From positions 15,336-79,335 of the forward strand of contig JAFIED010000006.1 in NCBI GenBank assembly GCA_020832805.1: a stretch of DNA of 64,000 nt. Reading direction: 5' to 3'. Positions 1-64,000 of the stretch are shown one piece after another. Made by a program: the position numbers and the translations under genes. The first letter of the stretch is position 1. Each line of letters starts with the position of its first letter. The stretch comes from Pararhodobacter sp. GTDB lineage: Bacteria > Pseudomonadota > Alphaproteobacteria > Rhodobacterales > Rhodobacteraceae. The notes beneath the pieces are model-generated. The model searched no databases, had not been told where the DNA came from, and was given only the letters and a program-made list of their open reading frames with translations.

Positions 1-28
1 AACCGTCACGGCCCGCACCATGGCACGG

Positions 29-1129
29 TCATGCCATCGCATGGCGCAGGATCTGCGCCTCGGGCGTGGTCAGGCAGCGCCGGGCCTCGGGGCCCAGCCG
101 GTACGGTGCGGCAACCAGACCCGGGCAAGCCCGCTCAATTGACCGCGCATGCCAGTTCAGCACCGCCGGGTCGGCCAATCCGGGATGGAAGCTCTCGCAG
201 GCAAGACCGTTGGCGCTGATGATCTGGTGCCCGGGAAACATGAGATGCACATAGACGACGCTGGACAGGGTAAAGTCCCGCCGGATGCCGCGCCCGTCTT
301 GCAGATCGGCGGCGGTGACCAGTACCTCGGGCGTGTTGAACAGCGCCTCCCGGTCACGCAGCATCAGCCGGTGGCCGGGCGAGACGACCAGATCTTCTGC
401 TGGGGCATCGCCTGCCCCACCAGTCCCGGCCAGCGCCCCCGACAGGGCGCCTGCGCGAATCCGCACGGGGCGCAGATGGGGATACAGGAACAGTTCCGCC
501 CCGCTCAGTTGCGTTTCTCCCCGCCACATGACCGGCTGTGGCCCGTTGTCACGCGTCAGAACCCTGTCGCCGGGCACCAGCCCCTCGATCGGGCGCGGGC
601 CACGGGGTGTGTCGATGCGCGTGCCGGGCAAGAAACAGATCACCCCGCCCCGGCGAGATGCCGGCGCGCGGGGCGGCTGCCAGGCGCAGACCCAAAGCTC
701 GTGATCCTGCGGCGGCAGGAAGGGGGCGAATGCGGCCAGAACCCGCCCGCCGTCGCGCACCAGCCGTGCATGATAAACGTGGCAGCCATCGGTCAGGCTG
801 ACGCTGTCCGGGGGCAGATCAGCCTGGGCAGGCACCATCGGCATGCCATCGGCGTCCGGCAGGCGCGATGCTCCGGGTTGTGTCCGGGCATCCGCAAGCC
901 CCCGCAACCGCCCGACCCGCCTGCGTGCGCCTGCGCGCCTGTCGGGCATGCGCAGGCTACCTTGCAGCCACAGCGCCTCTGGCCCCGCATCCAGCTTGGT
1001 AGCGCGGCCATGCCATCGCCACGACATCCCCGTTGTCATCATTTCGGGCGCCAATCCCGGCTCATCGCCCAGCAACACCTGCGCCCAGTCCACCGCAAAA
1101 ACGCCGCGGTACCCGGTAACCCTGCTCAT
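29..1129 (-). CDS. Hint domain-containing protein (Hint_2 / bacterial intein-like type B)
   Basis: C-terminal half has VICFLPGTRIDTPRGPRPIEGL..GDRVLTRDNGPQPVMW, LVVSPGHR and YVHLMF..HQIISANGLACESFHPG, the typical Rhodobacteraceae Hint_2 motifs. Confidence 0.9.
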   Translation of the reverse strand: MSRVTGYRGVFAVDWAQVLLGDEPGLAPEMMTTGMSWRWHGRATKLDAGPEALWLQGSLRMPDRRAGARRRVGRLRGLADARTQPGASRLPDADGMPMVPAQADLPPDSVSLTDGCHVYHARLVRDGGRVLAAFAPFLPPQDHELWVCAWQPPRAPASRRGGVICFLPGTRIDTPRGPRPIEGLVPGDRVLTRDNGPQPVMWRGETQLSGAELFLYPHLRPVRIRAGALSGALAGTGGAGDAPAEDLVVSPGHRLMLRDREALFNTPEVLVTAADLQDGRGIRRDFTLSSVVYVHLMFPGHQIISANGLACESFHPGLADPAVLNWHARSIERACPGLVAAPYRLGPEARRCLTTPEAQILRHAMA

Positions 1130-1296
1130 CTGCCTGCCTGTTCTTGTTTTGACTTTGTTAGCAAGAAAACAGGACTCTGCCCAGAAAAACCTTTGCCCGG
1201 GCAGGCTGCAGGCAGCGCCAGGGCAAAATGGCAGGGGATAGCCGGGATGCGCACGGGCTGACGCAGACCGCGAACCGGATCACCCCTGCCCGCTCA

Positions 1297-1521
1297 TCAG
1301 ATGCTCAGCAACTTGTCGCGAAAAACGTGGCGCACAATATCGTCCCGGCTGATCCCGCGCGCTGCAAGCTCTGCATCGTTGAGGGATTCATAGAATTCGA
1401 CCTGCGCCCGGCGCGCGCGGCGGTCGGCATAGACCTCCAGCCCATGGCCAAGCCGGGAAAGCATGGTGTCGGTGATCTGACGGAAAGTGGCAGGCGCGCT
1501 GCCAGACGTGATGTAAGCCAT
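1297..1521 (-). CDS. small DUF1127-like protein
   Basis: 74 aa, Arg-rich, with LNDAELAARGISRDDI resembling the DUF1127 L-x-D-x-x-L-x-D-I-G core. Confidence 0.65.
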   Translation of the reverse strand: MAYITSGSAPATFRQITDTMLSRLGHGLEVYADRRARRAQVEFYESLNDAELAARGISRDDIVRHVFRDKLLSI

Positions 1522-1611
1522 TTCGGAAACCCCTTTACTGGCGTGGTTTCCCCCCTTGCCATCAAGTTAGGACATAAGCGCTGCCCTATCCACCGCCGAT
1601 CCGGAAGGCCG

Positions 1612-1632
1612 GCCATGCACTGTGCTCATGGC
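1612..1632. promoter_or_regulatory. putative LysR-type binding site (T-N11-A dyad)
   Basis: GCCATG-cactgtgct-CATGGC inverted repeat in the divergent intergenic region, about 90 bp upstream of the DUF1127-like gene. Confidence 0.35.
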
Positions 1633-1792
1633 TGTTCTCGCCCTGCCCCTTGTTTGTGCAGGGCGCTGCAATGACGGGCGCCCGGGCCCATTCCGGCAGG
1701 CCGATCCGACGCCCCGAAGCATTGCGCGCCCGCGCCTGTCTGCCTAGGATCGGACCCGCGAGCAGGATAGCGGCAGTCAGTGCAGGGAAACC

Positions 1793-3082
1793 ATGTCAGA
1801 GAACAAGACGATTCTTATTGCCGGGGGCGGCATCGGGGGGCTGTGCCTGGCGCTGACCCTGCACCAGATCGGCCTGCGCTGTATCGTGTTCGAATCCGCG
1901 CGCGAGATGAAGCCGATGGGCGTGGGGATCAACATCCAGCCCAATGCCGTGCGCGAGCTGTTCGATCTGGGCCTTGGCGCCGCCATGCTGGATACGGTCG
2001 GCCTTCCTGCGCGCGAATGGGCGCTGGTGGGGCTGAACGGCAACGATATCCACGCCGAGCCACGCGGGCTGGACGCGGGCTATCGCTGGCCCCAGTACGC
2101 GGTGCATCGCGGCGCCTTTCACATGTTGCTGTATCACGAGGTCCTGCGCCGCCTTGGCCCCGACGCCGTGCAACTGGGCACAAGGCTGACGCACTATGCA
2201 CCAGACTGCGCCGGGGGTGTGAGCGCGCATCTGGCACATGCCGATGGCACCACCAGCCAGCTGCCTGGCGCCTTGCTGATCGGCGCGGATGGCATTCATT
2301 CGGCCGTGCGCGCCCAGATGCACCCGGATCAGCCCCCCATCCACTGGGGCGGGGTGCTGATGTGGCGCGGCACGGTGCGCGACCGGCCGATCCGTACCGG
2401 GTCGTCCTTTGTGGGACTGGGCACCCATGCGCACCGCATGGTGATCTATCCGATATCACGACCGGACAGCGACGGGCGCGCGCTGATCAACTGGATCGCC
2501 GAGGTCACAGTTGACCCGGGGCAAGGCTGGCAGAACAAGGGGTGGTTCAAACCCGCAAGCGTGGATGATTTCATCCACCATTTCGAAGATTTCCGCTATG
2601 ACTGGCTTGACGTGCCCGCCATGCTGCGGCGCGCCGACATCGCCTATGAGAACCCGATGATCGACCGCGACCCGATACCGACCTGGGTTAACGGGCCGGT
2701 GGCGCTGATGGGCGATGCGGCGCATGCGATGTATCCCACCGGGTCGAACGGCGCCAGCCAGGCCATCATCGATGCGCGCATGATCGGGGCGAAACTGCTG
2801 GAACACGGGCTGAACCCTCAGGCGCTGGCGGCCTATGACGCGCAGCTATGCGCCCCGGTCTCGGCACTGGTATTGCGCAACCGCGGCGCCGGCCCGTTCG
2901 GCATGCTGAACATCGTTGACGAGCGCTGTGGCGGGACATTCGATGACATCGAAACGGTGTTCCCGGCCAAAGAGCGCGCAGCCTTCATGGCCGGCTACAA
3001 AGCGGCAGCGGGCTTTGCCGTAGAACGGTTGAATGCCCAGCCGCCCCTTATTGCCGAGGGGGCACGCATGACACGCGCCTGA
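1793..3082 (+). CDS. FAD-dependent monooxygenase/oxidoreductase (salicylate hydroxylase/UbiH-like)
   Basis: GGGIGG Rossmann motif, GADGIHS (DG motif), GDAAHAMYP..SNGASQAI (GD motif). Confidence 0.9.
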   Translation: MSENKTILIAGGGIGGLCLALTLHQIGLRCIVFESAREMKPMGVGINIQPNAVRELFDLGLGAAMLDTVGLPAREWALVGLNGNDIHAEPRGLDAGYRWPQYAVHRGAFHMLLYHEVLRRLGPDAVQLGTRLTHYAPDCAGGVSAHLAHADGTTSQLPGALLIGADGIHSAVRAQMHPDQPPIHWGGVLMWRGTVRDRPIRTGSSFVGLGTHAHRMVIYPISRPDSDGRALINWIAEVTVDPGQGWQNKGWFKPASVDDFIHHFEDFRYDWLDVPAMLRRADIAYENPMIDRDPIPTWVNGPVALMGDAAHAMYPTGSNGASQAIIDARMIGAKLLEHGLNPQALAAYDAQLCAPVSALVLRNRGAGPFGMLNIVDERCGGTFDDIETVFPAKERAAFMAGYKAAAGFAVERLNAQPPLIAEGARMTRA

Positions 3083-3089
3083 CATACGC

Positions 3090-3974
3090 CTAGCGGTTGA
3101 TCAGGTCCTTGTTGTGCTTGCGCACCAGCAACAGCCCCAGGAACATGGGTATAAGAATCCAGACCATGACATACGGGATGGAGATATACTCGGGCCGATA
3201 GAGCGGGTAAAAACCATCGCGCATGAGACCGGTGAGATGCAAGAGTGGGTTATACCACAGATAGCGCTGCGCGATCTCGGGCATCGCCTCGTAATGCACG
3301 ATCACACCCGAAATGATCATCAGCGGTGCGGTCAGGATGCTCCAGACATTCTGGTAAACCGGCACCCTTTCGAACAAGAAGCAGTTCAGCGCCCCGATCC
3401 CGAAGCCCAAAGCCAGCGCCAGGGCGACAGCCAGAGCCACCTTGGGCCAGTCCAGCACGGTGCGGATGCCTTCGTAGATCATGATGCCGCTCAGAATGAT
3501 GCCAATCACCGCAATCATCAGAACGGTGTTCAGGAAAAAGCGGCTGAGCAGGGCATCGGTCCAGGTGACCCCCGGATAGAACAGCAAGGCCTTGGAATAG
3601 GACAACCCCTTGCCCACCACCGAGCCGATTTCCCTGAAGGCGCGCAGGATAAGCAGCCCCGTTGCCTTGTACAGCAGAAAACTGGTGCCCAGGCTGGGCG
3701 TTTTCATCAACAGCGACCATGCGAACGCCAGCACCACGATGGTAAACAGAGGTTGCAGGACCGCCCAGACGTAACCGCCGGGCTTGCGCCCGAAACGCGT
3801 GGTCATCTCGCGCAGGGTCAAGGCCATGATCGAACGGATGGTGCGCGATTCGACAGGCATCCGCTGACCTGCGCCAGCGCCGGCGCCGGCGCCTGTTCGC
3901 GGCGGAATGCCCACGGGGGGCGGGATGCTGGTAATGTCTGTCACGGAATCCGCCGATACTGGGTTTTCCGACAT
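3090..3974 (-). CDS. capsular polysaccharide ABC exporter inner-membrane permease (KpsM/BexB-like)
   Basis: REMTTRFGRKPGGYVWAVLQP, six hydrophobic segments, WYNPLLHLTGLMRDGFY; start uncertain. Confidence 0.85.
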   Translation of the reverse strand: MSENPVSADSVTDITSIPPPVGIPPRTGAGAGAGAGQRMPVESRTIRSIMALTLREMTTRFGRKPGGYVWAVLQPLFTIVVLAFAWSLLMKTPSLGTSFLLYKATGLLILRAFREIGSVVGKGLSYSKALLFYPGVTWTDALLSRFFLNTVLMIAVIGIILSGIMIYEGIRTVLDWPKVALAVALALALGFGIGALNCFLFERVPVYQNVWSILTAPLMIISGVIVHYEAMPEIAQRYLWYNPLLHLTGLMRDGFYPLYRPEYISIPYVMVWILIPMFLGLLLVRKHNKDLINR

Positions 3975-4363
3975 ATGCCGCAAACTGCGATGGAATTCAA
4001 AGGCAACAACTGGTGATCACTGCGTTGACGCCCTTGACACAGAAACAGGCGGGCGTGGCAAGGGACAATCGCGCATACGGCTTTCGCGCCATGGGCTTCT
4101 GGCTGGTTGCGCCCGGCGCATGCCGGGCCGGTCAGGCCCTGGCCGGCAACTTGTACCACACCGCGGCGCGCGAATCCGGTTCATGATTTGCGATCCGATC
4201 ACTTTTGCAATAGCGTCAGCTGTGCGGGGTCCGCGCTGGCACGCCGCGACACCGAAGCTGCAGCGCGGTCACACCAGGCTGCCACCGTTTGAGGGGCTGG
4301 CACCTGCGCTGGCAATCAAGGGGTGATTTTCCCTGCAATTCATTGGGCAACCAAGGAGGAGAC

Positions 4364-4777
4364 ATGTTCAGCAAGATACTCTTGCCGGTCGATCTGGCCC
4401 ATGTGGAACGGCTGCAAAAGGCGCTGGATGTCGCGGCCGACATGGCAGCGCATCACGGGGCGACGATCATCTGTCTTGGGGTGACCGAGTCAACACCCGG
4501 GCCAATTGCCCGGACCCCTGCCGAATACACGGCAAAGCTTGACGCCTTTGCCGCCGATCTGGGCAGAAAGCATGGCATTGCTGTTCAAGGCATCAGCCTC
4601 GTCAGCACTGACCCTGCGGCCGAGATCAACAAGCTTATCCTGAAGGCAGTTCGCGATACCGGCGCCGACCTGGTGGTGATGGCCAGTCACATGCCGATCC
4701 TGCTGGATCACGTTCTGCCATCGCATGGCGGCTATGTGGCCGAACACGCCGGCATTTCCGTCATGGTGGTTCGCTGA
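4364..4777 (+). CDS. universal stress protein
   Basis: MFSKILLPVDL...ADLVVMASH..SHGGYVAEHAGISVMVVR; AGGAGG RBS before ATG 4364. Confidence 0.9.
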   Translation: MFSKILLPVDLAHVERLQKALDVAADMAAHHGATIICLGVTESTPGPIARTPAEYTAKLDAFAADLGRKHGIAVQGISLVSTDPAAEINKLILKAVRDTGADLVVMASHMPILLDHVLPSHGGYVAEHAGISVMVVR

Positions 4778-4839
4778 CGGGCAGCGAAAAGCGCAAGAAC
4801 AACAAGAAATTGCGCGAAACGAGAAACGAGAGGACAGAC

Positions 4840-6507
4840 ATGACCCAAAACGATCATGACTCACCCCAGTCAGAGACCGCAGCGGACGCCGTCGAACCGA
4901 TCCCGGAACCCGAGGGCGAGACAGAAATCATCGAGACCGAGTACCAGATCGGCCAGGACAATGTCTCGCGATCCTGGGTGCTGACATTCGATGTGCATCA
5001 ACCCGTCTTCAGCATCTCGGCCCTTCTGGTGGTTGCCTTCACCTTTCTGACGCTGGCATTCCAGAACGAGGCCGAACCCCTGTTTACCGGCCTGCGTGAC
5101 TGGCTGACAGGCAATCTTGACTGGTTCTTCCTGGCGGCGGGCAACATCTTCGTCCTGTTGTGCCTGGGGCTGATTGTCTCGCCCCTGGGCAAGGTTCGCC
5201 TGGGCGGCCCGGAGGCCACGCCGGACTTCGGCTATGCCGGATGGTTCGCCATGCTGTTTGCCGCCGGCATGGGCATCGGCCTGATGTTCTTTGGCGTGTC
5301 CGAACCGATGTCGCATTTCGATGCCGCGCTGGCGGGCACCGCAACGGGCGAAGACGGCCTGCGCACCGACTGGGCGCCGCTGGGTGGCGCCGAGGGCAAC
5401 ACCGCCGAGGCGCAACGCCTGGGCATGGCGGCGACGATCTTTCACTGGGGCCTGCACCCCTGGGCGATCTATGCCGTGGTGGCGCTGGCGCTGGCGCTGT
5501 TTTCCTACAACAAGGGCCTGCCACTGACCCTGCGTTCGGCCTTTTACCCCATCTTTGGCGAACGTGTCTGGGGCTGGCCGGGTCATATCATCGACATCCT
5601 GGCCATCATCGCCACCGTCTTCGGCCTGGCAACATCGCTGGGTATCGGCGCGCAGCAGGCGGCAGCGGGTCTTGGCTTTCTGTTCGGGCTGGGCACCGGC
5701 AATTCGATGCTGATCTTCCTGATCATCTTCATCACCGCCATTGCGATCGGTTCCATCATTCGCGGGCTAGAGGGCGGGGTGAAACGGCTGTCGGAATTCA
5801 ACATGATCCTGGCAGCCCTTTTGCTGGCCTTCATCCTGCTGGTCGGCCCCACGATGGACATCATCACCGGCTTCTTTTCCAACCTTGTTGCCTATGGCCA
5901 GTATCTGCCGGCGCTGTCGATGCCCTTCGGGCGCGAGGACAGCAACTTTGCCCAGGGGTGGACAGCCTTTTACTGGGCCTGGTGGATCAGCTGGTCGCCG
6001 TTTGTCGGCATGTTCATTGCCCGGGTCAGCCGCGGCCGGACCGTGCGCGAATTCCTGATTGCCGTCCTGATCGTGCCGACCATCCTGTCGGTTCTCTGGA
6101 TGACGGCGATGGGGGGCACCGCCATCGGCCAGGTGCTGAACGACGGCTTTACCGGCGTGCAGGAAGCCGCGCTTGAGCTGAAGCTGTTCCAGATGCTGAC
6201 GCAACTGCCCCTGACCATGATCACCTCGGTGATCGGTATCACGCTGGTGGTGGTGTTCTTTGTCACCTCGTCGGATTCGGGCTCGTTGGTGATCGACACC
6301 ATTGCCGCGGGCGGCAAGGTCAATGCGCCGGTGGGCCAGCGCATTTTCTGGGCCAGCTTCGAGGGGCTTGTGGCGATTGCGCTGCTGCTGGGCGGCGGGC
6401 TGGCGGCCCTGCAGGCGATGGCGGTATCAACCGGTCTGCCGTTCACGCTGGTACTGCTGGGTGCGTGCTATGCCATCGTGCGCGGGCTGATGAACGAACC
6501 GCGCTAG
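4840..6507 (+). CDS. BCCT family (betaine/choline/carnitine) transporter
   Basis: WFAMLFAAGMGIGLMFFGVSEP, FHWGLHPWAIY, WTAFYWAWWISWSPFVGMFIARVSRGRT, FFVTSSDSGS. Confidence 0.95.
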   Translation: MTQNDHDSPQSETAADAVEPIPEPEGETEIIETEYQIGQDNVSRSWVLTFDVHQPVFSISALLVVAFTFLTLAFQNEAEPLFTGLRDWLTGNLDWFFLAAGNIFVLLCLGLIVSPLGKVRLGGPEATPDFGYAGWFAMLFAAGMGIGLMFFGVSEPMSHFDAALAGTATGEDGLRTDWAPLGGAEGNTAEAQRLGMAATIFHWGLHPWAIYAVVALALALFSYNKGLPLTLRSAFYPIFGERVWGWPGHIIDILAIIATVFGLATSLGIGAQQAAAGLGFLFGLGTGNSMLIFLIIFITAIAIGSIIRGLEGGVKRLSEFNMILAALLLAFILLVGPTMDIITGFFSNLVAYGQYLPALSMPFGREDSNFAQGWTAFYWAWWISWSPFVGMFIARVSRGRTVREFLIAVLIVPTILSVLWMTAMGGTAIGQVLNDGFTGVQEAALELKLFQMLTQLPLTMITSVIGITLVVVFFVTSSDSGSLVIDTIAAGGKVNAPVGQRIFWASFEGLVAIALLLGGGLAALQAMAVSTGLPFTLVLLGACYAIVRGLMNEPR

Positions 6508-6727
6508 AACCCATGGCGGCCAGCGTCGCCTTGATGGCGCGGGCCGCAGCCGGACAGCCACGGCAGACACGGCGGAACCGTGCAGCGGCAGGCGGGTTGA
6601 ATGCACAGGCCTGCCACGAATGTGCGGTTGCCAGCACGCCCGGCGCCTGTCAGGCAAGGCACTGTCTTTCGTGCCGGCCCAATGCCGGGGCAAAGACAGG
6701 AAGCCCCCTTGCCCCAGGTTGACGCCA

Positions 6728-8710
6728 ATGCCCGACTTGCCCCTGACCCCGCCCCAGATGATGATCCTTGCCATTCTGGCAGCCACGATGGCGGCGTTCA
6801 TCTGGGGGCGCTATCGGCATGATATCGTGGCCTTGGCGGCACTCATGGCCTGCGTCCTGACCGGTCTGGTGCCCGCCGCCGAGGCCTTTGCCGGGTTCGG
6901 GCACCCGGCGGTGATTACCGTGGCCTGTGTGCTGGTTCTCAGCCACGGGTTGCAGAACTCGGGCGCCGTCGATGCCCTGAGCCGCACGGTATTGCCAGCC
7001 GGCGGCGGGCGGATCGGGGCCCTGACCGCCCTGGTGGCCCTGGGCGCCACGCTGTCGGCCTTCATGAACAATGTCGGCGCCCTGGCGCTGCTGATGCCGG
7101 TTTCGGTGCAGCTCGCCAACCGGCTGGATATCCCCCCCGGGCAGGTACTGATGCCCTTGTCCTTTGGCACCATCCTGGGCGGCATGACCACGTTGATCGG
7201 CACACCGCCCAACCTGATTGTCTCCGGGTTTCGGGCGCAAACCGATGCCGGCGCCTTTGGCATGTTCGACTTTCTGCCGGTTGGCGGGGCTGTTGCCCTG
7301 GCGGGTGTTGTCTTTGTCGTGGTCATCGGCTGGCGGCTGGTGCCCCGCCGCCGCCCCGCCAGCGGCGACACCTTCGAGACCGGCACCTACATGACCGAGG
7401 TGCGCGTGCCCGAACGCAGCAAGGCCGCCGGCATGACCCTGCGCGCATTCGAGCGGGAACTGGGCGAGGACGGCACACAGGTCCTGGCGATGGTGCGCAA
7501 CGATGTGCGGATCACCGTGCCCCATGGCGGGCGGCGCATCCGGGCCAATGATATCCTGGTGCTTGAAACCGGGGTCGATGGGCTGGCCGATGCCCTTGCC
7601 GCCTTCAACATGGCGCTGGAGGAGCAGGGCAGTTCATCGGAAAAGGACGAAGAAGAAAAGGACCAGGAAAAGGCAGCCACCGCCAGGGCGACACCGCCGG
7701 CCCGGGCCGCCACTGCGCCCGGCCCGAAGGCATCATCGGGCAAGGCAGGGGCCCGCGACGACGATCAACCAGAAAACGCAAAGGGCGACACCGAAGACGA
7801 CACCAGGGACGATGCGGAAAAAGACACCAGGCGCGACAAGACAAAGCACGAGGAAGACATCGTCCTGCGCGAACTGGTGGTCATGCCCGCCTCCCCGATC
7901 GCCGGCCAATCGGCCACGGATCTGCGGTTGCGCACCCGTTACGGGCTGAACCTGCTGGCCATTTCGCGCTCTGGTCATCCATCGCGCGCCCGCCTGCGCA
8001 CCCTGAAGCTGCGCGCGGGCGATTTGCTGCTGATGCAGGGCCCGGCCGAAGTGATGAGCGATTTCATGCAGGAAACGGGCTGTGTGCCTCTGGGTCAGCG
8101 CAATCTGCGCCTGCCAGACAGGCGCCGCGCCCTGACGGCGGCCGCCATCATGCTGGGCGCGGTCGGTGCGGTCACCGTGGGCCTGCTGCCCGCCGCAGCG
8201 GCCTTTGCGCTGGCGGTTCTGGTGTCGGTTCTGCTGAACACGGTGCCGGCAAGGCAGCTTTACCACGCCATCGACTGGCCCGTGGTGGTATTGCTGGCCG
8301 CGCTGATCCCGGTGGCGGGGGCGATGCAGGCAACCGGCACCGCCAGCATACTGGCGCGCCTGATGCTGGACGGTATCGCCCAGGGGCATGCGATTGCAGC
8401 ACTGGCCGTGGTTCTTGTGCTGACCATGGTCCTGTCCGACGTGATGAACAACGCCGCCACCGCAGCCGTGATGTGCCCGGTCGCGTTGGGGGTGGCCGCC
8501 GCGCTGGGCACGAATGCCGACAGCTTTCTGATGGCGGTTGCCATCGGCGCCTCCTGCGCCTTTCTGACCCCGATCGGGCATCAGAACAACACGCTGATCC
8601 TGGGGCCTGGCGGTTTTGGCTTTGGCGACTACTGGCGCCTGGGCCTGCCGCTTCAGGTGCTGATCGTCGCCGTCAGCCTGCCGCTGTTGCTGGTTTTCTG
8701 GCCGCTGTAA
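6728..8710 (+). CDS. SLC13 family permease with two TrkA-C domains
   Basis: SAFMNNVGA, GGMTTLIGTPPNL, two TrkA-C-like segments separated by a charged low-complexity linker, FLTPIGHQNN. Confidence 0.9.
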   Translation: MPDLPLTPPQMMILAILAATMAAFIWGRYRHDIVALAALMACVLTGLVPAAEAFAGFGHPAVITVACVLVLSHGLQNSGAVDALSRTVLPAGGGRIGALTALVALGATLSAFMNNVGALALLMPVSVQLANRLDIPPGQVLMPLSFGTILGGMTTLIGTPPNLIVSGFRAQTDAGAFGMFDFLPVGGAVALAGVVFVVVIGWRLVPRRRPASGDTFETGTYMTEVRVPERSKAAGMTLRAFERELGEDGTQVLAMVRNDVRITVPHGGRRIRANDILVLETGVDGLADALAAFNMALEEQGSSSEKDEEEKDQEKAATARATPPARAATAPGPKASSGKAGARDDDQPENAKGDTEDDTRDDAEKDTRRDKTKHEEDIVLRELVVMPASPIAGQSATDLRLRTRYGLNLLAISRSGHPSRARLRTLKLRAGDLLLMQGPAEVMSDFMQETGCVPLGQRNLRLPDRRRALTAAAIMLGAVGAVTVGLLPAAAAFALAVLVSVLLNTVPARQLYHAIDWPVVVLLAALIPVAGAMQATGTASILARLMLDGIAQGHAIAALAVVLVLTMVLSDVMNNAATAAVMCPVALGVAAALGTNADSFLMAVAIGASCAFLTPIGHQNNTLILGPGGFGFGDYWRLGLPLQVLIVAVSLPLLLVFWPL

Positions 8711-8723
8711 CCGGGCGGGCCGT

Positions 8724-9926
8724 TCAACCACGCAGCCTGTCGCGTTCCAGCAGCAGGCTGACGATCAGGCCGAAAACCAGCGCCCAGAAGGGCGCACCGA
8801 TGTTCAGCAACGGCAGCCCGGCCAGCGTGACCAGAAACGCCACCAGCGCGCCCAGGGGCAGGCGCGGATCGAACGCGGTCTGGAACGCGCCCTGCAGCGT
8901 GCGCAACAATGCCAGCGCGGCAAGCGTGGCGACAAAGGCCACGGGTGTCGCCAGCAACAGGCCGGTCACCAAGGGGGCGAAGATGCCGAACAGAATGCCC
9001 ATGCCCCCCAGCAGGGCCGCCGCCAGCCAGTGCCAGCGCATCTGCCCGCTGGACACCAGAATCGCATTCGATGGCCCGGTCAGGCAGGTCGAAACGCTGC
9101 CGAACAGGGCCGTCACCAGCGATGTGCCGCCACAGGCCGTTGTCACGGCATTGACCGGTGGGTTGTGGCCAGCCTGCCGCAAGATCACGATCCCTTGCGC
9201 ATTCTGCGCCGCGATCACCGTGATCGCCAGCGGCACCACCAGTTCCACAGCCGCGGCAACGGTAAACCGCGGGCGGTAAAACGATGGTTCGGCAAACACC
9301 ACATCGGGGCGAAAACCGCGCAGCCCGTCTTGCGCCTCTGCACCCAGAAGCATGACCGCAACCCCCACCACCAGCACCCCGATCATCGGCGGCAGATAGC
9401 GCTGCACACGGGGCATGGCGGAAAGCGCAAAAAAGGTAACGGTCATGGCCGTGACCAGCAGGAACTCTGTCTCGAACGCCCTGATCCAATCCAGCCCGAA
9501 CTGAACAAAGACACCCGCCACCATGCCCATGACAATGGGCAGGGGCAGTCTGTCCATCACCCAGCGCACCCAGCCGGTCAACCCCAGCACCACCAGGGCA
9601 AGACCGGTCAGGATATAGGCGCCGACGACTTCGGCAAAACTGAGTGTCAACAGCGCATTGCCAACCAGCACGGTGCCCGGAATTGTCCAGAAGAAGGCGA
9701 GCGGCTGGCGAAAGGCCCATGACATGCCGATGGTCAGCACACCGTTGATGGCAAAGGCCGCAAATATCCACGAGGCGATATCGGCCTCGTTCAGCCCTCC
9801 GCGCGATCCGGCACTCAGGATGATCGCCACCGGGGCCGATGCGGCGAAAAGGAAGGCGATGAAGGCATTGGTGCTGGCCGTGGCCGCAATCCGCGCGATA
9901 CCCGTTTCAACGCTCTGCCCGGCCAT
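8724..9926 (-). CDS. benE: benzoate/H+ symporter BenE family transporter
   Basis: RQPLAFFWTIPG, VIAAQNAQG, GLPLLNIGAPFWALVFG; polytopic membrane protein. Confidence 0.85.
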   Translation of the reverse strand: MAGQSVETGIARIAATASTNAFIAFLFAASAPVAIILSAGSRGGLNEADIASWIFAAFAINGVLTIGMSWAFRQPLAFFWTIPGTVLVGNALLTLSFAEVVGAYILTGLALVVLGLTGWVRWVMDRLPLPIVMGMVAGVFVQFGLDWIRAFETEFLLVTAMTVTFFALSAMPRVQRYLPPMIGVLVVGVAVMLLGAEAQDGLRGFRPDVVFAEPSFYRPRFTVAAAVELVVPLAITVIAAQNAQGIVILRQAGHNPPVNAVTTACGGTSLVTALFGSVSTCLTGPSNAILVSSGQMRWHWLAAALLGGMGILFGIFAPLVTGLLLATPVAFVATLAALALLRTLQGAFQTAFDPRLPLGALVAFLVTLAGLPLLNIGAPFWALVFGLIVSLLLERDRLRG

Positions 9927-10098
9927 GCCATACCCCGCCCTTGTTTTCGCGCGCGTTCATGCCTGGCCACCCGCGCATGGCCTGCACTGGAAGGCCCCGG
10001 CAACAGGGCAGGCCCGGCCTGTGTCAGACTTCCCGAGGTATCGGGGCAACTAACGGGGGTCAAGCCGCTGCCGGCGTCGCGCGGCGCTGCCCTTGCGG

Positions 10099-10127
10099 TG
10101 ACAGCGCGTTGACAGCGCGTTGACAGC
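10099..10127. repeat. three direct repeats with 11-bp period (TGACAGC / CTGTCA), OmpR/PhoB-box-like
   Basis: TGACAGCGCGT-TGACAGCGCGT-TGACAGC between the divergent benE and degP genes. Confidence 0.6.
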
Positions 10128-10183
10128 TTCGTGTGCAGGGCGCAGTGTCTGGTTCACCTTCGCTTGAAAACCGAGTTGGTTGT

Positions 10184-10210
10184 TTGCACGCTTCACGATT
10201 GTCCCTATCT
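10184..10210 (+). promoter_or_regulatory. putative RpoH (sigma32) promoter of degP
   Basis: TTG-N18-CTATCT about 80 bp upstream of the degP start; resembles the alphaproteobacterial RpoH consensus. Confidence 0.45.
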
Positions 10211-10291
10211 GTAATCACGAAGATTGCATGGCCGCGCTGTCGCCAGACCAAGGTCGACCTGCCGGCGAATTGTGTCACGGGAGAGGATCAC

Positions 10292-11761
10292 ATGTTCCAT
10301 TCGACTGCCCGGGCCCTGCGTGGCCCTGATCGCGCGGCAGGCCTGCGCATGGTGCAGGCCCTGATGCTTGGCGCGCTTTTCCTTCTGGTCCAGGCCCTTG
10401 CCGTCACGGCACAGGACCGTCCGGCAAGCTTTGCCGATCTGGCCGAAGAGGTCAGCCCGGCGGTGGTGAACATCACCACCTCGACGCGGGTCGCCGCCGA
10501 AATGGAACGGGGCCTGCCGCAATTGCCCGATGGCGCACCGTTTCAGGACTTCTTCAACGATTTCTTCAACCGCAATGGCCAGGGCACGCCGAGGCCCCGT
10601 CAAAGCCAGTCGCTGGGATCAGGCTTCGTCATCTCTGACGACGGCTATATCGTTACCAACAACCACGTCATCGAGGGCGCGGACGAGATCAACATCGAAT
10701 TCTTTTCCGGCCTGCAGCTTTCGGCGCGCCTGGTGGGCACCGACCCGGCAACCGATATCGCCTTGCTGAAGGTCGAACATGACGAACCGCTGCCGCATGT
10801 TCCCTGGGGTGACAGCGAGGCGGCGCGCGTCGGTGACTGGGTTCTGGCGGTGGGCAACCCGCTGGGTCAGGGTTTTTCGGTTTCTGCCGGCATCATCTCG
10901 GCCCGCGGGCGGGCGCTGCAGGGCAATTTTGATGACTACCTGCAAACCGACGCGGCGATCAACCGGGGCAACTCTGGCGGGCCTCTTTTCAACATGGCAG
11001 GTCAGGTGATCGGGGTGAATACCGCCATTCTGTCACCCACCGGCGGGTCGATCGGCATCGGCTTTGCCATGTCGTCGAACGTGGCCGAACGGGTGGTCAT
11101 GCAATTGCAGGAGTTCGGCACGACACGGCGTGGCTGGCTGGGTGTGCGCATCCAGGACGTGACCGCCGACATGGCCGAGGCGATGAGCCTGCAGCGTCCG
11201 AACGGCGCCCTGGTGACCGAGGTCATGGAGGGCCCCGCCCGCGAGGCCGGCATCCAGTCCGGCGATGTCATCACCCGTTTCAACGGCAGCGATGTGACGG
11301 ATACACGCGATCTGGTTCGCCGCGTGGCCGATGCCGGGGTCGATATCATTGTTGATGTCACGGTCATGCGCAATGGCAGCGAACAGGTGATCGAGGTCAC
11401 GCTGGGCCTGCGCGACGATGGCGGCCCCGCAGCCCCCAGCCGGCCCCAGGCGCCCGCGGAACCGGCCGAGATGATGGGCATGGAACTGGCGGAACTGACC
11501 CAGCAGATGCGCGATGACATGGCCCTGCCCTCTGCCATGACCGGGCTTCTGGTGCGCGGGGTGCAACCCGGGTCGGATGCTGACAACAAGGGTATCCGCG
11601 CCGGCGACATCATCACCGAGGCCGGGCAGGAACCGGTGACCAGCATTGCCGATTTCCAGACCCAGATCGATGCGGCGCGCGATGCAGGGCGGCGCAACAT
11701 TCTGGTCATGGTGCGCCGGGGCGACGACCCACGCTTTGTGGCGCTTTCGCTGGAAGACTGA
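10292..11761 (+). CDS. degP: Do/DegP (HtrA) family periplasmic serine endoprotease with two PDZ domains
   Basis: signal peptide, GSGFVIS..YIVTNNHV, DIALLK, QTDAAINRGNSGGPL, two PDZ domains. Confidence 0.95.
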   Translation: MFHSTARALRGPDRAAGLRMVQALMLGALFLLVQALAVTAQDRPASFADLAEEVSPAVVNITTSTRVAAEMERGLPQLPDGAPFQDFFNDFFNRNGQGTPRPRQSQSLGSGFVISDDGYIVTNNHVIEGADEINIEFFSGLQLSARLVGTDPATDIALLKVEHDEPLPHVPWGDSEAARVGDWVLAVGNPLGQGFSVSAGIISARGRALQGNFDDYLQTDAAINRGNSGGPLFNMAGQVIGVNTAILSPTGGSIGIGFAMSSNVAERVVMQLQEFGTTRRGWLGVRIQDVTADMAEAMSLQRPNGALVTEVMEGPAREAGIQSGDVITRFNGSDVTDTRDLVRRVADAGVDIIVDVTVMRNGSEQVIEVTLGLRDDGGPAAPSRPQAPAEPAEMMGMELAELTQQMRDDMALPSAMTGLLVRGVQPGSDADNKGIRAGDIITEAGQEPVTSIADFQTQIDAARDAGRRNILVMVRRGDDPRFVALSLED

Positions 11762-11793
11762 CCGCGTTTGCCCAACGCTCTACGGAGAATCAG

Positions 11794-11829
11794 CAGGGCC
11801 GGCCACAAAGGGCCGGCCCTGTCTTTTTT
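11794..11829 (+). terminator. rho-independent terminator after degP (between convergent genes)
   Basis: CAGGGCCGGCC-acaaag-GGCCGGCCCTG followed by TCTTTTTT. Confidence 0.85.
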
Positions 11830-11842
11830 CATGCTCGCCGTC

Positions 11843-12628
11843 TTAGCGGCCCCTGAATACCGGCTTGCGCTTTTCCAGGAACGCCTTGGCGCCCTCTTGC
11901 TGATCCTCGGTGGAGAAGCACAGCGCAAAACTCTTGATCTCGGCCTGCAGCGCCGTGTCGGTATCGGCATGCATCGCCATGTTGAGCGAGGATTTCATCT
12001 GTGCCAGCGCAAAGGGCGGCATCTGTGCCAGTCGTCCGGTCAGGGCATCGGCCGCGCTGTCAAGCTCGGCTTCCGGATGCACCGCCGCCAACAGACCCAG
12101 ATCAAAGGCGCGCTGGGCCGTGATCGGCTCACCCAGCATGCATAGTTGCCGCGCAACAGATGACCCGGCGATCTTGGTCAGCCGCACGGTCCCGCCACCG
12201 CCGGGCAGGATACCCAGCTTGACCTCGGGCACGCCCAGTTTCGCACTGTCGGCGGCGATGCGGATGTCGCAGGCCAGCGCGATTTCCAAGCCGCCGCCCA
12301 GGCAGAACCCGTGGATCACGGCCACCACAGGCTTTGGGCTGGCCACGATGGCATCCATCGGCCGGCGGATGCGGGCGGCCATGGCCAGCGCATCGGGCGG
12401 CGTGGCACCGACGAAATCGGCAATGTCGGCGCCGGCAATAAAGGCCCGCTCGCCCGCCCCGCGCAACACGATCACCCGCACATCCGGGTCGGCCACCGCG
12501 CGGTCTACCGCCGCCGCCAGCCCCTCCAGCACGGCGGCATTCAGCGCGTTCAGCGCGTTTGGCCGGTTCACGGTGATCGTGGCGCAGGCATCGCCTGCAG
12601 CATAAAGCACCAGATCGGTATCGCTCAT
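11843..12628 (-). CDS. enoyl-CoA hydratase/isomerase (crotonase)
   Basis: NRPNALNALN, FIAGADI, GGGLEIALACDIR, PEVKLGILPGGGGT (both catalytic Glu present). Confidence 0.95.
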   Translation of the reverse strand: MSDTDLVLYAAGDACATITVNRPNALNALNAAVLEGLAAAVDRAVADPDVRVIVLRGAGERAFIAGADIADFVGATPPDALAMAARIRRPMDAIVASPKPVVAVIHGFCLGGGLEIALACDIRIAADSAKLGVPEVKLGILPGGGGTVRLTKIAGSSVARQLCMLGEPITAQRAFDLGLLAAVHPEAELDSAADALTGRLAQMPPFALAQMKSSLNMAMHADTDTALQAEIKSFALCFSTEDQQEGAKAFLEKRKPVFRGR

Positions 12629-12648
12629 CTGTTGTCTCCCGGTTTCGC

Positions 12649-13500
12649 TTACGCCTGCCGCCAGCCCGGCCGGCCACGCCCGCCCACCAGACCGGCCCGC
12701 ACGCGGGCCTTCAACAGCGGCCGGGGGCGGAAACGCTCGCCATAGGCGTCATGCATGATTTCCTGCGCCTGCAGGCAAAGGCTGGAGGTGGTGGCATCCA
12801 TCAGTTCGAACGGGCCCATCGGATGGCCCAGACCCAGCTTGCAGGCGGTGTCGATATCTTCGGGCGTGGCGACGCCTTCCTCGACCAGCCGCACGGCCTC
12901 GATCATCAGGACATGCAGCAGCCGATTGACCGCAAAGCCCGTCACATCCTTGATCGGCACCGGCTTCTTGCCCAGCGCCGCGCAGATTTCAAGCGTCTGC
13001 TTCAGCACCTCTGGCGCGGTGAAATGGCCCGGAATGACCTCGACCAGCTTCATGCGGCTGACCGGAGAGAAGTAATGCGTGCCGATGAACTGCGCGCGCC
13101 GCGCCTCGCTGACGTAAGACGCCAGCACGGTGATGGGGATGGTCGATGTGTTGGTGGCGATCACGCAGCCCGGCTTGCAATGCCTGTCCAGCGCGGCAAA
13201 GACCTCGGCCTTGACATCTTCGCGCTCGAACACGGCCTCGGTGACGAAATCGCAGTCGCCGAAATCGGCCAGGTCGGTGGTCGGCGTGATGCGGTCCAGC
13301 GCCGCGCGGTCGGCTTCGGCAAAGAGGTTGCGCGCAATGCCCTTGTCGATGATCGCTTGCAGGCGATCCAGCGCCGCGGCCAGTGCCTCGGTCGTACGGT
13401 CGTGCAGGCGCACCCGGTGGCCTGCCAACGCAAAGACCAGCGCGATCTCGCGCCCCATCAGCCCGGCGCCGACCACGCCGCATTGCATCGTATCGCTCAT
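12649..13500 (-). CDS. 3-hydroxyacyl-CoA dehydrogenase
   Basis: GAGLMG, EAVFE, ATNTSTI, GTHYFSPV, GFAVNR, GHPMGPFEL. Confidence 0.95.
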   Translation of the reverse strand: MSDTMQCGVVGAGLMGREIALVFALAGHRVRLHDRTTEALAAALDRLQAIIDKGIARNLFAEADRAALDRITPTTDLADFGDCDFVTEAVFEREDVKAEVFAALDRHCKPGCVIATNTSTIPITVLASYVSEARRAQFIGTHYFSPVSRMKLVEVIPGHFTAPEVLKQTLEICAALGKKPVPIKDVTGFAVNRLLHVLMIEAVRLVEEGVATPEDIDTACKLGLGHPMGPFELMDATTSSLCLQAQEIMHDAYGERFRPRPLLKARVRAGLVGGRGRPGWRQA

Positions 13501-13539
13501 GTCATTCCTCTTCCCTTGGAACTTTCGGGCGGAACTGCG

Positions 13540-14313
13540 TCAGCCCTCGGCCAGATAATCATGGATTACCACACCGGGGCCATGCGAAAAATCGAGCCGC
13601 GCAAAGCTGCCCCCAGTCAGGGCGGTCGGGCGCAACAGATGCAGCGGGTCGGCGGTCGACATGGCATCGAAGCTCAGCGAGGGGCGGCCGGTAAAGATCA
13701 TGGCAGAACCATCGGCGGCGCGGTGCGGTGTGGCATGCCCTTCAAGCCGGATCAGCTGCGCCAGGGCCGGGCGTTCGTTGGCGGCGTCAGGCAGAATCTT
13801 CAGCAACAGCGTGGGCAGTGGTGGGGTAGTGGGGGGCTCTGTCTGCCGGTCCATGACCAGCCCCAGCGTCATCAACCGCATGCCGCGCGGCCGTTCCAGC
13901 GTGGCGACCAGATGATCGGAAAACAGCCCGTCTGCCGAGCGCCAGCCGTGTTTCATGCGCGCCAGTTTCTTTGGCGTGCCCCATATCTCGCGCCCGGCAA
14001 TCAGGGGGCTTTCGTTATCGGTATAGGCCAGCAGCAGAAAGCGGTACTCCTGCCCCTCAAAGCGCACGGTCGCACTGACATAGGCTTCATGGTAGGGGCC
14101 ATGTACCGACAGCGGCACCCATCGGAATTTGGCCTGACAGACGACCGGGTCGCCCGCCGGCTCTACCCCGCGCGGCAGGAAGGGGCGCACGGCTTGCGCC
14201 GGCGCGGTGAAGCCCACCACCAGATCCTCTGCCCCGCGATAGGGGTGAGGAAAGGGCGGATAGGGCCGCGCCTCGCCCCAGGGCAGGCCCGCATCCTGAA
14301 AGCCGAACGCCAT
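13540..14313 (-). CDS. acetoacetate decarboxylase family protein
   Basis: GPYHEAYV, AGREIWGTPKK (Schiff-base Lys motif of the ADC family), LLLKILPD; start at MAFGF after GGGGGCGG RBS. Confidence 0.85.
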   Translation of the reverse strand: MAFGFQDAGLPWGEARPYPPFPHPYRGAEDLVVGFTAPAQAVRPFLPRGVEPAGDPVVCQAKFRWVPLSVHGPYHEAYVSATVRFEGQEYRFLLLAYTDNESPLIAGREIWGTPKKLARMKHGWRSADGLFSDHLVATLERPRGMRLMTLGLVMDRQTEPPTTPPLPTLLLKILPDAANERPALAQLIRLEGHATPHRAADGSAMIFTGRPSLSFDAMSTADPLHLLRPTALTGGSFARLDFSHGPGVVIHDYLAEG

Positions 14314-14321
14314 GCCGCCCC

Positions 14322-15329
14322 CTATCGCCTGAGGACCATCATCGAGGCGCTGATCAGCGCCAGGATCAACAGCACGCCCTGAACGATATACTGCCAGAAA
14401 CTGGGCACGCCCATCACCGACAGGCCGTTGTTGATGACCCCGATCATCAACACGCCAACCGCGGTGCCCAGCACATGGAACTTGCCGGGGCGCAGGGTCG
14501 ATGCGCCGATGAAAACCGCGACAAAGGCATTCAGCAGATAGGTCTCGCCCACGCCCTGCGGCCGCCCCGCGCCCAGGTTCGCCGCCGCAACCATGCCACC
14601 CAGCGCCGCGCAGGCGGCGCAGATGCCCATGGCGACCAGCGCGTAACGCTTGACCGGGATACCCGACAGGCGCGAGGCCTCCTTGTTGCCGCCGATGGCA
14701 TACATGTTGCGCCCCGGCTGGGTGTGTTCCAGAAACAGCCACAAGACAAGCGCCGTGGCGATCATGATCAGCACCGGGTTGGGAATGCCCGCGATATTGC
14801 CCTGTCCGATGATCTTGAACGCTGCCGGAATTTCAGTCGGCGAGATGGTGCGCGAACCGGAAATGCCCAGGATCACACCGGTCACGATGAAGCTCATCGC
14901 CAGGGTTTCAACGATGGCCGATATGCCAAGATAGGACACCAGCGCGCCGTTGATGATGCCGATGATCATGGCCATGAACAGCACCGCCAGCACCACGCCG
15001 GCCACCACCATCGGCGTTCCGTTTGCCGGGCCTATCTCCATCAGCATACGGGCCGCGACATAGCCGCCGAATGTGGCCAACGCGCCGATCGACAGATCGA
15101 ACTGGCCGATGACCAGGCAAACCGTCAGCCCGATGGCGATGATCCCCAGGATCGATACCTGGTTGAGCACGTTGAACATGTTGCGCATGGAGGGGAACAC
15201 TTCCGGGCGCATGAAGCTGAAGAATGCGATCAGCAGCACCAGCGACAGGATCGTTCCATAGCGCGCCAGAAAGTGCAGCAGGTCAAAGCCGGCGCCGGGT
15301 GCCGGGGCGGTTGCGTCAGTCTTGCTCAA
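14322..15329 (-). CDS. sugar ABC transporter permease (RbsC/CUT2 type)
   Basis: FDLSIGA, GRNMYAIGGNKEASRLSGI, AVFIGAS. Confidence 0.95.
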   Translation of the reverse strand: MSKTDATAPAPGAGFDLLHFLARYGTILSLVLLIAFFSFMRPEVFPSMRNMFNVLNQVSILGIIAIGLTVCLVIGQFDLSIGALATFGGYVAARMLMEIGPANGTPMVVAGVVLAVLFMAMIIGIINGALVSYLGISAIVETLAMSFIVTGVILGISGSRTISPTEIPAAFKIIGQGNIAGIPNPVLIMIATALVLWLFLEHTQPGRNMYAIGGNKEASRLSGIPVKRYALVAMGICAACAALGGMVAAANLGAGRPQGVGETYLLNAFVAVFIGASTLRPGKFHVLGTAVGVLMIGVINNGLSVMGVPSFWQYIVQGVLLILALISASMMVLRR

Positions 15330-16878
15330 GGCTCTCTCCCGCAGCGATTGTCATGATGTTGGCCTCGGTGACCTGTTCGTCGTGCAGCTCGCCCGCGATG
15401 CGGCCTTCGGAAAATACCAGCACGCGGCCACAGATGACCGGAAACTCCTCTACCTCGGTCGAGGTGAACAGCACCGACGCCCCGGCTGCCGCCAGTTCGG
15501 CGATCAGTTCATAGATTTCCGCCTTGGCGCCGACATCGACAGCCGCCGTCGGCGAATTCAGCAGAAAGACACGCGCCCCGGTGGTCAGCCAGCGGCCCAG
15601 CACGGCCTTTTGCTGGTTGCCGCCTGACAGCGCGTCGATCAGGGTTTCGGTGCCCGGCGTGCGCACATTCATGCGGGCGATCACATCGCGCGCCGCCGTT
15701 TTCTCTCGCCCGCCATGGACAAGCCGCAGGACCCGTTCGCGCAGGAACTGCGCCAGCGATGGAAGGGTGATGTTCTCGCGCACCGAATAGCCATGCAACA
15801 CCGCCTCGGCCAGGCGATCCTGTGGCACCAGCGCAAAGCCGGCACGGATCGCATCGGCGGGGTTGCGCAGCTTCAGCGGTGCTCCGTCCATGGAGATTTC
15901 GCCGCCCTCCAGGCGAGTGCGTCCGAACAGAAGGTTCAGAACTTCCTCGGCGCCGCTGCCCGGCAGACCGGCCACGCCCAGCACCTCGCCCGGGCGCAGG
16001 TCGAAACTGACCCCGTTTACCCTGGCCGCGTGCAGCCCCTTGACCGACAACAGCGCCGGCCCGTCTGCAACCGGGGTGATGTGCCGTTCGCGCAGCGCGG
16101 TCTCGGCGCCCACGATGGCCGATACCACGCTCTTGCGGTCCATCTTGTCCTTGTCAAAGGTGCCCGCATTGCGCCCGTCACGCAACACGGTCACGCGGTC
16201 GGCAATGTCGAATACCTCGGTCAGGCGATGACTGACATACAGAAAGGCCACCCCCCGCGATGCCAGAACGCGCATCTGGGCAAAAAGCGTCTCTACCTCG
16301 CGCGGCAACAGCGCGGCTGTCGGTTCGTCCAGGATGATCAACCGCGCCTTGCGGGCCACGGCGCGGGCAATGGCCACCATCGCCAACTGGTCCGGGCGCA
16401 GATCGGCGCACAGCTGGGCCGGGCTGATATCCAGGTCGACGGGAGACAACACGGCCCGTGCACGGCGCCGTACCTCTGGCCAGTCGATCAGCACGCCGCC
16501 GATACGCGGCAATGGCTCGCCCAGGCACAGGTTCTCTTCGACCGACAGTTCGGGAATGAGATTGGTATGCTGGTGCACCACGGCGATGCCCGCAGCCTGC
16601 GCCTCCTGCGGCGAGGTAATGCTGACCGGCTCACCGTCGATCAGCACCTCGCCGGCGGTGGCGGGCTGCGCGCCGCAGATGCATTTGATGATGGTAGACT
16701 TGCCAGCGCCATTTTCGCCCAGCAGCGCATGAATCTCGCCTGCGCGGACTGTCAGATCAACGTGATCAAGGGCCCGTGTACCGGGAAAATCCTTGATCAT
16801 CTGGCGGACTTCCAGCAGCGGCGGCGGCGCTACGGCGGAAGCGTGCGCCGCATCGGTGCGCGCTTGGGCAGCGATCAT
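15316..16878 (-). CDS. sugar ABC transporter ATP-binding protein (RbsA type, tandem ABC)
   Basis: GENGAGKST, ILDEPTA, LSGGNQQK, PTAAVDVGAK. Confidence 0.95.
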   Translation of the reverse strand: MIAAQARTDAAHASAVAPPPLLEVRQMIKDFPGTRALDHVDLTVRAGEIHALLGENGAGKSTIIKCICGAQPATAGEVLIDGEPVSITSPQEAQAAGIAVVHQHTNLIPELSVEENLCLGEPLPRIGGVLIDWPEVRRRARAVLSPVDLDISPAQLCADLRPDQLAMVAIARAVARKARLIILDEPTAALLPREVETLFAQMRVLASRGVAFLYVSHRLTEVFDIADRVTVLRDGRNAGTFDKDKMDRKSVVSAIVGAETALRERHITPVADGPALLSVKGLHAARVNGVSFDLRPGEVLGVAGLPGSGAEEVLNLLFGRTRLEGGEISMDGAPLKLRNPADAIRAGFALVPQDRLAEAVLHGYSVRENITLPSLAQFLRERVLRLVHGGREKTAARDVIARMNVRTPGTETLIDALSGGNQQKAVLGRWLTTGARVFLLNSPTAAVDVGAKAEIYELIAELAAAGASVLFTSTEVEEFPVICGRVLVFSEGRIAGELHDEQVTEANIMTIAAGESLEQD

Positions 16879-16941
16879 GGCGATCTGTCCTGTCTTTCAA
16901 GATGGACGGGGCGCGGCAGAAACCGCGCCCCGTTAACGCGC

Positions 16942-17919
16942 TTACTGCGCCGCGAATGCCTCGCCCGAAAAGAGCGTGCAATTGCCGAAGTCCGGGCGCT
17001 CGCCCTGTGCGGGCGCGGTATCCTGCGTCACCAGACAGGGCGCCAGCGTCAGAATGCGCGATGCCGGCGTTTCGCCACCCAGGGCCGCCTCGACCACGGC
17101 CACCGCAGTCGACCCCATGCGATCCACGTCATAGGCGACGGTCAGCGCGACCGGGCCACCACTGCGGATCATGTCGAACACTTCCGGAATGCCGTCCATC
17201 GACACCACGATGATGTCATCCTCGCGCCCGGCCTGCTCGATTGCGCGCACAACGGGGGCAACCAGTTCGTCCCAGCCGGTCCATACGGCGTCGATATCGG
17301 GATTGGCCAGCAGCAGGTTGGTCATCTGGTTGAAGGCATCATCCACCTGACCCGGCACACGCACCTCGATCTCGGTCACGCGCAGGTCCGGAAAGTCGCG
17401 CACGGTGGCGTGAAAGCCGTGATCACGTTCCCGCAGCGCAGGCAGCACGTTCCAGTTGAACTTGACGACATGGCCGCGCCCTTCAAGCCGGCCCATCAGT
17501 TCGGTGGTGGCGATCACCCCGTCAGCGGTGTTGTTCGACCCGATATCGGCAACGATCCCCGGTGCCAGCCCGGAAAAGGTGGAAACGAACGGGACGCCGC
17601 GCTCGGCGGCATAATCGATCACCTGGATCATCTGCGGGTTGGGCGAGGCGATGTTGATGATCGCGTCAAAACCCCGGTCGATGAAGGCCATGGCGGCGTT
17701 GTTGGTGGCGACCTGATCGCCGCGCCCGTCATAATCCTCGACCGTCCAGCCGCGTTCACGCGCAGCCTCGGTCGCGGTGACGACCTGGCGGTTGATGGAT
17801 GGCGAGTTGTAGTTGACCGCCACGATACCGACACGGATCTCGGCAAGCGCCGCCCCCGCCGACACGGACAGAGACAGCGCCGCTGCCGCTGCCGCAAATG
17901 CTTTCGCCTTGGTAGCCAT
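16942..17919 (-). CDS. sugar ABC transporter periplasmic substrate-binding protein (RbsB-like)
   Basis: signal peptide, RERDHGF, NPDIDAVW, VVSMDG; first gene of the operon. Confidence 0.9.
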   Translation of the reverse strand: MATKAKAFAAAAAALSLSVSAGAALAEIRVGIVAVNYNSPSINRQVVTATEAARERGWTVEDYDGRGDQVATNNAAMAFIDRGFDAIINIASPNPQMIQVIDYAAERGVPFVSTFSGLAPGIVADIGSNNTADGVIATTELMGRLEGRGHVVKFNWNVLPALRERDHGFHATVRDFPDLRVTEIEVRVPGQVDDAFNQMTNLLLANPDIDAVWTGWDELVAPVVRAIEQAGREDDIIVVSMDGIPEVFDMIRSGGPVALTVAYDVDRMGSTAVAVVEAALGGETPASRILTLAPCLVTQDTAPAQGERPDFGNCTLFSGEAFAAQ

Positions 17920-18129
17920 TCGTTCCTCCCTGAAGTGAGCTACGCTGCGGTTCGGCCCGCGGCCTGACGGAAGCTTTTCATGCGGCCGGATGTGCCGGCG
18001 CGCTGTTCCGTTCTGGTCTTCCCCCTTGCACCGAACCCTGTGCCGGGCACCGCTGCAGCCTGCGGCTGCGCGCGACTCCTCTCGCCCGCATCAGAACGAT
18101 AGGAGACAGAATGCCGTTCCGTCAACATC

Positions 18130-18155
18130 ATTGCACAACAAAATTGTAAAACAAT
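18130..18155. promoter_or_regulatory. tandem operator boxes (ATTGT-N3-ACAAT), site 1
   Basis: ATTGCACAACAAA + ATTGTAAAACAAT between the ABC operon and the phosphatase gene. Confidence 0.8.
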
Positions 18156-18234
18156 ATTGGTGGCGGGTTGCCGGGCGACCGGGCGCAGCGCAGAATGCAG
18201 CATCTTCAGAAAACCACCAAAGGGGATTCTGCCC

Positions 18235-18978
18235 ATGGCACTTCGGCGCATACCGCTAAACGGGGCGGTCAACTTTCGTGACCTCGGCGGCTATCCGGTT
18301 GCGGGCGGCCGTCAGACACGCTGGCAACGGCTGTATCGCTCTGATTCGCTGGCGGAACTGGATGCCGACGATCTGGCCCGGCTTCAGGCGCTGGGCCTGC
18401 GCAGCCTGTGCGATTTCCGGCTGCCGGAAGAGGCCGCCAAGAAACCGAACCGGCTGCCCGATGGCCATGCCATCCAGCTGCATGCGATCGGCTTCATCCC
18501 GGAGGGGACGCTGGACATGCTGGCATCGGTCGGTGACGGGCGCCTGCCCGCGGCCGAGATCGAGGCCGAGGTGCTGCGCCATTACGGCAAGTTCATCCAC
18601 GATCACCAAACGGAATACCGGCGCTTTTTCGAACTCTTGCTGGATGACGCCAATCTGCCCCTGCTGGTGCATTGCACCTCGGGCAAGGATCGCACCGGCA
18701 TTGCCGCGGCGCTGGCCCTTCTGGCGCTGGGCGTTCCACGGGCAGAGGTGGTCAGGGATTACACCCTGACCAATGATTACCGGCGCGACATTGCCCATCT
18801 GTTCACCGGCGCAGTGGACCGGGGCGCACTGCAGGTGCTGACTACCGCCAACCCCCGTTACATCGAAAGGGCGCTGGATGAACTGGACAGCGCCTATGGC
18901 GGGATTGCCGGCTGGTTCGACACCGTGGGCCTGGGCCGCGCCGCATTGGATGACCTGCGCGCCCGGCTGACAGAATGA
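18235..18978 (+). CDS. tyrosine/dual-specificity phosphatase family protein (Y_phosphatase3, MptpB/IphP-like)
   Basis: NFRDLGGY, LYRSD, HCTSGKDRTG P-loop, DYTLTN. Confidence 0.92.
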   Translation: MALRRIPLNGAVNFRDLGGYPVAGGRQTRWQRLYRSDSLAELDADDLARLQALGLRSLCDFRLPEEAAKKPNRLPDGHAIQLHAIGFIPEGTLDMLASVGDGRLPAAEIEAEVLRHYGKFIHDHQTEYRRFFELLLDDANLPLLVHCTSGKDRTGIAAALALLALGVPRAEVVRDYTLTNDYRRDIAHLFTGAVDRGALQVLTTANPRYIERALDELDSAYGGIAGWFDTVGLGRAALDDLRARLTE

Positions 18979-19052
18979 CCATTGACCCCGTCAACCGGCC
19001 AAGCCCCGCCCTGCCCGGTTCTGCACGGTCAGGGGCGGGGCTGGCCAGCGGC

Positions 19053-19823
19053 TCAGGCGAATTTCACCTTCAACCGCTGACGAAACGCGTGATCGGTCAT
19101 GTTCAGCTGGATCGGGCAGACCGAGACCGCCTTGTCGCGAATCGCCTCCAGGTCGGTGCCGGGGTCAAAGCCGCCATCGGTATAGGCCAGCTTGATCCAG
19201 TAATAGGGCACATCCCGCCCATCAACGCGCCGGTCCGGCAGGAAAGACCCCGGCGGGCGCTGCCCCTGCGCCACAACCCGCACGCCGGTCACCTGATCGG
19301 GCATGGCATCGGGGAAGTTGATGTTGACGAAACTGCCCGGCTGCCATTCGGTGGCCAGCAGGGTTTCCAGAATCTGCGGCGCAAAGGCCTCGGCCGTTTC
19401 CCAGGGGACGTGGGCGCGCGGGGTAAATACCTGGCTCAGCGCCACCGAAGGCACCCCCAGCAACGCCCCCTCCATCGCCGCCGCCGCGGTGCCGGAATAG
19501 GTGACATCCTCGGCAAGGTTGGCGCCCCGGTTGATACCTGACAGCAGGATGGTCGGCTTCTCGGGCATGAGTTCGTGTATCGCCAGCAGCGCACAATCGG
19601 TCGGTGTACCCTTGACCGCAAAATGACGGTCATCGATCTTGCGCGCCCGTACCGGGATATGCATTGATATCGAATGCGAGGCACCGGATTTCTCTTCATC
19701 CGGGGCGACAACCCAGACATCATCGGTAAAGCGCCTTACAAGGGTTTCAAGCAGTTTGATCCCCTCGGCATGAATGCCATCGTCGTTCACGATCAGCACA
19801 CGGTGCTTGCTGGCGTCGGTCAT
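19053..19823 (-). CDS. surE: 5'/3'-nucleotidase SurE family phosphatase
   Basis: NDDGIHAEG, VVAPDEEKSGASHS, GTPTDC, SGINRGAN, YSGTAAAAMEG. Confidence 0.93.
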   Translation of the reverse strand: MTDASKHRVLIVNDDGIHAEGIKLLETLVRRFTDDVWVVAPDEEKSGASHSISMHIPVRARKIDDRHFAVKGTPTDCALLAIHELMPEKPTILLSGINRGANLAEDVTYSGTAAAAMEGALLGVPSVALSQVFTPRAHVPWETAEAFAPQILETLLATEWQPGSFVNINFPDAMPDQVTGVRVVAQGQRPPGSFLPDRRVDGRDVPYYWIKLAYTDGGFDPGTDLEAIRDKAVSVCPIQLNMTDHAFRQRLKVKFA

Positions 19824-19872
19824 CGGCCACTCCTCCCTTTGGCGCGGTGAATTGGGTCTCGCCAGAGGCCCA

Positions 19873-19898
19873 ATTATATGACAATCTTGTCCTACAAA
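19873..19898. promoter_or_regulatory. tandem operator boxes, site 2
   Basis: ATTATATGACAAT + CTTGTCCTACAAA between divergent surE and thiolase. Confidence 0.75.
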
Positions 19899-19941
19899 CA
19901 TGAGGAGCACAACCCGGTTCCATCCGGGCAAGGGGGGAAAG

Positions 19942-21183
19942 ATGCGCGAAGTTTTCGTGGTTGGTGTCGGCATGACGCCCTTTGGCCGCTGGCCGGATCG
20001 CAGCGTGGGCGACATGGCACAGGATGCGGTGCGCGCGGCACTGGCCGATTGCGGGCTGGGGCCGGAGGCGGTGCAATCCATCGCCTTTGCCAATGCCGTT
20101 CAGGGCGCGATGGAGGGGCAGTTCGGCATTCGCGGACAGATCGCGCTGCAAGAGATGCCCTTTGATGCCGTGCCCATCATCAATGTCGAAAACGCCTGTG
20201 CCAGCGCCTCGACCGCGTTCAACATCGCGCTCAGCCAGATCCGCGCGGGCGAGGTGGATGTGGCGCTGGCGGTGGGGTCGGAAAAGATGGTGCATGCCGA
20301 TGGCGCCCTGTCCATGGCGGCGTTCGAGGGCAGCTGGGACCGCGCCCGCCGCGATGCCACCATCGAACGGCTGACGGCGCTGGGCCACGGCATGCCCACA
20401 CCGCCTGAACAGGCGGCGCGCGAATCGCCGCGCACGGTGTTCATGGATGTCTATGCTGCCTTTACCAAATACCACATGGCCCGATTCGGCACCACGCAGC
20501 GGCAGATGGCGGCGGTGGCGGCGAAGAACCACAATCATTCGGTGCACAATCCCCTGTCGCAATACCGCAAGCCCTTTACCGTCGACGAGGTCTTGCAGGC
20601 CCGGCTGATCGCCTGGCCGCTGACGCTGCCGATGTGTTCGCCGATCAGCGACGGGGCGGCGGCGGCGGTGCTGGTATCCGGCGAGGCGTTGAAGCGGTTG
20701 GGGCTTTTGCGCGCGGTGCGGGTGCGCGCGCAGGTGCTGATGAACGGCGGCAGGCGGGCGCCCGATCAGGTAGAGCGCCATATCTCGCACCGCGCGGCGC
20801 ATCGGGCCTACGAACTGGCCGGGCTGGGGCCGGAGGATGTGGATGTGGCCGAATGCCACGACGCCACCGCCTTTGGCGAGATCCAGCAAAGCGAGAATAT
20901 GGGCTTCTTCGCCTTTGGCGAGGGCGGGCCGGCGGCGGAGCGCGGCGAGACGAGCCTTGGCGGGCGCATTCCCTTCAACCCCTCGGGCGGGCTGGAATCA
21001 AAGGGCCACCCCATCGGCGCCACCGGGCTGGGGCAGATATTCGAACTGGTGACACAGTTGCGCGGCGAGGCAGGCAAGCGGCAGGTCGAAGGGGCGCGGA
21101 TTGCGTTGCAGGAGAACGGCGGCGGGCTGATGGGCGTGGAAGAGGCCGCAGTGGCCGTAACTTTGCTGGAGCGCGCAACATGA
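19942..21183 (+). CDS. thiolase family protein (SCP-x / lipid-transfer type)
   Basis: VENACASASTA, CSPISDGAAA, AECHDAT, SKGHPIGATG. Confidence 0.92.
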   Translation: MREVFVVGVGMTPFGRWPDRSVGDMAQDAVRAALADCGLGPEAVQSIAFANAVQGAMEGQFGIRGQIALQEMPFDAVPIINVENACASASTAFNIALSQIRAGEVDVALAVGSEKMVHADGALSMAAFEGSWDRARRDATIERLTALGHGMPTPPEQAARESPRTVFMDVYAAFTKYHMARFGTTQRQMAAVAAKNHNHSVHNPLSQYRKPFTVDEVLQARLIAWPLTLPMCSPISDGAAAAVLVSGEALKRLGLLRAVRVRAQVLMNGGRRAPDQVERHISHRAAHRAYELAGLGPEDVDVAECHDATAFGEIQQSENMGFFAFGEGGPAAERGETSLGGRIPFNPSGGLESKGHPIGATGLGQIFELVTQLRGEAGKRQVEGARIALQENGGGLMGVEEAAVAVTLLERAT

Positions 21184-22733
21184 GCCTGGCGATTCTGCTG
21201 GCCAATGCCGCCCGGCGCCACGCAGATAGCCCGGCGGTTTCCGTTGGTTTGCAGACCGTGTTGACCTATGGCCAGATGGGGGCGCGGGCGGCGGCGCTGG
21301 CCGGTGGCATGATGGCGCGTCACGGGCTGCGGCCGGGTGACCGCGTGGCGCTGGCCCTGCGCAACTGCCCGGAGTACCTGGAAATCCTGTTTGGCTGCTG
21401 GCATGCGGGGCTGGTTGCCGCACCGATGAACGCAAAGCTGCATGCGCAAGAGCTGGCTTATATGGCCGGCGACTGTGGCGCACGGCTGGTTGTTGCAGAT
21501 GATGATATCGCTGCGGCACTGGCCCCACATCTGCCCGGGGTGCCGCAGCTGGTGCCCGGCAGCGCTGCGTATCGGCGCCTGCTGGCAGGTGATCCGCTGC
21601 CGCTGTACCCGGTTGACCCGGCCGATGCCGCCTGGCTGTTCTACACCTCGGGCACCACCGGCAAGCCCAAGGGCGCGATGCTTTCCCACCGCAACCTGAT
21701 GGCCATGGCCATCGGTTATCTGGCCGATGTCGATGCGCTGGACGAACGCGACGGCTTGATCCATCTGGCGGCGACCTCGCATGCCTCGGGCCTGTTCGGC
21801 CTGTCCTTTGTTGCCAAGGGGGCGAACAACATCCTGCCCGAATCGGGCGGTTATGACGGCAACGAACTGGCGGGGTTGATCGGCGCGCGTGCGCGTCTCA
21901 GCTTTTTCGTGCCGCCGACCCTTTTGCGCCGCATGGTTGCCGATCCCGTTCTGCTGGCCGCCCCGAATCAGAATATCCGCACGATCCTGCTGGGTGCCGC
22001 GCCGGTCTTTGCCCAGGATTTGCGGGCGGGCGTCCAGGCGTTCGGCCCACGGCTGTGGAACGGCTATGGCCAGGGCGAAAGCCCCTGCACCATTACCGCC
22101 ATGAGCCAGCGCGACATTGCCGATGCACTGGCGGTGGGCAACGAAAGCCGGCTTGCCTCGGTCGGCACGGCGCGCAGCGGCACACAAGTGATCGTTGCCG
22201 ACGACCAGGGGCAGCCGTTGCCGCCCGGTGCGACCGGCGAGGTTCTGGTGCGGGGCGAAACCGTCATGGCCGGCTACTGGAACCGGCCGGAAGCCACGGC
22301 AGAGACCCTGCACAAGGGCTGGCTGAAAACCGGCGACATGGGCCGGATGGACGATGCCGGCTTCCTTTGGCTGCTGGACCGCCGAAAGGATGTCATCATC
22401 TCGGGCGGGGTGAACATCTATGCCAGGGAAATCGAAGATGTCCTGCACGATCACCCTGGTATCGCCGAGGCCGCCGTGGTCGGCCAGCCGGACCCTGAAT
22501 GGGGTGAAAGCGTGGTGGCCTTTGTCGTGCCCAGCCCCGGCGCGACAAGCGATCCCGCGGCATGGGAACAGATGCTGGCGGAACGGCTGGCCCGGTTCAA
22601 GCGCCCGCGCCACTGGCGGATCGTCGACACCTTGCCAAAGAACGCAGCCGGCAAGGTTCTGAAACGCCAGTTGCGCGCCGACCTTGCAACCCAATCCGGC
22701 GGCACCGACCAGGCCGCGTGGGTGCGAAGATAA
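21180..22733 (+). CDS. AMP-binding acyl-CoA synthetase
   Basis: YTSGTTGKPKG, YGQGE, TGDMG, DRRKDVIISGG, LPKNAAGKV; ATGA overlap with thiolase. Confidence 0.93.
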   Translation: MSLAILLANAARRHADSPAVSVGLQTVLTYGQMGARAAALAGGMMARHGLRPGDRVALALRNCPEYLEILFGCWHAGLVAAPMNAKLHAQELAYMAGDCGARLVVADDDIAAALAPHLPGVPQLVPGSAAYRRLLAGDPLPLYPVDPADAAWLFYTSGTTGKPKGAMLSHRNLMAMAIGYLADVDALDERDGLIHLAATSHASGLFGLSFVAKGANNILPESGGYDGNELAGLIGARARLSFFVPPTLLRRMVADPVLLAAPNQNIRTILLGAAPVFAQDLRAGVQAFGPRLWNGYGQGESPCTITAMSQRDIADALAVGNESRLASVGTARSGTQVIVADDQGQPLPPGATGEVLVRGETVMAGYWNRPEATAETLHKGWLKTGDMGRMDDAGFLWLLDRRKDVIISGGVNIYAREIEDVLHDHPGIAEAAVVGQPDPEWGESVVAFVVPSPGATSDPAAWEQMLAERLARFKRPRHWRIVDTLPKNAAGKVLKRQLRADLATQSGGTDQAAWVRR

Positions 22734-22758
22734 TTGTTCGACAATTTTGTATGAGACT
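22733..22758. promoter_or_regulatory. tandem operator boxes, site 3
   Basis: ATTGTTCGACAAT + degenerate TTTGTATGAGACT, immediately followed by TTGACA (-35-like, 22761) upstream of the core operon. Confidence 0.75.
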
Positions 22759-22858
22759 TGTTGACAGGGCGGGATCGAACCGTCAGTCTGACGCCAACGA
22801 ACCAGGAGGGGAGCCCGGTTCGTGAGACCCGGAAAAGCAGCGCCAGAGGGAGGAAGCG

Positions 22859-23608
22859 ATGGCAAAGCTATACGTGGATAACGACAAGTTCGGTTATCAA
22901 TCCGCCTCGCCCACGGTCGAGGCGTTCCATGCCGCCATCAAGGACATCGTGCGCCGCAAGCTGGACGACTGCGGCGGCGACTGGGACAGTTTTGTCTTTG
23001 ACAAGTCCTATGACCTGATCACCGCCGAAGACATGGCAAGCGTCGAACAGATGCTGCTGGACGCCGGGCACAAGTTCGACTGGTCAGCGGCGATCAGCCC
23101 GCGCGAGAAACCTGAAATCTACAAGCCCGCCGCCGGCGTGTCGGACGAGGACATGGCCACCTTCAGCTTCGAACACCCCGAGGCGAAAACGGCCGATGCC
23201 GATGCTGACGGGCGCGAATTGCGCGGCATTGGCGACAATGTGGCGCAGTATCCGCAGAACTGCAGCGGCACCGCGCGCTACATCCGGTCGCCCGATCAGG
23301 TGCTGAAATACCTGAACGAGGGCGTGCCGGCCGACACCATCGCCATCATCGACGATTCGGGCGGCACGCTGACCGCGCCCATCCTTGAGCATTTCAAGGG
23401 CGTGATCTGCGCCGGCGGGTCCACGCGGTCGCATCTGGGCATCCTCACGCGCGAATACGGCGTGCCATGCCTGATGAATGCCAAGATCAGCGGCATCCGG
23501 CAGGGCGATATCGTCGAGATCGAGGTGACCGCCAAGGCCAAGACGGCAGAAGCCTATCAGACCGGGGTCGAGATGACCGCCAATGTCTGGCGGCTGAACA
23601 AGGCCTGA
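22859..23608 (+). CDS. PEP-utilising enzyme mobile (phospho-His swivel) domain protein with unknown N-terminal domain
   Basis: GVICAGGSTRSHLGILTREYGVPC (His192) matches the T/S-S-H-x-x-I-x-x-R-E-x-G-x-P phosphohistidine signature. Confidence 0.88.
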   Translation: MAKLYVDNDKFGYQSASPTVEAFHAAIKDIVRRKLDDCGGDWDSFVFDKSYDLITAEDMASVEQMLLDAGHKFDWSAAISPREKPEIYKPAAGVSDEDMATFSFEHPEAKTADADADGRELRGIGDNVAQYPQNCSGTARYIRSPDQVLKYLNEGVPADTIAIIDDSGGTLTAPILEHFKGVICAGGSTRSHLGILTREYGVPCLMNAKISGIRQGDIVEIEVTAKAKTAEAYQTGVEMTANVWRLNKA

Positions 23609-23644
23609 TCCAAGCGCCGGCGCACAATCTGGGAGGAGTTACCA

Positions 23645-25201
23645 ATGGCGCAGAATCGCATTTCATACGCGCAACTGCTTGAAACCAACAACATGATGCA
23701 GACCTGCTCTGACGAGACCTATTGGCTCTGCGTTACCCGCACGGTGCAGGAATCAAAGCTGTTTCCCGTGCCTGCCTACATGATGCTCAGCTATCTGAAC
23801 GCCTTTTACCGCTACCCGTCGCTGTTGAAAAAGATCGAAAGCCGCATGTCGGCCGAGGAGATCGGCGACCGGGCGCGCAACATGGGCATGAAGATTCAGA
23901 ACCCGTCGATGGGCTGGGCGCTGCCGGGCTTTTATCTGCTGGGCCGCGAATGGCTGATCAACATGGGCCTGCTGAAGCCCACGGACGCCATCGAGGATGT
24001 GGTCTATGTGATGGATTTCTGGAAGCGTTTCCAGCTGTCCTGGCACCGCAACGACGGGCACATCACCAACAAGGAATACGGCCACCGCGCGCAGGTGCTG
24101 CCCGAAAGCCGGGTGCAGGTCTTTCATGCCGACATGTATGACTGCGTCGAGGGGGACGAGCTGCACGAAGCCGCGCAGACCTTCATGGCCTCGGCCAGCC
24201 AGTACGGGTTCCTGATCTCCTGCGAAAGCCGCATCAGCCTGCACAATTCCGGCCCCTACAAGCTGGCCGACGACCGCGAAATGATCGTGCGCGACTTCAT
24301 GGACCTGTCGGAATCGGATTTCCCCTGGCTGGATGACGTCGCTGCGGGCGTGCCGCATAACAACATCACCGTGACAATGGCGGTAAAGGACTGCCATTTC
24401 TATCTGGTCGATGACTGGGGCTCGTTCGAGGCGCAGCCGGAATTCAAGGCCGACAAACTGGTGGGCGTGGGGCTTTACACCTCTGACAACCTGTCGGATG
24501 GCTACATGCCGCTGGGCATGGAATCGCGCGAGGCGCTCATCGCCAAGTTCAACGAGTTGAACGCCCAGGTAAAGGACGCCACCACCCAGCTGTGGAAGCG
24601 CATCGCCGCCTGGTCGCGCGACCAGATGATCGACGCCGGCGCGATCACCTATTTCGCCATCATCAAGGATCTGGCCCATGTCGCCGGTGTCTACGACGTC
24701 GACGACTGGATGAAGATCGACGAGCGCGCCGAACGCTTCCGCCCGCTGCTGAACGACGAATTCAGCCGTGACGCGCTGGGCGAGCTGGTGGGTCTGGTAT
24801 CGCATCCCAGCCAGCAGGTGATGGAATACACCATGGCGATGCATTCCAACAAACCGGTGCGGATGTATTCCAACATCCCCTATTCGGTACTGGCGGGCGA
24901 GCCCTACACGGCCTCCAGCGGGCCGGTCTATCCGGGCATCACCTATCTGCCGGAAAAGAAGGATGCCTATACCACCACGCGCGGGCGCATGACCCTGGCC
25001 GAATACAACAAGGCAAGCCGGGAATTCACGCCGCCAACGCTGACCGACAAGTACCGCCACCTGTGCGACACCTGGGTGAAATACAATGCCGGCAGCGAAC
25101 TGGCCGACGAGATGTACAAGCTCGAACAGGCCCGGTCGCGCAACCTGAAGGGCAAGGGATCGTCGCTGAAACGCGCCGATGTCGAAAAGCTGCGCGGCTG
25201 A
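23645..25201 (+). CDS. conserved hypothetical protein (518 aa), candidate substrate-binding subunit of a split dikinase
   Basis: GGAGGAG RBS, strong GC3 codon bias, globular composition; no motif recognised; function inferred only from context. Confidence 0.85.
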   Translation: MAQNRISYAQLLETNNMMQTCSDETYWLCVTRTVQESKLFPVPAYMMLSYLNAFYRYPSLLKKIESRMSAEEIGDRARNMGMKIQNPSMGWALPGFYLLGREWLINMGLLKPTDAIEDVVYVMDFWKRFQLSWHRNDGHITNKEYGHRAQVLPESRVQVFHADMYDCVEGDELHEAAQTFMASASQYGFLISCESRISLHNSGPYKLADDREMIVRDFMDLSESDFPWLDDVAAGVPHNNITVTMAVKDCHFYLVDDWGSFEAQPEFKADKLVGVGLYTSDNLSDGYMPLGMESREALIAKFNELNAQVKDATTQLWKRIAAWSRDQMIDAGAITYFAIIKDLAHVAGVYDVDDWMKIDERAERFRPLLNDEFSRDALGELVGLVSHPSQQVMEYTMAMHSNKPVRMYSNIPYSVLAGEPYTASSGPVYPGITYLPEKKDAYTTTRGRMTLAEYNKASREFTPPTLTDKYRHLCDTWVKYNAGSELADEMYKLEQARSRNLKGKGSSLKRADVEKLRG

Positions 25202-25218
25202 ACCCCGCCCGGCGCCCC

Positions 25219-25247
25219 GCCCCGGCCGCTTGCTCCCCGGCCGGGGC
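25219..25247 (+). other. intra-operon GC-rich hairpin (attenuator or mRNA stabiliser)
   Basis: GCCCCGGCCG-N9-CGGCCGGGGC followed by CTTT after the 518-aa gene. Confidence 0.4.
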
Positions 25248-25276
25248 CTTTCGCACGAAACACACGGAACAGGACG

Positions 25277-26764
25277 ATGCAGATCGGCTCTCTCATCCGC
25301 CGGGCGGCGGTGCATTTCGGTGATGCCCCCTGCCTGACCGAAGGCGCACGCAGTTTCAGCTACCGCGACTTCGACGCGGCCACCGACCGGCTGGGCAATG
25401 CGCTGCTTGCCAGCGGGTTGCAGCCGGGTGACCGGGTGGGTGTGCTGCTGCCCAATTCCATCGAATGCCTGATCGCCTATTACGCGCTGGCCAAGGCCGG
25501 GCTGGTGCGCGTGTCGCTGAACACGCGCGAGACACTGGAAAACCACAACTACAAACTGGCCGACAGCGGATCGCGTGCCGTGATCCATCAGGATATCGAC
25601 GGCTTGCAGGTAGAGCGCGCCATCGGTGCGGCCGAACTGGCACAGATGATCGCGGGCGGCGATGCCACCCCCTGCGCCATCGACCGCGACCTGGATGCGC
25701 CCCTGCGGCTGGGCTATACCGGGGGCACCACCGGCCAGCCGAAGGCGGTGACGCTGACCACGCGCGGCGAACTGGCCGAGCTCAGTGCGTTTCTGACCGA
25801 CCTGATGCCCGATATCCGCCCCGGCGACACCTTTTTGCATGCCGCGCCTATCGCCCATGCCTCGGGCGCGTTTTTCCTGCCCGCCATCACCTGTGGTGCG
25901 CGCTCTCTCATCATGCCGAAGTTCGATGCCGCCGAGTTCCTGGCACTTGCCGCGCGCGAACAGGCAAGCCTGACCTTTCTTGTACCCACGATGCTGGCCA
26001 TGATCATGGAGGCACCCGGCATCGACAGCGCGCAACTGAATTTCCGGCGCATCGCCTATGGCGCCTCGCCCATCTCGCCCACGCTGCTGGAACGCGCCGA
26101 GGCCCGGTTTGGCCGTGTCTTTGCCCAGACCTATGGCCAGGCCGAAAGCCCCATGGTGATCACCTGCCTGAAACCCGAAGACCATGACCGCATCGGCTCT
26201 TGCGGGCGGCCTTTCACCATCGTCGAGGTCGCGGTCTTTGACGACAACGACCAGCCCCTGCCGCCGGGCGAAAAGGGCGAGATCGTGTGTCGCGGCCCGC
26301 AGACCATGGCCTATTACTGGAACCGGCCAGAGGCGACGGAAAAGGCATTTCGCAACGGCTGGCTGCATACCGGCGACATCGGCACCATGGACGAGGACGG
26401 CTTCTTCTACATCCTCGACCGCAAGAACGACATGCTGATTTCCGGCGGCTTCAACGTCTACCCGCGCGAGGTGGAAGAGGTGCTGATGGCCTATCCCGGC
26501 GTGGTCGAAGCCGCCGTGGTGGGCCTGCCGGATGACACCTATGGCGAACGGGTCCATGCCGTTGTTTCGGGTCGCGCGGGACTGGATGCGCAGGCAATCC
26601 TTGAACACGCGCGCGGGCAGCTGGCGGGCTACAAGCGGCCGCGCGGCATCGACATCTGGCCAGAGCTGCCAAAGAGTTCGGCCAACAAGATTTTGCGGCG
26701 CGCGGTCCGTGACCGGCTGATCACCGAGGCCGGCACCCAGCCCGCCGCCGCCGCACAGGATTGA
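25277..26764 (+). CDS. AMP-binding acyl-CoA synthetase
   Basis: YTGGTTGQPK, YGQAE, WLHTGDIG, DRKNDMLISGGFNVYPREVE, LPKSSANKI. Confidence 0.93.
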   Translation: MQIGSLIRRAAVHFGDAPCLTEGARSFSYRDFDAATDRLGNALLASGLQPGDRVGVLLPNSIECLIAYYALAKAGLVRVSLNTRETLENHNYKLADSGSRAVIHQDIDGLQVERAIGAAELAQMIAGGDATPCAIDRDLDAPLRLGYTGGTTGQPKAVTLTTRGELAELSAFLTDLMPDIRPGDTFLHAAPIAHASGAFFLPAITCGARSLIMPKFDAAEFLALAAREQASLTFLVPTMLAMIMEAPGIDSAQLNFRRIAYGASPISPTLLERAEARFGRVFAQTYGQAESPMVITCLKPEDHDRIGSCGRPFTIVEVAVFDDNDQPLPPGEKGEIVCRGPQTMAYYWNRPEATEKAFRNGWLHTGDIGTMDEDGFFYILDRKNDMLISGGFNVYPREVEEVLMAYPGVVEAAVVGLPDDTYGERVHAVVSGRAGLDAQAILEHARGQLAGYKRPRGIDIWPELPKSSANKILRRAVRDRLITEAGTQPAAAAQD

Positions 26765-26777
26765 GGGAGGAAAGACC

Positions 26778-27383
26778 ATGCAACAGATGCATCTTGCCCT
26801 GCACGGGCTGGCCATCAAGAAACACGGCAGCCCCGCCGAAGTGGCCGCCATCGTGGGTTTGGATGAAGGCACCGCCGCCACCCTGCTGGACCAGGCCGCC
26901 GCCAACGGCCGCGCGGCCAGGGCGGGCGAGGCCAAATTCATGCTGACCGCGCCCGCGCAGATGGCCCTGCGCATGGAATACGGCAGGCTTTACGCCGATC
27001 TGCGCGCCAATGACGCCATGAACGCCGCCTATGACCGGTTCGAAAAGGTCAATGCCGACCTGAAGCAGTTGATCACCGACTGGCAGACAATCGAAGTGGC
27101 AGGCTCGCGCGTGCCCAATGATCATTCGGACAAGGCCTATGACGCGCGCATCATCGACCGGCTGGGCGCGCTGCACGAAGCTGCAGAACAGGTGATCGGC
27201 CAGATGGCGGCGCATCTGCCGCGCCTGTCGGTCTATGGCGATCTGCTGACCGAGGCGCTGGAAAAGGCCGAGGACGGCGCGCATGAATGGGTCAGCGACG
27301 CCAAGCTGCCAAGCTATCACACCGTCTGGTTCGAGATGCACGAGGACCTTCTGCGCATTCTCGGGCGCGAGCGCGATGAATAA
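26778..27383 (+). CDS. winged-HTH protein resembling mycobacterial Rv1126c (partner of truncated PpdK)
   Basis: N-terminal LHGLAIKK..AEVAAIVG wHTH-like segment; C-terminal SYHTVWFEMHEDLL motif recalled from the protein encoded beside mycobacterial ppdK; overlaps the ppdK-like start. Confidence 0.7.
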   Translation: MQQMHLALHGLAIKKHGSPAEVAAIVGLDEGTAATLLDQAAANGRAARAGEAKFMLTAPAQMALRMEYGRLYADLRANDAMNAAYDRFEKVNADLKQLITDWQTIEVAGSRVPNDHSDKAYDARIIDRLGALHEAAEQVIGQMAAHLPRLSVYGDLLTEALEKAEDGAHEWVSDAKLPSYHTVWFEMHEDLLRILGRERDE

Positions 27384-29196
27384 ACCGATGACCATCACCC
27401 CCCCCCATTCCGGCCATGACGGCCGCTGGACACTGACGCTGGACGGCGCAGAGTTGCCCCCGGCATCATTGATCGGCGGCAAGGCTTGGTCGGTGGCGCG
27501 CATGCTGTCATTGGGGCTGCCGGTGCCTCCCGCATTCGTCATCACCACCGAAGCCTGCCGCGCCTATCTGGCCAGCGGCGCCATGCCCGCCGGTCTGGAA
27601 GACCAGATCCGCGACGGCATACGCGACCTGGAGGCCCGCACAGGCCATGCCTTTGGCGGCCCCGGCGTGCCGCTTCTGGTCTCGGTGCGTTCCGGCGCGC
27701 CGATTTCCATGCCGGGAATGATGGACACCATCCTGAATCTGGGCATTTCCGACGAGACCGAGGCGCATCTGGCACAGGCGACAGGCGATGCCGGCTTCGC
27801 GCGCGACACGCATCGCCGCTTCTATGACCTTTACGCCAGCATCGTCTGCAAGGCCGTTGGCGCCGAATTCGATGCCGATGCCGGGTCGGCCGACTGGGAT
27901 GCCGTGCTGCAGGCGGCGACCGGCCAGACCATGCCCGAAACCGTCGAGGAACGCCTGTTCGCAGCGGTCCGCGCGGTCTTTGAAAGCTGGAACGCACGGC
28001 GCGCCAGGCGCTATCGTCAGCACCATGGCATACCGGACGATCTGGGCACCGCCGTCACCATTCAGGCCATGGTATTCGGCAATCTGGACGCCAACAGCGG
28101 CACCGGCGTGCTGTTCAGCCGCAACCCGCTGACCGGCGCGCGCGAGCCTTACGGCGAATACCTGCCGCGCGCGCAGGGCGAGGATGTGGTATCGGGCAAG
28201 TTCACGCCCGAACCCCTGTCGCGTATGGCCGAGCACGAACCGCAGGCCCATGCCGATCTTCTGCGCGCGGCAGAGGTCCTGGAACGTGAGAACGGTGATG
28301 TTCAGGATATCGAATTCACCGTGCAGCATGGCAAGCTCTACCTGTTGCAGACCCGCGCTGCCAAGCGCGCGCCGGATGCGGCCGTGCAGATCGCGGCGGA
28401 CATGGTCGCCGACGGCACAATCACCCCGCAAAAGGCCCTGAGCCGGGTATCCGCCGCGCAGGTGCGCAGCCTTCTGGCCCCGCGCCTGACACGGGCACCG
28501 GGCCCGGAAACAGAGGTGCTGGCACAGGGTGAAGGCGCCAGCCCCGGTGTGGGCCGCGGCATTGCCGTGACCGATGCCGATGAGGCCGAACAGCGCGCCG
28601 CGCAGGGCGAAGAGGTTGTGCTGGTGCGCGCCATCACCAGCCCCGAGGATGTGCATGGCATGATCGTGGCGCGCGCCGTGGTCACCGAAACCGGCGGCTC
28701 TACCTCGCATGCCGCGGTGGTGGGGCGCGCGTTGGGTCTGCCGTCGGTGGTGGGCTGCGGCGCGGGCGTGGTCGATGCGTTGAAGGGCCGCGAAATCACG
28801 GTCGAGGGCAGCATGGGCAAGGTCTTTGCCGGGCTGCTGGACGTATCCACCCCCGACGAGCGCAGCGATCCACGTCTGGCGCAATTGACCGAATGGGCGC
28901 GCGCCGCCAGCCCCTTGCGCGTCCTGCGCCCTGACGAGGTGCCTGCTGGCAGCGATGTGCAGGACCTGTCGCATGTCGAAGGGGGCGAAGACCCCCAGCA
29001 GATTGGCCGTGTCCTGCAAGGCGTGCGCGCCGCCCAGGGGGGGGCCATCGGGTCTGACGAAGGGGTGCGCGCCGCCATGGATCAGGGGCTCGAATTCATC
29101 GTCTGTACCCCGGTGCTGCCGGCCCTTCTGGCTGCCGTGCATTACGCCGCCGAACAGGCCGGCCAGATGACAGACACCCAACCCGCCGTTGACTGA
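27376..29196 (+). CDS. pyruvate,phosphate dikinase-like protein lacking the C-terminal PEP/pyruvate barrel (606 aa)
   Basis: GGKA, LLVSVRSGA..SMPGMMDTILNLG, QAMVFGN, SGTGVLFSRNP, QGEDVVSG, DIEFT..LQTR, GGSTSHAAVVGR (His445); only a short tail follows the swivel domain. Confidence 0.92.
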   Translation: MNKPMTITPPHSGHDGRWTLTLDGAELPPASLIGGKAWSVARMLSLGLPVPPAFVITTEACRAYLASGAMPAGLEDQIRDGIRDLEARTGHAFGGPGVPLLVSVRSGAPISMPGMMDTILNLGISDETEAHLAQATGDAGFARDTHRRFYDLYASIVCKAVGAEFDADAGSADWDAVLQAATGQTMPETVEERLFAAVRAVFESWNARRARRYRQHHGIPDDLGTAVTIQAMVFGNLDANSGTGVLFSRNPLTGAREPYGEYLPRAQGEDVVSGKFTPEPLSRMAEHEPQAHADLLRAAEVLERENGDVQDIEFTVQHGKLYLLQTRAAKRAPDAAVQIAADMVADGTITPQKALSRVSAAQVRSLLAPRLTRAPGPETEVLAQGEGASPGVGRGIAVTDADEAEQRAAQGEEVVLVRAITSPEDVHGMIVARAVVTETGGSTSHAAVVGRALGLPSVVGCGAGVVDALKGREITVEGSMGKVFAGLLDVSTPDERSDPRLAQLTEWARAASPLRVLRPDEVPAGSDVQDLSHVEGGEDPQQIGRVLQGVRAAQGGAIGSDEGVRAAMDQGLEFIVCTPVLPALLAAVHYAAEQAGQMTDTQPAVD

Positions 29197-29224
29197 CCGG
29201 CGTTTTCAGACAAGCGAGGCCCGC

Positions 29225-29767
29225 ATGAAAACCCCTGACACCGCTCCCCAGCAGGTCAAACCCGAGGATATCGAGGCGCTGATCGAGGTCTTTCAGGCCT
29301 CTGACTGGGACGAAATGCACCTGACAATGGGCGAATTCGAGATCTTTCTGTCGAACGACCCCAACGCCGCGCCGCAAGGCGCCGCACCAGCCCCCGCGCC
29401 CGCACCGGCCGCGCTGGCCGCCAGCGCGGCATCTGCTGCTGCACCCGGTGCTGCGCCTGCACTGGCCGCGCCAGCCCCCGCAGCCGGCGGGCCCGCCAGT
29501 GCTGGGGCCGAGGATGTGCCGGCGCATTGGCAGGTCGTCAGCGCCCCCAATCTGGGCACTTTCTACCGCGCGCCCAAACCCGGTGCCGCCAATTATTGCG
29601 AAGTCGGCCAAAGCGTGACTGCAGACAGCGAATTGTGCCTGATCGAGGTGATGAAGCTGTTTACCGCGCTGCGCGGTGGTATCGCGGGCACGGTGCGGCG
29701 CATCTGTGTGGCCGATGGCGAGATGGTCGAATACGGCCAGCCGCTTTTCTATATCGAGCCGGCATAA
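29225..29767 (+). CDS. biotin carboxyl carrier protein (AccB-like)
   Basis: Ala/Pro linker, GTFYRAPKPG, IEVMKL biotinyl-Lys motif, VEYGQPLF. Confidence 0.95.
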   Translation: MKTPDTAPQQVKPEDIEALIEVFQASDWDEMHLTMGEFEIFLSNDPNAAPQGAAPAPAPAPAALAASAASAAAPGAAPALAAPAPAAGGPASAGAEDVPAHWQVVSAPNLGTFYRAPKPGAANYCEVGQSVTADSELCLIEVMKLFTALRGGIAGTVRRICVADGEMVEYGQPLFYIEPA

Positions 29768-29770
29768 GCC

Positions 29771-31150
29771 ATGCCTGTCAAACGCCTTTTCGTGGCCAAC
29801 CGTGGCGAGATCGCCCTGCGCATCCTGCGTTCGGCCCGCGCGATGGGAATCGAGACGGTGCTGGGCGTTTCGGCTGCCGACCGCGAGGGCGCCGGGCCTG
29901 AGGCAGCAGACCGCGTGGTGGTGCTGGGTCCGGCACCCTCGGCCAAAAGCTATCTGGACCCGCGCCTGATCGTCCATGCCGCCGCCGCCACTGGCTGCGA
30001 CGCGCTGCATCCGGGCTATGGGTTCCTGTCCGAAAAACCCGAGCTGGCGCGCCTGTGCGAGGAAGAGGGCATCGCCTTTGTCGGCCCGCGCCCCGAAACC
30101 ATCGAGGCGCTGGGCGACAAGATGTCAGCCCGCGCCATGGCCATTGCTGCGGGTGTGCCCATCGTACCGGGCACCGATCACATCGCCGATCTGGACAGCG
30201 CGCGAAAGGCAGCGGCGGAATTGGGCTATCCGGTGGTGATGAAGGCCTCGGCCGGCGGCGGCGGGCGCGGCATGTTCAAGGCGGCCAGTGAGGCCGAACT
30301 GAACGCCTCGTTCGAGAGCGCCTCGCGCGCGGCGCAGGCGGCCTTTGGCGACAGCCGGCTTTACATGGAGCGTTTCGTCGAGGCAGCGCGCCATGTCGAG
30401 GTGCAGGTCATCGGCGACGGCGAGGGGGGCGTGCTGCATTTCGGCGAGCGTGACTGTTCCGTGCAGCGCCGATACCAGAAGCTGATCGAGGAAGCGCCCG
30501 CCAGCGCCATGCCCGACGCGCTGCGCACCCGCCTGCACGAAGCCGCCATCCGCATCTGTGCCCATGCCCGCTACCGCAATGCCGGCACGGTGGAATTCCT
30601 GTACGACGTGGCGCGGCAGGACATCTATTTCATCGAGGTCAATTCCCGCATCCAGGTCGAACACCCCGTGACCGAGGAGATCACCGGCATCGACCTGATT
30701 GCCTGCCAGCTGAAGGTCGCGGGCGGCGATGCGCTGGGCCTGACACAGGCTGATATCCGCCCCGCCGGCCATGCCATCGAGGTGCGCATCAACGCCGAGG
30801 ACCCGTTCGCCGATTTCCGCCCCTCGCCCGGGCGCATCACGGGCTGGGAACCGCCACGGGGGCCGGGCGTGCGGCTGGATAGCCACGCGCGCGCGGGTTA
30901 TCTGGTGCCCCCCTTTTACGACTCGATGATCGGCAAGCTGATCGTGCATGGCCATGACCGGGCCCAGGCCATCGACCGCCTGTTGCAGGCCATTGCCGAT
31001 TTCCGGCTGGAAGGGCCGCAGACCACGCTGCCGCTGGCTGCGCACATCCTGGACCACCCCGACTTTCGTGCAAACACATTCACGACCCGCTGGCTGGAGG
31101 ATCGGGTATTGCCCGATTTCGCCGCCGAGCGCCGTGCTGATGCCCCCTGA
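29771..31150 (+). CDS. biotin carboxylase subunit (AccC-like)
   Basis: ANRGEIA, HPGYGFLSE, GGGGRGM, ERDCSVQRR, EVNSRIQVEHPVTE, YDSMIGK. Confidence 0.96.
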   Translation: MPVKRLFVANRGEIALRILRSARAMGIETVLGVSAADREGAGPEAADRVVVLGPAPSAKSYLDPRLIVHAAAATGCDALHPGYGFLSEKPELARLCEEEGIAFVGPRPETIEALGDKMSARAMAIAAGVPIVPGTDHIADLDSARKAAAELGYPVVMKASAGGGGRGMFKAASEAELNASFESASRAAQAAFGDSRLYMERFVEAARHVEVQVIGDGEGGVLHFGERDCSVQRRYQKLIEEAPASAMPDALRTRLHEAAIRICAHARYRNAGTVEFLYDVARQDIYFIEVNSRIQVEHPVTEEITGIDLIACQLKVAGGDALGLTQADIRPAGHAIEVRINAEDPFADFRPSPGRITGWEPPRGPGVRLDSHARAGYLVPPFYDSMIGKLIVHGHDRAQAIDRLLQAIADFRLEGPQTTLPLAAHILDHPDFRANTFTTRWLEDRVLPDFAAERRADAP

Positions 31151-31164
31151 AGGAGAACGCCCCG

Positions 31165-32625
31165 ATGCATGTCGAATTCCTGGACGAAACCATCCGTGAT
31201 GGCCAGCAAAGCCTGTGGGGCATGCAGATGCAGGCCGGTATGGCGCTGCCCGTCACCCCGCTGCTGGACCGTACCGGCTTTCGGGTGATCGATCTGGCAG
31301 GCTCGTCGATGATGGAGGTGCTGATCAAGCGGTGCCGCGAAAACCCGTGGGAGGGGCTGGATCTGCTGGTGCAGTCGATGCCGCGCACACCCATTCGCGG
31401 CGGCATGCGCTCGAACGCCTCGGTCACCTTCGGCGTCACGCCGGATGCGCTGATGGATGCCTGGATGCGGCAGCTCAATCGCCACGGGGTGCGCAGCTTC
31501 TGGATCTATGATGTGCTGTTCAACATCCCCCAGACCCACCGGCTGGCCAAGGTCGCCAAGGAATTCGGGTCCGAGGTGGCGGGGGCGATCATGTTCACCC
31601 TCTCGCCCGTCCATACGGATGAATACTATGCCGACAAGGCCGACAAGCTGTCGGCCAGCCCCGATATCGACACGCTCTTGCTGTATGATACCGCCGGCAC
31701 GCTGGACAAGGACCGGCTGAAAACCCTGTTGCCCGCCATCGTGGCCAAGGCGCGCGGCAAGCCCATCGAGTTCCATTCCAACAACATCCTGGGCATGTCG
31801 GCCAAGGCCTATCTGGACAGCCTGGAACTGGGCGTCACCATCCTGCACACCGCCTCGCGCCCCATGGCGAACGGGCCGTCCACCCCGTCGACCGAGATCA
31901 TGGTCAAGAACATCGAGCTCAAGGGCTATACCCACAATCTGGACAAGAGCCTGTTCAAGCCGGTGGCCGATCATTTCGAGGCCGTAGGCAAGGCAGCCGG
32001 CTATCTGGTCAACCAGTACAACGAATACGACATCCTGTCGATCGAACACCAGATTCCCGGCGGGATGACCGGCACGCTGAAGGCACAGCTGGCCCAGCAC
32101 GGCATGTCCGACAAGCTGGATCAGGTGCTGGCCGAGACCGCCGAGGTGCGGCGCGAACTGGGCTATCCGGGCATGGCAACGCCCTTCAGCCAGCTTGTCG
32201 GCACGCTGGCGGTGCTGAACATCGTCACCGGCAAGCGCTATTCGGTGATCCCGGACGAGGTCATCCAGTATGCCGCCGGTTTTTATGGCGAGACGGTCGC
32301 GCCCATCGACCCGAATGTTCTGGACCGCATCATGGCATCGCCCCGCGCCAAGGAGGTCGTCGCCAACCCGCCCGAACAGCCCACCATCGAGGAATTGCGC
32401 AAGCGCTACGGCACCGACAACGATGACGAGTTGATCCTGCGCGCGCTGGTGCCAGAGGCCGATCTGGAACGGATGTGGGCGGCGGGGCCGGTGAAAACCA
32501 CCTATCCGCTGCTGTCCTCGCCCGAACTGGATCAGGTGCGCCGGTTGATGCGCGTGGCCCGCGCGCCGGTGGTGCAGATCAAGTCCTCGCTGATGAACCT
32601 GTCGCTCAAGCGTCATTCGGCCTGA
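31165..32625 (+). CDS. carboxyltransferase subunit, pyruvate carboxylase B / oxaloacetate decarboxylase alpha family (divergent)
   Basis: DETIRDGQQSL, HQIPGGM, RRELGYPGMATPFSQLVG; metal-ligand motifs altered (YDTAG, HSN). Confidence 0.9.
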   Translation: MHVEFLDETIRDGQQSLWGMQMQAGMALPVTPLLDRTGFRVIDLAGSSMMEVLIKRCRENPWEGLDLLVQSMPRTPIRGGMRSNASVTFGVTPDALMDAWMRQLNRHGVRSFWIYDVLFNIPQTHRLAKVAKEFGSEVAGAIMFTLSPVHTDEYYADKADKLSASPDIDTLLLYDTAGTLDKDRLKTLLPAIVAKARGKPIEFHSNNILGMSAKAYLDSLELGVTILHTASRPMANGPSTPSTEIMVKNIELKGYTHNLDKSLFKPVADHFEAVGKAAGYLVNQYNEYDILSIEHQIPGGMTGTLKAQLAQHGMSDKLDQVLAETAEVRRELGYPGMATPFSQLVGTLAVLNIVTGKRYSVIPDEVIQYAAGFYGETVAPIDPNVLDRIMASPRAKEVVANPPEQPTIEELRKRYGTDNDDELILRALVPEADLERMWAAGPVKTTYPLLSSPELDQVRRLMRVARAPVVQIKSSLMNLSLKRHSA

Positions 32626-32628
32626 GCC

Positions 32629-33813
32629 ATGGCAGCCCGGCGCGCCGTGATCGTCGATCTGCTGCGCAGCCCCTGGGGCCGGGGGCGCGCAGATGGCGGG
32701 CTGGCCGCGCTGCACCCGGTCGATCTGTATGCCCAGGTGCTGCGCGGTCTGATACGCCGCAACGGGCTGGACCCGGCGCTGGTGGAAGATGTCATCACCG
32801 GCTGCGTGATCCAGGTCGCCGAACAATCCGGCAATATCGGCCGGCAGGCGGCGCTGGCGGCGGGGTTTCCGGTCAGCGTGCCGGCGGTGACGCTGGATCG
32901 TAAATGCGGCTCGGCCCAGCAGGCGATGGATTTCGCAGCACAGGGCATCATCGCCGGCGCCTATGACGTTGTCATCGCCGGCGGCGTAGAGATGATGAGC
33001 CGTGTGCCGATGCGCGCCAACCGCATGGGCAAGGATAACCTGGGCCCCATGTTGCGCGCCCGCTACCCTGACGGCTTCGTGCATCAGGGCATCTCGGCAG
33101 AACTGATCGCCGCGCGCTGGAACCTGAAGCGCCGCGCATTGGACCAATATGCCGCGCGCTCGCATCGGCTCGCGCATGCCGCGCGCGCGGCCGGGCTGAC
33201 CGCGCGCGACATCCTGCCCATCGATACCCCCGCAGGCACCGTCACCCTGGACGAGGGCCTGCGCCCCGACACCTCGGCAGAGATCCTGGCCGGGCTGAAG
33301 CCTGCCTTTTTCGACGCCGAGGTGGCGCGCGCCTATCCGCAGATCCGCTGGTCGGTCACGGCCGGGAATGCCAGCCAGGTCAGCGACGGGGCAGGCGCGG
33401 CGCTGTTGATGGAAGAAGCCACCGCCCTTGCCCTGGGCCGGACCCCGCGTGCGGCCATCACCCATTTTGCAGTGGCGGGCGACGATCCGATCCTGATGCT
33501 GACCGGCGTGATTCCCGCCACGCGCAAACTGCTGGCCCGCGCTGATCTGGGCATCGACGCCATCGACGCGTTCGAGGTCAACGAAGCCTTTGCGCCCGTC
33601 GTGCTGGCCTGGCAGCACGAAACAGGCGCCGCATCCGAACGCGTGAATCCACTGGGCGGCGCCATCGCCCTGGGTCACCCGGTCGGCGCTTCGGGTGTGC
33701 GGCTGATGGGCAACCTTCTGGCGCGGCTGGAAGCAACGGATGGCCGGCGGGGATTGATCACCATGTGCGAATCCGGTGGTATGGCCAACGCAACGCTGAT
33801 CGAGCGTCTATAG
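32629..33813 (+). CDS. acetyl-CoA C-acyltransferase (thiolase)
   Basis: DRKCGSAQQA, TAGNASQVSDGA, EVNEAFA, GHPVGASG, MCESGG. Confidence 0.95.
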   Translation: MAARRAVIVDLLRSPWGRGRADGGLAALHPVDLYAQVLRGLIRRNGLDPALVEDVITGCVIQVAEQSGNIGRQAALAAGFPVSVPAVTLDRKCGSAQQAMDFAAQGIIAGAYDVVIAGGVEMMSRVPMRANRMGKDNLGPMLRARYPDGFVHQGISAELIAARWNLKRRALDQYAARSHRLAHAARAAGLTARDILPIDTPAGTVTLDEGLRPDTSAEILAGLKPAFFDAEVARAYPQIRWSVTAGNASQVSDGAGAALLMEEATALALGRTPRAAITHFAVAGDDPILMLTGVIPATRKLLARADLGIDAIDAFEVNEAFAPVVLAWQHETGAASERVNPLGGAIALGHPVGASGVRLMGNLLARLEATDGRRGLITMCESGGMANATLIERL

Positions 33814-33826
33814 AAAGGACACCGCC

Positions 33827-34126
33827 ATGTTCGTCGTTTCCGTGCTCTATCCCAATACCGAAGGCAAGCATTTCGATCTTGACTACTATACCGGCCGGCA
33901 CCTGCCGCTGGTGCATCGCCTGCTGGACCCAAAGGGGTTGCGCAGCCTGACCTATTACCAGCCTGCACCCGGCGCGCCCTTCCGGCTGGTCGCCGAAATG
34001 CGCTTTGACGATGGCAAAGCCGCCAGGGCCGCCCTGAGTGCCCATGGCGCCGAAACCCAGGCCGATATCCCCAATTTCACCGACGAGGCGCCGATCATCC
34101 TGATGGCGCCTCTCGTTTCGGGCTGA
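33827..34126 (+). CDS. EthD family protein
   Basis: VSVLYP....FDLDYYTGRHLPLV...ADIPNFTD. Confidence 0.85.
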   Translation: MFVVSVLYPNTEGKHFDLDYYTGRHLPLVHRLLDPKGLRSLTYYQPAPGAPFRLVAEMRFDDGKAARAALSAHGAETQADIPNFTDEAPIILMAPLVSG

Positions 34127-34135
34127 AAACCCGCC

Positions 34136-34195
34136 GCCCCTTCATCTTGCCGAAAATACTCTCCGGGGGTGCGGGGGTGGAAAACCCCCGCTTCC
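34136..34195. repeat. Rhodobacteraceae-type intergenic (REP-like) element
   Basis: TTCATCTTGCCGAAAATACTCTCCGGGGGTGCGGGGGTGGAAAACCCCCGC between convergent genes, ending in a GCGGGGGT-ggaaa-ACCCCCGC hairpin; family recalled, not searched. Confidence 0.55.
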
Positions 34196-34237
34196 GGCGC
34201 TCACCACGGGGGCAAACGCCGCTATTGTCCTGCCCGC

Positions 34238-35020
34238 TTACTGCCGCGCCGTCGTGCCGCCATCGATCACCAGCACCGTGCCGTTGCAATAGCTTGCCTC
34301 GTCCGACGCCAGATACAGGCAGCCATGGGCCATCTCCTCGGGCGTGCCGGGGCGTTTCATCGGGGTCAGGCTGTCGGCCACCGCCGGATCGTCGAACAGG
34401 TTCAGCACCGAAGCCACCATCGGCGTGGCAATGAAGCCGGGCGCGATGCAGTTGGTGCGGATGTTGTCGCCCGCATAGGCCACGCACATCGCCCGCGTCA
34501 GATTGATCATGCCGCCTTTGGCCGCGCAGTAGGTATGCGCTGCGGGCAGCCCCTGAAAGCCGGAAATCGAGGCGACATGCACGATCGACCCGCCGCCCTG
34601 CTTCTTCATCTGCCGCACCGCCAGTTTCGAAATCAGGAAACAGGCGGTCAGGTTGATGTTCAGCACCTCGTTCCATTTCTCCAGCGAGGTCTCGGCGATG
34701 TCATTCATCGACCCGGGGCTTTTTTCCATCCAGCTGTAGCCCACGCCTGCGGCATGAACCACGATGTCCACGCGGCCGTGCCTGCTCAGCGCGGCCTGGA
34801 AAGCGGCCTCGGCGTCGGCCTCGGTGGCCAGATCGGCAGCGTGGTAATCGGCCTCGCCTCCTGCCGCGCGCACCAGTTCGACCGTCTCGCGCAGGTTCGC
34901 CTCGGTGCGTGACACGCCGAATACCTTGCCCCCCTCCCGGGCAAAGATCTGCATCGCCGCCCGCCCCACGCCGGTCCCAGCCCCGGCGATGAAGACAACC
35001 TTGTCCTGAACACGTCCCAT
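34238..35020 (-). CDS. SDR family oxidoreductase
   Basis: GAGTGVG, YCAAK catalytic motif, NCIAPG, IDGG. Confidence 0.93.
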   Translation of the reverse strand: MGRVQDKVVFIAGAGTGVGRAAMQIFAREGGKVFGVSRTEANLRETVELVRAAGGEADYHAADLATEADAEAAFQAALSRHGRVDIVVHAAGVGYSWMEKSPGSMNDIAETSLEKWNEVLNINLTACFLISKLAVRQMKKQGGGSIVHVASISGFQGLPAAHTYCAAKGGMINLTRAMCVAYAGDNIRTNCIAPGFIATPMVASVLNLFDDPAVADSLTPMKRPGTPEEMAHGCLYLASDEASYCNGTVLVIDGGTTARQ

Positions 35021-35069
35021 GGGTTCCTCCCTCAAGTACCCTGTGCCAAAAAGCTTGACACCCTCCAGA

Positions 35070-35108
35070 ATCGTAAGACTAGATTGTTTTACAATATCGC
35101 ACAACAAT
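35070..35108. promoter_or_regulatory. tandem operator boxes (three units), site 4
   Basis: ATCGTAAGACTAG + ATTGTTTTACAAT + ATCGCACAACAAT between divergent SDR and Zn-ADH; TTGACA at 35055. Confidence 0.8.
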
Positions 35109-35154
35109 ATGGCACGTCCGGTTGGCGATTTGGCACATCGGAGGGGGAGACGAC

Positions 35155-36195
35155 ATGAAGGCAGCAATATTCAAGGGGCTGGGCCACAAGCTGGCGATCG
35201 AGGAGCGCCCGCGCCCGGTGGCGGGGCCGGGGCAGGTGGTGTTGCGCGTCGCGGCCTGTGGCATCTGCGGCTCGGACCTGCATGCCACACAGGAAGGCGT
35301 GTTCCTGATGCCTGACGGCACCGTGCTGGGGCACGAATTTTCCGGCGAGGTGGTGGAAAGTACCGATGACGCCTTTGCGCCCGGCGATCGGGTTACGGCG
35401 CTGCCGGTCAATGCCTGCGCCGACCCGGCCTGTCAGGCGCTGGGCCGCTGCAAGGATGATCTGGGCATTCGCTGCCCGCAGAACCGCATCACCGGGCTGG
35501 CACTGGATGTGCCCGGCGCCTATGCCGATTATGTGGCGGTTGGCGCCCGGCAGGCGGTGCGCCTGCCGGAAAATGTCAGTTACGACGAGGGCGCGCTGGT
35601 CGAACCGCTGGCGGTGGGGCTGCATGCGGTGCGCAAATCCGGCCTCGGCCCCGGTGCACGCGTGCTGGTCATCGGCGCCGGGCCGATCGGCCTGTCGGTG
35701 GCGGCCTTTGCCCGCCACGCCGGCGCCCGCGCCGTGGTGGTCAGCGAGATGAACGCCACCCGCCGCGCGCTGGCACAGACCATGGGCGCGCATGCCGTCA
35801 TCGACCCGGCCGCGCATGATGAGCTGGGCGCCGCCTTTGCCGATGCCGCCGGCGGGCCGCCCGATGTGATCTTCGAATGCGTGGGGGTGCCGGGCCTGAT
35901 CCAGCAGTGCATCGACCTGTCACAACCGCTGGGCAAGATCGTGGTGGTGGGCGTGCTGATGAAAGAAGACACCATCGTGCCGATCTCGGCCATCCTGAAG
36001 GAGTTGTCGATCCAGTTCGTGCTTGGCTATGTCGACGAGGATTTCGAGATCGTGCTGGATGCCCTGGCCTCAGGCGCCATCGACGCGAAGCCGATGATTT
36101 CGCAGCGCGTCAGTCTGGACGAATTGCCCGACGCGTTCGAGGCGTTGCGCCGGCCCAGCACGCAGGTCAAGGTGCTGATCACGCCGGGCACCTGA
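35155..36195 (+). CDS. zinc-binding alcohol dehydrogenase (sorbitol/butanediol DH-like)
   Basis: CGICGSDLH, GHEFSG, EPLAVG, GAGPIG. Confidence 0.93.
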   Translation: MKAAIFKGLGHKLAIEERPRPVAGPGQVVLRVAACGICGSDLHATQEGVFLMPDGTVLGHEFSGEVVESTDDAFAPGDRVTALPVNACADPACQALGRCKDDLGIRCPQNRITGLALDVPGAYADYVAVGARQAVRLPENVSYDEGALVEPLAVGLHAVRKSGLGPGARVLVIGAGPIGLSVAAFARHAGARAVVVSEMNATRRALAQTMGAHAVIDPAAHDELGAAFADAAGGPPDVIFECVGVPGLIQQCIDLSQPLGKIVVVGVLMKEDTIVPISAILKELSIQFVLGYVDEDFEIVLDALASGAIDAKPMISQRVSLDELPDAFEALRRPSTQVKVLITPGT

Positions 36196-36236
36196 CGTGA
36201 CAGATCATGGGGCGGCCGAAACCGGCCGCCCGCTGT

Positions 36237-36977
36237 TCAGGCGCTCAGGTTTGCGCCGCCGTTAACATAGACCACCTGCCCCGTAATGAACTCGGCCTCG
36301 GGGCTGGCCAGGAATTTCATCAGGTTGGTATAGTCCTCGGCCTGCACACCGCGCCCGGACGGGTTGCTTTGTGCCGAATGGGCCACCAGATCGCCGGCCT
36401 TGGCGCCGAAAAGCTGTCGCACCGCATCTGTCTCGACGATAGAGGGCGCGACGCAGTTGATACGGATGCCACGCGGCGCCAGTTCGACCGCCAGATAACG
36501 CACCAGACTTTCCGACAACGCCTTGCCGACGCCGATGGCGGCATAGTTTTCCACCACGATCCGCCCGCCCCGGCTGGTCAGAAAGAACACCGTGCTGCCG
36601 CGGTCCATCAGGTCAAGGGTTGCCTGAACCAGGAACAACAGCGATGGCCCGTTGGTGATGATCGCGCGGGTAAAACGCGCCGGGTCAGCGTTCAGCACCG
36701 GGCTGGCGTAAGCATCGACGGCACAATGCACCACCTGTTCCAGCCGCGCCCCGGCCGCGCGCACCGCCTCGGCCATCGCCGCGCAACCCTCGGGCGTGCC
36801 CGCATCGGCCTTGATCAGCACGACCCTGGCGCCGGTTGCTGCAACTTCCGCCTGCGCAGCCTCGGCCGCCGCCTGATCACCGTGATAATTCAGAAAGACC
36901 GTGCGGTCCGGCCCGGAAAACGCCTTGCCGATTTCCAGCCCTATGCCCTTTGTGCCCCCGGTAACAAGTATCGCCAT
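36237..36977 (-). CDS. SDR family oxidoreductase (FabL-like enoyl reductase)
   Basis: TGGTKGIG, Y-x6-K (YAAIGVGK), YLAVELAPRGIRINCV. Confidence 0.88.
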   Translation of the reverse strand: MAILVTGGTKGIGLEIGKAFSGPDRTVFLNYHGDQAAAEAAQAEVAATGARVVLIKADAGTPEGCAAMAEAVRAAGARLEQVVHCAVDAYASPVLNADPARFTRAIITNGPSLLFLVQATLDLMDRGSTVFFLTSRGGRIVVENYAAIGVGKALSESLVRYLAVELAPRGIRINCVAPSIVETDAVRQLFGAKAGDLVAHSAQSNPSGRGVQAEDYTNLMKFLASPEAEFITGQVVYVNGGANLSA

Positions 36978-36995
36978 GATTGCCTCCCTGACATC

Positions 36996-37021
36996 ATTGT
37001 AGAACAATCATGTCGGACGAT
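36996..37021. promoter_or_regulatory. tandem operator boxes, site 5
   Basis: ATTGTAGAACAAT + CATGTCGGACGAT just upstream of the SDR start. Confidence 0.8.
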
Positions 37022-37069
37022 CAGGGGCAATGCAATGCCAAAGCTCATACCCTGCCCCAACAGGCGGGT

Positions 37070-37747
37070 TCAGGATTGCGCAAAGGCCTCTTCCGGCAGT
37101 CTGGTCAGCAGGATGCGGGTACGGCGGATGTGAATCTGCATCAGCCTGTCAGCCCGGTTGCGGTTGCCGGCAAGGATTGCCTCGGTGATGGCGGCATAAT
37201 CCTCGAACTGTTTTTCACGGTGTTCATGGGTCAGGTAGGACTGGAATTGCAAGCGCAGCAGATGGATCTGCATCAGCGGCATCAGGCGCGTGACCTCGGC
37301 ATTCTCTGCAATGCGGATCAGCAAATCGTAATAGTCCCGCCGCTCTTTCAGCAGCGCCATGAAATCGCTGTTCTCGCGCACCGCAGACAGTTGCGCGAAC
37401 TGGGTTTGCAGCGCGGCGTGGTTGTCACCCTTGTCGATGTTATGCGCAGCCAGCCGGGCCACCAGACCGACCAGCACCTCCAGCACGATCAACGTGTCAT
37501 GCACCTCGCTGCGCGAAAGGGCACGGATATAAGCCCCACGATGACGATTCAGCGTGACCAGACCCTCGGCCGCAAGCCGCTTCAGCGCCTCGCGCACGGG
37601 GCCGCGGCTGACCCCGAGGTTGCGCGTCAGATCCGCTTCGACCAGCCGCTGCCCCGGCACCATGCGCCCGGAATAGACGCCAGAAACAATCGCCTCGACC
37701 ACAAGTTCGGGCGAACTGAGCGTTGGGCGGGTCTCGACGATATTCAT
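37070..37747 (-). CDS. GntR family (FadR/FCD) transcriptional regulator
   Basis: PGQRLVEADL..LGVSRGPVREALKRLAAEGLV wHTH plus helical FCD domain. Confidence 0.95.
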   Translation of the reverse strand: MNIVETRPTLSSPELVVEAIVSGVYSGRMVPGQRLVEADLTRNLGVSRGPVREALKRLAAEGLVTLNRHRGAYIRALSRSEVHDTLIVLEVLVGLVARLAAHNIDKGDNHAALQTQFAQLSAVRENSDFMALLKERRDYYDLLIRIAENAEVTRLMPLMQIHLLRLQFQSYLTHEHREKQFEDYAAITEAILAGNRNRADRLMQIHIRRTRILLTRLPEEAFAQS

Positions 37748-37886
37748 GTGGCTCACTCCTGAAGCAGGGCCCAAACCGGATTTCCAGCCAGAACGTAAAG
37801 GAAAGATACACCCGGCGCGCGCTGCACTGCCTCTATGGCGAAATGCCCGGCCCTTCAACCGAATACCCTACCATATTGGCGGCATT

Positions 37887-37912
37887 TTTGTCGAACGATA
37901 TTGTCCTTCAAT
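37887..37912. promoter_or_regulatory. tandem operator boxes, site 6 (possible autoregulation)
   Basis: TTTGTCGAACGAT + ATTGTCCTTCAAT between divergent gntR and DUF3237 gene. Confidence 0.7.
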
Positions 37913-37965
37913 TCTGTTTCGTCTTTGATTGGTATCCTTGTTAGCACGATCTGGAAGGAAGCGAC

Positions 37966-38436
37966 ATGATCAAGGACATGCTGCCACTGCAGACCCGCCC
38001 GCTGATGATCCTGACAGCCATTCTGGACGCACCACAGCGTCTGGGCCAGACCCCGCAGGGTGACAGAAAGATCGTGCCAGTGCTGGGCGGCACCGTAGCC
38101 GGCGAACGGATCACCGGCACCGTGCTGCCCGGCGGCGGGGACTGGGCGCTGACAAGGCCGGACGGCGTTTTGCTGCTGGATGTCCGGCTGACGATCCGCA
38201 CCGATGACGGCGCCCTGATACACATGACCTATGACGGCATGCGCCACGGCTCGGCCGATGTGATGGCACGTCTGGCCGCGGGCGAGCATGTGCCACCGGA
38301 TGCCATGTATTTTCGCATTGCGCCCCGATTTGAAACTGGCGCACAGCGCTATGACTGGATGAACGGCATCCTGGCCGTCGGCATTGGCGAGCGGTTGCCC
38401 GAGGGCCCGCGCTATCATGTTCACGAAGTGCTGTAG
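37966..38436 (+). CDS. DUF3237 domain-containing protein
   Basis: GTVLPGGGDW, LDVRLTIRTDDGALI, YFRIAPRFETG..YDWMN. Confidence 0.9.
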   Translation: MIKDMLPLQTRPLMILTAILDAPQRLGQTPQGDRKIVPVLGGTVAGERITGTVLPGGGDWALTRPDGVLLLDVRLTIRTDDGALIHMTYDGMRHGSADVMARLAAGEHVPPDAMYFRIAPRFETGAQRYDWMNGILAVGIGERLPEGPRYHVHEVL

Positions 38437-38480
38437 CCGGCACAAGGCCCGGCACAGCGACCCGGGCCAGGACCACGAAC

Positions 38481-38495
38481 ATGAATCATCTTCAT
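38481..38495. promoter_or_regulatory. MetR (LysR-type) binding site upstream of metH
   Basis: ATGAA-tcatc-TTCAT palindrome matches TGAA-N5-TTCA, about 115 bp upstream of metH. Confidence 0.7.
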
Positions 38496-38608
38496 AGTCA
38501 TTCCGAAGATAATGAATTTGCATTCCATGGCTTGCCGGGGCTAGTCACAGTGCAGCGCCGTAATGGCGCTTTTTGACGTTAAATTCACCCAGTGTGGAAA
38601 GGTCCGCC

Positions 38609-41600
38609 ATGCCCCGCCCCCAACGCTCGCCCGTTTTTGACCAGTTGAATGCGCTGGCACGCGAACGTGTGCTGGTGCTGGATGGCGCCATGGGGACGCA
38701 GGTGCAACGGCTGGGCCTGGGCGAGGATGATTTCATCGGGCACGGGCCGGGCTGCGCCTGCCACCCCATACTGCAATGGGATCGCCCCGGCGATGCACCC
38801 CGCAAGCCGCAACAGGGCAACAACGACCTGCTGATCCTGACACAACCGTCGGCGGTAGAGGAAATTCACTTTCGCTATGCCATCGCCGGCGCCGATATCG
38901 TAGAGACCAACACCTTTTCGTCGACCACCATCGCCCAGGCCGATTACGGGCTGGAACATGCCATCGAGGCGCTGAACACGAACGGGGCCCGCCTGGCCCG
39001 GCAAGCCTGCGACCGCGCAACGGCGCAGGACGGGCGCCCGCGCTTTGTGGCAGGCGCTGTGGGGCCAACGAACCGCACCGCGTCAATCAGCCCGGATGTG
39101 AACAATCCCGGCTACCGCGCCATTACCTTTGATGCGCTGCGCCTTGCCTATGCCGAGCAGATTCGCGGGCTGATTGCCGGCGGGTCTGATCTGATCCTGA
39201 TCGAAACCATCTTTGACACGCTGAACGCCAAGGCGGCGGTATTCGCCGCCCATCAGGTCTTTGCAGAAACCGGCGTCGAACTGCCGCTGATGATTTCCGG
39301 CACCATTACCGATGCCTCGGGCCGCACGCTGACCGGGCAGACCCCCACCGCCTTCTGGCATTCGCTGATGCATGCCCGCCCCTTTACCATCGGGCTGAAC
39401 TGCGCGCTGGGGGCCGAGGCGATGCGCCCGCATGTGGCCGAACTTTCGGCCGTTGCCGACACTTTCATCTGCGCCTATCCCAACGCCGGCCTGCCCAATG
39501 CCTTTGGCGGCTATGACGAAGGCCCGGCAGAGACTGCCGCCCAGATCGAGGATTTCCTGCGCGAGGGGCTGGTCAATGTGGTCGGTGGCTGCTGCGGCAC
39601 CACGCCCGAGCATATCGAGGCCATAGCAGAGGCCGCCCGCCGCCACGCCCCCCGCACGGTGCCCACCATCGCGCCCCGGCTGCGGCTTTCCGGGCTTGAG
39701 CCCTTCACGCTGACGCCGGAAATTCCCTTCGTCAATGTGGGCGAGCGCACCAATGTCACCGGCTCTGCCCGGTTCCGCAAGCTGGTGCGCGAGGGCGATT
39801 TTGCCACCGCACTGGAGGTGGCGCGCGATCAGGTCGAGGGTGGCGCGCAGATCATCGACGTTAACATGGACGAGGGGCTGATCGACAGCGCCGCCGCGAT
39901 GCGCGATTTCCTGAACCTTGTCGCTGCCGAGCCCGATATCGCCCGCGTGCCGGTGATGATCGACAGCTCCAAATGGGAAGTGATCGAGGAAGGGTTGAAA
40001 TGCGTGCAGGGCAAGGCGGTGGTCAATTCCATCAGCCTGAAAGAGGGCGAGGAACAATTCCTGCACCATGCCCGCCTCTGCCGTGCCTATGGCGCCGCCG
40101 TGGTGGTCATGGCCTTTGACGAGGCAGGCCAGGCCGACACGCAGGCGCGCAAGAGCGAGATCTGCGCGCGGGCCTACAAGCTGCTGACCGAAGACGGCTT
40201 CCCGGCAGAGGACATCATCTTCGACCCCAACATCTTTGCAGTCGCCACGGGGATCGAGGAGCACGACAATTACGGCGTCGATTTCATCGAGGCCACGCGC
40301 TGGATCAGGCAGAACCTGCCCCATGCCCATGTTTCGGGCGGTGTCTCCAACCTGTCCTTCAGCTTTCGCGGCAACGACACGGTGCGCGAGGCGATGCATG
40401 CGGTGTTCCTGTATCATTGTATCAAGGCCGGCATGGACATGGGCATCGTCAACGCCGGGCAACTGGCCGTCTATGACCAGATCGAACTGGAACTGCGCGA
40501 GGCCTGCGAGGATGTGGTGCTGAACCGCCGCGCGGATGGCACCGAGCGTCTGCTGGCGCTGGCCGACCGGTTCAAGGGTGGCGCGCGCGAGGCCAGGGCC
40601 CGCGATCTGACCTGGCGGACCTGGCCGGTCGAAAAGCGGCTGGAACATGCGCTGGTCAACGGCATCACCGAATTCGTGGACGCCGATGTCGAGGAAGCCC
40701 GCCAGCAGGCCGCCCGCCCGCTGGATGTGATCGAAGGGCCGCTGATGGCCGGGATGAATGTGGTCGGCGATCTGTTCGGCGCGGGCAAGATGTTCCTGCC
40801 GCAGGTGGTGAAATCGGCCCGTGTGATGAAACAGGGCGTGGCGGTGCTGCTGCCTTACATGGAGGCCGAAAAGGGCGAAAGGCAGGCGGCGGGCCGGGTG
40901 CTGATGGCTACGGTCAAGGGCGATGTGCACGATATCGGCAAGAATATCGTGGGCGTCGTGCTGGCCTGCAATGGCTACGAGATCATCGACCTGGGGGTGA
41001 TGGTGCCCGCCGAGAAGATATTGCAGACCGCGCGCGAGAAACAGGTCGACATGATCGGGCTTTCGGGCCTCATCACCCCCTCGCTGGACGAAATGGTGCA
41101 TGTCGCGGCCGAGATGCAGAAGCAGGGCTTCGACATGCCGCTGCTGATCGGCGGGGCAACAACCAGTCGCATGCATACGGCGGTCAAGATCCACCCGGCT
41201 TACGACCGCGGGCAGGCAGTTTATGTCACCGATGCCAGCCGCGCGGTGGGCGTGGTCTCGGCGCTGCTGTCAAAGGACCAGAAACCGGATTTCGTGAAGA
41301 AGACCCGGACAGAATACGCAGGCCTTGCCGCCGCCCATGCCCGTGGCGAGCGTGAGAAGGAACGCCTGCCGCTGGCCGCCGCCCGCGCCAATGCCCTGCG
41401 GCTGGACTGGGATGCCTATCAGCCCATAGCGCCTGCCTTTACCGGGACCAGGGTGCTGGAAGATTGGGATCTGGCCGAGATCGCCCGATATATCGACTGG
41501 ACACCCTTCTTTCAGTCATGGGAACTGAAAGGCGTCTATCCCCGCATTCTGGAAGATGCGACGGTGGGCGAGGCTGCGCGCGCGCTTTTCACCGATGCGC

Positions 41601-42367
41601 AAGCCATGATGCAGCGCATCATCGGCGAGCGCTGGTTCCAGCCCCGCGCGGTGGTGGGTTTCTGGCCGGCGAATGCCCAGGGCGACGATATCCGGCTGTA
41701 TGCCGATGCGGGGCGCGATCAGGTGCTGGAGACCCTGCACACCCTGCGCCAGCAATTGCCCCGGCGCGGCGGCAAGCCGAATATCGCGCTGTCCGATTTC
41801 GTCGCACCGGATGGGATCGCCGATCACATCGGCGCTTTCACGGTGACGGCCGGCGCGCAGGAAATCGACATCGCAAAGCGGTTCGAGGCCGCGGGCGACG
41901 ACTATTCGGCCATCATGGTCAAGGCACTGGCCGACCGCTATGCCGAGGCGATGGCCGAGATGCTGCACCAGCGCGTACGGCGCGATTTCTGGGGCTATGC
42001 ACCCGACGAAAGCTTTACCCCAGCCGAGCTGATCAAGGAACCCTACGCCGGCATCCGCCCCGCCCCCGGTTACCCGGCCCAGCCCGATCATACCGAAAAG
42101 GCCACGCTCTGGCGGCTGCTGAATGCCGAAGCGGCAACGGGCGTGACCCTGACCGAAAGCTATGCCATGTGGCCCGGCGCCTCGGTCTCGGGGCTCTATA
42201 TCGGGCAGCCGGACAGCTTCTATTTCGGCGTGTCCAGGATCGAGGCCGATCAGGCCGCCGATTACGCCCGGCGCAAGGGGATGACACTGGCCGAGGCCGA
42301 GCGCTGGCTGGCGCCGGTGCTGAACTATACGCCGGGCACGGGGAGTGAGAGCGCGGCGGCGGCATAG
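38609..42367 (+). CDS. metH: cobalamin-dependent methionine synthase (full-length)
   Basis: [51 protein letters not shown]. Confidence 0.98.
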
Positions 42368-42386
42368 GCACCGCCATTGCTGCGCC

Positions 42387-43016
42387 CTACCGCAGTGCCA
42401 ACCCGCCTTCCTGAACCAGGAAATCGACCACCTGCGCGATCCCCTGGCCCTCGCGCAACCGGGCCATGACATAGGGCCGTGCCCCCCGCGCCGCCGCCGT
42501 ATCGGCCTGCAACCGGGCCAGATCGACGCCCACATGCGGCGCCAGATCGGTCTTGTTGACCACCAACAGGTCTGACCGCGTCAGCCCCGGCCCCTTCTTG
42601 CGCGGGATGTCCTGCCCGGCGGCGGTATCGATCACATAGATCGTCAGATCGGCCAGTTCGGGCGAAAAGGTCGCCGCCAGATTATCGCCGCCGGATTCGA
42701 TCAGGATCAGGTCCAGATCCGGAAAACCGGCGTTCAGTTCGGCCACGGCGGCCAGGTTGATCGAGGCATCCTCGCGGATCGCGGTATGCGGGCAACCGCC
42801 GGTTTCGACACCGCGGATGCGGTCCAGCGGCAGAACCTGTTTCTGCATCAGGTACTCGGCATCCTCGCGCGTGTAGATGTCATTGGTGATTACCGCCATC
42901 GAACAGCGCTGGCCCAGCGCGCGGGCCAGATGTTCGGTCAGCGTGGTCTTGCCCACGCCCACCGGGCCGCCGATACCCACGCGCAGCGGGCCATGCATTC
43001 CTCTGGTCGTGCTCAT
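42387..43016 (-). CDS. ureG: urease accessory GTPase UreG
   Basis: [33 protein letters not shown]. Confidence 0.97.
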
Positions 43017-43657
43017 GTGCGAAACAGCCTCACTTCCTTGATTTCATGGCGCATCGCCGCCAGATCGGCGGCCAGCGCGGCGCCGCCTAGCGGCATCTCC
43101 GGTTCGGCGGCGACAGCTTCGGCCAGCGCGGCGATGGCGGGTTGCAGGCGTGTCAGCACGCCCTGCCCCTCTGTCTGGCCCAGCGGCACATGGCGAATGG
43201 CAATGGTGACCAGATTGCCGATGAAGCCCTGCAGATACAGCGCCAGCACCATCTGCGGGGCCAGCGCCAGAGCCGCCGCTGCCTGCCCCAGCGCCACCGG
43301 CAGTGGCCGGGCGGGCAGCGCGCGCCCGGTCAGCGCCTGCACGGTGCGGGCCAGCGCAGCGCCCTGTTCCAGTGTCTCGGTCAGCCGTTCGGCCGAGGGG
43401 GCCAGCGCGCGGGCCAGCGCGGCCAGTGCATCATGGTCCGCGCCCGGGGCCAGTGACCGGGCCAGCAGGATGGCATCTTGCCGCCCGGCGCCATGGGTCA
43501 GCACGCCGTTCAACCAGATTTCCAGGCTTGCCGCATCAGAAACCGCCCCATCGGCCACCGCCTGCTCCAACCCGTGGCTATAGGCAAAGGCGCCTGTGGG
43601 AAAGGCCGGCGACAGCCAGTGCGACAACGCCAGAAAAGGGGCAAGCGGCGGGGTCAT
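43013..43657 (-). CDS. ureF: urease accessory protein UreF
   Basis: [36 protein letters not shown]. Confidence 0.95.
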
Positions 43658-44202
43658 CAGGACGGGGTGCGGGCCGCGTGACTGTGGCCGTGGTGGTGGT
43701 GATGGGCGTGATCGTGGTCATGCCCGTGCGCGTGGTCCTGCTCATGCGCGTGCCCATGGCTGTGCCCCATCGTGCGCCCGCGGCCATAGGCGCCGCCCTC
43801 TGGCGTAAAGGGGGCCTCGGCGCGGGTCAGATCGGCGCCCAGTTGCCTCAGCATCCCTTCCAGCACATGATCGGCGCGGATCACCAGATGGTCGGCGCCG
43901 ATCTGGCACGGCGTGTGGCGGTTACCGATATGCCAGGCCAGCCGCGCCAGATCGCCGCGCACCACCAGCACCGGCTCGGCCGCTGCCTGCACCATGACCA
44001 GCCGCCCGTCATCCAGCACCAGCGCATCGCCATGGTTCAGGCTGGTCGCGCCGGGCAGATCGACCATGAACGGCCATCCGGCATCGGTGACCAGCCGCTT
44101 GCGCCGCATGAAGCGCGCCTCGTAATCCAGCGCCACACTTGCCGATTGGCCGGTCCATTGGCCGGCCGGCTGGTGATGATGCGCGCAGGGCAGATCGGTC
44201 AT
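43657..44202 (-). CDS. ureE: urease accessory nickel chaperone UreE
   Basis: AWHIGNRHTP, PFTPEGGAY, His-rich C-terminus. Confidence 0.95.
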   Translation of the reverse strand: MTDLPCAHHHQPAGQWTGQSASVALDYEARFMRRKRLVTDAGWPFMVDLPGATSLNHGDALVLDDGRLVMVQAAAEPVLVVRGDLARLAWHIGNRHTPCQIGADHLVIRADHVLEGMLRQLGADLTRAEAPFTPEGGAYGRGRTMGHSHGHAHEQDHAHGHDHDHAHHHHHGHSHAARTPS

Positions 44203-44223
44203 GGCGGGGCCCCCTTTGGCAGA

Positions 44224-45930
44224 TCAGTACATGAAATAGCGTTGTGCAAGCGGCAGTTCGCTGGCCGGCTGACAGGTCAGCACTTCGCCATCGGCACGCA
44301 CTTCGTAGGTTTCGGGGTCAACCTCGATCTGCGGCAGGGCCGTGTTCAGCTTCAGATCGGCCTTTTGCAACCCCCGGCACCCTTCGACAGGCAGCGTGGC
44401 CTTGCGCAGGCCCAGCCGATCGCCGACGCCGTCTTCATGGCCCGCACGGCTGACAAAGGTCACCGCGCTGGCCTCCAGCGACCGGCCAAGCGCCGCAAAC
44501 ATCGGGCGCGAATAGACCGGCTGCACGGGGATCGACCCGTTCGGATCGCCCATCTGGGCCAGCACGATGGATCCGCCCATCAGCACCATGTCTGGCTTGG
44601 CGCCAAAGAACGCGGGCGACCACAGCACCAGATCGGCGCGCTTGCCGACCTCGACCGAGCCGATATGCCGGCTGATGCCATGCACGATGGCGGGGTTGAT
44701 GGTGTATTTGGCGATATAGCGCTTTACCCGCGCGTTGTCATTTGCGCCTGTCTCTTCGGCCAGGCGGCCGCGCTGGACCTTCATCTTGTGCGCGGTCTGC
44801 CAGGTGCGGGTGATGACCTCGCCCACGCGCCCCATCGCCTGGCTGTCGGAAGAAATCACCGAGAAAGCGCCCATGTCATGCAGGATATCCTCGGCTGCGA
44901 TGGTTTCGCGGCGGATGCGGGATTCGGCAAAGGCCACATCCTCGGGCACGCGGCGGGACAGGTGATGGCAGACCATCAGCATGTCCAGATGTTCCTCGAT
45001 GGTGTGGACCGTATAGGGCATGGTGCGGGGCGGGGATGACGGCAGGATATTGGCCATGCCGCAGACCTTGATGATATCGGGGGCATGCCCGCCCCCTGCC
45101 CCCTCGGTGTGAAAGGCGTGGATGGTGCGCCCGGCGATGGCCTTGATGGTGTCCTCGACGAACCCGCTTTCGTTCAGCGTGTCGGTGTGGATCATCACCT
45201 GGATGTCGGCTTCCTCGGCCACCGACAGGCAGCAGTCGATGGCGGCGGGGGTTGTGCCCCAGTCCTCGTGCAGTTTCAGGGCGCAGGCGCCAGCGCGGAT
45301 CTGTTCATTCAGGGCGGCGGGCAGGCTGGCATTGCCCTTGCCGGCAAAGGCAAGGTTCATCGGCAGTGCATCGGCAGCCTGCAGCATGCGGCCGATATGC
45401 CAGGGACCGGGCGTGCAGGTGGTGGCCAGCGTGCCATGCGCCGGCCCGGTGCCCCCGCCCAGCATGGTGGTCAGCCCCGAATGCAGCGCATCGTCGATCT
45501 GCTGGGGACAGATGAAATGGATATGCGCGTCAAAGCCACCGGCGGTCAGGATCCGGCCCTCGCCCGCGATGACCTCGGTGCCCGGGCCGATGATGATGGT
45601 CACGCCTTTCTGGGTGTCGGGGTTGCCGGCCTTGCCGATGGCGTGGATCAAGCCGTCGCGCAGGCCCACATCGGCCTTGTAGATGCCGGTCCAGTCGATG
45701 ATCAGAGCGTTGGTGATGACGGTATCGACAGCGCCGCCCGCGCGGGTGATCTGGCTTTGGCCCATGCCATCGCGGATGACCTTGCCGCCGCCGAATTTCA
45801 CCTCGTCGCCATAGGTGGTCAGGTCGCGTTCCACCTCGATGATCAACTCGGTGTCACCCAGCCGCAGCCGGTCGCCGGTGGTGGGGCCGAACATCTCGGC
45901 ATAGTCGGGGCGGGGGAGTGAATAGGGCAT
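44224..45930 (-). CDS. ureC: urease subunit alpha
   Basis: [46 protein letters not shown]; the conserved STNPT motif reads SPPRT. Confidence 0.97.
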
Positions 45931-46090
45931 GGGGTGAATCCCAGTCTGATAAGTGGCTCGTGCTTAGGTGCCTAGTTGCCCATTGTAACGCATTTCTATG
46001 GGCCGGCTGTATTCCATTTTAAAAACAATTGCCTGCGCCAAGAACAACAGCCCTCCATGCCATCTAAGCAGTTAACCGTTTTTCAATGCC

Positions 46091-46255
46091 CTACCGTTGC
46101 AGCAGAGTCTTGGCGAGAACGAAGCATGATTCGTTCGTTGCGCAAGGACCAGCTGAATGACACAAACCGAACTTTTCTTGACTTGTATCGCCGCAGCTAT
46201 TCCTGTCGGGGTAGCTCTCGGTAAGTACTACGGTTGGCTCTGATACAAAGGACAT
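46091..46255 (-). other. short 54-aa ORF / degenerate insert within lower-GC ureB-ureC spacer
   Basis: ATG overlaps the ureB TGA (TGATG); [10 protein letters not shown]...LLQR; the spacer is visibly AT-richer than flanking genes. Confidence 0.25.
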
Positions 46256-46560
46256 CACAACTCCCCCATCACATCGCCCCGGAAGCCATACACCCGCCGC
46301 GCCCCGTCAAACGGCACCAGCCGCACCTCGCGGGTCTGGCCGGGCTCGAAGCGGACGGCGGTGCCGGCGGGGATGTCCAGCCGTTGCCCGCGCGCGGCGG
46401 CGCGGTCAAACCGCAGGCCGGGGTTCGCCTCGGCGAAATGGTAGTGACTGCCCACCTGCACCGGCCGGTCGCCGGTATTGGCGACCGTCAGCACCGTCAC
46501 CGGGCGGCCCGCGTTCAGCTCGATCACGCCCTCGGCCGGGAACACCTCTCCGGGGATCAT
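46255..46560 (-). CDS. ureB: urease subunit beta
   Basis: [35 protein letters not shown]. Confidence 0.97.
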
Positions 46561-46574
46561 TGTCACGCCCCCCC

Positions 46575-47123
46575 TTACAGCACGGCCAGGGCAGCGCCGC
46601 CCAGCGCCACCGCCCCACCCATCAGCCGCAGCGCCAGCGGCCCCAGCCGGCCCAGCGCCACACCCAGCCCGTGCAGCGCCGCCGTAGCGATCAGGAAACC
46701 CGCGGCATAGTCCAGCCCGCCCGGCCCCTCGACCCCATGCGCCCAGCCATGGGCGGCGCCGAACACCGCCACCAGCGGCAGGGCCAACCCCAGCGGCGCG
46801 CGCCACAGCACCGCCACCGCGGCGCCCAGCACGATGACCGAGGCCAGGATCACATGCTCGACCAGGTCGACCTCGGCCCCGCCGACACCGGCCAGACCAG
46901 CCGCTGCCATCGCCGCCAAAAAGGTAAGGGGAAGCGCCCACACCGCCCGCCCCCCGGCCATTGCCGCCCACAGGCCCACCGCCACCATTGCCAGCAGATG
47001 ATCCAGGCCCAGCAGCGGATGCGCCAACCCGTCGCCAAAGCCCCCGGTATGGTCATGGTGCGGATGGGCCGTCAGCGCGGCGGGAAAAAGGGTCAGAACC
47101 AGGCCAAGGAATAGCGCGCGCAT
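46575..47123 (-). CDS. ureJ: HupE/UreJ family nickel transporter
   Basis: [36 protein letters not shown]. Confidence 0.92.
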
Positions 47124-47132
47124 GGGTGTCTC

Positions 47133-47435
47133 CTAGCGGATGGGATGGTGAACGGTGACCAGCTTGGTGCCGTCCGGAAAGGTCGCTTCGACCTGCACGG
47201 CGTGAATCATCTCGGGGATACCGGGCATGCATTGATCGACGGTGATCACATGGGCGCCGGCCTCCATCAGATCGGCCACCGAGCGGCCATCGCGCGCCCC
47301 CTCGATCACGAAATCGGTGATCAGCGCCACCGCCTCGGGGTGGTTCAGGCGGACACCGCGTTCCAGCCGGTTGCGGGCCACCATGGCGGCCAGGCTGATC
47401 ATCAGTTTCTCACGCTCGCGCGGGGAAAGGTTCAT
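47133..47435 (-). CDS. ureA: urease subunit gamma
   Basis: [34 protein letters not shown]. Confidence 0.97.
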
Positions 47436-48382
47436 GCGGCACCTCCGGCCATTTGCCAAACCCGGGGCAGCGGCGCCTGCCGCAACAGGCGCAACAGGCG
47501 CACGATCTGCCGGCGCAGCGGCCAGCCATCGGCGGCCATCATCCGCACCACCAGCCTGCCGTCAAAGCCGGACGCGCCGGCAATCACGCCGGGCTCCACC
47601 AGTTCGCTGCGGGCCGGTGCCAGCGCCGCCTCGGCCCCGCGCGAAACCAGGATCAGGCTGGCAAAGGCGCGCGCGCCCCCCAGCACAGCCGGGCCGGCAG
47701 CCAGCGCGGCGCTGTCCAGCATGACCGGTTCCATCAGCACAGGCTGCCCGGCGCGGGTGATCACGCGATGATCGCTGAACGACAGGGTGCGCGGCATCTC
47801 GCCCATGGCGGCACGGCCCAGCACCACGGGTTCCAGCAGCAGGCATGACGCCTCGCGGCCCAGACGGATTTCGGTGTGTCTATCCAGGGCACTGCTTTCG
47901 TACAGCAGCGTTTCCTGAGGCAGCCAGTCCAGATGGGCGCCGTCGCCCAGCCGATGACAGACCCGAACCCGGGCCACACCGCCGCTGGACCGATAGGCGC
48001 GTTCGGCAGTCTGCGTGGTGGCGACAACGCGGCAACCCGCCGCCAGGTCAAGCGAGAAAGCCAGACGGTCACCGCCGGTCAGCCCGCCAGAGGTGTTGAG
48101 AAAAACCACCTCGGGGCCCGAAACAGGCGGCTCTTGCTCCCTGTCTGGATGCACCCGCCGGGCGCCCGGCGGCAGGCTCAGCACGATCGCCTTGGCCGAC
48201 CCGCGTTGCGCCAGGCGGGCCAGGGTTGTCCGACCGGCCCTGAGCGAAAGCGTGACATGCGCCGCGCCAAGGCTGCGTTGATGGGGATGGGTGTGGCCGC
48301 CCTTGCCCAGGAACCGATCAACGGCACGCGCGTCGGCGCGCGGTTCGTCAGGCCTGAAACGGCAGGGCATCGGGGCGCTCAT
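47432..48382 (-). CDS. ureD: urease accessory protein UreD
   Basis: [45 protein letters not shown]; start uncertain. Confidence 0.92.
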
Positions 48383-48566
48383 ACCTGTCAATCCGTCAAT
48401 CTGTTCGTCTGCGGAAGCTGTTGTGTCCGCGTGTCAGATGGCAGGATCACACTGGCGCAGACAATCCCCTGACCAGCAGAACGCCCAAGCGGCAGACAGC
48501 GTCGCCCGCCAAATGGTCAAATCGAAAGTTAATGCCGAAATAATAGGCGTGCCGCTGCTGAAACAA

Positions 48567-48594
48567 GAAAGAGCCGCCCGACGGCGGCTCTTTC
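48567..48594 (-). terminator. rho-independent terminator of HU gene
   Basis: GAAAGAGCCGCC-cgac-GGCGGCTCTTTC hairpin with T-rich tail on the minus strand. Confidence 0.8.
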
Positions 48595-48629
48595 ATGGCG
48601 TGTCATGCCCGTACAGGCAGACCCGTATA

Positions 48630-48917
48630 TCAGCCGTTGACGCTGTCTTTCAGTGCCTTGGCGATGGTCACCTTGACTGCGCGGTCGGCCGGCTTGGTCA
48701 TGGTTTCGCCAGTCTGCGGGTTGCGAACCTGACGCTCGGGGCGGGCACGGCAGGCGATCTTGCCGATACCGGGCAGGGTGATCGCACCACCGGCCGCCAC
48801 TTCGCGCGAGACCAGCGCGCCGATGGCATCCAGCGCGGCGCCGGCGGTCTTCTTGTCACTGTTCATCTCTTCGGCAAGCGCGGCGACAAGCTGTGTCTTG
48901 GTCATCGGTTTCGACAT
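48630..48917 (-). CDS. HU family DNA-binding protein
   Basis: MTKTQLV, LPGIGK, RQVRNPQTGE, KALKD. Confidence 0.95.
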   Translation of the reverse strand: MSKPMTKTQLVAALAEEMNSDKKTAGAALDAIGALVSREVAAGGAITLPGIGKIACRARPERQVRNPQTGETMTKPADRAVKVTIAKALKDSVNG

Positions 48918-49095
48918 GATGCTCTCCGTAGCTTAATGTCCATCTGATCCCTCTCCCGGGCATTGTCGCGCCGGGAACTGTTGCGCATGTAGCCGCAGTT
49001 GCGCCCCCTGCACAATGTGCAAGACGCAACAACAAGCAAGAAAGCGCGCGGTTTATCGGTAAAACAGGGCCCTGCGGCACCACAGCGTGCTGACA

Positions 49096-50589
49096 TCACA
49101 GAAAGGCGGTCTCGTCGAAACTGCGCAGCTTGCGGCTGTGGATGCGCTCCAGCGGCATCGCGCGCAGGCGTTCCATCGCCCGGACACCGATCATGAGGTG
49201 CCGCGAGACCTGCGTGCGGTAAAAGCTGGACGCCATGCCCGGCAACTTCAACTCGCCATGCAGAGGCTTGTCCGAAACACACAAAAGGGTGCCGTAGGGC
49301 ACGCGGAACCGAAATCCATTGGCCGCAATCGTCGCGCTTTCCATATCCAGCGCAATCGCACGCGACTGGCTGAGACGCTGCACCGGGCCGGACTGATCGC
49401 GCAACTCCCAGTTGCGGTTGTCGATCGTGGCAACGGTGCCGGTGCGCATGATGCGCTTGAGTTCATAGCCCTGCAGCTGCGTGACCTCGGCCACGGCCTG
49501 CTCGAGTGCGATCTGGATCTCGGCCAGCGCCGGGATCGGCACCCAAATCGGCAGATCCTCGTTCAGCACGTTGTCCTCGCGCAGATAGGCATGGGCAAGC
49601 ACGAAATCGCCCAGCCGCTGGCTGTTTCGCAGACCGGCGCAATGCCCCACCATCAGCCAGGCATGCGGGCGCAACACGGCAATGTGGTCTGTCGCGGTCT
49701 TGGCGTTCGACGGGCCCACGCCGATATTGACCAGTGTGATGCCCTGGCCCCGCGCCCGTTTCAGGTGATAGGCCGGCATCTGCGGCAATCGACCGGGCAC
49801 GGGCGCCGGCGCATCAGACTGGGTGATCACATGATTGCCCGGCGACACAAAGGCCTCGTAGCCGCTATCGGGATCGGCCAGCGCTGAACGGGCATAGGTT
49901 TCGAATGCATCGACGTAGAACTGGTAGTTGGTGAACAACACATGGTTCTGGAAATGCTCGGCATCGGTGGCGGTGTAGTGCGCCAACCGCGCAAGCGAGT
50001 AGTCAACCCGCTGAGCCGTGAACGGTGCCAGCGGAATCGAACCGTCAGGATGGCGCACACCCTCGCCGTTGACGATGGCGTCATTGGTGATGGCGAGGTC
50101 CGGCACATCGAAGATATCGCGCAGGTTGACCGGCAGATCGGCGCCCGCAGCCAGCGCCCCCTCGCCCTGCCCGGGCCCGAGGCCGGCGCCGGGGCCGGCC
50201 AGCGCGAAATGCAGCGGGATCGGCGTGTCCCCATAGCCGATGGCAACGGGCTGGCCGTGGTTCCTGATCAACAGGTCGATCTGCTGGCGCAGGTAATGGC
50301 GAAACAGGTCCGGCCGGGTAACGGTGGTGGCATAGGTGCCGGGTTCGGCCAGGTACCCAAAGGCCAGACGGCTGTCCGGAATGGCATGGCTGGTCGTGGT
50401 CAGGCGGATCTCGGGGTAATAGGCGCGAAAACGGGTCTTCGCGCTGCCCTCGGCCAGAACACTGGCAAAGGCGCGGGCCAGAAAGGCAACGGATGCATCA
50501 TGGAGCGCCTGAAGCCGATCGACAGCAGCGTCAGGGTCAGTGAATGCCTGCGGCTCGACAAAGGAAGGGGTCTGCATGGGGGGCCTCAT
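49096..50589 (-). CDS. amn: AMP nucleosidase
   Basis: LFTNYQFYVD, PQMPAYH, NIGVGPSNAKTATDH, DMESAT, VSDKPLHGE. Confidence 0.96.
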   Translation of the reverse strand: MRPPMQTPSFVEPQAFTDPDAAVDRLQALHDASVAFLARAFASVLAEGSAKTRFRAYYPEIRLTTTSHAIPDSRLAFGYLAEPGTYATTVTRPDLFRHYLRQQIDLLIRNHGQPVAIGYGDTPIPLHFALAGPGAGLGPGQGEGALAAGADLPVNLRDIFDVPDLAITNDAIVNGEGVRHPDGSIPLAPFTAQRVDYSLARLAHYTATDAEHFQNHVLFTNYQFYVDAFETYARSALADPDSGYEAFVSPGNHVITQSDAPAPVPGRLPQMPAYHLKRARGQGITLVNIGVGPSNAKTATDHIAVLRPHAWLMVGHCAGLRNSQRLGDFVLAHAYLREDNVLNEDLPIWVPIPALAEIQIALEQAVAEVTQLQGYELKRIMRTGTVATIDNRNWELRDQSGPVQRLSQSRAIALDMESATIAANGFRFRVPYGTLLCVSDKPLHGELKLPGMASSFYRTQVSRHLMIGVRAMERLRAMPLERIHSRKLRSFDETAFL

Positions 50590-50710
50590 GCTGGGGCATC
50601 GTTGTAAACACGAAAGGACAAGCGACACGAGGGCAAGATACACCGTGTACGCGATCCTGTGGCGACATCCCTCCGCCCCGGGATTGCGCGCACCCGCCGC
50701 CGCCCGGCAT

Positions 50711-50758
50711 CAAGGCGTTTCAGAAAACGCCTTGCAAAAGCCTTTCTGAAGGCTTTTG
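50711..50758. repeat. twin adjacent hairpins directly after dxs stop
   Basis: CAAGGCGTTT-caga-AAACGCCTTG abutting CAAAAGCCTT-tctg-AAGGCTTTTG. Confidence 0.75.
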
Positions 50759-52690
50759 TCACGCCCGGCGCGCACCGATCTGTGCCACGCCCAGCGTGGC
50801 CAGTACCCTGGCCTCGATATCAGCCGCATTCATCCGTGCAACGGCGTACATGTCCGCTGGGCTGGCCTGATCGATAAAGATATCGGGCAGCACCATCGAC
50901 CGGTATTTCAGTCCTGTATCGAACACCGCTTCTTCGGCCAGCAGATGTGCAACGTGACTGCCAAAACCGCCGATGGCGCCCTCTTCGATGGTGATCAGCG
51001 CCTCGTGGTGGCGGGCCAGTTGCAAGATCAGGTCGCGGTCCAGCGGTTTGGCGAACCGGGCATCGGCCACGGTTGGCGTGATTCCGCGAGCCGCCAGGCT
51101 GTCGGCGGCCTTCAGCACCTCGGCCAGGCGGGTGCCGAAGGACAGGATTGCAACGCGGTTGCCGTCACGCATCACGCGGCCACGCCCTATCTGCAGGGGA
51201 ACACCCCGCTCGGGCATTTCGATGCCCATGCCCTCGCCTCGTGGGAAACGAAACGCGCTGGGCCCGTTGTCGATGGCAGCGGCGGTAGCGACCATATGCA
51301 CCAGTTCCGCCTCATCCGCCGCCGCCATCACCACGAAACCGGGCAGATTGGCCAGATAGGCAACATCGAAACTGCCCGCATGCGTGGCCCCGTCTGCCCC
51401 GACCAGCCCCGCGCGGTCGATGGCAAAGCGCACCGGCAGGCGCTGGATAGCCACGTCATGCACCACCTGGTCATAGCCGCGCTGCAGGAAGGTCGAGTAC
51501 ATCGCGCAAAAGGGTTTCAGCCCCCCCGCCGCCAATCCCGCGCAAAAGGTCACGCCATGCTGTTCGGCGATACCCACGTCGAAACACCGACGCGGAAAGC
51601 GCTCGGCAAAGAGGTTGAGCCCTGTGCCATCGGGCATGGCGGCCGTTACCGCGACAACACGTTCGTCTGCCTCGGCCTCGCGGATAAGAGATTGCGCGAA
51701 CACCCTCGTATAGCTTGGAGCGTTGGACGCGGGTTTTTGCTGCTTGCCGGTCAGCACATCGAATTTCGCCGTCGCATGGCCCTTGTCGGCGGCAATTTCG
51801 GCCGGGCGGTAGCCTTTGCCTTTTCGGGTCAGCACATGGATCAGCATGGGCCCGGTCGCGCGTTCATGCACGGTGCGCAGGACGGGCAGCAATTGGTCCA
51901 TGTCATGCCCGTCGATGGGGCCGACATAGGAAAAGCCCAACTCCTCGAACAGTGTGCCACCAACCGTCATGTGCTTCAGCAGATCCTTGGCACGCTTGGC
52001 CCCCTCTTTCAGCGGCGGGGGCAGAAAGCCCAGCGCACCCTTTGCGGCAGCCTTCAGGTCATGCAGCGGGGCCTCGGCATAGAGCCGGGACAGATAGGTC
52101 GACAACGCGCCGGTGGGCGGCGCAATGGACATCTCGTTGTCGTTCAGGATCACGAACAGGCGTTTGCCCAGATGGCCCGCGTTGTTCATCGCCTCGAAGG
52201 CCATGCCCGCGCTCATGGCGCCGTCGCCGATCACGGCGATGGCATCGCCCAGCGCCGGGTTCGGCGCACTGCCCAGATCCCTGGCCACCTTGAAGCCCAG
52301 CGCGGCCGAGATGCTGGTCGAGCTATGCGCCGCGCCGAACGGATCATAGGGGCTTTCGCTGCGCTTGGTAAACCCGGACAGCCCGTCTTTCTGGCGCAGC
52401 GTGCGGATACGGTCGCGGCGCCCGGTGATGATCTTGTGCGGATATGCCTGGTGGCTGACATCCCAGATCAACCGGTCGCGCGGGGTGTCGAACACGGCAT
52501 GCAACGCCACCGTCAGTTCCACCACCCCCAGCCCGGCCCCCAGATGCCCGCCGGTTTCGGATACGGCCGAGATGGTTTCGGCGCGCAGCTCGTCGGCGAC
52601 CTGACGCAGCTGCGCATCGCTGAGACGGCGCAGGTCGGCAGGGCTGTTCACCCGGTCCAGCAGCGGGGTCTTGGGACGGTCTGTGCTCAT
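50759..52690 (-). CDS. dxs: 1-deoxy-D-xylulose-5-phosphate synthase
   Basis: [57 protein letters not shown]. Confidence 0.98.
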
Positions 52691-52704
52691 CTGGGCACCA
52701 CTCC

Positions 52705-53565
52705 TCACTTCCGCCGGCTGATAACGAAGCGCGCCGCATCCCGCAAGCTGTTCGCGGCATCCCCATAGGGTGCCAGTGCCGCGCAGGCCTCGTCGACCAG
52801 CGCATGCGCCCGGCCGCGCGCCCCCTCGACGCCCATCAACGAAACAAAGGTCGCCTTGCCCGCTGCGGCATCCTTGCGCAACGCCTTGCCGGCCAGCGCC
52901 GCGTCGCCTTCATGGTCCAGCAGATCGTCGGCGATCTGAAAGGCCAGCCCCAAGGCGGCGGCAAATTCCGCCAGGGGGGCACTGTCGGCGCCTGCCATGC
53001 GGGGCCCGGCGCAGGCGGCCCAGCCAAACAACGCGCCCGTCTTGCCGGCCTGAAGTGCCGTTATCTGATCCAGCGTCAAGGGCTGCGATGTGGTTTCGGC
53101 GGCAATATCCTGCGCTTGCCCAAGAACCATGCCCGCCGCACCGGCGGCGCGCGCCAGTTCCCTTGCCAGTGTCGCGCCATGCGGCTGGCCTGGCTGGCAG
53201 ACCAGTTCGAAGGCCAGCGATTGCAACGCATCGCCCGCGAGAATCGCCGTTGCCTCGTCCCAGCGTTTATGCACGGTCGGCAAACCCCGGCGCAGATCGT
53301 CGTCATCCATGGCCGGCAGATCGTCATGCACCAGCGAATAGGCGTGCAGCGCCTCTATGGCGGCGGCGGCATTCAGTGCATGCGCGCGGGCAACCCCGTG
53401 CAGCGTCGCCCCCTCAAGCACCAGAAATCCGCGCAGCCCCTTGCCCCCCGCCAGCGCATGCGCCATCGCGTCGCGCACCACGCTTTCGGGCAAACCTTTC
53501 AGCGCAATCTCAAGCCGCGCAGCCACAGCCCCCGAGGCCGCCTGCAGCAATACCGGGAAGTTCAT
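52705..53565 (-). CDS. ispA: farnesyl diphosphate synthase / polyprenyl synthetase
   Basis: [37 protein letters not shown]; xseB-ispA-dxs order. Confidence 0.95.
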
Positions 53566-53834
53566 CCGGCCTCGAAAGCCTGGGTGCCCGCAGGCGCGCC
53601 ATTCTCTGCCTGGGTGATCTGCTCGATGCGGGCCTGCGCCTGGGCCAGCCGCGCCTCGCAATGCGCCTTCAGCCTTGCGCCCCGCTCGTACAGGGCGATC
53701 GACTCTTCCAGCGGCACATCGCCCGCTTCCAGCCGCGAAACCACTGACTCCAGCGCCTTGAGCGCTTCTTCAAAGCTCATTGCCGACGCGTCATCGGCCC
53801 TGCCCGCGTCTGCCGTTTCATCGCCGGCCATCAC
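53562..53834 (-). CDS. xseB: exodeoxyribonuclease VII small subunit
   Basis: SFEEALKALESVVSRLEAGDVPLEESIALYERG. Confidence 0.95.
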   Translation of the reverse strand: MMAGDETADAGRADDASAMSFEEALKALESVVSRLEAGDVPLEESIALYERGARLKAHCEARLAQAQARIEQITQAENGAPAGTQAFEAG

Positions 53835-54766
53835 TGCCCCCGTTCCATCAGTACCGTTACATGCGCCACCACGCTTGCGGCCAGCGCATCCAGATCATAG
53901 CCCCCCTCCAGCGCCGAAACCAGCCGCCCGCTGGCATGTGTGTCGGCCAGGTCGCACAGACGCTGCGTGATCCAGGCGAAATCGTCTTCCTCCAGCGACA
54001 GTTGCGCCAGTGGATCGGCGATATGGGCATCAAACCCGGCCGAGACCAGCACCAGTTCCGGCGCAAAGGCCTCCAGCCGGGGGAAAGCATGCTCTTCCCA
54101 CATGGCACGAAAGCGCGCGCCATCGGCGCCGGGCGGCAAGGGCAGGTTGATCACGTTGTCATGGGCGCCCCGCTCGCGCATGGTGCCGGTGCCCGGCCAA
54201 AGCGGCATCTGCTGGCTGGAAACGAAAAGCGTGCGCGCCTCGTCCCACAACAGATCCTGTGTGCCGTTGCCGTGGTGCACATCGAAATCCACCACTGCGA
54301 CCCGCTGCAAGCCATGCAGGTCAAGCGCCCTTTTCGCCGCAATGGCGATATTGCCAAACAGGCAGAACCCCATCGGCCTGGCCGTTTCGGCATGGTGCCC
54401 GGGCGGGCGCACAGCGGCAAAGGCATTGCGCGCGGTTCCTGCCATCACGGCATCCAGCGCGCCCAGCACCTGCCCCAGCCCGGCCAGCGCCGCCGACAGG
54501 CTGCCCGGCGACACATGCGTGTCGGCATCCAGCGCGTTGGTGCCCGTGGCCGGAATCGCGGCGGTGATCATGTCGACATAGGTCTGCGGATGGCAGCGCA
54601 AGACCTCGGCCATGGCGGCGGGGGGGGCCTGATCGCGGATCAACGCCGCGAATGCCGGCGCCGACAACGCCTCGGTCACGGCTTCCAGCCGCGCCACGCG
54701 TTCGGGATGGCCGTCCGGGGTGACGTGGTCAAGGCAGGCGGGGTTGGTAAACAGGGCTGTGCTCAT
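53831..54766 (-). CDS. histone deacetylase family protein
   Basis: HPERVARL, RPPGHHA, GFC, DFDVHHGNGTQ, SAGFD, LEGGY. Confidence 0.95.
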   Translation of the reverse strand: MSTALFTNPACLDHVTPDGHPERVARLEAVTEALSAPAFAALIRDQAPPAAMAEVLRCHPQTYVDMITAAIPATGTNALDADTHVSPGSLSAALAGLGQVLGALDAVMAGTARNAFAAVRPPGHHAETARPMGFCLFGNIAIAAKRALDLHGLQRVAVVDFDVHHGNGTQDLLWDEARTLFVSSQQMPLWPGTGTMRERGAHDNVINLPLPPGADGARFRAMWEEHAFPRLEAFAPELVLVSAGFDAHIADPLAQLSLEEDDFAWITQRLCDLADTHASGRLVSALEGGYDLDALAASVVAHVTVLMERGQ

Positions 54767-54965
54767 GGGGCGGCAAGCTACGCGCTGGCCACGCGCCCTG
54801 CAAGGGATCTCGCCTGGCGGGCGCCATTTCATCTTGCCCTGGCGCAGCGCACATGGTCTGGGGCCCGTGGCCACAGCAGGCATGCCGCATGCGGCGCCCC
54901 GACCAATGAGATAGTATAACAATGCACTGCCCGGCTAGGTTCTGCGCATAACTCAGGAGAACGTC

Positions 54966-56075
54966 ATGAAAACCCGTGCTGCCGTCGCCTTCGAGGCGAA
55001 GAAACCGCTCGAGATTGTCGAGCTTGACCTGGAGGGCCCGCGCGCGGGCGAGGTGCTGGTGGAAATCAAGGCCACCGGCATCTGCCACACCGACGCCTAT
55101 ACGCTCGACGGCCTGGACAGCGAGGGCATCTTTCCCTCGATCCTGGGGCACGAGGGTGCCGGCATCGTGCGCGAGGTCGGCCCGGGCGTGACCAGCGTGA
55201 AGCCGGGCGACCATGTCATCCCGCTTTACACGCCCGAATGCCGGCAATGCAAAAGCTGCCTGTCGGGCAAGACCAACCTGTGCACCGCCATCCGCGCCAC
55301 GCAGGGCAAGGGCGTCATGCCCGACGGTACCACGCGGTTCAGTTACAAGGGCCAACCGATTTATCATTACATGGGCTGTTCGACATTCTCCAACTTCACC
55401 GTGCTGCCGGAAATCGCCCTGGCCAAGGTGCGCGATGATGCCCCGTTCGAGACCATCTGCTATATCGGCTGCGGCGTGACAACGGGCGTCGGCGCGGTCA
55501 CCAACACCGCCAAGGTGGAACCGGGCGCCAATGTCATCGTGTTCGGCCTTGGCGGGATCGGGCTGAACGTGATCCAGGGCGCGCGGATGGTGGGCGCCGA
55601 CATGATCGTGGGTGTCGATATCAACGACGACAAGGCGCAATGGGGCAAGATGTTCGGCATGACCCATTTCGTGAACCCGCAAAAGGTCGATGGCGATATC
55701 GTGCAGCATCTGGTCGAACTGACCGATGGCGGCGCCGATTACACCTTTGACTGTACCGGCAATACCACGGTCATGCGCCAGGCGCTGGAGGCCTGCCATC
55801 GCGGCTGGGGGGTCTCCACCGTGATCGGCGTGGCCGAGGCCGGGCGCGAGATCGCCACCCGGCCCTTTCAGCTGGTCACGGGCCGGGTGTGGAAGGGCAC
55901 GGCCTTTGGCGGTGCCAAGGGCCGCACCGATGTGCCGAAGATCGTGGACTGGTACATGAAGGGCAAGATCGAGATCGACCCGATGATCACCCACAAGCTG
56001 AGCCTTGAAGAGATAAACAAGGGGTTCGATCTGATGCACCAGGGCAAGTCGATCCGATCGGTCGTGGTGTTCTGA
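54966..56075 (+). CDS. frmA: S-(hydroxymethyl)glutathione dehydrogenase / class III ADH
   Basis: [48 protein letters not shown]. Confidence 0.97.
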
Positions 56076-56087
56076 ACGGTTGGGCCT

Positions 56088-56118
56088 GGGGAAGGGTTTT
56101 TCTTCAAAACCCTTCCCC
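56088..56118. terminator. hairpin between convergent genes (possible bidirectional terminator or REP-like element)
   Basis: GGGGAAGGGTTTT-tcttc-AAAACCCTTCCCC. Confidence 0.65.
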
Positions 56119-56127
56119 CTCGGCCTG

Positions 56128-56655
56128 TCAGTCGTGGCTGTGCGAATGCCCGCCTGAGTGGCTGTGCGAATGGCTGTGTGAATGCCCGTGCGAATGACCG
56201 TGGTCCGCCGGCTGGCGCTCGTTGTCCACCGGCACCTCGACCGTTGCCTCGGTCCCATCGGCAAAGACAAAGGTCACTTCGACCAGATCACCCTGCGCCA
56301 GAGGCCGGGTCAGGCCCAGGAACATCACATGATCGCCGCCGCGCGCCAGGATGATCTCGCCATCCACTGGCAGTTGAAAGCCGCCCTCGATCTCGCCCAT
56401 GCGCATCACGCCCTGATCGTCCTCGATATGGGTGTGCAACTCTACCCGCTGCGCCACATCCGACCGCGCGCCGGTGATATGGCAATCCTCGGTGCCGTGG
56501 TTGTGGATCACCATGAACGCCGCGCCCGATTGCGCCATGGCATGCGAGGCGCGGGCATAGCCGTCATGGATTTCGAACCCGTCGCAGGCCAGCGCGGGCA
56601 GGGTGACAAGGGCCGCGGCAAGTGCCAGCGGGGCGGTGAAAGCCTTGCGGATCAT
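56128..56655 (-). CDS. periplasmic copper chaperone PCu(A)C with His-rich tail
   Basis: signal peptide, GAAFM, VELHTH..GVMRM, GGDHVM (H-x-M..H-x-M Cu site), (HS)n tail. Confidence 0.92.
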   Translation of the reverse strand: MIRKAFTAPLALAAALVTLPALACDGFEIHDGYARASHAMAQSGAAFMVIHNHGTEDCHITGARSDVAQRVELHTHIEDDQGVMRMGEIEGGFQLPVDGEIILARGGDHVMFLGLTRPLAQGDLVEVTFVFADGTEATVEVPVDNERQPADHGHSHGHSHSHSHSHSGGHSHSHD

Positions 56656-56698
56656 CGGTTCCTCCTGATGTCCTGATCTGATCTTGATGGTTCGGGGA

Positions 56699-57049
56699 TC
56701 AGACCGGCACAGGCGGCGCGCGGGCATGGCGGTGAAAGGACAGCGCCGCGCAGGGGGCATCGCGGTCGCGCAGCGCCGGGACGCAGCCCACCAGCCGCAG
56801 CGGCAGGACCGGGCCAGCAACAGCGTCGGGCAAAGCCGCCGACAGCGCCGGCATGCAATCCGGGCAGGGCACCTCCGGCCCGGCCGGGTTGCCCTCGGCA
56901 TCCAGCCGCAGGGTGATCATGCCGGTGCCGGTGCACAGCTCCACCGTGCCCACCGCCCCGCCATGGTGGCGTGCCATGGCCATCGGCACGCTGGCCGCCA
57001 TCACGGCCAGCGCCAGCAGGATCAGGGCAAGGGAACGGAACGCCTGCAT
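56699..57049 (-). CDS. DUF2946-like secreted leader protein with CxxC and C-terminal RAPP arrest motif
   Basis: signal peptide, ELCTG, CPDC, ends HARAPPVPV; directly upstream of PCuAC. Confidence 0.75.
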   Translation of the reverse strand: MQAFRSLALILLALAVMAASVPMAMARHHGGAVGTVELCTGTGMITLRLDAEGNPAGPEVPCPDCMPALSAALPDAVAGPVLPLRLVGCVPALRDRDAPCAALSFHRHARAPPVPV

Positions 57050-57158
57050 GCGTGATCTCATATCGCAGGGCGCCACGGGTTGCCAGCGTCAAGGCATCGG
57101 CCGCGCGCCCCCATCACGCCCCCGCATCTGGTTCCCGCCGCATTCGGTTCCCCCTGCA

Positions 57159-57779
57159 TCACGCCCCCGGAAACATCGCCTTGATCCGCCCGGGATGCCC
57201 CGCGGGCGCCGCACAGGCATCCGCGCACAGCGCCTCGGCGGCCTCGGCCAGCGCCTCGGCGCTTACCAGCCGGTCCAGCAGTCCCCAGGCCAGCGCCTCG
57301 TCAGCCTCGATACGCTGCCCGGCCATCAGGATCAGCTTGGCCCGCCCCGGCCCGCCCAGCGCGGCCAGCCGCGCGGGGTCGGCGGGCTGGGGCAGATAGC
57401 CCAGCTTCATCACCGGATAGAAGAACCTGGCCCCCGCCACGCCCAGCCTTGTGTCGCAGGCCAGTGCCAGGTTGAACGCCCCGCCCGCCAGCGTGCCGTT
57501 GAGCGCCGCCACCGTCAGCGCCGGCAGATCGGCAAGGCGTTGCGCGGCCTCGATCCATAGCGGGCTGGTGGCCAGTCCCGCCTTCGCCTCGTCCAGATCG
57601 GCGCCGGCGCTGAACACCCGGCCCGTCCCGGTCAGCACCAACCCCGCCACGCCCGCGGTGCGCGCGGCATCCAGATGGCCGATCAGCGCATCCAGCATCG
57701 CCGCGGTCAGCGAGTTGGCCTTTTCCGGCCGGTCGATGACCAGCCGCCACAGCGCGCCCGCTTCCTCGCGCCGGATCAT
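57159..57779 (-). CDS. enoyl-CoA hydratase/isomerase family protein (short form)
   Basis: IDRPEKANSL, FSAGADL, LNGTLAGGA, LACD. Confidence 0.88.
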   Translation of the reverse strand: MIRREEAGALWRLVIDRPEKANSLTAAMLDALIGHLDAARTAGVAGLVLTGTGRVFSAGADLDEAKAGLATSPLWIEAAQRLADLPALTVAALNGTLAGGAFNLALACDTRLGVAGARFFYPVMKLGYLPQPADPARLAALGGPGRAKLILMAGQRIEADEALAWGLLDRLVSAEALAEAAEALCADACAAPAGHPGRIKAMFPGA

Positions 57780-58534
57780 GCGGGCAGCCCCAATGCGGTG
57801 CGGATATCGGCCTCGCGCAACGAGACCTCGGCCCCGCGAAAGCGGTCGGCATCGGCGCTGCACATCCACAACAGCGCCCGCGCCGGCCATTCCGGCGGCA
57901 CATGCGCCGACCAGTCAAGCTGGCTGATGCGGTTCACGCCCGATGCCTTGATCGCCACCTGCATGTCGGTCGCGACCGTGCCGGGCGACAATGACAGAAC
58001 CCGCACCGCCTGCCCCGCTTCCAGATGCGCCGCACGGGTCAGCATGATCGCCCCGGCCTTTGACGCGCAATAGCCTGACCACCCCTCCATCGGGCCATAG
58101 GCCGCGCCGGAACCGACGGTGATGATGGTGCCCGCGCCCTGGGCCTGCATCACCGGCAGCGCCGCGCGCATGCCGTGAAAGACCCCGTTCAGATTGACCG
58201 CGATCTGACGCGCCCAGGCGTCCGGGTCCGCCTGGGACAGCGGCGCGATGGGGTCGATCACGCCGGCGTTGTTGATCAGCACATCCAGCGCGCCGAAACG
58301 GTCCTGCATCATGCCGACCGCCGCCTCTACCTGCGCGTAATCTGCGACATCGCAGGGAATCAGCGCAGCGCCGGTCTCATCCGCCACAGCCTGCAGCGCA
58401 TCCGACGGGCGCCCGGCCAGAGCCAGTTTCGCGCCCTTTTCGGCGAAAAGCCGCGCCGTGGCCGCGCCGATGCCCCGGCTGGCGCCCGTGATCAGCACCG
58501 CCTTGCCCGAAACCGCCTGTTCCCATGCCGCCAT
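57776..58534 (-). CDS. SDR family oxidoreductase
   Basis: TGASRGIG, NNAG, YCASK. Confidence 0.92.
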   Translation of the reverse strand: MAAWEQAVSGKAVLITGASRGIGAATARLFAEKGAKLALAGRPSDALQAVADETGAALIPCDVADYAQVEAAVGMMQDRFGALDVLINNAGVIDPIAPLSQADPDAWARQIAVNLNGVFHGMRAALPVMQAQGAGTIITVGSGAAYGPMEGWSGYCASKAGAIMLTRAAHLEAGQAVRVLSLSPGTVATDMQVAIKASGVNRISQLDWSAHVPPEWPARALLWMCSADADRFRGAEVSLREADIRTALGLPA

Positions 58535-58667
58535 CTTTGCCCCTCCTGATGCGTTCGCCCCTGCCTAACCCAGCCGCGCGGCGATGGGAATTGCCCCGAT
58601 TGCATGCGCCCGCCGCCTGCGTCATCCTGCGCGGCAACAGACACAGAACAGACACAGGGAGAGCATC

Positions 58668-59642
58668 ATGGCGCGCACCGTCATCATCGAGGCCCATGGC
58701 GGGCCCGAGGAACTGAAACTCAGCGATCGCCCGGCGGGCGAGCCCGGCCCCGGCGAGCTGCGCATCCGCCACCATGCCTGCGGGCTGAATTTCATCGACG
58801 TCTATCAGCGCAGCGGGCTTTACCCGATGCAACTGCCCGCCGCGCTGGGGATGGAGGCCGCCGGCGTGGTCGAGGCCGTGGGCGAAGGCGTCACCCATCT
58901 GAAACCCGGCGACCGCGCCGCCTATGCCGCCCAGCCGCCCGGCGCCTATGCCGAGGCCCGCGTGATGCCCGCCGCCCAGGTCTGCCCCCTGCCCGATGAC
59001 ATCGATTTCGAAACCGGCGCGGCGATGATGCTGAAGGGGCTGACCGTGCAGTATCTGTTTCACCGCACCGTGCCGCTGAAAAAGGGTGACACGGTGCTGT
59101 TCCACGCCGCTGCCGGCGGGGTGGGGCTGATCGCCTGCCAATGGGCGCGGTCCGAGGGCATCACCCTGATCGCCACAGCCGGCAGCGACGCCAAGTGCCA
59201 ACTGGCGCTGGATCATGGCGCCGCTCATGCGATCAACTACAACACCGCGGATTTCGCGGCACGGGTGCGCGAACTGACCGACGGGCGCGGGGTCGATGCG
59301 GTGATGGATTCGGTCGGCGCGGCGACATTCGAGGGGTCCCTGAAATGCCTGCGCCCGCTGGGCATGATGATGTCATTCGGCAATGCATCGGGTCCGGTGC
59401 CGCCGGTTGATCTGGGCAGGCTGGCGGCGGGCGGGTCGCTGCAACTGACCAGGCCCACGCTGTTCACGCATATCGCCGACCATGAGACTTGCCAGGCGAT
59501 GGCGCGGCAGTTGTTCGACAAGGTACTGTCGGGCGCGGTGGCCATTCGCATCGACCAGCGCTTTCCACTGGCCGATGTGGCCGAGGCGCATCGCGTACTG
59601 GAAGCGCGGCGCACCACGGGATCGACAATCCTGTTGCCATAA
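58668..59642 (+). CDS. qor: NADPH:quinone oxidoreductase (zeta-crystallin type)
   Basis: GLNFIDVYQRSG, LKGLTVQYL, HAAAGGVG, FGNASG, RRTTGS. Confidence 0.93.
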   Translation: MARTVIIEAHGGPEELKLSDRPAGEPGPGELRIRHHACGLNFIDVYQRSGLYPMQLPAALGMEAAGVVEAVGEGVTHLKPGDRAAYAAQPPGAYAEARVMPAAQVCPLPDDIDFETGAAMMLKGLTVQYLFHRTVPLKKGDTVLFHAAAGGVGLIACQWARSEGITLIATAGSDAKCQLALDHGAAHAINYNTADFAARVRELTDGRGVDAVMDSVGAATFEGSLKCLRPLGMMMSFGNASGPVPPVDLGRLAAGGSLQLTRPTLFTHIADHETCQAMARQLFDKVLSGAVAIRIDQRFPLADVAEAHRVLEARRTTGSTILLP

Positions 59643-59692
59643 GGCCCCTGCAAGATGGGTGCCGGACCCACCCCGCGCCATCCGTCGCGCCG

Positions 59693-60592
59693 CTACAGCC
59701 GCGCAAGCGCCCAGTCCAGCACCCGCAACGGCAAAAGCCGGCCTGCACCGGCCATGATCCAGGTCGGCACGGTGACGAAATAGCGTACACGCGGCCGGGG
59801 GCTTTCCAGCGCATGGATCAACCGCCGGGTCACGGCAGAGGCCGGCAGCTCGAACGTGTCGCGCTGTTCGGCCGACGCATACAGGCGCTTGCGCAGCGTG
59901 TTGCGATACTGGTCGGCGCGCGGGCTGGCCTGCCAGTCGATCCAGCGCTCGAACTGCCGGGCCGCGTTCTTTCGGAACATCGACGTGATCGGTCCGGGCT
60001 CGATCAGGATCACGCGGATGGGCGTGTCGCGCATTTCCATGCGCAGCACATGGGTCAGCCCCTCCAGCGCGAATTTCGAGGCCACATAGGCCCCGCGCCA
60101 GGGCATCGGCGCAAAACCCAGAACCGAGGAGCACTGCACCACCCGTCCATGCCCCTGCGCCCGCATTACCGGCAACACCCTGCGCGTCAGTTCGTGCCAA
60201 CCAAAGAAATTGGCCTCGAATATGGCGCGCAGGGCATCGGTAGGCACATCTTCGACCGCACCGGGTGTCGCATGGGCACCATTGTTGAACAGGGCATCCA
60301 GGCGCCCGCCGGTGGCGGCCAGCACGCTGTCCAGCGCATGGCCGATGCTGTCGGCGTCGGTGTAATCCAGTTGCGGGCTTTCAAACCCTTCGGCGCGCAG
60401 GCGCTGGCAATCCGCTTCCTGCCGGCAACTGGCAAAGACCCGCCAGCCGCGCTCCTTCAGGGTGCGCGCCGCATCCAGCCCGATCCCCGTAGAACAGCCG
60501 GTGATCAACACCGTACGCGGCCGGGCATCAATCACGGGGCCGGAAAGGGGATCATCACCACGCGGCAGTTCAGCGCCATGAGCGGCCGTCAT
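59693..60592 (-). CDS. SDR family oxidoreductase (YbbO-like)
   Basis: TGCSTGIG, FNNGA, YVASKFALEG, IEPGPI. Confidence 0.9.
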   Translation of the reverse strand: MTAAHGAELPRGDDPLSGPVIDARPRTVLITGCSTGIGLDAARTLKERGWRVFASCRQEADCQRLRAEGFESPQLDYTDADSIGHALDSVLAATGGRLDALFNNGAHATPGAVEDVPTDALRAIFEANFFGWHELTRRVLPVMRAQGHGRVVQCSSVLGFAPMPWRGAYVASKFALEGLTHVLRMEMRDTPIRVILIEPGPITSMFRKNAARQFERWIDWQASPRADQYRNTLRKRLYASAEQRDTFELPASAVTRRLIHALESPRPRVRYFVTVPTWIMAGAGRLLPLRVLDWALARL

Positions 60593-62052
60593 GCCTGCCC
60601 GTTCTCGGCGTCGCTGCGCGCCCAGGCGTCAAGCTTTCGATAGATCGTAGACGCCGAAACATCCAGTTCACGCGCCGCCTTTGGCACCGAACCGCCCTGC
60701 CGGCGCAGCGTATCCTCGATCACCATCCGTTCGATCTGCGCCAGCGTCCGCCCGGCCAATGCCCCCAGACCATCTGCCGCTTCGGGAGCCGCGCCGGACC
60801 ATGGCGCAGAGTTGGAGGCGGTGTCCGGGGCGGGGGCCTTGTCCGCCTCGGCCAGCAGATCAGGCGGCAGCATGGCGCGCGTCACCTGCGCACCGTCGTT
60901 CATCACCACCACATTGCGCAGCACATTGATCAGCTGACGCACATTGCCGGGCCATGACAGGCGGCGGAAAAGCTGCTTCACATCGCCTTCCAGCCCGTCG
61001 AAGGCGCGCCCCTCTTCGCGGGCCATCTCGACCAGCAGGGCTTGTGCGATCTCGATGACATCCTCGCCACGTTCCCGCAGGGGCGGCATGGCGATGGGCA
61101 CGACATGCAGCCGGTAATACAGATCTTCGCGGAACCTGCCCAGGCGCACCTCGTCCAGCGGGTTGCGGTTGGTCGCGCAGACGATGCGCACGTCAACCTT
61201 TCGGGGTTTGGTCGCCCCCACCGGTGTGATGGTCGATGTCTGCAGAAAGCGCAAAAGCTTGGTCTGCAGGTTCAGGTCCATCTCGCAGATTTCGTCCAGA
61301 AACAACGTCCCGCCGCTGGCCGCCGCTGCCGCACCCTGCTTGTCGTTGATGGCGCCGGTGAACGACCCGCGCAGATGCCCGAAAACCTCGGATTCCAGCA
61401 GATCGACGGGGATTGCACCGCAGTTCAGCGCAATGAACGGGCCGCGCGCACGAGGCGATGCCTGATGCACCGCCTCGGCGCACAGTTCCTTGCCGGTGCC
61501 GCTTTCGCCGGTAATGAATACCGTCGCCATGGACCGCGACACCGAACGTATCTTGGCATAGATCGTCTGCATCGCCGGCGACGTGCCGATGAACGGCGCC
61601 ATTGCCCGCGCCGTGGTGGCATGGCCTCGGCCATCGCTCCCACCCCTGTGGCTGAGCGCGCGAAAGGCGTTTTCGATGGCTGCAAGCAGGCGCGCCTCGT
61701 CAAAGGGCTTGACCAGAAACTCATGCGCCCCGGCGCGCATCATCTCGACCGCCTTGTTGATCGACCCATTGGCGGTAATCACGATGACGCGCGTATGAGG
61801 CTTGCCGGCAAGCATTTCCTGCATGACCTCAAGCCCGGTGCCGTCGGGCAACATCAGATCCAGCAAGACGACACGAGGCGTCAGCCGGGCAAAGGCGGCC
61901 AACCCGTCGGCCGCGGTGCCGCACACCTCGACCGTCTTGCCGTGGCGACGCAGGGCCGAGGCATAAACCATCTGCAACGATGGTGTGTCTTCGATCAGAA
62001 GGATGGTATCGCCAGGTTCGTCGCCGCCGGCTTCTGGGCTGGTGCTGGTCAT
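60589..62052 (-). CDS. sigma54-dependent response regulator (REC-AAA+-Fis HTH; LuxO/NtrC-like)
   Basis: LLIED, LLDLMLPD, GESGTGKE, ESEVFGH..GSFTGA, LFLDEI, WPGNVRQL, C-terminal HTH. Confidence 0.93.
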   Translation of the reverse strand: MTSTSPEAGGDEPGDTILLIEDTPSLQMVYASALRRHGKTVEVCGTAADGLAAFARLTPRVVLLDLMLPDGTGLEVMQEMLAGKPHTRVIVITANGSINKAVEMMRAGAHEFLVKPFDEARLLAAIENAFRALSHRGGSDGRGHATTARAMAPFIGTSPAMQTIYAKIRSVSRSMATVFITGESGTGKELCAEAVHQASPRARGPFIALNCGAIPVDLLESEVFGHLRGSFTGAINDKQGAAAAASGGTLFLDEICEMDLNLQTKLLRFLQTSTITPVGATKPRKVDVRIVCATNRNPLDEVRLGRFREDLYYRLHVVPIAMPPLRERGEDVIEIAQALLVEMAREEGRAFDGLEGDVKQLFRRLSWPGNVRQLINVLRNVVVMNDGAQVTRAMLPPDLLAEADKAPAPDTASNSAPWSGAAPEAADGLGALAGRTLAQIERMVIEDTLRRQGGSVPKAARELDVSASTIYRKLDAWARSDAENGQA

Positions 62053-62471
62053 TCTGAACCGGTCCGACGTGCTCGGCCCTCGATGATGGTGCACACGGCA
62101 TCGATCTGGCCACGCGTCACTGCCACCAGCGCATCACAGGCTTGACCCATTTCAGCCGCCAGTTGAAGCTGAACGGAAAGTTCGGCCAGCGGATTGGCCC
62201 CGATCGTGGCCGTCAGACCCTTCAGTTCATGCGCAAAGTGCGCCACGTCTTCCAACTGGCCGACGGCAAGCGCCTGCTGAATGCGCCGCAGATCGGCAAT
62301 GATCTGGGTACAAAGGCTTGCCTGCAGGGCCGCATCAGGCAGGGAAAGCAGGCTGTCAAGCACCTGAGCGTCGATCAGGGCTGAGTCGGCTTTTGCACCG
62401 TTGAGCTTGTCAGAGTTATCTGATTGCAACGTACCCTTGTGTTGCGAATGTTCTACTGAAATCCGGTCCAT
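62049..62471 (-). CDS. Hpt (histidine phosphotransfer) domain protein
   Basis: AHELKGLTATIGA Hpt signature; its stop overlaps the regulator start. Confidence 0.85.
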   Translation of the reverse strand: MDRISVEHSQHKGTLQSDNSDKLNGAKADSALIDAQVLDSLLSLPDAALQASLCTQIIADLRRIQQALAVGQLEDVAHFAHELKGLTATIGANPLAELSVQLQLAAEMGQACDALVAVTRGQIDAVCTIIEGRARRTGSE

Positions 62472-62675
62472 GACTTACCAATACATCGCTGCCGCTTGAA
62501 AATGAATACACGTCATGGATGAACACTTGCGCGACGATTTACAAGCGAAAGTGGCCTGAAAACCCCAGCGTCGCAGGAATTTTATCCGTTGCGAACGGGT
62601 TTTCGCGGCCTTGAAACTGCAACCGGGCATGCCCCGGCGACCGGAGCATGCCGCTTTCGCCGACCCGCGGCCGCC

Positions 62676-63998
62676 TCAGCGCGCGGGATAGCCGATGCCG
62701 TGCAGTGCTGCTGCAATCTCGTCCAGAATCGCCGGATCGTCGATCGTGGCGGGCATGGTGTAGGTGTCGCCATCGGCGATCTTGACCATGGTCGCACGCA
62801 AGATCTTGCCTGATCGGGTCTTGGGCAACCTGTCGACCACCACGGCAAGCTTGAACGCGGCCACCGGGCCTATTTTCTCGCGGACCAGCGTGACGGCTTC
62901 GCGCACCACCTCTGCATGATCCCGGGTCACGCCCTTGTTCAGGCACAGCAGCCCCAGCGGCAACTGCCCCTTCAGCGCATCCGCCACACCGATCACGGCA
63001 CATTCGCCCACATCCGGATGGCCGGCCAGCACCTCTTCCATGGCGCCGGTGGAAAGCCGGTGACCGGCGACGTTGATCACATCATCAGTGCGCGCCATGA
63101 TGTAGACATAACCGTCGTCGTCGATATACCCGGCATCGCCCGTCTCGTAGTGACCGGGGAAGGTGGCCAGATAGGATTTGACGAAACGGTCCTCGGCCTG
63201 CCACAGGTTCGGCAAGGTGCCTGGCGGCAAGGGCAGACGAATGGCAATGGCGCCAAGCTGACCGGGCGCGACCGGGTTGCCCCCCTCATCCAGCACGCGC
63301 ACATCATAACCGGGCATCGGCACCGAAGGGCTGCCGATCCTGACCGGCAAGGGCTCATACCCTTGCGGGTTGCCGCAGATGGGCCAGCCGGTTTCGGTCT
63401 GCCACCAGTGATCGATCACCGGCACCTTCAGCTTTTCCTGTGCCCAGATCACCGTATCGGGGTCGGCACGCTCGCCGGCCAGATACAGCGCGCGCAGGCT
63501 GGACGTGTCATAGCGTTCCACGAATTCACCTGCCGGGTCCTCGCGTTTGATGGCGCGAAAGGCGGTGGGCGCGGTAAAGAAGCTGACCACGCCATATTCC
63601 TGGATGATGCGCCAGAAGGTACCGGCATCAGGTGTGCCCACGGGCTTGCCTTCGAACACAATGGTCGTGGCCCCGTGCAGCAACGGCGCATAGACGATGT
63701 AGCTGTGCCCAACGACCCAGCCCACGTCAGAGGCCGTCCAGAACACCTCGCCGGGATTGACGTTGTAGTGATTCTTCATCGTCCACGCCAGCGCGACCAG
63801 ATAACCGGCGGTGGCCCGAATCACACCTTTCGGCTGTCCCGTGGTGCCCGAGGTGTACAGGATGTACAGCGGGTGGTTGCCCTCGACCGGTTCACAATCG
63901 GCCGGTTCGACACCGAACTGACATTCATGCCAATCCAGATCACGCCCCGGGGTCAGCTGCGCGACTTCCTGCTCACGCTGATAGATCACGCAGAATTC
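62676..63998 (-). CDS. prpE: propionate--CoA ligase (5' end outside window)
   Basis: YTSGTTGQPKG, SDVGWVVGHSYIVY, DHWWQTETG, RTDDVINVAGHRLST, LPKTRSGK. Confidence 0.9.
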   Translation of the reverse strand, partial: EFCVIYQREQEVAQLTPGRDLDWHECQFGVEPADCEPVEGNHPLYILYTSGTTGQPKGVIRATAGYLVALAWTMKNHYNVNPGEVFWTASDVGWVVGHSYIVYAPLLHGATTIVFEGKPVGTPDAGTFWRIIQEYGVVSFFTAPTAFRAIKREDPAGEFVERYDTSSLRALYLAGERADPDTVIWAQEKLKVPVIDHWWQTETGWPICGNPQGYEPLPVRIGSPSVPMPGYDVRVLDEGGNPVAPGQLGAIAIRLPLPPGTLPNLWQAEDRFVKSYLATFPGHYETGDAGYIDDDGYVYIMARTDDVINVAGHRLSTGAMEEVLAGHPDVGECAVIGVADALKGQLPLGLLCLNKGVTRDHAEVVREAVTLVREKIGPVAAFKLAVVVDRLPKTRSGKILRATMVKIADGDTYTMPATIDDPAILDEIAAALHGIGYPAR

Positions 63999-64000
63999 CG

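Follow-up and report, generated by a model that had tools for sequence, protein, structure and literature searches.

A 26.6-kb gene block of Pararhodobacter sp. encodes a candidate third version of the bacterial route that phosphorylates, carboxylates and cleaves ketones

A split dikinase is joined to a biotin carboxylase of the Xcc type in the HpeHI, HpeCBA and HpeD system, in which HpeCBA accepts only the phosphorylated substrate, and hpeHI homologues adjoin xccABC itself (PMC9618137). A dikinase is also combined with this carboxylase type in the acetovanillone pathway formed by AcvAB, AcvCDE and AcvF (bioRxiv 10.1101/2022.04.28.489975), and in a variant described in 2025 the carboxylase is paired with the kinase MarK (PMC12624787). 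The statement in an earlier note on the DNA analysed here, that no described pathway combines the two enzymes, is outdated, since Hpe and Acv (2022) and MarK (2025) do so. Its description of the locus as an undescribed catabolic system was likewise overstated: the logic of the pathway has been known since 2022, and what is new here is the type of kinase, the clade of the carboxyltransferase (CT) and the substrate. The cluster matches the characterised pathways in logic but is not an orthologue of Hpe, Acv or MarK, and appears to be an uncharacterised third version of the route.

The window (64,000 nucleotides) comes from a Rhodobacteraceae genome with a 3.7-Mb assembly. The block, which is presumably under one repressor, spans positions 11843–38436, with DegP before it and metH after it. 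All the genes listed previously (25/25) were found when gene identities were checked with Pfam and NCBIfam profiles (Table 1). The first-ORF starts were too long in some genes, and the likely true starts of these are marked in the table.

Table 1. Genes and operators of the block (window coordinates).
Feature	Position	Strand	Basis and remarks
Enoyl-CoA hydratase (crotonase), last importer-operon gene	11843..12628	-	Pfam ECH_1 2.8e-63
3-Hydroxyacyl/3-hydroxybutyryl-CoA dehydrogenase	12649..13500	-	Pfam 3HCDH_N/3HCDH; NCBIfam
Acetoacetate-decarboxylase-family protein (ADC)	13540..14382	-	Pfam ADC 4.1e-33; start probably ~14313
CUT2 (ribose-type) ABC importer: permease 14322-15329, double ATPase 15316-16878, SBP 16942-17919	14322..17919	-	Pfam Peripla_BP_4, ABC_tran x2, BPD_transp_2
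Tandem operator pair, SBP/PTP divergent promoters	18130..18155		
Tyrosine-phosphatase-family (Y_phosphatase3) enzyme (PTP), CX5R at C173	18235..18978	+	Pfam 2.8e-64; likely true start 18235
SurE-type phosphatase, cluster-specific paralogue	19053..19823	-	NCBIfam SurE above cut-off
Tandem operator pair, SurE/thiolase divergent promoters	19873..19898		
SCP-x/lipid-transfer-type thiolase	19900..21183	+	Pfam Thiolase_C_1; NCBIfam
CoA ligase 1 (FadD-like)	21180..22733	+	Pfam AMP-binding; NCBIfam; 4-bp overlap with SCP-type thiolase
Operator, perfect palindrome, 126 bp upstream of core operon	22733..22745		
249-aa phospho-His carrier, N-terminal docking domain + PEP-utilizers swivel	22859..23608	+	Pfam
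518-aa protein (U518), proposed substrate/acceptor subunit of kinase	23645..25201	+	
CoA ligase 2 (FadD-like)	25277..26764	+	Pfam AMP-binding; core member, most loci
201-aa Rv1126c-like protein, winged-helix N-domain + helical domain	26778..27383	+	
Barrel-less PPDK, VadK-like, 606 aa	27376..29196	+	Pfam PPDK_N + PEP-utilizers only
Three-subunit biotin carboxylase: BCCP 29189-29767, BC 29771-31150, CT 31165-32625	29189..32625	+	Pfam/NCBIfam
3-Ketoacyl-CoA thiolase	32629..33813	+	Pfam; TIGR01930 above cut-off
EthD-domain protein	33827..34126	+	Pfam
SDR 1	34238..35020	-	Pfam adh_short; 47-72% relatives, chiefly gamma loci; likely true start ~35020
Tandem operator pair, SDR1/ZnADH divergent promoters	35083..35108		
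Zn-dependent polyol-type dehydrogenase (Zn-ADH)	35155..36195	+	Pfam ADH_N/ADH_zinc_N; likely true start 35155
SDR 2 (FabL-like)	36237..37008	-	Pfam/NCBIfam; 58-74% relatives in alpha loci
Operator just upstream of SDR 2 start	36996..37008		
GntR/FCD repressor	37070..37747	-	Pfam GntR+FCD; likely true start ~37747
Tandem operator pair, GntR/DUF3237 divergent promoters	37887..37912		
DUF3237 protein	37966..38436	+	Pfam 1.8e-45; adjoins GntR at other loci too

A GntR-type palindrome, ATTGT-N3-ACAAT, was present in all six promoter regions of the block, mostly in tandem, and these regions account for every transcription unit in it. Seven sites of the operator ATTGTNNNACAAT with at most one mismatch were found versus 0.61 expected, and none of 100 shuffles reached this number. 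Five of the six regions have, at exactly 13 bp from this site, a second copy that is weaker or offset and shows two mismatches to the pattern; in the remaining one, which precedes the swivel gene, the neighbouring 13-mer is more degenerate. The whole assembly contains five perfect palindromes, four of them inside the block, versus none for the reversed control. At 40 of 77 loci, in two classes, the swivel gene also has an operator within the 400 bp that precede it, against 0.02 expected. These results support the previous proposal of a single regulon. The GntR/FCD protein, which has relatives (43–58%) at many loci, is presumed to bind this palindrome, which matches the FadR-subfamily pattern TNGT-N3-ACNA, and the operator pair beside its own gene suggests autoregulation.

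The kinase of the block is a VadK-like barrel-less PPDK with three partners. VadK, a virulence kinase of M. tuberculosis related to this four-protein module, autophosphorylates His422 and co-purifies with Rv1126c (PMC13400623). The PPDK of the block (NF004531, 697.7 bits) has the ATP-grasp domain and the swivel His445 (GGSTSH) without the PEP/pyruvate barrel, and its alignment covers only residues 2–537 of the 873-aa Clostridium PPDK. Its gene is overlapped by 8 bp by that of the 201-aa protein, for which no family was found in Pfam or NCBIfam; in the AF2 model of this protein (pLDDT 96.4) a weak resemblance to wHTH folds is confined to the N-terminal ~70 aa. In the 249-aa swivel protein, His192 forms part of an invariant GGxxRSH motif. 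U518 contains 177 residues invariant across classes. It matched no Pfam or NCBIfam family, the search for a structural relative found none, and no fold or motif could be recognised; its proposed role as acceptor subunit therefore rests on gene fusions and a complex model. The swivel protein is fused to a U518-like protein in P0171, P0195 and P0261, and the 201-aa protein to the C-terminus of U518 in P0121 and P0124 (44–47% identity). The model of U518 with the swivel protein, built on alignments made in this analysis, reached an ipSAE of 0.87 (best control, 0.00); of 80 solved complexes, 58 attain the mark for this score, as do 2 of 110 mismatched pairs. At least 77% of contacts are common to the runs, with a partner pLDDT of at least 87. 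Swivel residues 190–192, His192 included, lie in the modelled interface, where 36 of 64 U518 residues are invariant versus 22 expected (p 9e-5).

With regard to the carboxylase, the BCCP carries the VMKL motif and the CT is of the PYC_OADA type. In the tree, the CT falls apart from OadA in the starred clade shared with the Acv, Hpe and MarK CTs, as a sister clade outside these, to which it is 36–38% identical. Its metal site shows Tyr174 in place of the carbamyl-Lys and His204-Ser-Asn206 in place of HxH, changes that are invariant in 57–58 of 58 CT orthologues; the Rhodococcus orthologue retains HxH. Since the two residues are kept in Acv-type CTs (as in the MarK and Caballeronia types), this CT may differ from HpeA in the way it works. 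The phosphatases, ligase and thiolase also belong to families other than those of Hpe and Acv, where a hydrolase takes the place of the thiolase and the ligase is AcsA-like instead of FadD-like; in all the Hpe, Acv and MarK clusters looked at, a HAD phosphatase adjoins the CT.

A relative of U518 is encoded in 398 species representatives. The core set (swivel protein, U518, ligase, 201-aa protein, short PPDK, BCCP, BC, CT and thiolase) is conserved in about 400 species representatives and is carried by Alpha- and Gammaproteobacteria and by Rhodococcus plasmids. All of the 54 loci with at least 8.5 kb downstream have the CT, and 53 have the 201-aa protein, 52 the PPDK, 51 BCCP, 51 BC and 50 the thiolase, so that dikinase-like and carboxylase genes do occur together with hardly an exception, as the earlier note had asked of other genomes. 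Ligase 2 was found at 44 of the 54 at 50% identity or more. The cluster phosphatase gene is absent in two gammaproteobacterial groups, one of which also lacks the ligase. Plasmid pRB98 of Rhodococcus oxybenzonivorans bears the same gene set plus a PTP (35% relative), and Novosphingobium resinovorum has the set in shuffled order. SurE is syntenic at many loci (53–95%); the block's SurE is an extra copy, the second SurE of the assembly being on contig C248. The hydroxyacyl-CoA dehydrogenase, separated by 20 bp from the crotonase gene, has 53–63% relatives at several loci. The CUT2 importer is syntenic at Rhodobacteraceae, Roseiarcus and Rhizobiaceae loci, and its SBP has ribose/sugar SBPs as best PDB relatives, at low similarity. 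In a Rhodospirillales-like group the ADC gene likewise adjoins the importer, though of a different family. As importers vary by lineage (CUT2, Liv-type, MacB/FtsX, EamA), the sugar-type transporter tells little about the substrate. The best PDB relatives of the Zn-ADH are (R,R)-butanediol, sorbitol and ketose dehydrogenases.

Our preferred reading, to which we give an even chance, is that the block forms a regulon, repressed by GntR, for the catabolism of a small ketone or of an alcohol that is its precursor, in which phosphorylation, carboxylation, dephosphorylation and cleavage would be performed with new parts. The gene content fits the step order suggested previously (import, alcohol oxidation, phosphorylation, carboxylation, CoA ligation and thiolysis). 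After ABC import, the Zn-ADH or the SDRs would oxidise a secondary alcohol to a hydroxy-ketone with a CH3-CO- group. The PPDK would be autophosphorylated by ATP at His445, as shown for VadK, and, with the 201-aa protein as its partner, the phosphoryl group would pass to His192 of the swivel protein docked on U518, which, to judge from the fusions and the model, would bind the substrate and hand the phosphate on to a hydroxyl. By analogy with HpeCBA, BC, BCCP and CT would carboxylate the methyl beside the carbonyl to a phosphorylated beta-keto acid, from which the PTP-type and/or SurE-type phosphatase would remove the phosphate. Ligase 2 would then form the beta-ketoacyl-CoA and the thiolase would yield acetyl-CoA and an acyl-CoA, the latter of which would be handled further by ligase 1, the SCP-type thiolase, the crotonase and the hydroxyacyl-CoA dehydrogenase. 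A small aliphatic hydroxy-ketone, resembling acetoin, acetol or a deoxy-ketose, is favoured as substrate over a phenolic ketone by the beta-oxidation genes nearby, by the polyol-type ADH and by the importers for hydrophilic solutes. Several observations count against this reading: one system would hold two swivel histidines (His192 and His445), which the scheme does not explain, and a phosphate-handle mechanism would need a phosphatase, which the two gammaproteobacterial groups lack. The ligase missing from one of these groups, the altered metal site of the CT, the variety of importers and the absence of a recognisable fold or motif in U518 count against it too.

The minimal phosphatase-free operon of Gammaproteobacteria would be explained if a plain methyl ketone (acetone, butanone, 2-alkanones or isoprenoid ketones), with no need of a hydroxyl, were converted by PPDK-type chemistry into an enol phosphate, as pyruvate into PEP. 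The CT would then act with carboxybiotin on the enolate arising from P-O cleavage, with release of phosphate, and the phosphatases would do no more than clear stray intermediates. We consider this possible, though we lean against it. The kinase and CT descend from enzymes of the CH3-CO- group of pyruvate, and the residues replaced in the CT, kept in the other CT types, belong to the site that promotes pyruvate enolisation. An SDR is almost always present, and aliphatic beta-oxidation neighbours (ACAD, ECH, HADH, thiolase, OYE) occur in Sphingosinicella and Steroidobacteraceae. However, use of an enol phosphate by any biotin enzyme is not known, a PTP has been kept in lineages as far apart as Rhodococcus and Rhodobacteraceae, the dedicated SurE paralogue is widespread, alphaproteobacterial loci carry hydrophilic-solute importers, and the HxH of the Rhodococcus CT does not fit.

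The conserved phosphatase is of the tyrosine-phosphatase family, for which aryl phosphates are the textbook substrates, and would instead suit a functional equivalent of Hpe/Acv for phenolic ketones of the 4-hydroxyacetophenone or acetovanillone type, into which a non-orthologous kinase and phosphatase had been swapped. The step order is identical to that of Hpe/Acv, natural replacement of the kinase has been seen once (MarK), and the cluster lies on Rhodococcus and Novosphingobium catabolic megaplasmids. This is nevertheless unlikely: pobA, van, pca and ring-cleavage genes were not seen beside the core in the window and the loci examined, where the core is flanked by beta-oxidation genes, an ADH of the polyol type and importers of the sugar or Liv type, and the divergent CT, the thiolase and the FadD-like ligase also speak against it. 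A regulatory role, in which the VadK-like module would phosphorylate a protein (such as the carboxylase or a pathway enzyme) and tune flux while the carboxylase substrate stays unphosphorylated, seems very improbable. In its favour, the sole experimental paper on this family suggests a histidine kinase that works in regulation, with proteins as partners, and is tied to the M. tuberculosis methylcitrate cycle (PMC13400623), and a winged-helix domain is present in the 201-aa protein. Against this, the four kinase-module genes lie inside a catabolic operon and are translationally coupled to it, they co-occur almost perfectly with the CT, dedicated phosphatases are present, and the Hpe carboxylase requires the phospho-substrate, all of which better fits a catalytic role; U518, moreover, is conserved like an enzyme (63–96% identity across classes).

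In a pond RNA library, contigs with 90–95% identity were found that cover the genes of the swivel protein, U518, the ligase, the 201-aa protein and BC/CT.

Every gene that the earlier note had listed for the block (window 11843-38436) was found again between DegP and MetH, using ORFs called with GC3 guidance and families assigned by Pfam and NCBIfam scans. The assembly holding the window (3.7 Mb, ~90% complete) belongs to a member of the Rhodobacteraceae. A mycobacterial origin, suggested by GC content and by the resemblance to Rv1126c, was rejected, the nearest relatives being Rhodobacteraceae. The intergenic gaps of the core operon ranged from -8 to 75 bp, and the catalytic motifs were intact: GGSTSH (His445) in the PPDK, GGSTRSH (His192) in the swivel protein (a 249-aa phospho-His carrier), VMKL, the biotinyl-Lys motif, in BCCP, and CX5R in the Y_phosphatase3 enzyme (PTP). 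A three-subunit biotin carboxylase, consisting of BCCP, BC and a pyruvate-carboxylase-type carboxyltransferase subunit (CT), is encoded beside the kinase (Pfam/NCBIfam). According to Pfam, the block lacks a HAD gene and carries instead the PTP and a SurE, the latter being a second copy within its genome. A GC-rich inverted repeat is located at window 25219-25247, between the gene of the family-less 518-aa protein (U518) and that of ligase 2, and may act as an attenuator or as an mRNA-stabilising hairpin within the operon. Downstream of metH there is an ordinary urease operon (42387-48391; ureG/E/C/D and neighbours), followed by AMP nucleosidase and Dxs. None of these flanking genes, nor metH or DegP, gave a functional hint for the block.

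Gene content and layout of the block and its flanks
Feature	Coordinates (window)	Strand	Content
DegP	10133-11761		Flank of the block
MetH	38573-42367		Other flank of the block
Importer operon		minus	ABC binding protein (SBP), double ABC ATPase, permease, acetoacetate-decarboxylase (ADC)-family protein, 3-hydroxyacyl-CoA dehydrogenase, crotonase
Y_phosphatase3 enzyme; SurE			One promoter apiece
Thiolase-ligase unit			SCP-type thiolase, CoA ligase 1
Core operon			Ten genes: swivel protein, U518, CoA ligase 2, 201-aa protein, PPDK, BCCP, BC, CT, thiolase, EthD
Genes after the core operon			SDR1, polyol-type Zn-ADH, SDR2, GntR/FCD, DUF3237

The operator sequence ATTGTNNNACAAT was present seven times at one mismatch or less, versus 0.61 occurrences expected. 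Once gene starts were corrected, each transcription unit of the block proved to have a site, among them that of the repressor itself. Five of the six promoter regions contained a weaker second copy (two mismatches) exactly 13 bp beside the first; in the sixth, upstream of the swivel gene, the adjacent 13-mer was more degenerate. Five perfect palindromes were present in the whole assembly (G000), four of them inside the block, and the reversed control gave none. The fifth, and sole one outside the block (contig C45:12622-12634), sits inside a 261-aa ORF and was rejected as a true operator, its presence being probably due to chance. In 40 of 77 related alpha- and gammaproteobacterial loci, an operator preceded the swivel gene by 400 bp or less (background, 0.02 per 400 bp), and we read this as a phylogenetic footprint. 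The predicted repressor combines a GntR winged helix-turn-helix with an FCD domain (Pfam), and the target promoters contain a palindromic operator of the TNGT-N3-ACNA type; by these features the block has the characters of a regulon under a repressor of the GntR/FadR subfamily. A seventh operator-like site, ATAGTATAACAAT, with one mismatch, was observed at window 54911-54923, at a distance of 16 kb from the block. It is flanked by a histone-deacetylase-family gene (53831-54922, minus strand) and by another Zn-ADH gene (54966-56075, plus strand), and may mark a distal member of the regulon.

Relatives of U518 are encoded by 398 species representatives and share 63-96% identity across classes; U518 is a highly conserved, enzyme-like family. 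Co-occurrence was counted in the 54 loci with at least 8.5 kb downstream, taken from the best 80 loci. The earlier note had predicted that dikinase-like and carboxylase genes would be found together in other genomes, and this was borne out: the CT gene was present in all 54 loci, PPDK in 52 and BC in 51, together with the 201-aa protein (53), BCCP (51), thiolase (50) and ligase 2 (44). The same gene set, at 41-54% identity, is carried by the Rhodococcus oxybenzonivorans plasmid pRB98 with a DUF35/SCP-thiolase pair and a PTP, and an unannotated stretch of plasmid pSA1 of Novosphingobium resinovorum SA1 (locus L087) contains the same parts in shuffled order. At this locus U518 is directly upstream of BCCP-BC-CT-ligase-SCP thiolase, followed by SurE, and the swivel protein, the 201-aa protein and the PPDK form a separate unit after SurE. 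The cluster is widespread, in about 400 species representatives of soil, freshwater, marine, sponge and soda-lake bacteria. Its cultured carriers include Chachezhania sediminis CAU 1508, Pseudooceanicola atlanticus 22II-s11g, Roseiarcus fermentans DSM 24875, Sphingosinicella xenopeptidilytica, N. resinovorum SA1 and R. oxybenzonivorans S2-17. Only two of 24 other genomes of the window's genus carry it, which indicates an accessory island. Contigs from a pond metatranscriptome were 90-95% identical to the genes of the swivel protein, U518, ligase 2, the 201-aa protein and BC/CT. This is weak evidence that the operon of a relative is transcribed in nature, the depth of the RNA run deriving from contigs and giving no ranking of expression, and bins lacking coverage carrying no meaning.

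The claim that no described pathway joins a split dikinase to an Xcc-type carboxylase is contradicted by two published routes for hydroxyphenylethanones, whose substrates are 4-hydroxyacetophenone, acetovanillone or acetosyringone. In Rhodococcus rhodochrous GD02 (hpeHICBADEF), HpeHI phosphorylates 4-hydroxyacetophenone and acetovanillone, HpeCBA carboxylates the phosphorylated ketone only, and HpeD removes the phosphate (PMC9618137). AcvABCDEF (with vceAB) of Sphingobium sp. SYK-6 performs the same steps (bioRxiv 10.1101/2022.04.28.489975). The observation of the block and the co-occurrence of its genes were confirmed, but the lack of a described precedent was not. Full-text literature searches found no paper on this exact cluster, and a paper on acetovanillone cometabolism in RHA1 proved to be unrelated. 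Like Hpe and Acv, the window system places in one inducible cluster an ATP-dependent dikinase with a His swivel, a biotin carboxylase of three subunits whose CT is of the pyruvate-carboxylase type, a dedicated phosphatase, a CoA ligase and C-C cleavage to acetyl-CoA. We consider it likely that it encodes a kinase-primed biotin carboxylation pathway. It would be the third version of this type of pathway, new in its kinase and in the clade of its CT; kinase-primed biotin carboxylation of ketones has been known only since 2022, and efforts to engineer it for the valorisation of lignin are under way.

The comparison was extended to plasmid clusters of the acv type (Rhizobium pRlBT01c, L092), the hpe type (Rhodococcus JS3073) and the MarK type (two bisphenol-A degraders). 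The Hpe/Acv kinase is a two-component, PpsAB/RPH-like enzyme, in which HpeH/AcvA (~600 aa) carries the substrate-binding and swivel domains and HpeI/AcvB (~350 aa) the ATP-grasp domain, whereas the kinase of the window is not PpsAB-like: ATP-grasp and swivel domains reside on one PPDK-derived chain, accompanied by three extra proteins. U518 gave no BLAST match in any of these clusters, the AcvA-type protein included, the swivel protein matched L092 only in its swivel part (28%), and the PPDK was 24% identical to the AcvB-type ATP-grasp protein. All the Acv/Hpe/MarK-type clusters fetched have a HAD phosphatase beside the CT, in contrast to the PTP and SurE of the window, and the AcsA-like ligase and hydrolase of Hpe/Acv are replaced in the window by a FadD-like ligase and a thiolase, outside any aromatic context. 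As judged from these comparisons, the logic of the cluster is a known one and most of its parts are non-orthologous to those of Hpe and Acv.

The 606-aa PPDK contains only PPDK_N and PEP-utilizers domains and lacks the PEP/pyruvate TIM barrel (Pfam). Its alignment covers residues 2-537 of the 873-aa Clostridium PPDK, the last ~90 aa of the window protein remaining unmatched, and the swivel His445 and the ATP-grasp domain are on this one PPDK-like chain. Although the protein scored 697.7 bits with NF004531, this model was rejected as a marker of the short form, since full-length PPDKs from five control genomes pass it too. The PPDK start is overlapped by 8 bp by the gene of the 201-aa protein, which is putatively Rv1126c-like. 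The latter gave no sequence match in Pfam, NCBIfam or PDB; in its model (pLDDT 96.4), only the N-terminal ~70 aa match winged-helix folds, and these weakly, while the remaining helical domain has no match.

A similar pair has been described in Mycobacterium tuberculosis. VadK (Rv1127c), which is required for virulence, is a truncated PPDK that keeps the ATP-binding domain and a swivel His and lacks the barrel. It autophosphorylates this His, and is operonic and co-purifies with the small partner Rv1126c (PMC13400623). Compared with the published description of VadK, the window PPDK has the same truncated architecture and motif, with a small gene overlapping its start. In contrast, the M. tuberculosis pair stands alone and was proposed to regulate the methylcitrate cycle (PMC13400623), whereas the window kinase belongs to a catabolic operon that also encodes a second swivel protein, U518 and a carboxylase. 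The cluster provides the first catabolic context for truncated PPDKs of the VadK/Rv1126c type, and its swivel protein and U518 offer concrete candidates for the sort of partner that VadK-like kinases serve.

Natural fusions join the swivel domain to a U518-like domain (proteins P0171, P0195 and P0261) or U518 to a C-terminus like that of the 201-aa protein (P0121 and P0124, 44-47% identity). When U518 and the swivel protein were modelled as a complex, the ipSAE was 0.87, versus 0.00 for the best of three controls. Of 80 solved complexes, 58 attained that mark, as did two of 110 mismatched pairs; these counts are rough because own alignments were used. The runs agreed in at least 77% of contacts, with a partner pLDDT of at least 87. 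Residues 190-192 of the swivel protein, including His192, are held in the interface, which is enriched in invariant U518 residues (36 of 64, versus 22 expected). The model is support for, rather than proof of, binding between U518 and the swivel protein. Taken together, the fusions and the complex model tie the four proteins to one another, and PPDK, the 201-aa protein, the swivel protein and U518 would form a four-protein dikinase with U518 in place of the substrate-binding barrel. A structural relative of U518 (AF2 model, pLDDT 74.7, pTM 0.81) was not found by Foldseek in the PDB (best E 0.3), by a wide VIA-align search (Z up to 3.3) or in the ESM Atlas, where the shape search gave TM values up to 0.26 and the feature search no usable match. 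With a query model of this pLDDT, these null searches are no proof of a new fold.

The CT differs from its known relatives in phylogeny and in its predicted metal site. In a maximum-likelihood tree that did not include XccA and HpeA sequences, the PPDK-linked CTs formed their own clade (98/96), separate from the Acv/Hpe/MarK-type clade (100/99); OadA fell outside both, and the window CT and the Acv/Hpe/MarK CTs grouped together in the starred clade. The window CT, outside the clade of the Acv/Hpe/MarK-type CTs, is 36-38% identical to them. The canonical metal site of the pyruvate carboxylase, OadA and 5S CTs is formed by an Asp, a carbamylated Lys (KDMAG) and HxH. When the window CT was aligned to 2nx9 and 5ks8, Tyr174 stood in place of the carbamylated Lys and H204-S-N206 in place of HxH, with Asp12 kept, so that the canonical site is predicted to be missing. 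Of 58 orthologues, 57-58 carry these replacements, whereas both Lys and HxH are retained in CTs of the Acv, MarK and Caballeronia types.

Two carboxylase loci without a kinase gene were also observed. On pNK84 of Caballeronia sp. NK8 (L091), CT-accB-accC is found with genes for acetoacetate decarboxylase, a saccharopine-dehydrogenase-like protein, carbonic anhydrase and bioA; its CT is basal to the kinase-linked clades and may represent another type of ketone carboxylase. On a Sulfitobacter faviae plasmid (L104), accB-accC-CT adjoins a TRAP transporter, a CoA transferase and a citryl-CoA lyase-like gene, and its CT is on a long branch.

Replacement of the kinase has a parallel in Novosphingobium aromaticivorans, where MarK, a single-chain UPF0261/Tm-1-like protein, is the replacement kinase of the acetovanillone pathway (PMC12624787). 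This case shows that an unrelated kinase can take over in this type of pathway while the carboxylase stays. MarK differs from the window kinase as a single chain without a phospho-His swivel, and the CTs of its clusters group with the Acv type. MarK-type plasmid clusters were seen in the bisphenol-A degraders Sphingomonas bisphenolicum AO1 (pBAR1, L089) and Pseudomonas putida YC-AE1 (L090), with a Tm-1-like ATP-binding protein, BCCP, BC, CT and a HAD phosphatase. The AO1 cluster adjoins a carotenoid-oxygenase-family gene and an aldehyde dehydrogenase, a setting that fits 4-hydroxyacetophenone arising from bisphenol A.

XccABC of Aromatoleum aromaticum EbN1, proposed for 4-hydroxyacetophenone, resembles the window system as a three-subunit biotin carboxylase followed by a ligase and a thiolase; it is set apart by its description as an HpeCBA homologue, with hpeHI homologues beside xccABC (PMC9618137). 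PpsABC (Thauera) and CreHI (Corynebacterium) are likewise split dikinases of the PEP-synthase family, and open a catabolic route by phosphorylating a small molecule other than pyruvate. However, they belong, as does HpeHI, to the rifampin-phosphotransferase-like branch (PMC12167813), have no U518 or 201-aa component, and act ahead of a UbiD-type carboxylase or a P450 instead of a biotin enzyme. The acetone and acetophenone carboxylases (Acx/Apc) also carboxylate methyl ketones to beta-keto acids at the expense of ATP, but are sequence-unrelated hydantoinase-family enzymes without biotin or phospho-His. Acetone carboxylase is thought to operate via phosphoenol-acetone.

One important question is whether the phosphate serves as a handle or whether an enol phosphate is itself the substrate, and the altered metal site of the CT makes it testable. 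By analogy with Hpe, a hydroxyl group would be phosphorylated before carboxylation of the methyl group. This model is favoured because the PTP is conserved from Rhodococcus to Rhodobacteraceae and SurE is a second copy, and we give it an even chance in its specific form. Its main rival, an enol-phosphate route, is supported by the PPDK ancestry of the kinase, by the altered CT metal site and by a minimal gammaproteobacterial operon without any phosphatase gene. The fullest version of this rival, in which the four-protein dikinase makes the enol phosphate of an unactivated methyl ketone, the CT with its altered metal site couples P-O cleavage to carboxybiotin transfer, U518 is a new fold replacing the PPDK barrel and VadK/Rv1126c is a stripped-down remnant, is improbable as a whole. 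If true, the carboxylation would follow a so far undescribed chemistry that combines the logic of PEP carboxylase with that of biotin carboxylases.

As regards the substrate of the pathway, for which the phosphate handle remains the favoured model, the surroundings of the core showed no genes of an aromatic lower pathway in the loci examined. The core's neighbours encode acyl-CoA dehydrogenase, crotonase, hydroxyacyl-CoA dehydrogenase, thiolases, OYE and bioB, and the Zn-ADH has butanediol, sorbitol and ketose dehydrogenases as its nearest relatives. The importer varies with lineage (CUT2; Liv-type, always with an ADC-family gene; MacB/FtsX; EamA). This gene content points away from a phenolic ketone, and our best guess, of low confidence, is a small aliphatic hydroxy-ketone. 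The nearest solved relatives gave no substrate, the SBP matching only distant ribose-type binders, SDR1 being generic and SDR2 FabL-like; the NCBIfam names of the ligases and thiolases were also generic and gave no hint of it. In a group of Rhodospirillales-like MAGs (L033-L066; e.g. L058:2398-3171 and L059:4676-8157), a Liv-type (Peripla_BP_6) importer replaces the sugar-type one and the ADC-family gene again adjoins the importer genes, so the link between ADC and importer holds across transporter families. In Sphingosinicella xenopeptidilytica, acyl-CoA dehydrogenase, OYE, SDR, HADH, crotonase and GntR genes were observed ahead of the core operon, and a biotin synthase (radical SAM plus BATS; L080:19912-20913) directly after it.

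Follow-up and report, generated by a model that had tools for sequence, protein, structure and literature searches.

Four proteins encoded in one operon of Pararhodobacter sp. probably constitute a kinase, not described before, that uses ATP to put a phosphate tag on a food molecule, which is then carboxylated and broken down. In the stretch of DNA analysed (64,000 nucleotides, hereafter the window), these are a 249-aa phospho-histidine carrier (Sw249), a 518-aa protein without known family (U518), a 201-aa protein (U201) and a truncated PPDK (Table 1). We favour, at somewhat better than even odds, the reading that a PPDK-derived dikinase is here divided among four proteins, that Sw249, U518 and U201 make up its acceptor half and that it feeds the adjacent biotin carboxylase. 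A first-pass annotation of this DNA had proposed a relay from ATP via two phospho-histidines to a substrate held by the 518-aa protein; its observation is confirmed here and its overall interpretation partly supported. No account of this combination of genes turned up in the literature searched.

The catalytic steps that we infer would run as follows. The truncated PPDK would bind ATP and place a phosphoryl group on a histidine. The Sw249 swivel, tethered to U518 through a helical anchor and a long linker, would bring the phosphoryl, attached to His192, to a conserved U518 site rich in arginine, where a small-molecule substrate would be phosphorylated, while U201 probably docks PPDK onto U518. 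The adjacent biotin carboxylase would then carboxylate the phosphorylated compound at its methyl-ketone group, to be followed by dephosphorylation (PTP-type enzyme and/or SurE), activation by CoA ligase and cleavage by thiolase.

Table 1. Features of the operon and its surroundings, in window positions.
Feature	Position	Strand	Remarks
Y_phosphatase3, tyrosine-phosphatase-type	18157..18978	+	PF13350, E 2.8e-64
SurE-family phosphatase/nucleotidase	19053..19823	-	PF01975, E 1.9e-56; start codon approximate
SCP-x-type thiolase	19900-21183	+	Pfam match
AMP-forming CoA ligase	~21180-22733	+	Pfam match
Palindrome ATTGTTCGACAAT	22733..22745	.	Immediately past upstream ligase stop codon, ~115 nt before Sw249 start
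Sw249, swivel protein, 249 aa	22859..23608	+	PF00391 match
U518, 518 aa, no known family	23645..25201	+	Proposed substrate-binding/acceptor subunit
GC-rich hairpin after U518 stop codon	25219..25247	+	10-bp GC stem, -29.3 kcal/mol
Second AMP-forming CoA ligase, between U518 and U201	25277..26764	+	Pfam and NCBIfam matches
U201, 201 aa	26778..27383	+	wHTH-like N-terminus, C-terminal motif SYHTVWFEMHEDLL; no family match
Truncated PPDK, 606 aa	27376..29196	+	ATP-grasp and own swivel (His445); proposed ATP-using donor half
BCCP	29189-29767	+	Pfam and NCBIfam matches
Biotin carboxylase	29771-31150	+	Pfam and NCBIfam matches
5S/PycB-type carboxyltransferase	31165-32625	+	Pfam and NCBIfam matches
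Beta-ketothiolase	32629..33813	+	Thiolase_N/C matches, TIGR01930

Sw249, U518 and U201 as a conserved module

Both reading frames (249 and 518 aa) lie exactly where the first-pass annotation had placed them. Sw249 consists of a three-helix N-terminal anchor (residues ~18–68), an extended linker (~70–118) and a swivel domain (119–246). The N-terminal ~120 residues, already flagged as unrecognised, gave no family match in Pfam, NCBIfam and PDB sequence searches. The C-terminal part, by contrast in annotation, has the swivel-domain fold, a PF00391 (PEP-utilizers) match above cut-off (residues 171–221, 29.8 bits vs. 23.1 in the profile search) and the catalytic histidine. Specifically, His192 lies within the motif GGSTRSHLGILTREYGVP, in a GG-containing loop that leads to the histidine (GGSTRSH) and is one residue longer than the canonical swivel-domain motif, GGxTSH. 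This histidine is invariant in all 38 aligned sequences, distant fused forms included, and at least 98% conserved across 79 Sw249 orthologues. In a Foldseek search with the AF2 model (pLDDT 88.7), the swivel part most resembled rifampin phosphotransferase (RPH; 5fbt, E 4.9e-5), together with 2fm4, a carrier domain of PPDK, and the C-terminal domain of pyruvate kinase.

For U518, searches of Pfam, NCBIfam and PDB sequences gave no match, and its 1033 homologues, from Alpha- and Gammaproteobacteria, are every one labelled “hypothetical.” Family members from the two classes are 60–96% identical, and certain Arg, Asp and Gly positions never vary; the conserved residues include R32, R78, G100, R101, R196 (CESR motif), GPY203–205, R216, D257 (DDWGSFE motif) and D354. 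The AF2 model scores well (pLDDT 92.5, pTM 0.92), and the fold searches used all 518 residues of it as a single query. Foldseek against the PDB returned TolC at the top (E 0.25, TM ~0.1), VIA-align against 48,161 representative chains reached a top Z of only 2.3, and none of 314 re-examined Foldseek candidates had Z ≥ 2. A Bet v 1/SRPBCC-like relation, suggested by weak Foldseek rows, was not confirmed. Neither an NCBIfam PRK08296/RPH match nor an RPH chain in the Foldseek or VIA-align lists links U518 to RPH, though a remote kinship may still exist. In keeping with the new fold proposed by the first-pass annotation, these searches detected no solved structure related to U518. This absence fits a U518 that serves as a new substrate-binding module in place of the missing barrel; because U518 lacks similarity to known substrate-binding or phosphotransfer domains, such a role rests on context and on modelling, a point that counts against our favoured explanation.

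Sw249 and U518 are an obligate, conserved pair. Of 80 related genome loci, drawn from Alpha- and Gammaproteobacteria, ~77 have the two genes side by side or at least within one cluster, so that, in the phylogenetic profiling the first-pass annotation had proposed, a swivel neighbour is not usually missing beside the 518-aa family. In nearly all of the 80, Sw249 lies directly upstream of U518 or elsewhere in its cluster, and U201 comes next in most. Fusions in distant relatives tie the same parts together. A swivel is joined to a U518-like domain in three proteins (P0173, P0197 and P0263), and U518 to U201 in P0123/P0126, where the U201 part is C-terminal to U518 (44% identity). All three parts (swivel, U518-like and U201-like) are combined in P0263, in Rhodococcus opacus B4 and more widely in proteins of ~770 aa, a family with 439 matches in Actinobacteria.

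Synteny also offers some ground for a different reading, in which U518 belongs to the carboxylase, or to some other enzyme of the pathway, in an accessory or catalytic capacity (for example as a decarboxylase, isomerase or scaffold) and the swivel pairing serves regulation or assembly. In four Sphingomonadales loci, U518 lies directly before the BCCP-BC-CT genes with Sw249 ~8 kb away. We nevertheless judge this reading very improbable, since in every fusion seen the U518-like domain is joined to the swivel and never to carboxylase parts, since PTP-Sw249-U518-U201-SDR cassettes occur without a nearby carboxylase, and since actinobacterial loci have the module without any carboxylase.

Modelling of the complex supports binding of Sw249 to U518. 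The predicted pair has an ipSAE of 0.87, compared with 0.00 for the best of three controls; among solved complexes 58 of 80 reach this value, and among mismatched pairs 2 of 110, counts that are rough since own alignments were used. Three runs share at least 83% of contacts, with partner pLDDT of at least 85. In the model, residues 4–88 and 164–200 of Sw249 contact U518, the N-terminal helices clamping it and the His192 loop (residues 190–192 at the interface) resting on its most conserved, arginine-rich patch. Beyond the anchor contacts, the U518 interface comprises 25 residues, among them six of the 22 conserved family-wide (R32, L39, P41, A182, L190 and R196; hypergeometric p = 3e-4). The multimer calculation proposed by the first-pass annotation for these two products therefore predicts binding, with the His192 loop docked on a conserved surface. 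On each point at which that proposal was most exposed, the data did not count against it: a swivel neighbour is usually present, His192 is conserved and no known unrelated fold was found for U518.

The first-pass annotation overlooked the importance of the 201-aa protein. U201 is integral to the module as its third member and probably serves as adaptor to the truncated PPDK, the start codon of which its gene overlaps. Nothing meaningful was found for it in Pfam, NCBIfam or PDB sequences.

The truncated PPDK and the route of the phosphate

The operon had been credited with two phospho-histidine carriers and a single dikinase-type ATP-grasp domain, and profile searches of operon and genome show this count to be correct: the truncated PPDK, which has a swivel of its own, is the sole dikinase-type ATP-grasp protein of the operon and of the whole genome. 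It has PPDK_N and PEP-utilizers only (NF004531, 697.7 bits), and among 42 PPDK orthologues the conservation of its His445 is 98% or higher. As a marker of VadK-type proteins NF004531 was rejected as unspecific, for it also matches canonical PPDKs in control genomes. The PEP-utilizers_C barrel (PF02896) was found in none of the 10 cluster proteins (20634–33813) or the flanking genes scanned.

The truncated PPDK gene lies in the cluster or at another locus: nine of the 10 genomes whose module locus has no truncated PPDK carry an orthologue elsewhere. Small gammaproteobacterial MAGs have two complementary loci, one with PTP-Sw249-U518-U201-SDR and the other with thiolase-PPDK-BCCP-BC-CT-thiolase-SDR, and in R. 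opacus B4 and Paraconexibacter a truncated PPDK gene neighbours the fused module.

If the split-dikinase reading is right, the phosphate could reach His192 by relay from His445 or directly from the ATP-grasp site, two routes that we hold equally plausible, each at slightly less than an even chance; some other route is rather unlikely. Several points weigh against the favoured explanation here. The Sw249 and PPDK swivels are distant (34% identity over 44 residues), PPDK has retained a swivel and His445 of its own although Sw249 would carry the phosphate, and we know of no precedent for His-to-His transfer between two swivel domains. A single-chain form that would decide whether one swivel suffices was not found, as no fusion of U518 to an ATP-grasp domain occurs among the proteins searched: no U518-containing protein of at least 908 aa was found, and the best 120 relatives of the triple fusion have PF00391 only, with neither PPDK_N nor a module–ATP-grasp fusion, which is weak evidence. 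A literal “di-kinase” is an improbable variant. In it, His445 would take the pyrophosphoryl of ATP and His192 one phosphoryl, and both would phosphorylate substrate on U518, so that each ATP turned into AMP would pay for two phosphorylations; PEP synthase and PPDK discard the gamma-phosphate to water or phosphate. Were this variant true, phosphotransfer from one swivel to another would be seen for the first time, and the dikinase superfamily would gain a new substrate-binding fold.

By architecture alone, the donor half resembles VadK (Rv1127c) and its partner Rv1126c, in that a PPDK ends after the swivel, has no barrel and has a ~200-aa neighbour gene. VadK, the truncated PPDK of M. tuberculosis, autophosphorylates on its swivel histidine and tightly binds and co-purifies with its small neighbour Rv1126c (PMC13400623). 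It is described as a methylcitrate-cycle regulatory kinase without reported swivel or U518-type partners, whereas the module here has both Sw249 and U518. [quoted passage not shown] We consider such a relay highly unlikely given that the cluster already has its own GntR/FCD regulator, that the conservation of U518 described above is enzyme-like, and that the module occupies fixed positions within catabolic operons of several different pathways.

Operon context and the acceptor

The biotin-dependent carboxylase (BCCP, biotin carboxylase and carboxyltransferase) co-occurs with the module in most loci and presumably acts on the phosphorylated product; the genome has no second carboxylase cluster, and two UPF0261 genes lie elsewhere in it. 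Two enzymes are candidates for removing the tag. The Y_phosphatase3 gene is directly upstream of the swivel gene in “short” cassettes and beside the module in Rhodococcus, and the SurE gene, a candidate second phosphatase, is kept next to the cluster in alphaproteobacterial loci. Of the two CoA ligases, the second is missing in many gammaproteobacterial clusters, and the listed 699-aa reading frame of the upstream one is too long, its AMP-binding domain beginning at residue 190.

Given the favoured explanation, the acceptor is on balance expected to be a hydroxyl that bears a temporary tag, by analogy with HpeHI/CreHI; the enol of a ketone has a smaller, though appreciable, chance. The analogy to Cre was rejected as a guide to a phenolic substrate: the phenol analogy is insecure because the actinobacterial P450s beside fused modules are CYP125/CYP124/CYP153-like rather than CreJ-like. 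The neighbouring ABC transporter is of sugar type (Peripla_BP_4), ill-suited to a phenolic substrate.

An enol acceptor is central to an alternative in which the system is an enol-phosphate synthase. U518 would bind a methyl ketone, His192~P would phosphorylate its enolate in the manner of PEP synthase but on a ketone that is not a carboxylate, and the carboxyltransferase would act on the enol phosphate with release of phosphate, leaving the phosphatases only to clear dead-end intermediates. Pyruvate is a methyl ketone on which both PPDK and pyruvate carboxylase act, and this counts for the alternative, as do the PPDK-derived donor half, the pyruvate-carboxylase 5S type of the carboxyltransferase and the retention of the PPDK gene with the carboxylase genes where the system is split in two loci. 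Against it, the module and truncated PPDK also occur with P450, aldehyde dehydrogenase and alcohol dehydrogenase genes, and because no carboxylase lies within the 19–20 kb flanks of these loci, an enol phosphate would have no obvious use there. Moreover, a tyrosine-phosphatase-type enzyme is tightly linked in three architectures, which suits a stable, removable tag. We therefore regard enol-phosphate synthesis as unlikely and retain the temporary-tag reading.

The first-pass annotation had further taken strong ribosome-binding sites, marked codon bias and a following hairpin as hints of higher expression. Strong sites are indeed present (GGAGG-type, 7–9 nt 5' of the ATG of both Sw249 and U518), but codon usage is only modestly biased: U518 has an Nc of 33.2, the same as the carboxyltransferase gene, and Sw249 one of 36.9, the operon average, and GC3 (0.83 and 0.84 for Sw249 and U518) is usual for coding sequence here. 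The hairpin likewise exists but is weak (z -2.0; 6 of 200 shuffles fold equally well). Uncalled by the terminator scan and lacking a U-tract, it is ruled out as a terminator and could be a weak attenuator or RNA-stability element. Taken together, the hint of higher expression is weak. Upstream of Sw249, the palindrome ATTGTTCGACAAT is followed ~25 nt downstream by a TTGACA hexamer, read from the sequence, and the two likely mark an operator/internal promoter region.

Comparison with known systems and implications

The closest known parallels are two-component phenolic dikinases, i.e., HpeHI (Rhodococcus rhodochrous GD02), AcvAB (Sphingobium sp. SYK-6), CreHI (C. glutamicum) and PpsAB (Thauera aromatica), all split homologues of rifampin phosphotransferase. 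HpeHI and AcvAB phosphorylate hydroxyphenylethanones ahead of a biotin carboxylase, and a phosphatase later strips the tag (PMC9618137; bioRxiv 10.1101/2022.04.28.489975); the HpeH swivel moves between the ATP-grasp subunit and the substrate domain (PMC12167813). The Hpe/Acv operons combine the kinase with BCCP, BC, a PycB-type carboxyltransferase (AcvE being described as PycB-like; bioRxiv 10.1101/2022.04.28.489975), a phosphatase and a CoA ligase, and their carboxylase takes only the phosphorylated ketone (PMC9618137; PMC12167813; bioRxiv 10.1101/2022.04.28.489975). The Pararhodobacter cluster is alike in pairing a kinase with BCCP, BC and a PycB-type carboxyltransferase (typed by Pfam/NCBIfam profile), a CoA ligase and a beta-keto-cleaving enzyme, and the proposed module shares with these dikinases an ATP-grasp donor, a swivel-His carrier and a substrate held on a separate domain.

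The differences are several. While the Sw249 swivel is nearest in fold to that of RPH, no similarity of U518 to the RPH/HpeH substrate domain was detected in sequence or fold, and the swivel is N-terminal in fused forms of the module instead of C-terminal as in HpeH. The donor is PPDK-type, with 606 aa, its own swivel and His445, unlike the ATP-grasp subunits of ~340–400 aa without a swivel in two-component dikinases, and the module adds a third protein, U201. In place of the HAD-type, NagD-like phosphatase of the Hpe/Acv operons (HpeD/AcvF), the cluster has a PTP-type Y_phosphatase3 and SurE. Canonical PPDK and PEP synthase share the ATP-grasp domain, swivel-histidine chemistry and—as proposed here—a carbonyl/hydroxyl acceptor at a remote site; unlike them, the module has no PF02896 TIM-barrel, and its acceptor site would be a separate protein of unrelated fold reached by a second swivel. 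The kinase step itself is interchangeable, because MarK (UPF0261, Novosphingobium aromaticivorans), a non-homologous kinase, replaces AcvAB upstream of the same carboxylase type (PMC12624787). In contrast to the module, MarK is a single protein, unrelated in sequence, that acts as a direct ATP kinase without phospho-histidine.

Bacteria have only recently been recognised to degrade inert phenolic and ketone compounds, lignin-derived ones included, by attaching a phosphate tag ahead of carboxylation or oxidation. Only two kinase types are, to our knowledge, known for this step, and the module would be a third. It is widespread (1033 U518 homologues in Alpha- and Gammaproteobacteria, 439 fused-form matches in Actinobacteria) and centres on a protein without known structural relative, together with a second phospho-histidine carrier. 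Cultured carriers include Pseudooceanicola atlanticus 22II-s11g, Chachezhania sediminis, Roseiarcus fermentans DSM 24875, Novosphingobium resinovorum SA1 and Rhodococcus oxybenzonivorans S2-17. It also offers a catabolic context for the pairing of a truncated PPDK with a small partner, of which the M. tuberculosis example, VadK/Rv1126c, is tied to virulence and has no defined acceptor. Solving the module would name several large “hypothetical protein” families and could yield new parts for lignin-valorisation strains.

Operon context of the swivel and U518 genes

The first-pass annotation had singled out two adjacent ORFs, one for a 249-aa swivel protein with a presumed phospho-His at residue 192 (Sw249) and one for a 518-aa protein (U518), and both were found at the coordinates claimed. 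Their GC3 values (0.83 and 0.84, respectively) lie in the range usual for the window's coding sequence, and each start codon has a GGAGG-type ribosome-binding site upstream. The codon bias and hairpin previously read as hints of higher expression fared less well: the bias is modest, with an Nc of 33.2 for the U518 gene (the carboxyltransferase gene's value) and 36.9 for the Sw249 gene (the operon average), and the hairpin 3' of the U518 stop codon exists (-29.3 kcal/mol) but is just 2 SD better than shuffled sequence, lacks a U-tract and was not called in a terminator scan.

Operon genes of the window, in order of transcription
Product	Position	Strand	Remark
SCP-x-type thiolase	19900-21183	+	first of the listed genes
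AMP-forming CoA ligase	~21180-22733	+	
Sw249	22859-23608	+	PEP-utilizers swivel
U518	23645-25201	+	no family
Second CoA ligase	25277-26764	+	
U201	26778-27383	+	201 aa, no family
Truncated PPDK	27376-29196	+	ends after swivel domain; ATP-grasp and His445, no barrel
BCCP	29189-29767	+	
Biotin carboxylase	29771-31150	+	
PycB/5S-type carboxyltransferase	31165-32625	+	
Thiolase	32629-33813	+	
EthD-like protein	33827-34126	+	

The first CoA ligase lies in an over-extended 699-aa GTG ORF (20634-22733) whose AMP-binding domain starts at residue 190, so that the true start is placed near 21180, overlapping the thiolase stop codon. Directly 3' of this ligase's stop codon is a perfect palindrome, ATTGTTCGACAAT (22733-22745), with a TTGACA hexamer ~25 nt further 3'; this arrangement suggests an internal operator/promoter before the swivel gene.

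On its upstream side the operon is flanked by genes for two phosphatases, one of the tyrosine-phosphatase type (Y_phosphatase3) and one of the SurE family, and by a sugar-type ABC transporter in divergent orientation. Its downstream neighbours code for SDRs, an alcohol dehydrogenase of the Zn-dependent kind and a regulator of the GntR/FCD type. The transporter genes are followed by those for an ADC-family (acetoacetate decarboxylase-like) protein, a 3-hydroxyacyl-CoA dehydrogenase and an enoyl-CoA hydratase (11843-14742, minus strand), in place of which one compared locus (L001) has an acyl-CoA dehydrogenase. Whatever the transporter carries is probably broken down as a CoA ester. A full-length, five-domain MetH (cobalamin-dependent methionine synthase; 38573-42367) that flanks the cluster is probably unrelated to it. 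Each gene of the module (Sw249, U518 and U201) is single-copy in this genome, and no further dikinase-type ATP-grasp protein of the truncated-PPDK kind was found elsewhere in it. Two UPF0261 proteins, of the family of MarK, the other aromatic kinase type described of late, are encoded in the same genome outside the window (C271:4838-5338 and C134:5370-5897).

Conservation and fusion of the module

U518 has 1033 homologues, none of them named (66-96% identity among the best 120). When the window's proteins were compared with 80 alpha- and gammaproteobacterial loci, almost every locus had a Sw249 orthologue directly 5' of U518, and most had U201 3' of U518. In the Sphingomonadales layout (L070, L075, L076 and L087), Sw249 sits ~8 kb 3' of U518 within the same cluster; at L065 and L082 no Sw249 was detected within the sequence examined, and the contig of L050 is too short to judge. 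Two layouts recur, i.e., the full cluster and a short PTP-Sw249-U518-U201-SDR cassette without a nearby PPDK or carboxylase.

Among ten genomes checked that have no PPDK at the module locus, nine carry a PPDK orthologue elsewhere (53-63% identity); in the tenth, a MAG, none was found, and its other module-bearing contig ends just before the expected PPDK position. Three gammaproteobacterial MAGs (~2.0, 2.0 and 5.4 Mb) have a second locus (L090, L091 and L093 in genomes G003, G007 and G005) with SCPx-thiolase, PPDK, BCCP, BC, CT, thiolase and SDR, from which all three module genes are absent; their partner loci (L071, L064 and L081) read PTP-swivel-U518-U201-SDR, and the two loci thus sum to the full set. 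In such split genomes PPDK goes with the carboxylase genes and U201 with U518.

Distant U518 relatives, recovered by exhaustive profile-free search, are ~370 aa long and cover U518 residues ~13-380 at 27-33% identity. Several of them (P0173, P0197 and P0263) carry an N-terminal swivel that resembles Sw249's specifically (37% identity, TRSH motif kept), and a 382-aa relative is encoded directly 3' of a 114-aa swivel-only protein. In P0123 and P0126, U518 is fused to a U201 part (44% identity to U201). P0263 (777 aa) and a 793-aa protein of Rhodococcus opacus B4 plasmid pROB02, annotated as "PEP-utilizing enzyme," join swivel, U518-like and U201-like parts and retain the HTVW-E-HED motif. Such triple fusions form a large actinobacterial family (439 matches). 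By fusion and linkage, therefore, Sw249, U518 and U201 form one unit: adjacency across the loci and fusion in distant forms bear out the pairing recognised at first pass, which had missed U201 as a third part.

Rhodococcus oxybenzonivorans S2-17, a cultured strain and good experimental entry point, carries three paralogous swivel/U518-type sets on plasmid pRB98 (L085, 7902-25592), two of them short or fused and the third a full cluster with PPDK, carboxylase, DUF35 and thiolase, tyrosine phosphatase and SRPBCC. Proteins with DUF7064/DUF7065 (PF23212/PF23213) recur directly 3' of distant swivel and U518-like pairs (L085 11127-12269; L125 13971-15941; L126 11325-12254; the metagenome contig of P0159), in one case fused to an APH/EcKL kinase domain.

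Folds and modelled complex of Sw249 and U518

Sw249 residues 171-221 match the PEP-utilizers swivel domain above the Pfam cut-off, with weak NCBIfam matches to the C-terminal swivels of PigC, PpsA-like PRK08296 proteins and rifampin phosphotransferase (RPH)-like "PEP synthases." Its model (pLDDT 88.7) comprises an N-terminal three-helix bundle, an extended linker and the swivel domain, the last being closest in structure to rifampin phosphotransferase and to the carrier domain of PPDK. U518 had no match in Pfam, NCBIfam or PDB sequences. The structure prediction and Foldseek search proposed for it at first pass gave a confident model (mean pLDDT 92.5, pTM 0.92; alignment of 44 sequences) and no structural relative, whether by Foldseek against PDB, by VIA-align against 48,161 representative chains or among re-examined Foldseek candidates. 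The best whole-chain values were E 0.25 (Foldseek) and Z 2.3 (VIA-align), the latter far under the Z of 7-8 that, by the tool's own statement, even models lacking any clear match commonly reach.

Modelling supports binding of Sw249 by U518: the complex scored 0.87 (0.87, 0.87 and 0.88 in three runs) and the best of three controls 0.00, with at least 83% of contacts shared among runs and partner pLDDT of at least 85. Of 80 solved complexes, 58 reach this mark, as do 2 of 110 mismatched pairs; both counts apply only roughly, because alignments of our own were used. The best-defined contacts in the model join Sw249 20-80 to U518 105-115, 313-328 and 360-394, so that the formerly "unrecognised" Sw249 N-terminus reads as a clamp. 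Its 120 N-terminal residues are missing in fused and distant forms, and the clamp may stand in for the covalent link of the fused ones.

On the question whether His192 docks on U518, the interface in the same model includes the Sw249 swivel loop (164-177, 186-187, 190-192 with His192, and 195-200). Because residue pairs are listed for the anchor contacts only, the loop's likely partners (U518 32-44, 178-196, 262 and 266) were assigned by elimination. The 25 U518 residues so assigned include 6 of the 22 family-wide conserved positions (p = 3e-4), among them invariant R196 and R32. An arginine-rich, conserved patch facing the phospho-His is the look that an acceptor active site would be expected to have.

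Possible phosphate route and substrate, and known dikinases

We propose that the truncated PPDK, Sw249, U518 and U201 would constitute a split dikinase, with the PPDK as ATP half and the module as acceptor half, in which His192 would swing on the Sw249 linker from the phosphate source to the U518 site. Both histidines seem needed, because His445 is conserved across 42 PPDK orthologues and actinobacterial loci retain a swivel-bearing truncated PPDK next to a fusion with its own swivel; the Sw249 and PPDK swivels are of different lineages. Phosphate could possibly pass from His445 to His192, as originally proposed, or reach His192 straight from the ATP-grasp site, or the two phosphates of a pyrophosphoryl-histidine could be split between both carriers. 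Searches of U518 and triple-fusion relatives found no single-chain fusion of the module with an ATP-grasp domain. U201, which may be a homologue of Rv1126c, may act as an adaptor to the PPDK, as its fusion to U518 and, by analogy, the behavior of Rv1126c suggest. The truncated PPDK VadK (Rv1127c) autophosphorylates on its swivel His, and Rv1126c co-purifies with it (PMC13400623).

The window's gene content copies the Hpe/Acv pathway logic—kinase, biotin carboxylase that takes the ketone in phosphorylated form only, phosphatase, CoA ligase and cleavage (PMC9618137)—in which the kinase step is interchangeable, as shown by MarK (PMC12624787). The main rival, that the product is an enol phosphate, has its own logic; from gene context we favor a hydroxyl group that bears the phosphate as a tag to be taken off later, because three architectures tightly link the module to an enzyme of the tyrosine-phosphatase type, because it also occurs beside genes for P450s and for aldehyde and alcohol dehydrogenases with no carboxylase in the flanks read, and because short cassettes without carboxylase exist.

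Genes for P450s, aldehyde dehydrogenases and alcohol dehydrogenases or SDRs adjoin the fused swivel-U518-U201 genes of R. opacus B4 pROB02 (L086), Paraconexibacter (L125), L083 and L126, and fused actinobacterial modules often adjoin APH/EcKL-type kinases. Two of these P450s are closest, among PDB sequences, to CYP125/CYP124/CYP153 terminal-methyl hydroxylases and not to CreJ, which hints at substrates of the lipid, sterol or alkyl type; the window's transporter is of the sugar type.

The proposed system would work like the two-component phenolic dikinases (HpeHI, AcvAB), yet it falls outside that family: the ATP-grasp subunit, contrary to the family's defining feature, is PPDK-type with its own swivel, the domain order is reversed relative to HpeH, and U201 adds a third component. 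U518 has no detectable relation to the RPH/HpeH substrate domain, an absence of match with which remote kinship is compatible. Nor is this a canonical PPDK or PEP synthase, as those have the barrel that is lacking here. Literature searches found no description of the Sw249-U518-U201 module. The first-pass interpretation is thus supported in part, namely for the pairing of Sw249 with U518 and for a new acceptor module, on sequence and model evidence, and the system is noteworthy for its unmatched U518 fold, its second phospho-His carrier, its wide distribution and its link to VadK-type truncated PPDKs.

Follow-up and report, generated by a model that had tools for sequence, protein, structure and literature searches.

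A barrel-less pyruvate, phosphate dikinase paralogue of the VadK family, a putative phosphoryl donor for partner proteins in a catabolic operon of Pararhodobacter sp.

The window analyzed here, a 64,000-nucleotide stretch of a Pararhodobacter sp. contig, contains a catabolic operon that includes a gene, hereafter sPPDK, for a shortened paralog of pyruvate, phosphate dikinase (PPDK). The genes of the neighborhood that are relevant to the argument are the following:

18157..18978, plus strand: phosphatase of the Y_phosphatase3 family
22859..23608, plus strand: g03, 249 aa, a second swivel domain with an invariant histidine (His192)
23645..25201, plus strand: g04, 518 aa, no known family, fused to g06 in other genomes
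26778..27383, plus strand: g06, 200 aa, Rv1126c-like partner, MarR-like winged helix and four-helix bundle
27376..29196, plus strand: sPPDK, 606 aa, VadK-like, barrel-less PPDK paralog (Pfam, NCBIfam NF004531, AF2)
29226..32625, plus strand: biotin-dependent carboxylase, consisting of the three genes below
likely start 29226, plus strand: biotin carboxyl carrier protein (BCCP)
29771-31150, plus strand: biotin carboxylase
31165-32625, plus strand: carboxyltransferase of the PYC_OADA type

The start of sPPDK overlaps the stop of g06 by 8 nt, suggesting translational coupling, and its own stop codon (TGA, 29194-29196) is followed by the BCCP gene, so that the 606-aa frame with a clean stop described in the sequence-only reading is correct; an alternative ATG at 27388 yields the 602-aa protein of the public gene call (P0002). 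The GC3 of sPPDK is high, as in the adjoining genes. Scanning the operon for promoters and terminators returned nothing beyond chance.

Within sPPDK, the following parts are delineated:

27424..28410, plus strand: ATP-grasp nucleotide-binding domain, residues ~17-345 (alignment to Clostridium symbiosum PPDK)
28411..28860, plus strand: linker and swivelling phospho-His domain (Pfam, alignment, structure match to 2FM4)
28693-28716, plus strand: GGSTSHAA motif, with the His445 codon at 28708-28710
28861..29166, plus strand: relic of the PEP/pyruvate barrel, residues ~495-597 (conservation, HMM, fold model, superposition)

A Pfam search with the whole protein identifies PPDK_N (4.7e-45) and PEP-utilizers (4.6e-20) and no other domains, PEP-utilizers_C (PF02896) being absent, which is exactly the composition expected in the sequence-only reading. 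The protein also matches the NCBIfam profile NF004531 (PRK05878, “pyruvate, phosphate dikinase”) with a score of 698 bits (cut-off 456), such that positions 11-532 of the 534 in the profile correspond to residues 18-592. The AF2 model (pLDDT 90) superimposes over residues 16-594 on residues 2-873 of PPDK 1KBL with a Z-score of 41.7 and an rmsd of 3.2 A for 577 aligned residues. In the alignment with the canonical PPDK of C. symbiosum (EC 2.7.9.1, PDB 1KBL/1DIK; ~39% identity where the two align), the Thr-Ser-His motif and the complete set of nucleotide-site residues are retained: K22, R92, D321, E323, Q335 and R337 correspond to K36, R105, D311, E313, Q325 and R327 of sPPDK, which occupy invariant columns in an alignment of 30 family members, and T443-S444-H445 with the surrounding motif is invariant throughout the family. 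Thus, the nucleotide-binding motifs and the phospho-His motif are indeed intact, as proposed from the sequence alone. The swivel domain matches the phosphoryl carrier domain of PPDK, 2FM4 (Z 16.3, rmsd 1.9), and the ATP-grasp domain matches those of rifampin phosphotransferase (RPH) and HpeI (Z 18-22, VIA-align); HpeI (9GOJ) matches the grasp domain only (Z 18). From the intact residues, we infer that sPPDK autophosphorylates at His445.

The C-terminus was originally described as a short unrelated tail, with no remnant of the barrel; this description has to be abandoned. Residues ~495-597 are conserved family-wide (alignment of 30 members), fold confidently (pLDDT 92-96, AF2) and match the start of the HMM for the canonical PPDK C-domain (positions 2-49, E 3.8e-5). 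Given this conservation, the predicted fold, the HMM match and the superposition on 1KBL, the tail is a relic of the PEP/pyruvate barrel that consists of the linker helix and the first strand and probably also includes the last strand-helix unit of the barrel. The final ~50 residues align weakly with the end of the barrel, again ~50 residues (hhalign P 0.036, probability 1.4%); the alignment is collinear, and the structural superposition is consistent with it. PF02896 is not found in the isolated tail by Pfam at E<=10. A search started with the tail alone detects the relic only at the C-terminus of sPPDK family proteins, apart from two repeat proteins that were judged artefacts, namely a MucBP surface protein and a 4133-aa protein in which Pfam detects no domain. 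Compared with canonical PPDK, the relic retains only edge elements and lacks ~270 residues, including the catalytic part of the barrel. Pyruvate or PEP binding in the known way would be impossible without the barrel, and sPPDK is predicted not to be a pyruvate/PEP enzyme.

More than 100 relatives with 60-70% identity to sPPDK are detectable and every one is 575-620 aa long; the refuting condition set in the sequence-only reading, namely a full-length gene in all close relatives, thus does not hold. A contig scan for homologs was dominated by canonical PPDKs, with which conserved peptides are shared; five loci (L001-L003, L005 and L065) were usable. In a phylogenetic tree that includes homologs from Nocardia uniformis and other Mycobacteriales, with M. 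tuberculosis outside the tree, all PPDK-like proteins linked to g06 group in a single clade (SH-aLRT 92) that excludes canonical PPDKs, and the proteobacterial and actinobacterial g06-linked groups come together with a support of 99. The short lineage is an old clade, and recent truncation is ruled out by its age together with the uniform shortness of the relatives. The actinobacterial VadK-type proteins look like further-reduced derivatives within this clade: matches of these tail-less forms end at about residue 490-530. Domain erosion is documented stepwise, from the full barrel through a degenerate barrel and the ~100-residue relic to none. The lineage is widespread in Proteobacteria and is present in other phyla too; cultured carriers include Marinibaculum pumilum and Salinisphaera.

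The fold of g06 was taken from a confident model of a natural fusion. The four-helix bundle that follows the MarR-like winged helix contains an invariant motif, SYHTVWFExHE, but otherwise retrieves only generic bundles with Z-scores of 10-12, too low to be meaningful for helical folds. A PDB sequence search with g06 gave nothing informative, and a search with a homolog of g06 returned just the homolog's own family, once automatically named “transcriptional regulator”. A g06-like gene adjoins or is fused to a PPDK-like gene in all homologs examined, including 8/8 genomes of the class of the window, 5/5 Mycobacteriales tested and the five usable loci; natural sPPDK-g06 fusions are represented by P0275-P0279, the Nocardia locus L005, G320 and G568. 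In addition, g06 is fused to g04 in at least 25 protein clusters (P0242-P0271). Adjacency and fusion strongly indicate that sPPDK has a partner subunit, in support of the earlier proposal of a phosphoryl donor for a partner, and suggest physical contact.

Sequence searches with g04 find no match in Pfam, NCBIfam or the PDB, nor can HpeH or RPH be recognized as relatives; the protein is presumed to be the acceptor or substrate subunit. It is present together with the barrel relic or with a degenerate barrel in 8/8 and 4/4 cases, and was not found by genome-wide search in 5/5 genomes with tail-less forms, these being related genomes and hence not independent observations. The conservation of the relic and its co-occurrence with g04 suggest that it might be kept as a structural or docking platform.

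sPPDK is a member of the VadK family. VadK (Rv1127c) was first described in 2025-26; it was presented as a kinase with a regulatory function, from pathogenic mycobacteria and their near relatives among the actinobacteria, with no known phosphoryl acceptor. It autophosphorylates with ATP and Mg on His422, the equivalent of His445, and co-expression of its operonic partner, Rv1126c, raises its solubility (PMC13400623, 2026). Like sPPDK, VadK combines a PPDK-derived ATP-grasp domain and a phospho-His swivel with no functional barrel, has the equivalent catalytic Arg and His, and is accompanied by a ~200-aa protein, Rv1126c, which is likened to g06 by operonic position rather than by alignment. 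The shared clade was established with Nocardia and other Mycobacteriales representatives, the M. tuberculosis sequence lying outside the comparison. The differences are that sPPDK is proteobacterial, possesses the ~100-aa barrel relic that is absent from VadK-type forms, is encoded in a catabolic operon with g03, g04 and a biotin carboxylase that VadK-type pairs lack, and is proposed to act in phosphorylation of a substrate, whereas regulation is proposed for VadK. The link to VadK, the barrel relic, the g06 fusions and the co-occurrence with g04 are new here.

Several alphaproteobacteria and a single representative of the Mycobacteriales share synteny across the whole operon, which includes g03, g04, two CoA ligases, the BCCP, biotin carboxylase and carboxyltransferase genes, a thiolase, SurE and Y_phosphatase3. 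Specifically, g03 is syntenic in L001, L002, L087, L089, L094 and L096, and the carboxylase genes are syntenic with sPPDK in L001-L003, L087-L089, L094 and L096; in N. uniformis, a Y_phosphatase3 family gene is located directly 3' of the sPPDK-g06 fusion. The carboxylase is of the type fed by the phenolic dikinases HpeHI and AcvAB. In this type of system, HpeCBA carboxylates hydroxyphenylethanones only if these are phosphorylated (PMC9618137), and the kinase partner is replaceable, being either HpeHI/AcvAB or MarK (PMC12167813, PMC12624787). MarK of Novosphingobium aromaticivorans, a UPF0261 kinase, is encoded at the equivalent place in its operon, upstream of carboxylase genes of the acvCDEF type, but differs from sPPDK in being a single, ADP-forming protein of an unrelated fold; this shows that different lineages use unrelated enzymes for the kinase step. 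The HpeHI/AcvAB/CreHI/PpsAB dikinases and RPH share with sPPDK an ATP-grasp, a swivelling histidine and a separate acceptor domain. In the former group, however, the ATP-grasp subunit is PEP-synthase/RPH-like and has no swivel of its own, the swivel being fused to an RPH-like substrate domain, whereas here the grasp is of the PPDK type with its own swivel, and four proteins with two His carriers are involved.

These observations are best compatible with a dikinase of four proteins in which sPPDK is the phospho-His donor driven by ATP and which replaces HpeHI/AcvAB or MarK upstream of the Hpe-type biotin carboxylase, a reading to which we assign a probability of about 0.6. PPDK and PEP synthase transfer a diphosphoryl group to the swivel histidine and then shed one phosphoryl. 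By the same chemistry, the ATP-grasp domain of sPPDK would move the beta,gamma-diphosphoryl group of ATP onto His445, one phosphoryl would be shed, and the swivel would hand the other to a separate-protein acceptor module made of the g06 adaptor, g04 and g03, instead of a built-in barrel. What would leave the kinase in phosphorylated form is probably a hydroxyphenyl ketone, or else some other methyl ketone that arises from an alcohol; it would be carboxylated by the adjoining Hpe/Acv-type enzyme and then dephosphorylated, CoA-activated and cleaved by the thiolase. If so, this would be a third, unrelated kinase solution for the phosphorylation-carboxylation of aryl or methyl ketones, with relevance to lignin-derived aromatics. 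Several points weigh against this assignment: the two conserved His carriers, His445 and His192 of g03, exceed the needs of any known dikinase; the authors of the VadK study prefer a regulatory role via PrpC/PrpD contacts over small-molecule phosphorylation; and the MarR-like winged helix at the start of g06 could mean DNA binding.

The order of transfer between the two histidines is guesswork. In one tentative and rather improbable scheme, a His-to-His phosphorelay would feed a small-molecule kinase, the phosphoryl passing from the ATP-grasp to His445, then through the bundle of g06 to His192 on g03, and finally to the substrate on g04. The gamma-phosphate of ATP goes to Pi in PPDK and to water in PEP synthase; in a radical variant of the relay, the second carrier would capture it, so that one ATP gives two usable phosphoryls. 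In that case, the VadK/Rv1126c pair of M. tuberculosis would be what reduction has left of such a catabolic dikinase, and the real acceptor of VadK might be found through Rv1126c. More generally, the fuller form of the lineage is encoded in a catabolic operon that plainly requires a kinase for its substrate, which provides a concrete biochemical hypothesis for the entire sPPDK/VadK family, with Rv1126c-like proteins as the putative adaptor to the acceptor.

The strongest competing possibility, itself rather improbable, is regulatory phosphotransfer as proposed for VadK, whereby sPPDK and g06 would tune the activity or expression of pathway enzymes and the substrate would not be phosphorylated. 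It is compatible with the autophosphorylation of VadK, its contacts with PrpC/PrpD and its effects on flux (PMC13400623), with the MarR-like winged helix-turn-helix of g06, and with the existence of tail-less sPPDK-g06 pairs without g03, g04 or the carboxylase. Yet fusion of g06 to g04 or to the kinase in many lineages is unusual for a DNA-binding regulator, the g06 helix in the place of a recognition helix shows little conservation, unlike the invariant bundle motif, and the operon encodes a second catalytic-type swivel, phosphatases and a carboxylase of the type that requires phosphorylated substrates. Moreover, the VadK paper itself reports that transcriptional control of the methylcitrate genes was not found (PMC13400623).

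Less probable still is a function that simply mirrors HpeHI, in which the ATP-grasp domain would load His192 of g03 directly, g03 and g04 would take the place of HpeH, and the His445 domain would be an autoinhibitory or regulatory leftover. Indeed, the g03 swivel is similar to the swivel domains at the C-termini of RPH/PigC-type dikinases, His192 is invariant, and HpeI and PpsB act in trans on a separate swivel. This scheme is at odds with the invariance of T443-S444-H445 and the flanking motif in the family and with the tail-less relatives that keep the His domain even though g03 is absent; furthermore, the VadK paper states that growth on propionate needs His422 (PMC13400623).

That sPPDK is a true PPDK with the barrel supplied in trans by another gene is very improbable. 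The genome is a MAG of ~90% completeness, so that such a gene could be missing, but PF02896 is encoded nowhere on the contig, there is no stand-alone PF02896 protein in the genome, where this domain is limited to a complete 797-aa PEP synthase and a 766-aa enzyme-I-like ORF, relatives with complete genomes carry a separate full-length PPDK as well, and the relic has no catalytic part; this candidate was accordingly rejected. Even less credible is a decaying ppdK pseudogene fragment, which would fit the short length relative to canonical PPDK but is contradicted by the hundreds of relatives of constant length and 60-70% identity with invariant catalytic residues, the neighbor-like GC3, the start/stop overlap with g06 and the confidently folded tail.

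Members of the sPPDK family are named “pyruvate, phosphate dikinase” by both NCBI and JGI. The warning in the sequence-only reading that an automated ppdK annotation would be wrong is borne out, given that the public name is misleading and the domain content does not fit it. Hundreds of public proteins are misnamed in this manner, which distorts reconstructions of gluconeogenesis and PPi metabolism; the genome studied here has its own full-length PEP synthase.

Three features of the window bear directly on the kinase:

26778–27383: g06, the Rv1126c-like partner, 201 aa, stop TAA 27381–27383
27283–29196, plus strand: open frame of the PPDK paralogue (sPPDK), with two plausible starts, ATG 27376 (606 aa, the numbering followed here) and ATG 27388 (602 aa, the public gene call P0002), and stop TGA 29194–29196
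29226: probable ATG start of the BCCP gene, preceded by a purine-rich stretch and preferred to the mechanical TTG 29189 (ORF 29189–29767), which overlaps the sPPDK stop

The g06 stop lies near both candidate sPPDK starts, so that the two genes either overlap by 8 nt or are separated by 4 nt, a spacing typical of translational coupling. A Pfam search with sPPDK identifies PPDK_N (4.7e-45) and PEP-utilizers (4.6e-20) and no further domain. The motif GGSTSHAA is encoded at 28693–28716, with the His445 codon at 28708–28710. The residues K22, R92, D321, E323, Q335 and R337 of C. symbiosum PPDK, which make up its nucleotide site as established by mutagenesis, align with K36, R105, D311, E313, Q325 and R327 of sPPDK; none is missing, and all six are invariant among 30 family members. 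PEP-utilizers_C is not encoded anywhere on the contig, and elsewhere in the genome (a MAG, ~90% complete) it is found only within a 797-aa PEP synthase and a 766-aa enzyme-I-like ORF. Thus, the core of the sequence-only reading, a PPDK homologue with intact ATP-grasp and histidine swivel domains that lacks the pyruvate-binding barrel, is right.

The C-terminal tail, which the same reading considered short and unrelated, is a relic of the PEP/pyruvate barrel. Residues ~495–597 are conserved family-wide (consensus ...RL..L..WA...SPL.V...DL....GGEDP.....G.RGARGGAIASDEGVRAALAAGL.FIV..PVLP.LLAA) and are predicted to form a small alpha/beta unit (pLDDT 92–96). Positions 2–49 of an HMM derived from the C-terminal regions of 61 canonical PPDKs match residues 474–523 (E 3.8e-5), that is, the linker helix and the first barrel strand, and hhalign places this part likewise. 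The VIA-align superposition of the sPPDK model (residues 16–594) on 1KBL (2–873) covers 577 residues (3.2 A, Z 41.7) and thus puts the relic in the position of the barrel edge; together with the conservation and the HMM match, it contradicts an unrelated tail. The final ~50 residues align weakly with the final ~50 of the barrel (P 0.036), and in this alignment the catalytic Cys of the barrel motif GICGEHGG is opposite an Arg. A search with the tail alone against 1.84 billion representatives finds matches at the C-terminus of ~575–600-aa sPPDK-family proteins or fragments and nowhere else; two matches to repeat proteins were judged artefacts.

The sPPDK family is large and old. Among the relatives listed, more than 100 at 60–70% identity all fall within 575–620 aa and share the two Pfam domains, so a recent truncation, which full-length close relatives would have indicated, does not account for the gene. 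Source databases label these proteins 'pyruvate, phosphate dikinase', as does NCBIfam NF004531, which sPPDK matches across the whole model with 698 bits. In trees of the ATP-grasp and swivel region rooted with the genome's own PEP synthase, all PPDK-like proteins accompanied by a small partner gene fall into a single clade, separate from canonical PPDKs (SH-aLRT 92). This clade comprises kinase-partner fusions (support 97), 836–850-aa proteins with a degenerate barrel (100), an actinobacterial group including the Nocardia protein (96) and the proteobacterial tail-bearing group that includes sPPDK (92), the last two being joined at 99; the deep nodes are provisional, the trees having been built quickly and containing some long branches.

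In the degenerate-barrel sister lineage (L065:2016–8615 and loci L090, L091 and L092), the barrel is full-length, with no Pfam PEP-utilizers_C match, and the canonical C-domain HMM matches at positions 2–124 only. Genes for a swivel-only protein, for between one and three paralogues resembling g04 (~25% identity) and for a g06-like protein precede the kinase, and in L065 a MeMO_Hyd_G plus EthD protein follows it. No biotin carboxylase is encoded near these loci, and therefore this kinase module seems to work for a different pathway.

Barrel-less PPDKs are already known in the form of M. tuberculosis Rv1127c, renamed VadK, a truncated PPDK with ATP-binding and His domains only, which autophosphorylates on His422 with ATP and Mg (EMBO Rep 2026; PMC13400623). 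Growth on propionate requires His422 and Arg106, co-expression of the operonic partner Rv1126c raises VadK solubility, and the authors place the family in mycobacteria, Nocardia, Streptomyces and Rhodococcus (PMC13400623). The link to VadK rests on actinobacterial representatives and this description rather than on M. tuberculosis sequences; the Nocardia uniformis homologue is 50% identical to sPPDK. The literature searched contained no tail-bearing, operon-embedded form, no universal coupling to an Rv1126c-like protein (fusions included), no degenerate-barrel intermediates and no wide range beyond Actinobacteria.

The partner g06 belongs to no Pfam family, and has more than 2000 homologues of near-constant length (200 aa) with an invariant SYHTVWFExHE motif. 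Its occurrence is sparse and scattered, with 9 carriers among 401 genomes of the window's class and 31 among 201 Mycobacteriales. A PPDK-like gene adjoins it at every site inspected, namely in 8/8 genomes of the class, in all five Mycobacteriales tested and at loci L001–L003, L005 and L065. A separate ~890–985-aa PPDK is also present in each of the 8 other genomes of the class with g06. Among longer proteins containing g06, natural fusions join it to the kinase (P0275–P0279, G320, G568 and, in a single open frame, the VadK-type kinase of N. uniformis, L005:9935–12956) and to the 518-aa protein g04 (717–748 aa, at least 25 clusters); in genome G263, a g04-g06 fusion lies immediately 5' of a tail-bearing kinase and carboxylase genes. 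That g06 is fused to one or the other of these neighbours is the best indication in these data of the kinase, g06 and g04 acting as one assembly. Three relatives of window 25277–27383 (P0246, P0272 and P0274) carry the CoA ligase g05 and g06 in one chain; the g05-g06 gap in the window is 13 nt, and these chains may be read-through calls or frameshifts, not true fusions.

A natural kinase-g06 fusion was modelled with AF2 (pLDDT 93); in the model, g06 consists of a MarR-like winged helix (Z ~11, rmsd 1.7 over 73 residues), whose recognition-position helix is poorly conserved, and then a four-helix bundle. The bundle is rich in invariant His, Glu and Asp (LHE 132–134, the EKAEDG stretch around E162–G167, SYHTVWFExHE 179–189), which suggests a putative metal or phosphate site.

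The operon order g03 – g04 – CoA ligase – g06 – kinase – BCCP – BC – CT – thiolase is syntenic at the following loci:

L001: Tepidamorphus
L002, L087, L088, L094: other alphaproteobacteria
L003: Sandaracinobacter, partial
L096: one Mycobacteriales member

Presence of g04 follows kinase type: it accompanies the tail-bearing kinase in 8 of 8 cases, g04-like paralogues accompany the degenerate-barrel kinase in 4 of 4, and genome-wide searches with a g04 query found none in five of five genomes with a tail-less or fused kinase, the cases being related to one another and hence non-independent.

For carboxylases of the Hpe/Acv type, to which the one encoded here belongs, phosphorylated hydroxyphenylethanones are the only substrates (PMC9618137), and the kinase step falls to a different, unrelated enzyme depending on the lineage, the two-component, RPH-like HpeHI/AcvAB or the UPF0261 protein MarK (PMC12167813, PMC12624787). 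We propose, as the likeliest reading, that the four proteins of the window represent a third solution to the kinase step upstream of the carboxylase. The PPDK-derived subunit would form His445~P, an autophosphorylation shown for its homologue VadK, and g06, g04 and g03 would have taken over the acceptor chemistry of the lost barrel. This proposal builds on observed domains, residues, conservation, adjacency, fusions and synteny; from these we infer which partners touch, which way the phosphoryl group moves, what the substrate is and what the relic does. A serious, if rather unlikely, rival is a regulatory function, as the VadK authors propose for the methylcitrate cycle (PMC13400623). Also serious, and more doubtful still, is that the sPPDK ATP-grasp directly loads g03, which carries an invariant His192 within its swivel motif.

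The operon core given above is preceded by a thiolase-like gene, a second CoA ligase, SurE and a Y_phosphatase3 phosphatase (18157–18978), whose family recurs in syntenic clusters L087 and L094 and directly 3' of the Nocardia fusion; an SDR and a Zn-dehydrogenase are encoded nearby. The mechanical ORF 20634–22733 (699 aa) probably combines two genes, an SCP-x-type thiolase-like gene at 19900–21183 (high GC3) and a CoA ligase from ~21200, a start placed there because the long ORF enters its AMP-binding domain at residue 190. Just 3' of the cluster, 38573–42367 encodes a full-length cobalamin-dependent methionine synthase (metH, 1264 aa), apparently unrelated to it.

Follow-up and report, generated by a model that had tools for sequence, protein, structure and literature searches.

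A putative kinase-coupled ketone carboxylase operon of Pararhodobacter sp. encoding a carboxyltransferase with a remodeled metal site

To our knowledge, kinase-coupled biotin-dependent ketone carboxylation has been known only since 2022, and the described systems use two types of kinase and are limited to hydroxyphenyl ketones derived from lignin. HpeCBA reportedly forms its product in an ATP- and bicarbonate-dependent manner, with a 1:1 release of ADP measured. A similar role is filled by the hydantoinase-type, biotin-independent acetone and acetophenone carboxylases, which use ATP to carboxylate an unreactive ketone, the resulting beta-keto acid then being activated with CoA and cleaved by thiolysis, and acetone carboxylase activates its substrate via phosphorylation; their folds and subunits are unrelated to those considered here, such that the likeness is one of logic only. 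The described phospho-hydroxyphenylethanone carboxylases are HpeCBA from Rhodococcus rhodochrous GD02 and AcvCDE from Sphingobium lignivorans SYK-6 and Novosphingobium aromaticivorans, together with the predicted XccA/C/B from Aromatoleum aromaticum EbN1. The acceptor that defines this group is 4-phospho-acetophenone or 4-phospho-acetovanillone, and the CT subunits HpeA and AcvE have the accessions UZF45673.1 and WP_014074976.1. HpeCBA carboxylates the phosphorylated ketone only, and in the two characterized relatives the substrate phosphate is carried on a remote phenol and removed after carboxylation (PMC9618137).

The carboxyltransferase (CT) gene analyzed here lies at 31165-32625 (+) of the window, a 64,000-nt stretch of Pararhodobacter sp. 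DNA, and encodes a 486 aa subunit with a TIM barrel and a PYC_OADA domain as characterized with Pfam, NCBIfam, HMMER, AlphaFold2, and Foldseek. The open reading frame is intact and starts with ATG, preceded by an AGGAG Shine-Dalgarno sequence 7 nt upstream. The closest PDB matches were OadA, PycB, and 5S (E 1e-48 to 1e-56), and the AlphaFold2 model (pLDDT 92.1) aligned with 5ks8, 1rqb, and 2nx9 in Foldseek at TM 0.80-0.84 over the full length, identifying the CT as a full-length member of the pyruvate-carboxylase/OadA/5S-type carboxyltransferase superfamily. The sole Pfam match was PF02436 (PYC_OADA; 97.1 bits versus a cut-off of 27) and no biotinyl domain was found by Pfam, as the original prediction had stated, with BCCP being encoded by a separate gene. 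The CT fell below every NCBIfam equivalog cut-off for this superfamily by wide margins, including PycB (263.4 bits versus 734), OadA (262.5 versus 756.5), 5S (191.7 versus 827), and PC (132 versus 965).

The site motifs were RDGQQS (residues 11-16), GMRSNA (80-85, with the Arg being R82), YDTAG (174-178), HSN (204-206), and ATPFSQ (338-343, with catalytic Thr T339). HMMER alignment with OadA 2nx9, PycB 5ks8, and 5S 1rqb placed Y174 at the Lys of KDMAG, H204-S-N206 at HxH, R82 at the Arg of LLRGQN, and T339 at the Thr of VTPTSQ, bearing out the three substituted motifs proposed from the sequence. The register of HSN is fixed because relatives with 60-63% identity read HSHN followed by an identical Gly. 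Hence, two of the four usual metal-binding residues are exchanged, with Tyr174 in place of the bridging Lys and Asn206 in place of the latter His in HxH, while Asp12 and His204 are kept. The CT shares with PycB, OadA, and 5S the full-length fold, the R-D...Q motif, the LLRGQN Arg, HQIPGGM, and the catalytic Thr, and differs from them in Tyr174 for the carbamylated Lys, Asn206 for the second metal His, and its location in a catabolic operon. The earlier statement that RDGQQS and the catalytic Thr were retained holds for ATPFSQ with T339, the R-D pair, and Q15, but only partly for RDGQQS itself as the canonical motif is RD[AG]HQS and the CT has Gln14 where His is expected.

The residues R11, D12, Q15, R82, Y174, H204, N206, N207, and T339 were invariant in 121 CT homologs with 74-98% identity and also in 25 of 25 clade members from named or numbered genomes, and the sequences with these invariant replacement residues stem from different classes. 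Decay or a strain-specific change, which had been named beforehand as the outcome that would overturn the prediction, was thereby rejected since the replacement residues are themselves invariant. A truly degenerate neighboring lineage (P0129, P0139) has instead lost the Arg, Asp, and Thr. The clade is patchy, with members in 4 out of 400 genomes sampled from the class, and the relatives carry the public names pyruvate carboxylase, OadA, carboxyltransferase, or cfiA, all of them automatic (from ten listed cluster representatives).

Phylogenetic trees displayed a nested series of metal-site states from K/H/H via E/H/H and Y/H/H to Y/H/N, where K/H/H is the state of the canonical enzymes as well as of CTs in Hpe/Acv-like operons, and Y/H/N is that of the clade containing the CT at 31165-32625. 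This stepwise remodeling was supported by three trees, one of them built without the trait columns, and the other metal-site His was lost independently in two side branches. Residue states were read from the multiple alignment only; an apparent actinobacterial "HSNN" with the His lost was a pairwise tblastn artifact, the multiple alignment giving HFHSNN with both His kept. The branch with Glu or Tyr at the Lys position (Glu/Tyr branch) was the sister of the Hpe-type CTs in all three trees (support 97-99), with CTs assigned to the Hpe type by synteny serving as the anchors. These anchors were CTs of Rhizobium leguminosarum, Sphingomonas bisphenolicum, Pseudomonas putida YC-AE1, and species of Pararhodobacter, which keep Lys/HxH and whose operons follow the hpeHICBAD or marK-acvCDEF layout. 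The CT at 31165-32625 falls outside the clade defined by these synteny-based anchors and is only 35-38% identical to the CTs of Hpe-type operons, which carry Lys and HxH compared to its Tyr and HxN. Besides Glu or Tyr at the Lys position, the Glu/Tyr branch is defined by R-S-N, H-x-[HN]-N, and MATPFSQ along with four PPDK-set genes within 10 kb, all of which were found for this CT.

The gene order BCCP, BC, and PycB-like CT without a biotinyl domain is that of the Hpe/Acv systems. These separate genes form one operon (29189-32625) composed of a free-standing BCCP with an Ala/Pro linker and an EVMKL biotinylation motif read from the translation (29189-29767, +; PF00364, TIGR00531), a 459 aa ATP-grasp biotin carboxylase (BC) subunit (29771-31150, +; PF00289, PF02786, PF02785; NCBIfam AccC-like at 591 bits), and the CT. 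The kinase differs from both HpeHI/AcvAB and MarK in being a four-protein PPDK-derived set. Its members are a barrel-less PPDK-like protein combining an ATP-grasp and a phospho-His swivel domain (27283-29196, +; PF01326, PF00391, NF004531), a 249 aa second phospho-His swivel protein of the PEP-utilizers mobile domain type (22859-23608, +; PF00391 and synteny), and two proteins of no known family without a Pfam or NCBIfam match. Of the latter, the 201 aa protein (26778-27383, +) consistently accompanies the PPDK-like gene and is syntenic in related loci, and the 518 aa protein (23645-25201, +) is a kinase-set component conserved by synteny, whose counterpart in Novosphingobium resinovorum immediately precedes BCCP-BC-CT. 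The PPDK-like gene could instead start further downstream, at a codon near 27376.

The PPDK-like protein scored 697.7 bits (cut-off 456) against NF004531, the NCBIfam model built on VadK. VadK (Rv1127c) from Mycobacterium tuberculosis has no PEP/pyruvate barrel and phosphorylates itself on a His (PMC13400623). A role in regulating the methylcitrate cycle has been described for VadK, whereas its homolog here, a neighbor of the CT gene, is part of a catabolic operon that includes a carboxylase.

The CTs with Glu or Tyr adjoin the barrel-less PPDK-like protein, the second phospho-His carrier, and the two proteins of no known family. Among the loci with enough flanking sequence, 28 of the 32 with Glu/His/His, 2 of the 3 with Tyr/His/His, and 8 of the 9 with Tyr/His/Asn had at least three of the four PPDK-set genes no further than 10 kb from the CT. 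No Hpe-type kinase or HAD phosphatase was identified in any of the 52 loci of the Glu/Tyr branch, and the 64,000 nt held no HpeHI/AcvAB or MarK kinase and no HAD phosphatase, all of which are present beside the 35-38% identical CTs. The PPDK set without an Hpe-type kinase was found at the 31165-32625 locus as well as on N. resinovorum pSA1 and two Rhodococcus plasmids. Cultured carriers of the branch include N. resinovorum SA1, Rhodococcus oxybenzonivorans S2-17 with Glu/His/His, Marinibaculum pumilum KCTC 42964 with Tyr/His/His, and Panacagrimonas perspica DSM 26377, in which a Glu-type and a Tyr/Asn-type operon occur together. The Tyr/Asn pair had been expected to mark a dikinase-linked clade and does define a single clade (SH-aLRT 100). 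However, the dikinase link, although real, is older and wider than the pair, being shared by loci with the Glu/His/His and Tyr/His/His states. Literature searches on dikinase with biotin carboxylase and ketone, on carbamylated-lysine variants, and on Rv1126c/Rv1127c with carboxylase retrieved no paper on the Glu/Tyr branch.

The remaining genes of the locus are those of a catabolic pathway, with an operon content of kinase, CoA ligases, and thiolases conserved across phyla. A FadA-type thiolase gene lies directly downstream of the CT (32629-33813, +; PF00108, PF02803) and is found in 8 of 9 Tyr/Asn-type loci, and a 495 aa AMP-forming acyl-CoA ligase (25277-26764, +; PF00501, PF13193) has counterparts near the CT in all 9 Tyr/Asn-type loci and in all but one of the 32 Glu-type loci; across the surveyed branch loci, CoA ligase and thiolase adjoin the CT nearly always. 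Further genes encode an EthD-family protein (33827-34126, +; TIGR02118, 57.9 bits), an SCPx-type thiolase (19900-21183, +; PF22691, PF00108), and a second AMP-forming CoA ligase considered in a GC3 analysis, whose open reading frame is listed as 20634-22733 (+). The AMP-binding domain of this second ligase begins at residue 190 and its real start is probably near 21200. The locus also encodes an SDR (34238-35167, -), a Zn-dependent alcohol dehydrogenase (35122-36195, +), and a second SDR (36237-37007, -) whose synteny is kept in 8 of the 9 Tyr/Asn-type loci; the three could convert a precursor alcohol to the ketone.

Two phosphatase genes, for a PTP-like (Y_phosphatase3) protein (18157-18978, +) and a SurE-family protein with a real start probably later than that of its open reading frame (19053-20093, -; PF01975), are in the regulon of the CT gene, and many related loci have a gene of one or the other kind. 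SurE occurs near the CT in Tyr-type loci, and in Rhodococcus the operon itself contains a Y_phosphatase3 gene. The locus resembles the Hpe/Acv systems in a carboxylase coupled to an ATP-dependent kinase followed by phosphatase, CoA ligase, and C-C cleavage, and differs from them in having a PTP-like or SurE phosphatase and thiolase cleavage rather than a HAD phosphatase and hydrolase. The described route from ketone through beta-keto acid and beta-ketoacyl-CoA to thiolysis fits the gene content of the operon (PMC9618137).

Taken together, the CT is proposed, with a probability of about 0.6, to belong to a three-subunit, ATP- and biotin-dependent carboxylase that is coupled to a kinase and acts on a phosphorylated ketone rather than pyruvate in a catabolic pathway. 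By analogy with the Hpe/Acv systems and from gene order, we infer the direction of the reaction, the phosphorylation of its substrate, and the ketone itself; carboxylation in particular is proposed because an intact BC and BCCP adjoin the CT. In the first step, the PPDK-like enzyme, the second phospho-His carrier, and the 518 aa and 201 aa proteins would phosphorylate the substrate, which need not be aromatic as in Hpe/Acv. The CT would then pass CO2 from carboxybiotin to the carbon beside the keto group, with T339 as the probable proton shuttle and R11, Q15, and R82 holding and polarizing the substrate. Finally, phosphatase, CoA ligase, and thiolase would convert the beta-keto acid into two acyl-CoAs. 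Later removal of the phosphate handle is proposed only tentatively, since just 15 of the 32 Glu-type loci and 4 of the 13 Tyr/Asn-type loci have a phosphatase gene no further than 10 kb from the CT.

The original prediction had also considered an enol phosphate supplied by the dikinase as the acceptor, in which case the PPDK-derived kinase would make the ketone enol phosphate and the CT would carboxylate it with loss of phosphate and without an enolate-stabilizing metal. The descent of the kinase from an enol-phosphate-making enzyme, the erosion of metal ligands solely in the PPDK-linked branch, and the majority of Tyr/Asn-type loci lacking a phosphatase gene within 10 kb are consistent with such a reaction, which is nonetheless improbable and not favored. 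The proton shuttle and enolate polarizers T339, R11, and Q15 are invariant, fitting the deprotonation of a C-H acid, and an enol phosphate would be energetic enough to need no carboxybiotin made at the expense of ATP, whereas every surveyed branch locus has BC and BCCP beside the CT. In addition, the kinase lacks exactly the TIM barrel that binds pyruvate/PEP, PTP-like or SurE phosphatases occur in the regulon and inside the Rhodococcus operon, and both studied relatives keep the phosphate on a remote hydroxyl through carboxylation (PMC9618137).

Less likely again is a PycB- or CfiA-like 2-oxo-acid carboxylase acting on pyruvate or 2-oxoglutarate with alternative metal ligands. The equivalents of R11, Q15, and R82 bind the pyruvate carboxylate in canonical enzymes. 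Their retention, together with D12 and T339, means that the substrate could carry an anionic group beside its carbonyl, keeping a 2-oxo acid formally within range, and relatives are named pyruvate carboxylase, OadA, or cfiA in public records. These names are automatic, however, and all equivalog cut-offs were missed widely, that of PycB by 263 versus 734 bits. Moreover, a canonical CT of the pyruvate carboxylase type, with Lys and HxH, is encoded at another site of the genome, the gene sits in a catabolic operon whose combination of kinase, CoA ligases, and thiolases recurs across phyla, and its clade has a patchy distribution unlike that of an anaplerotic enzyme. The CT is also very unlikely to be OadA, an identity that was rejected as it has no fused C-terminal biotinyl domain and the OadB membrane subunit (PF03977) was not found even across the approximately 90%-complete genome, while control genomes gave matches. 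The earlier view that the acceptor is not pyruvate and that no OadB gene lies nearby was supported.

A complex working mainly as a biotin-dependent decarboxylase or transcarboxylase has a still smaller chance of being correct: OadA and 5S are among the nearest solved structures, but an ATP-grasp BC always adjoins the CT, OadB was not found in the approximately 90%-complete genome, and the operon showed no additional CT of the crotonase fold. The absence of two canonical metal ligands could also suggest a copy that is catalytically dead or decaying, which can be set aside given replacement residues that are invariant in the 121 + 25 sequences from different classes, the conservation of all other catalytic residues, the intact reading frame with a good ribosome-binding site, and the quite different appearance of the truly degenerate sister lineage.

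For the proposed ketone carboxylase, the Asp12/Tyr174/His204/Asn206 set in place of the Asp/carbamyl-Lys/His/His center might bind a harder cation via oxygen-rich ligands or accommodate the enolate oxygen in a hydrogen-bonding pocket devoid of metal. Tentatively, the Tyr/Asn clade may be the first carboxyltransferases of the PC fold to work without a Lewis-acid metal, although this is doubtful. If so, the hydrogen-bond pocket of Tyr-OH, Asn-NH2, and His would stabilize the enolate like the oxyanion hole of crotonase-fold carboxyltransferases, and the change from Lys via Glu and Tyr to Tyr plus Asn, with the His losses in side branches, would represent a metal center being dismantled while catalysis was kept.

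Relatives of the PPDK-linked sister branch occur in at least 586 species-level genomes from several bacterial phyla. The branch is much larger than that of the characterized ketone carboxylases and probably uses a third, undescribed kinase, with the "essential" metal ligands apparently replaced progressively. Identifying the substrate would give a function to a widespread catabolic operon, and the mode of enolate stabilization would test how needed the metal center is in pyruvate-carboxylase-type transferases. Enzymes of the branch may also provide new parts for the engineering of CO2-fixing or ketone-upgrading pathways.

The gene at 31165-32625 (+), with its ATG 7 nt past an AGGAG, codes for a carboxyltransferase (CT) subunit of 486 aa. 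Its sole Pfam match was PYC_OADA (97 bits), and residues 2-430 aligned with the NCBIfam models for PycB, OadA, 5S, and single-chain pyruvate carboxylase, every score lying far below the curated cut-off. The nearest solved structures were OadA 2nx9 (E 4e-56), PycB 5ks8, and 5S 1rqb, on which the AlphaFold2 model (mean pLDDT 92.1; input alignment of 65 sequences) superposed over its full length with TM 0.80-0.84. It thus ranks as a full-length CT of the pyruvate-carboxylase type and carries no biotinyl domain. As the original prediction had it, no biotinyl domain is fused to the CT, the biotin carrier protein (BCCP) being encoded by its own gene with an EVMKL biotinylation motif and followed by the biotin carboxylase (BC) gene, and no OadB was found in the ~90%-complete genome. 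A second CT on another contig of the same genome has the canonical motifs RDGHQS, LKDMAG, HFHTH, and VTPSSK and is probably the genome's real pyruvate carboxylase.

In pyruvate carboxylase, 5S, and OadA the metal is bound by Asp, a carbamylated Lys, and two His, pyruvate is held by Arg/Gln/Arg, and a Thr serves as proton shuttle. The motifs first read from the sequence were located in the translated CT at 80-85 (GMRSNA), 174-178 (YDTAG), 204-206 (HSN), and 338-343 (ATPFSQ), and HMMER alignments to 2nx9, 5ks8, and 1rqb placed Y174 at the Lys of KDMAG, H204-S-N206 at HxH, R82 at the Arg of LLRGQN, and T339 at the catalytic Thr, which is kept. RDGQQS, taken as retained, does lie at 11-16 but is not wholly canonical, as RD[AG]HQS is expected and Gln14 is itself a change. 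The HSN register was anchored by relatives of 60-63% identity with HSHN ahead of the same Gly.

Identical nesting of these site types was obtained in all three trees, built with IQ-TREE (85 rows, largely 50%-identity cluster representatives), FastTree (127 rows including named genomes and plasmids), and IQ-TREE again (74 rows, three trait columns taken out). Asp-Lys-His-His is the state of the canonical enzymes and of the CTs of Hpe/Acv-type operons. Glu at the Lys position formed one clade (support 97-99), in which a Tyr clade (support 100) was nested and, within the latter, a Tyr plus His-x-Asn clade (support 100) including the window CT. Tyr/His/His intermediates (60-63% identical) came from Sneathiellaceae, Marinibaculum, Burkholderiales, and Rhodocyclaceae, while the other His was lost instead in two side branches, Glu/Gln/His in Ilumatobacteraceae and Tyr/Ile/His in some alphaproteobacterial metagenome-assembled genomes. 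A separate, unrelated clade of free-standing CTs (cluster representatives P0155, P0164, P0187, P0190, P0195, and P0269), with Tyr, Leu, Cys, or Ala for the Lys and Asn, Tyr, Val, or Ala for the first His, has independently and convergently altered this metal centre.

Further products of the CT operon are a PPDK-like protein that lacks the barrel and passes the NCBIfam model for Rv1127c/VadK, which autophosphorylates on His (PMC13400623), a second swivel-His protein, 518-aa and 201-aa proteins that belong to no known family, and two each of CoA ligases and thiolases; SDRs, an alcohol dehydrogenase, a PTP-like phosphatase, and a SurE phosphatase are encoded close by. One CoA-ligase ORF listed from 20634 (699 aa; region 19900-22733) overlaps the SCPx-type thiolase gene at 19900-21183, and its true start is probably near 21200 since its ligase domain begins at residue 190. 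The same kinase set adjoins the CT on Novosphingobium resinovorum pSA1 (CT 69.5% identical to that of the window), on two Rhodococcus plasmids with a Glu/His/His CT (47% identical) and the PTP-like phosphatase within the operon, and in six more genomes of the Tyr/Asn clade. In N. resinovorum pSA1 and N. mangrovi, the 518-aa protein gene is directly upstream of BCCP-BC-CT and the swivel, 201-aa, and PPDK-like genes form a separate unit several kb off, a gene order that hints at a tie between the 518-aa protein and the carboxylase.

A scan of species-representative genomes with two branch-specific motifs gave at least 586 confirmed relatives, from the best 80 of which the 52 loci whose CT is flanked on each side by at least 8 kb were counted. 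At least three of the four kinase genes occurred in 28/32 Glu/His/His, 2/3 Tyr/His/His, and 8/9 Tyr/His/Asn loci, and in none of the six Glu/Gln/His or two Tyr/Ile/His loci, among these best 80 of at least 586; an Hpe-type kinase or HAD gene was found in 0/52. The Tyr/Asn pair thus defines a clade, a point originally put forward for testing, but the tree nesting and the kinase-gene counts indicate that the dikinase association predates the pair and tracks the loss of Lys.

Among kinase-coupled ketone carboxylases, HpeCBA from Rhodococcus rhodochrous GD02 accepts 4-phospho-acetophenone and 4-phospho-acetovanillone for carboxylation and not the free ketones (PMC9618137), and AcvCDE has been described in Sphingobium SYK-6 and Novosphingobium aromaticivorans (bioRxiv 10.1101/2022.04.28.489975; PMC12624787). 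These systems use HpeHI/AcvAB or MarK as kinase, and each includes a HAD phosphatase. Names conflict in that Table 1 of PMC9618137 has HpeB as the CT and HpeA as the BC, whereas the other two papers match HpeA (ex-ApkA) to AcvE, the CT, and HpeB to AcvD, the BC. Comparison CTs, chosen by operon architecture on plasmids rather than being the HpeA/AcvE proteins themselves, were 35-38% identical to the window CT and formed a sister clade that, unlike it, keeps Lys and HxH. Their operons had, in Rhizobium leguminosarum, the gene order HpeH-like, HpeI-like, BCCP, BC, CT, HAD, acetoacetate-CoA ligase and, in Sphingomonas bisphenolicum and Pseudomonas putida YC-AE1, a Tm-1/MarK-like kinase with BCCP, BC, CT, and HAD. 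Several other members of the window's own genus (loci L037-L042 and L047) had Hpe-type clusters (HpeH-like kinase, BC, Lys/HxH CT, HAD, acetoacetate-CoA-ligase-like) in place of the PPDK-type operon.

The classical enolate mechanism is the most parsimonious interpretation: carboxybiotin would decarboxylate, T339 would relay a proton from the carbon beside the keto group, and the enolate would attack CO2; the residues it would need were all invariant. An enol phosphate made by the dikinase and used as CT acceptor, one of the two kinds of acceptor originally proposed, is rated lower, since the proton-shuttle residues are retained, so activated a substrate would make ATP-dependent carboxybiotin redundant, phosphate is a remote handle in the studied relatives, and phosphatase genes occur in the window regulon and the Rhodococcus operon, although the presence of a phosphatase gene within 10 kb in just 4/13 Tyr/Asn-type and 15/32 Glu-type loci speaks for it. 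The CoA ligase and thiolase in the operon point to a beta-keto acid as product and hence to a methyl or methylene ketone as substrate, and the nearby SDRs and alcohol dehydrogenase suggest a secondary alcohol as precursor. Aryl phosphates are the preferred substrates of the PTP-like phosphatase family, a preference with which a phenolic phosphate handle might loosely fit.

Decay of the window CT was rejected because Y174, H204, N206, N207, R11, D12, Q15, R82, and T339 were invariant in 121 full-length homologues (74-98% identity), an alignment with just 34% invariant columns overall, and the same residues were fixed in all clade members drawn from numbered or named genomes. Genuine degeneration is seen in a lineage of the Tyr superclade (cluster representatives P0129 and P0139) in which Trp stands in place of the Lys and the Arg-Asp motif, the two His, and the catalytic Thr are all gone, whereas the window clade keeps Arg, Asp, and Thr; P0129 and P0139 look like CT-fold pseudoenzymes or proteins of other function. 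A 73% identical orthologue in a complete-looking genome (G078:C1:1906470-1907918; L023/L033) has one in-frame TAG and may be a pseudogene or reflect a sequencing error.

The part of the CT that has changed is the Lewis-acid site. A Glu in place of the Lys could plausibly substitute for the carbamate, so Glu/His/His enzymes probably still hold a metal. Asp12/Tyr174/His204/Asn206 may bind a harder cation on oxygen-rich ligands or, with neither option preferred, form a metal-free Tyr/Asn/His pocket. The independent loss of different ligands in different sub-branches may hint at a relaxed need for the metal.

No published description of the Glu/Tyr branch or its altered site was found in the literature, and the survey in the MarK paper covers Hpe/Acv/MarK homologues only. 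The Tyr/Asn clade was present in 4/400 sampled genomes of the window's class and in organisms labelled Panacagrimonas, Gammaproteobacteria, Novosphingobium, Roseiarcus, and others, and Pseudonocardia, Gordonia, Nocardia, and Rhodococcus commonly had the Glu type. Glu/His/His and Tyr/His/Asn operons occur together in the Panacagrimonas MAG JBFIES01 (L053, L125) and in P. perspica DSM 26377 (L049, P0099), and since single genomes carry both, the two types are probably not redundant.
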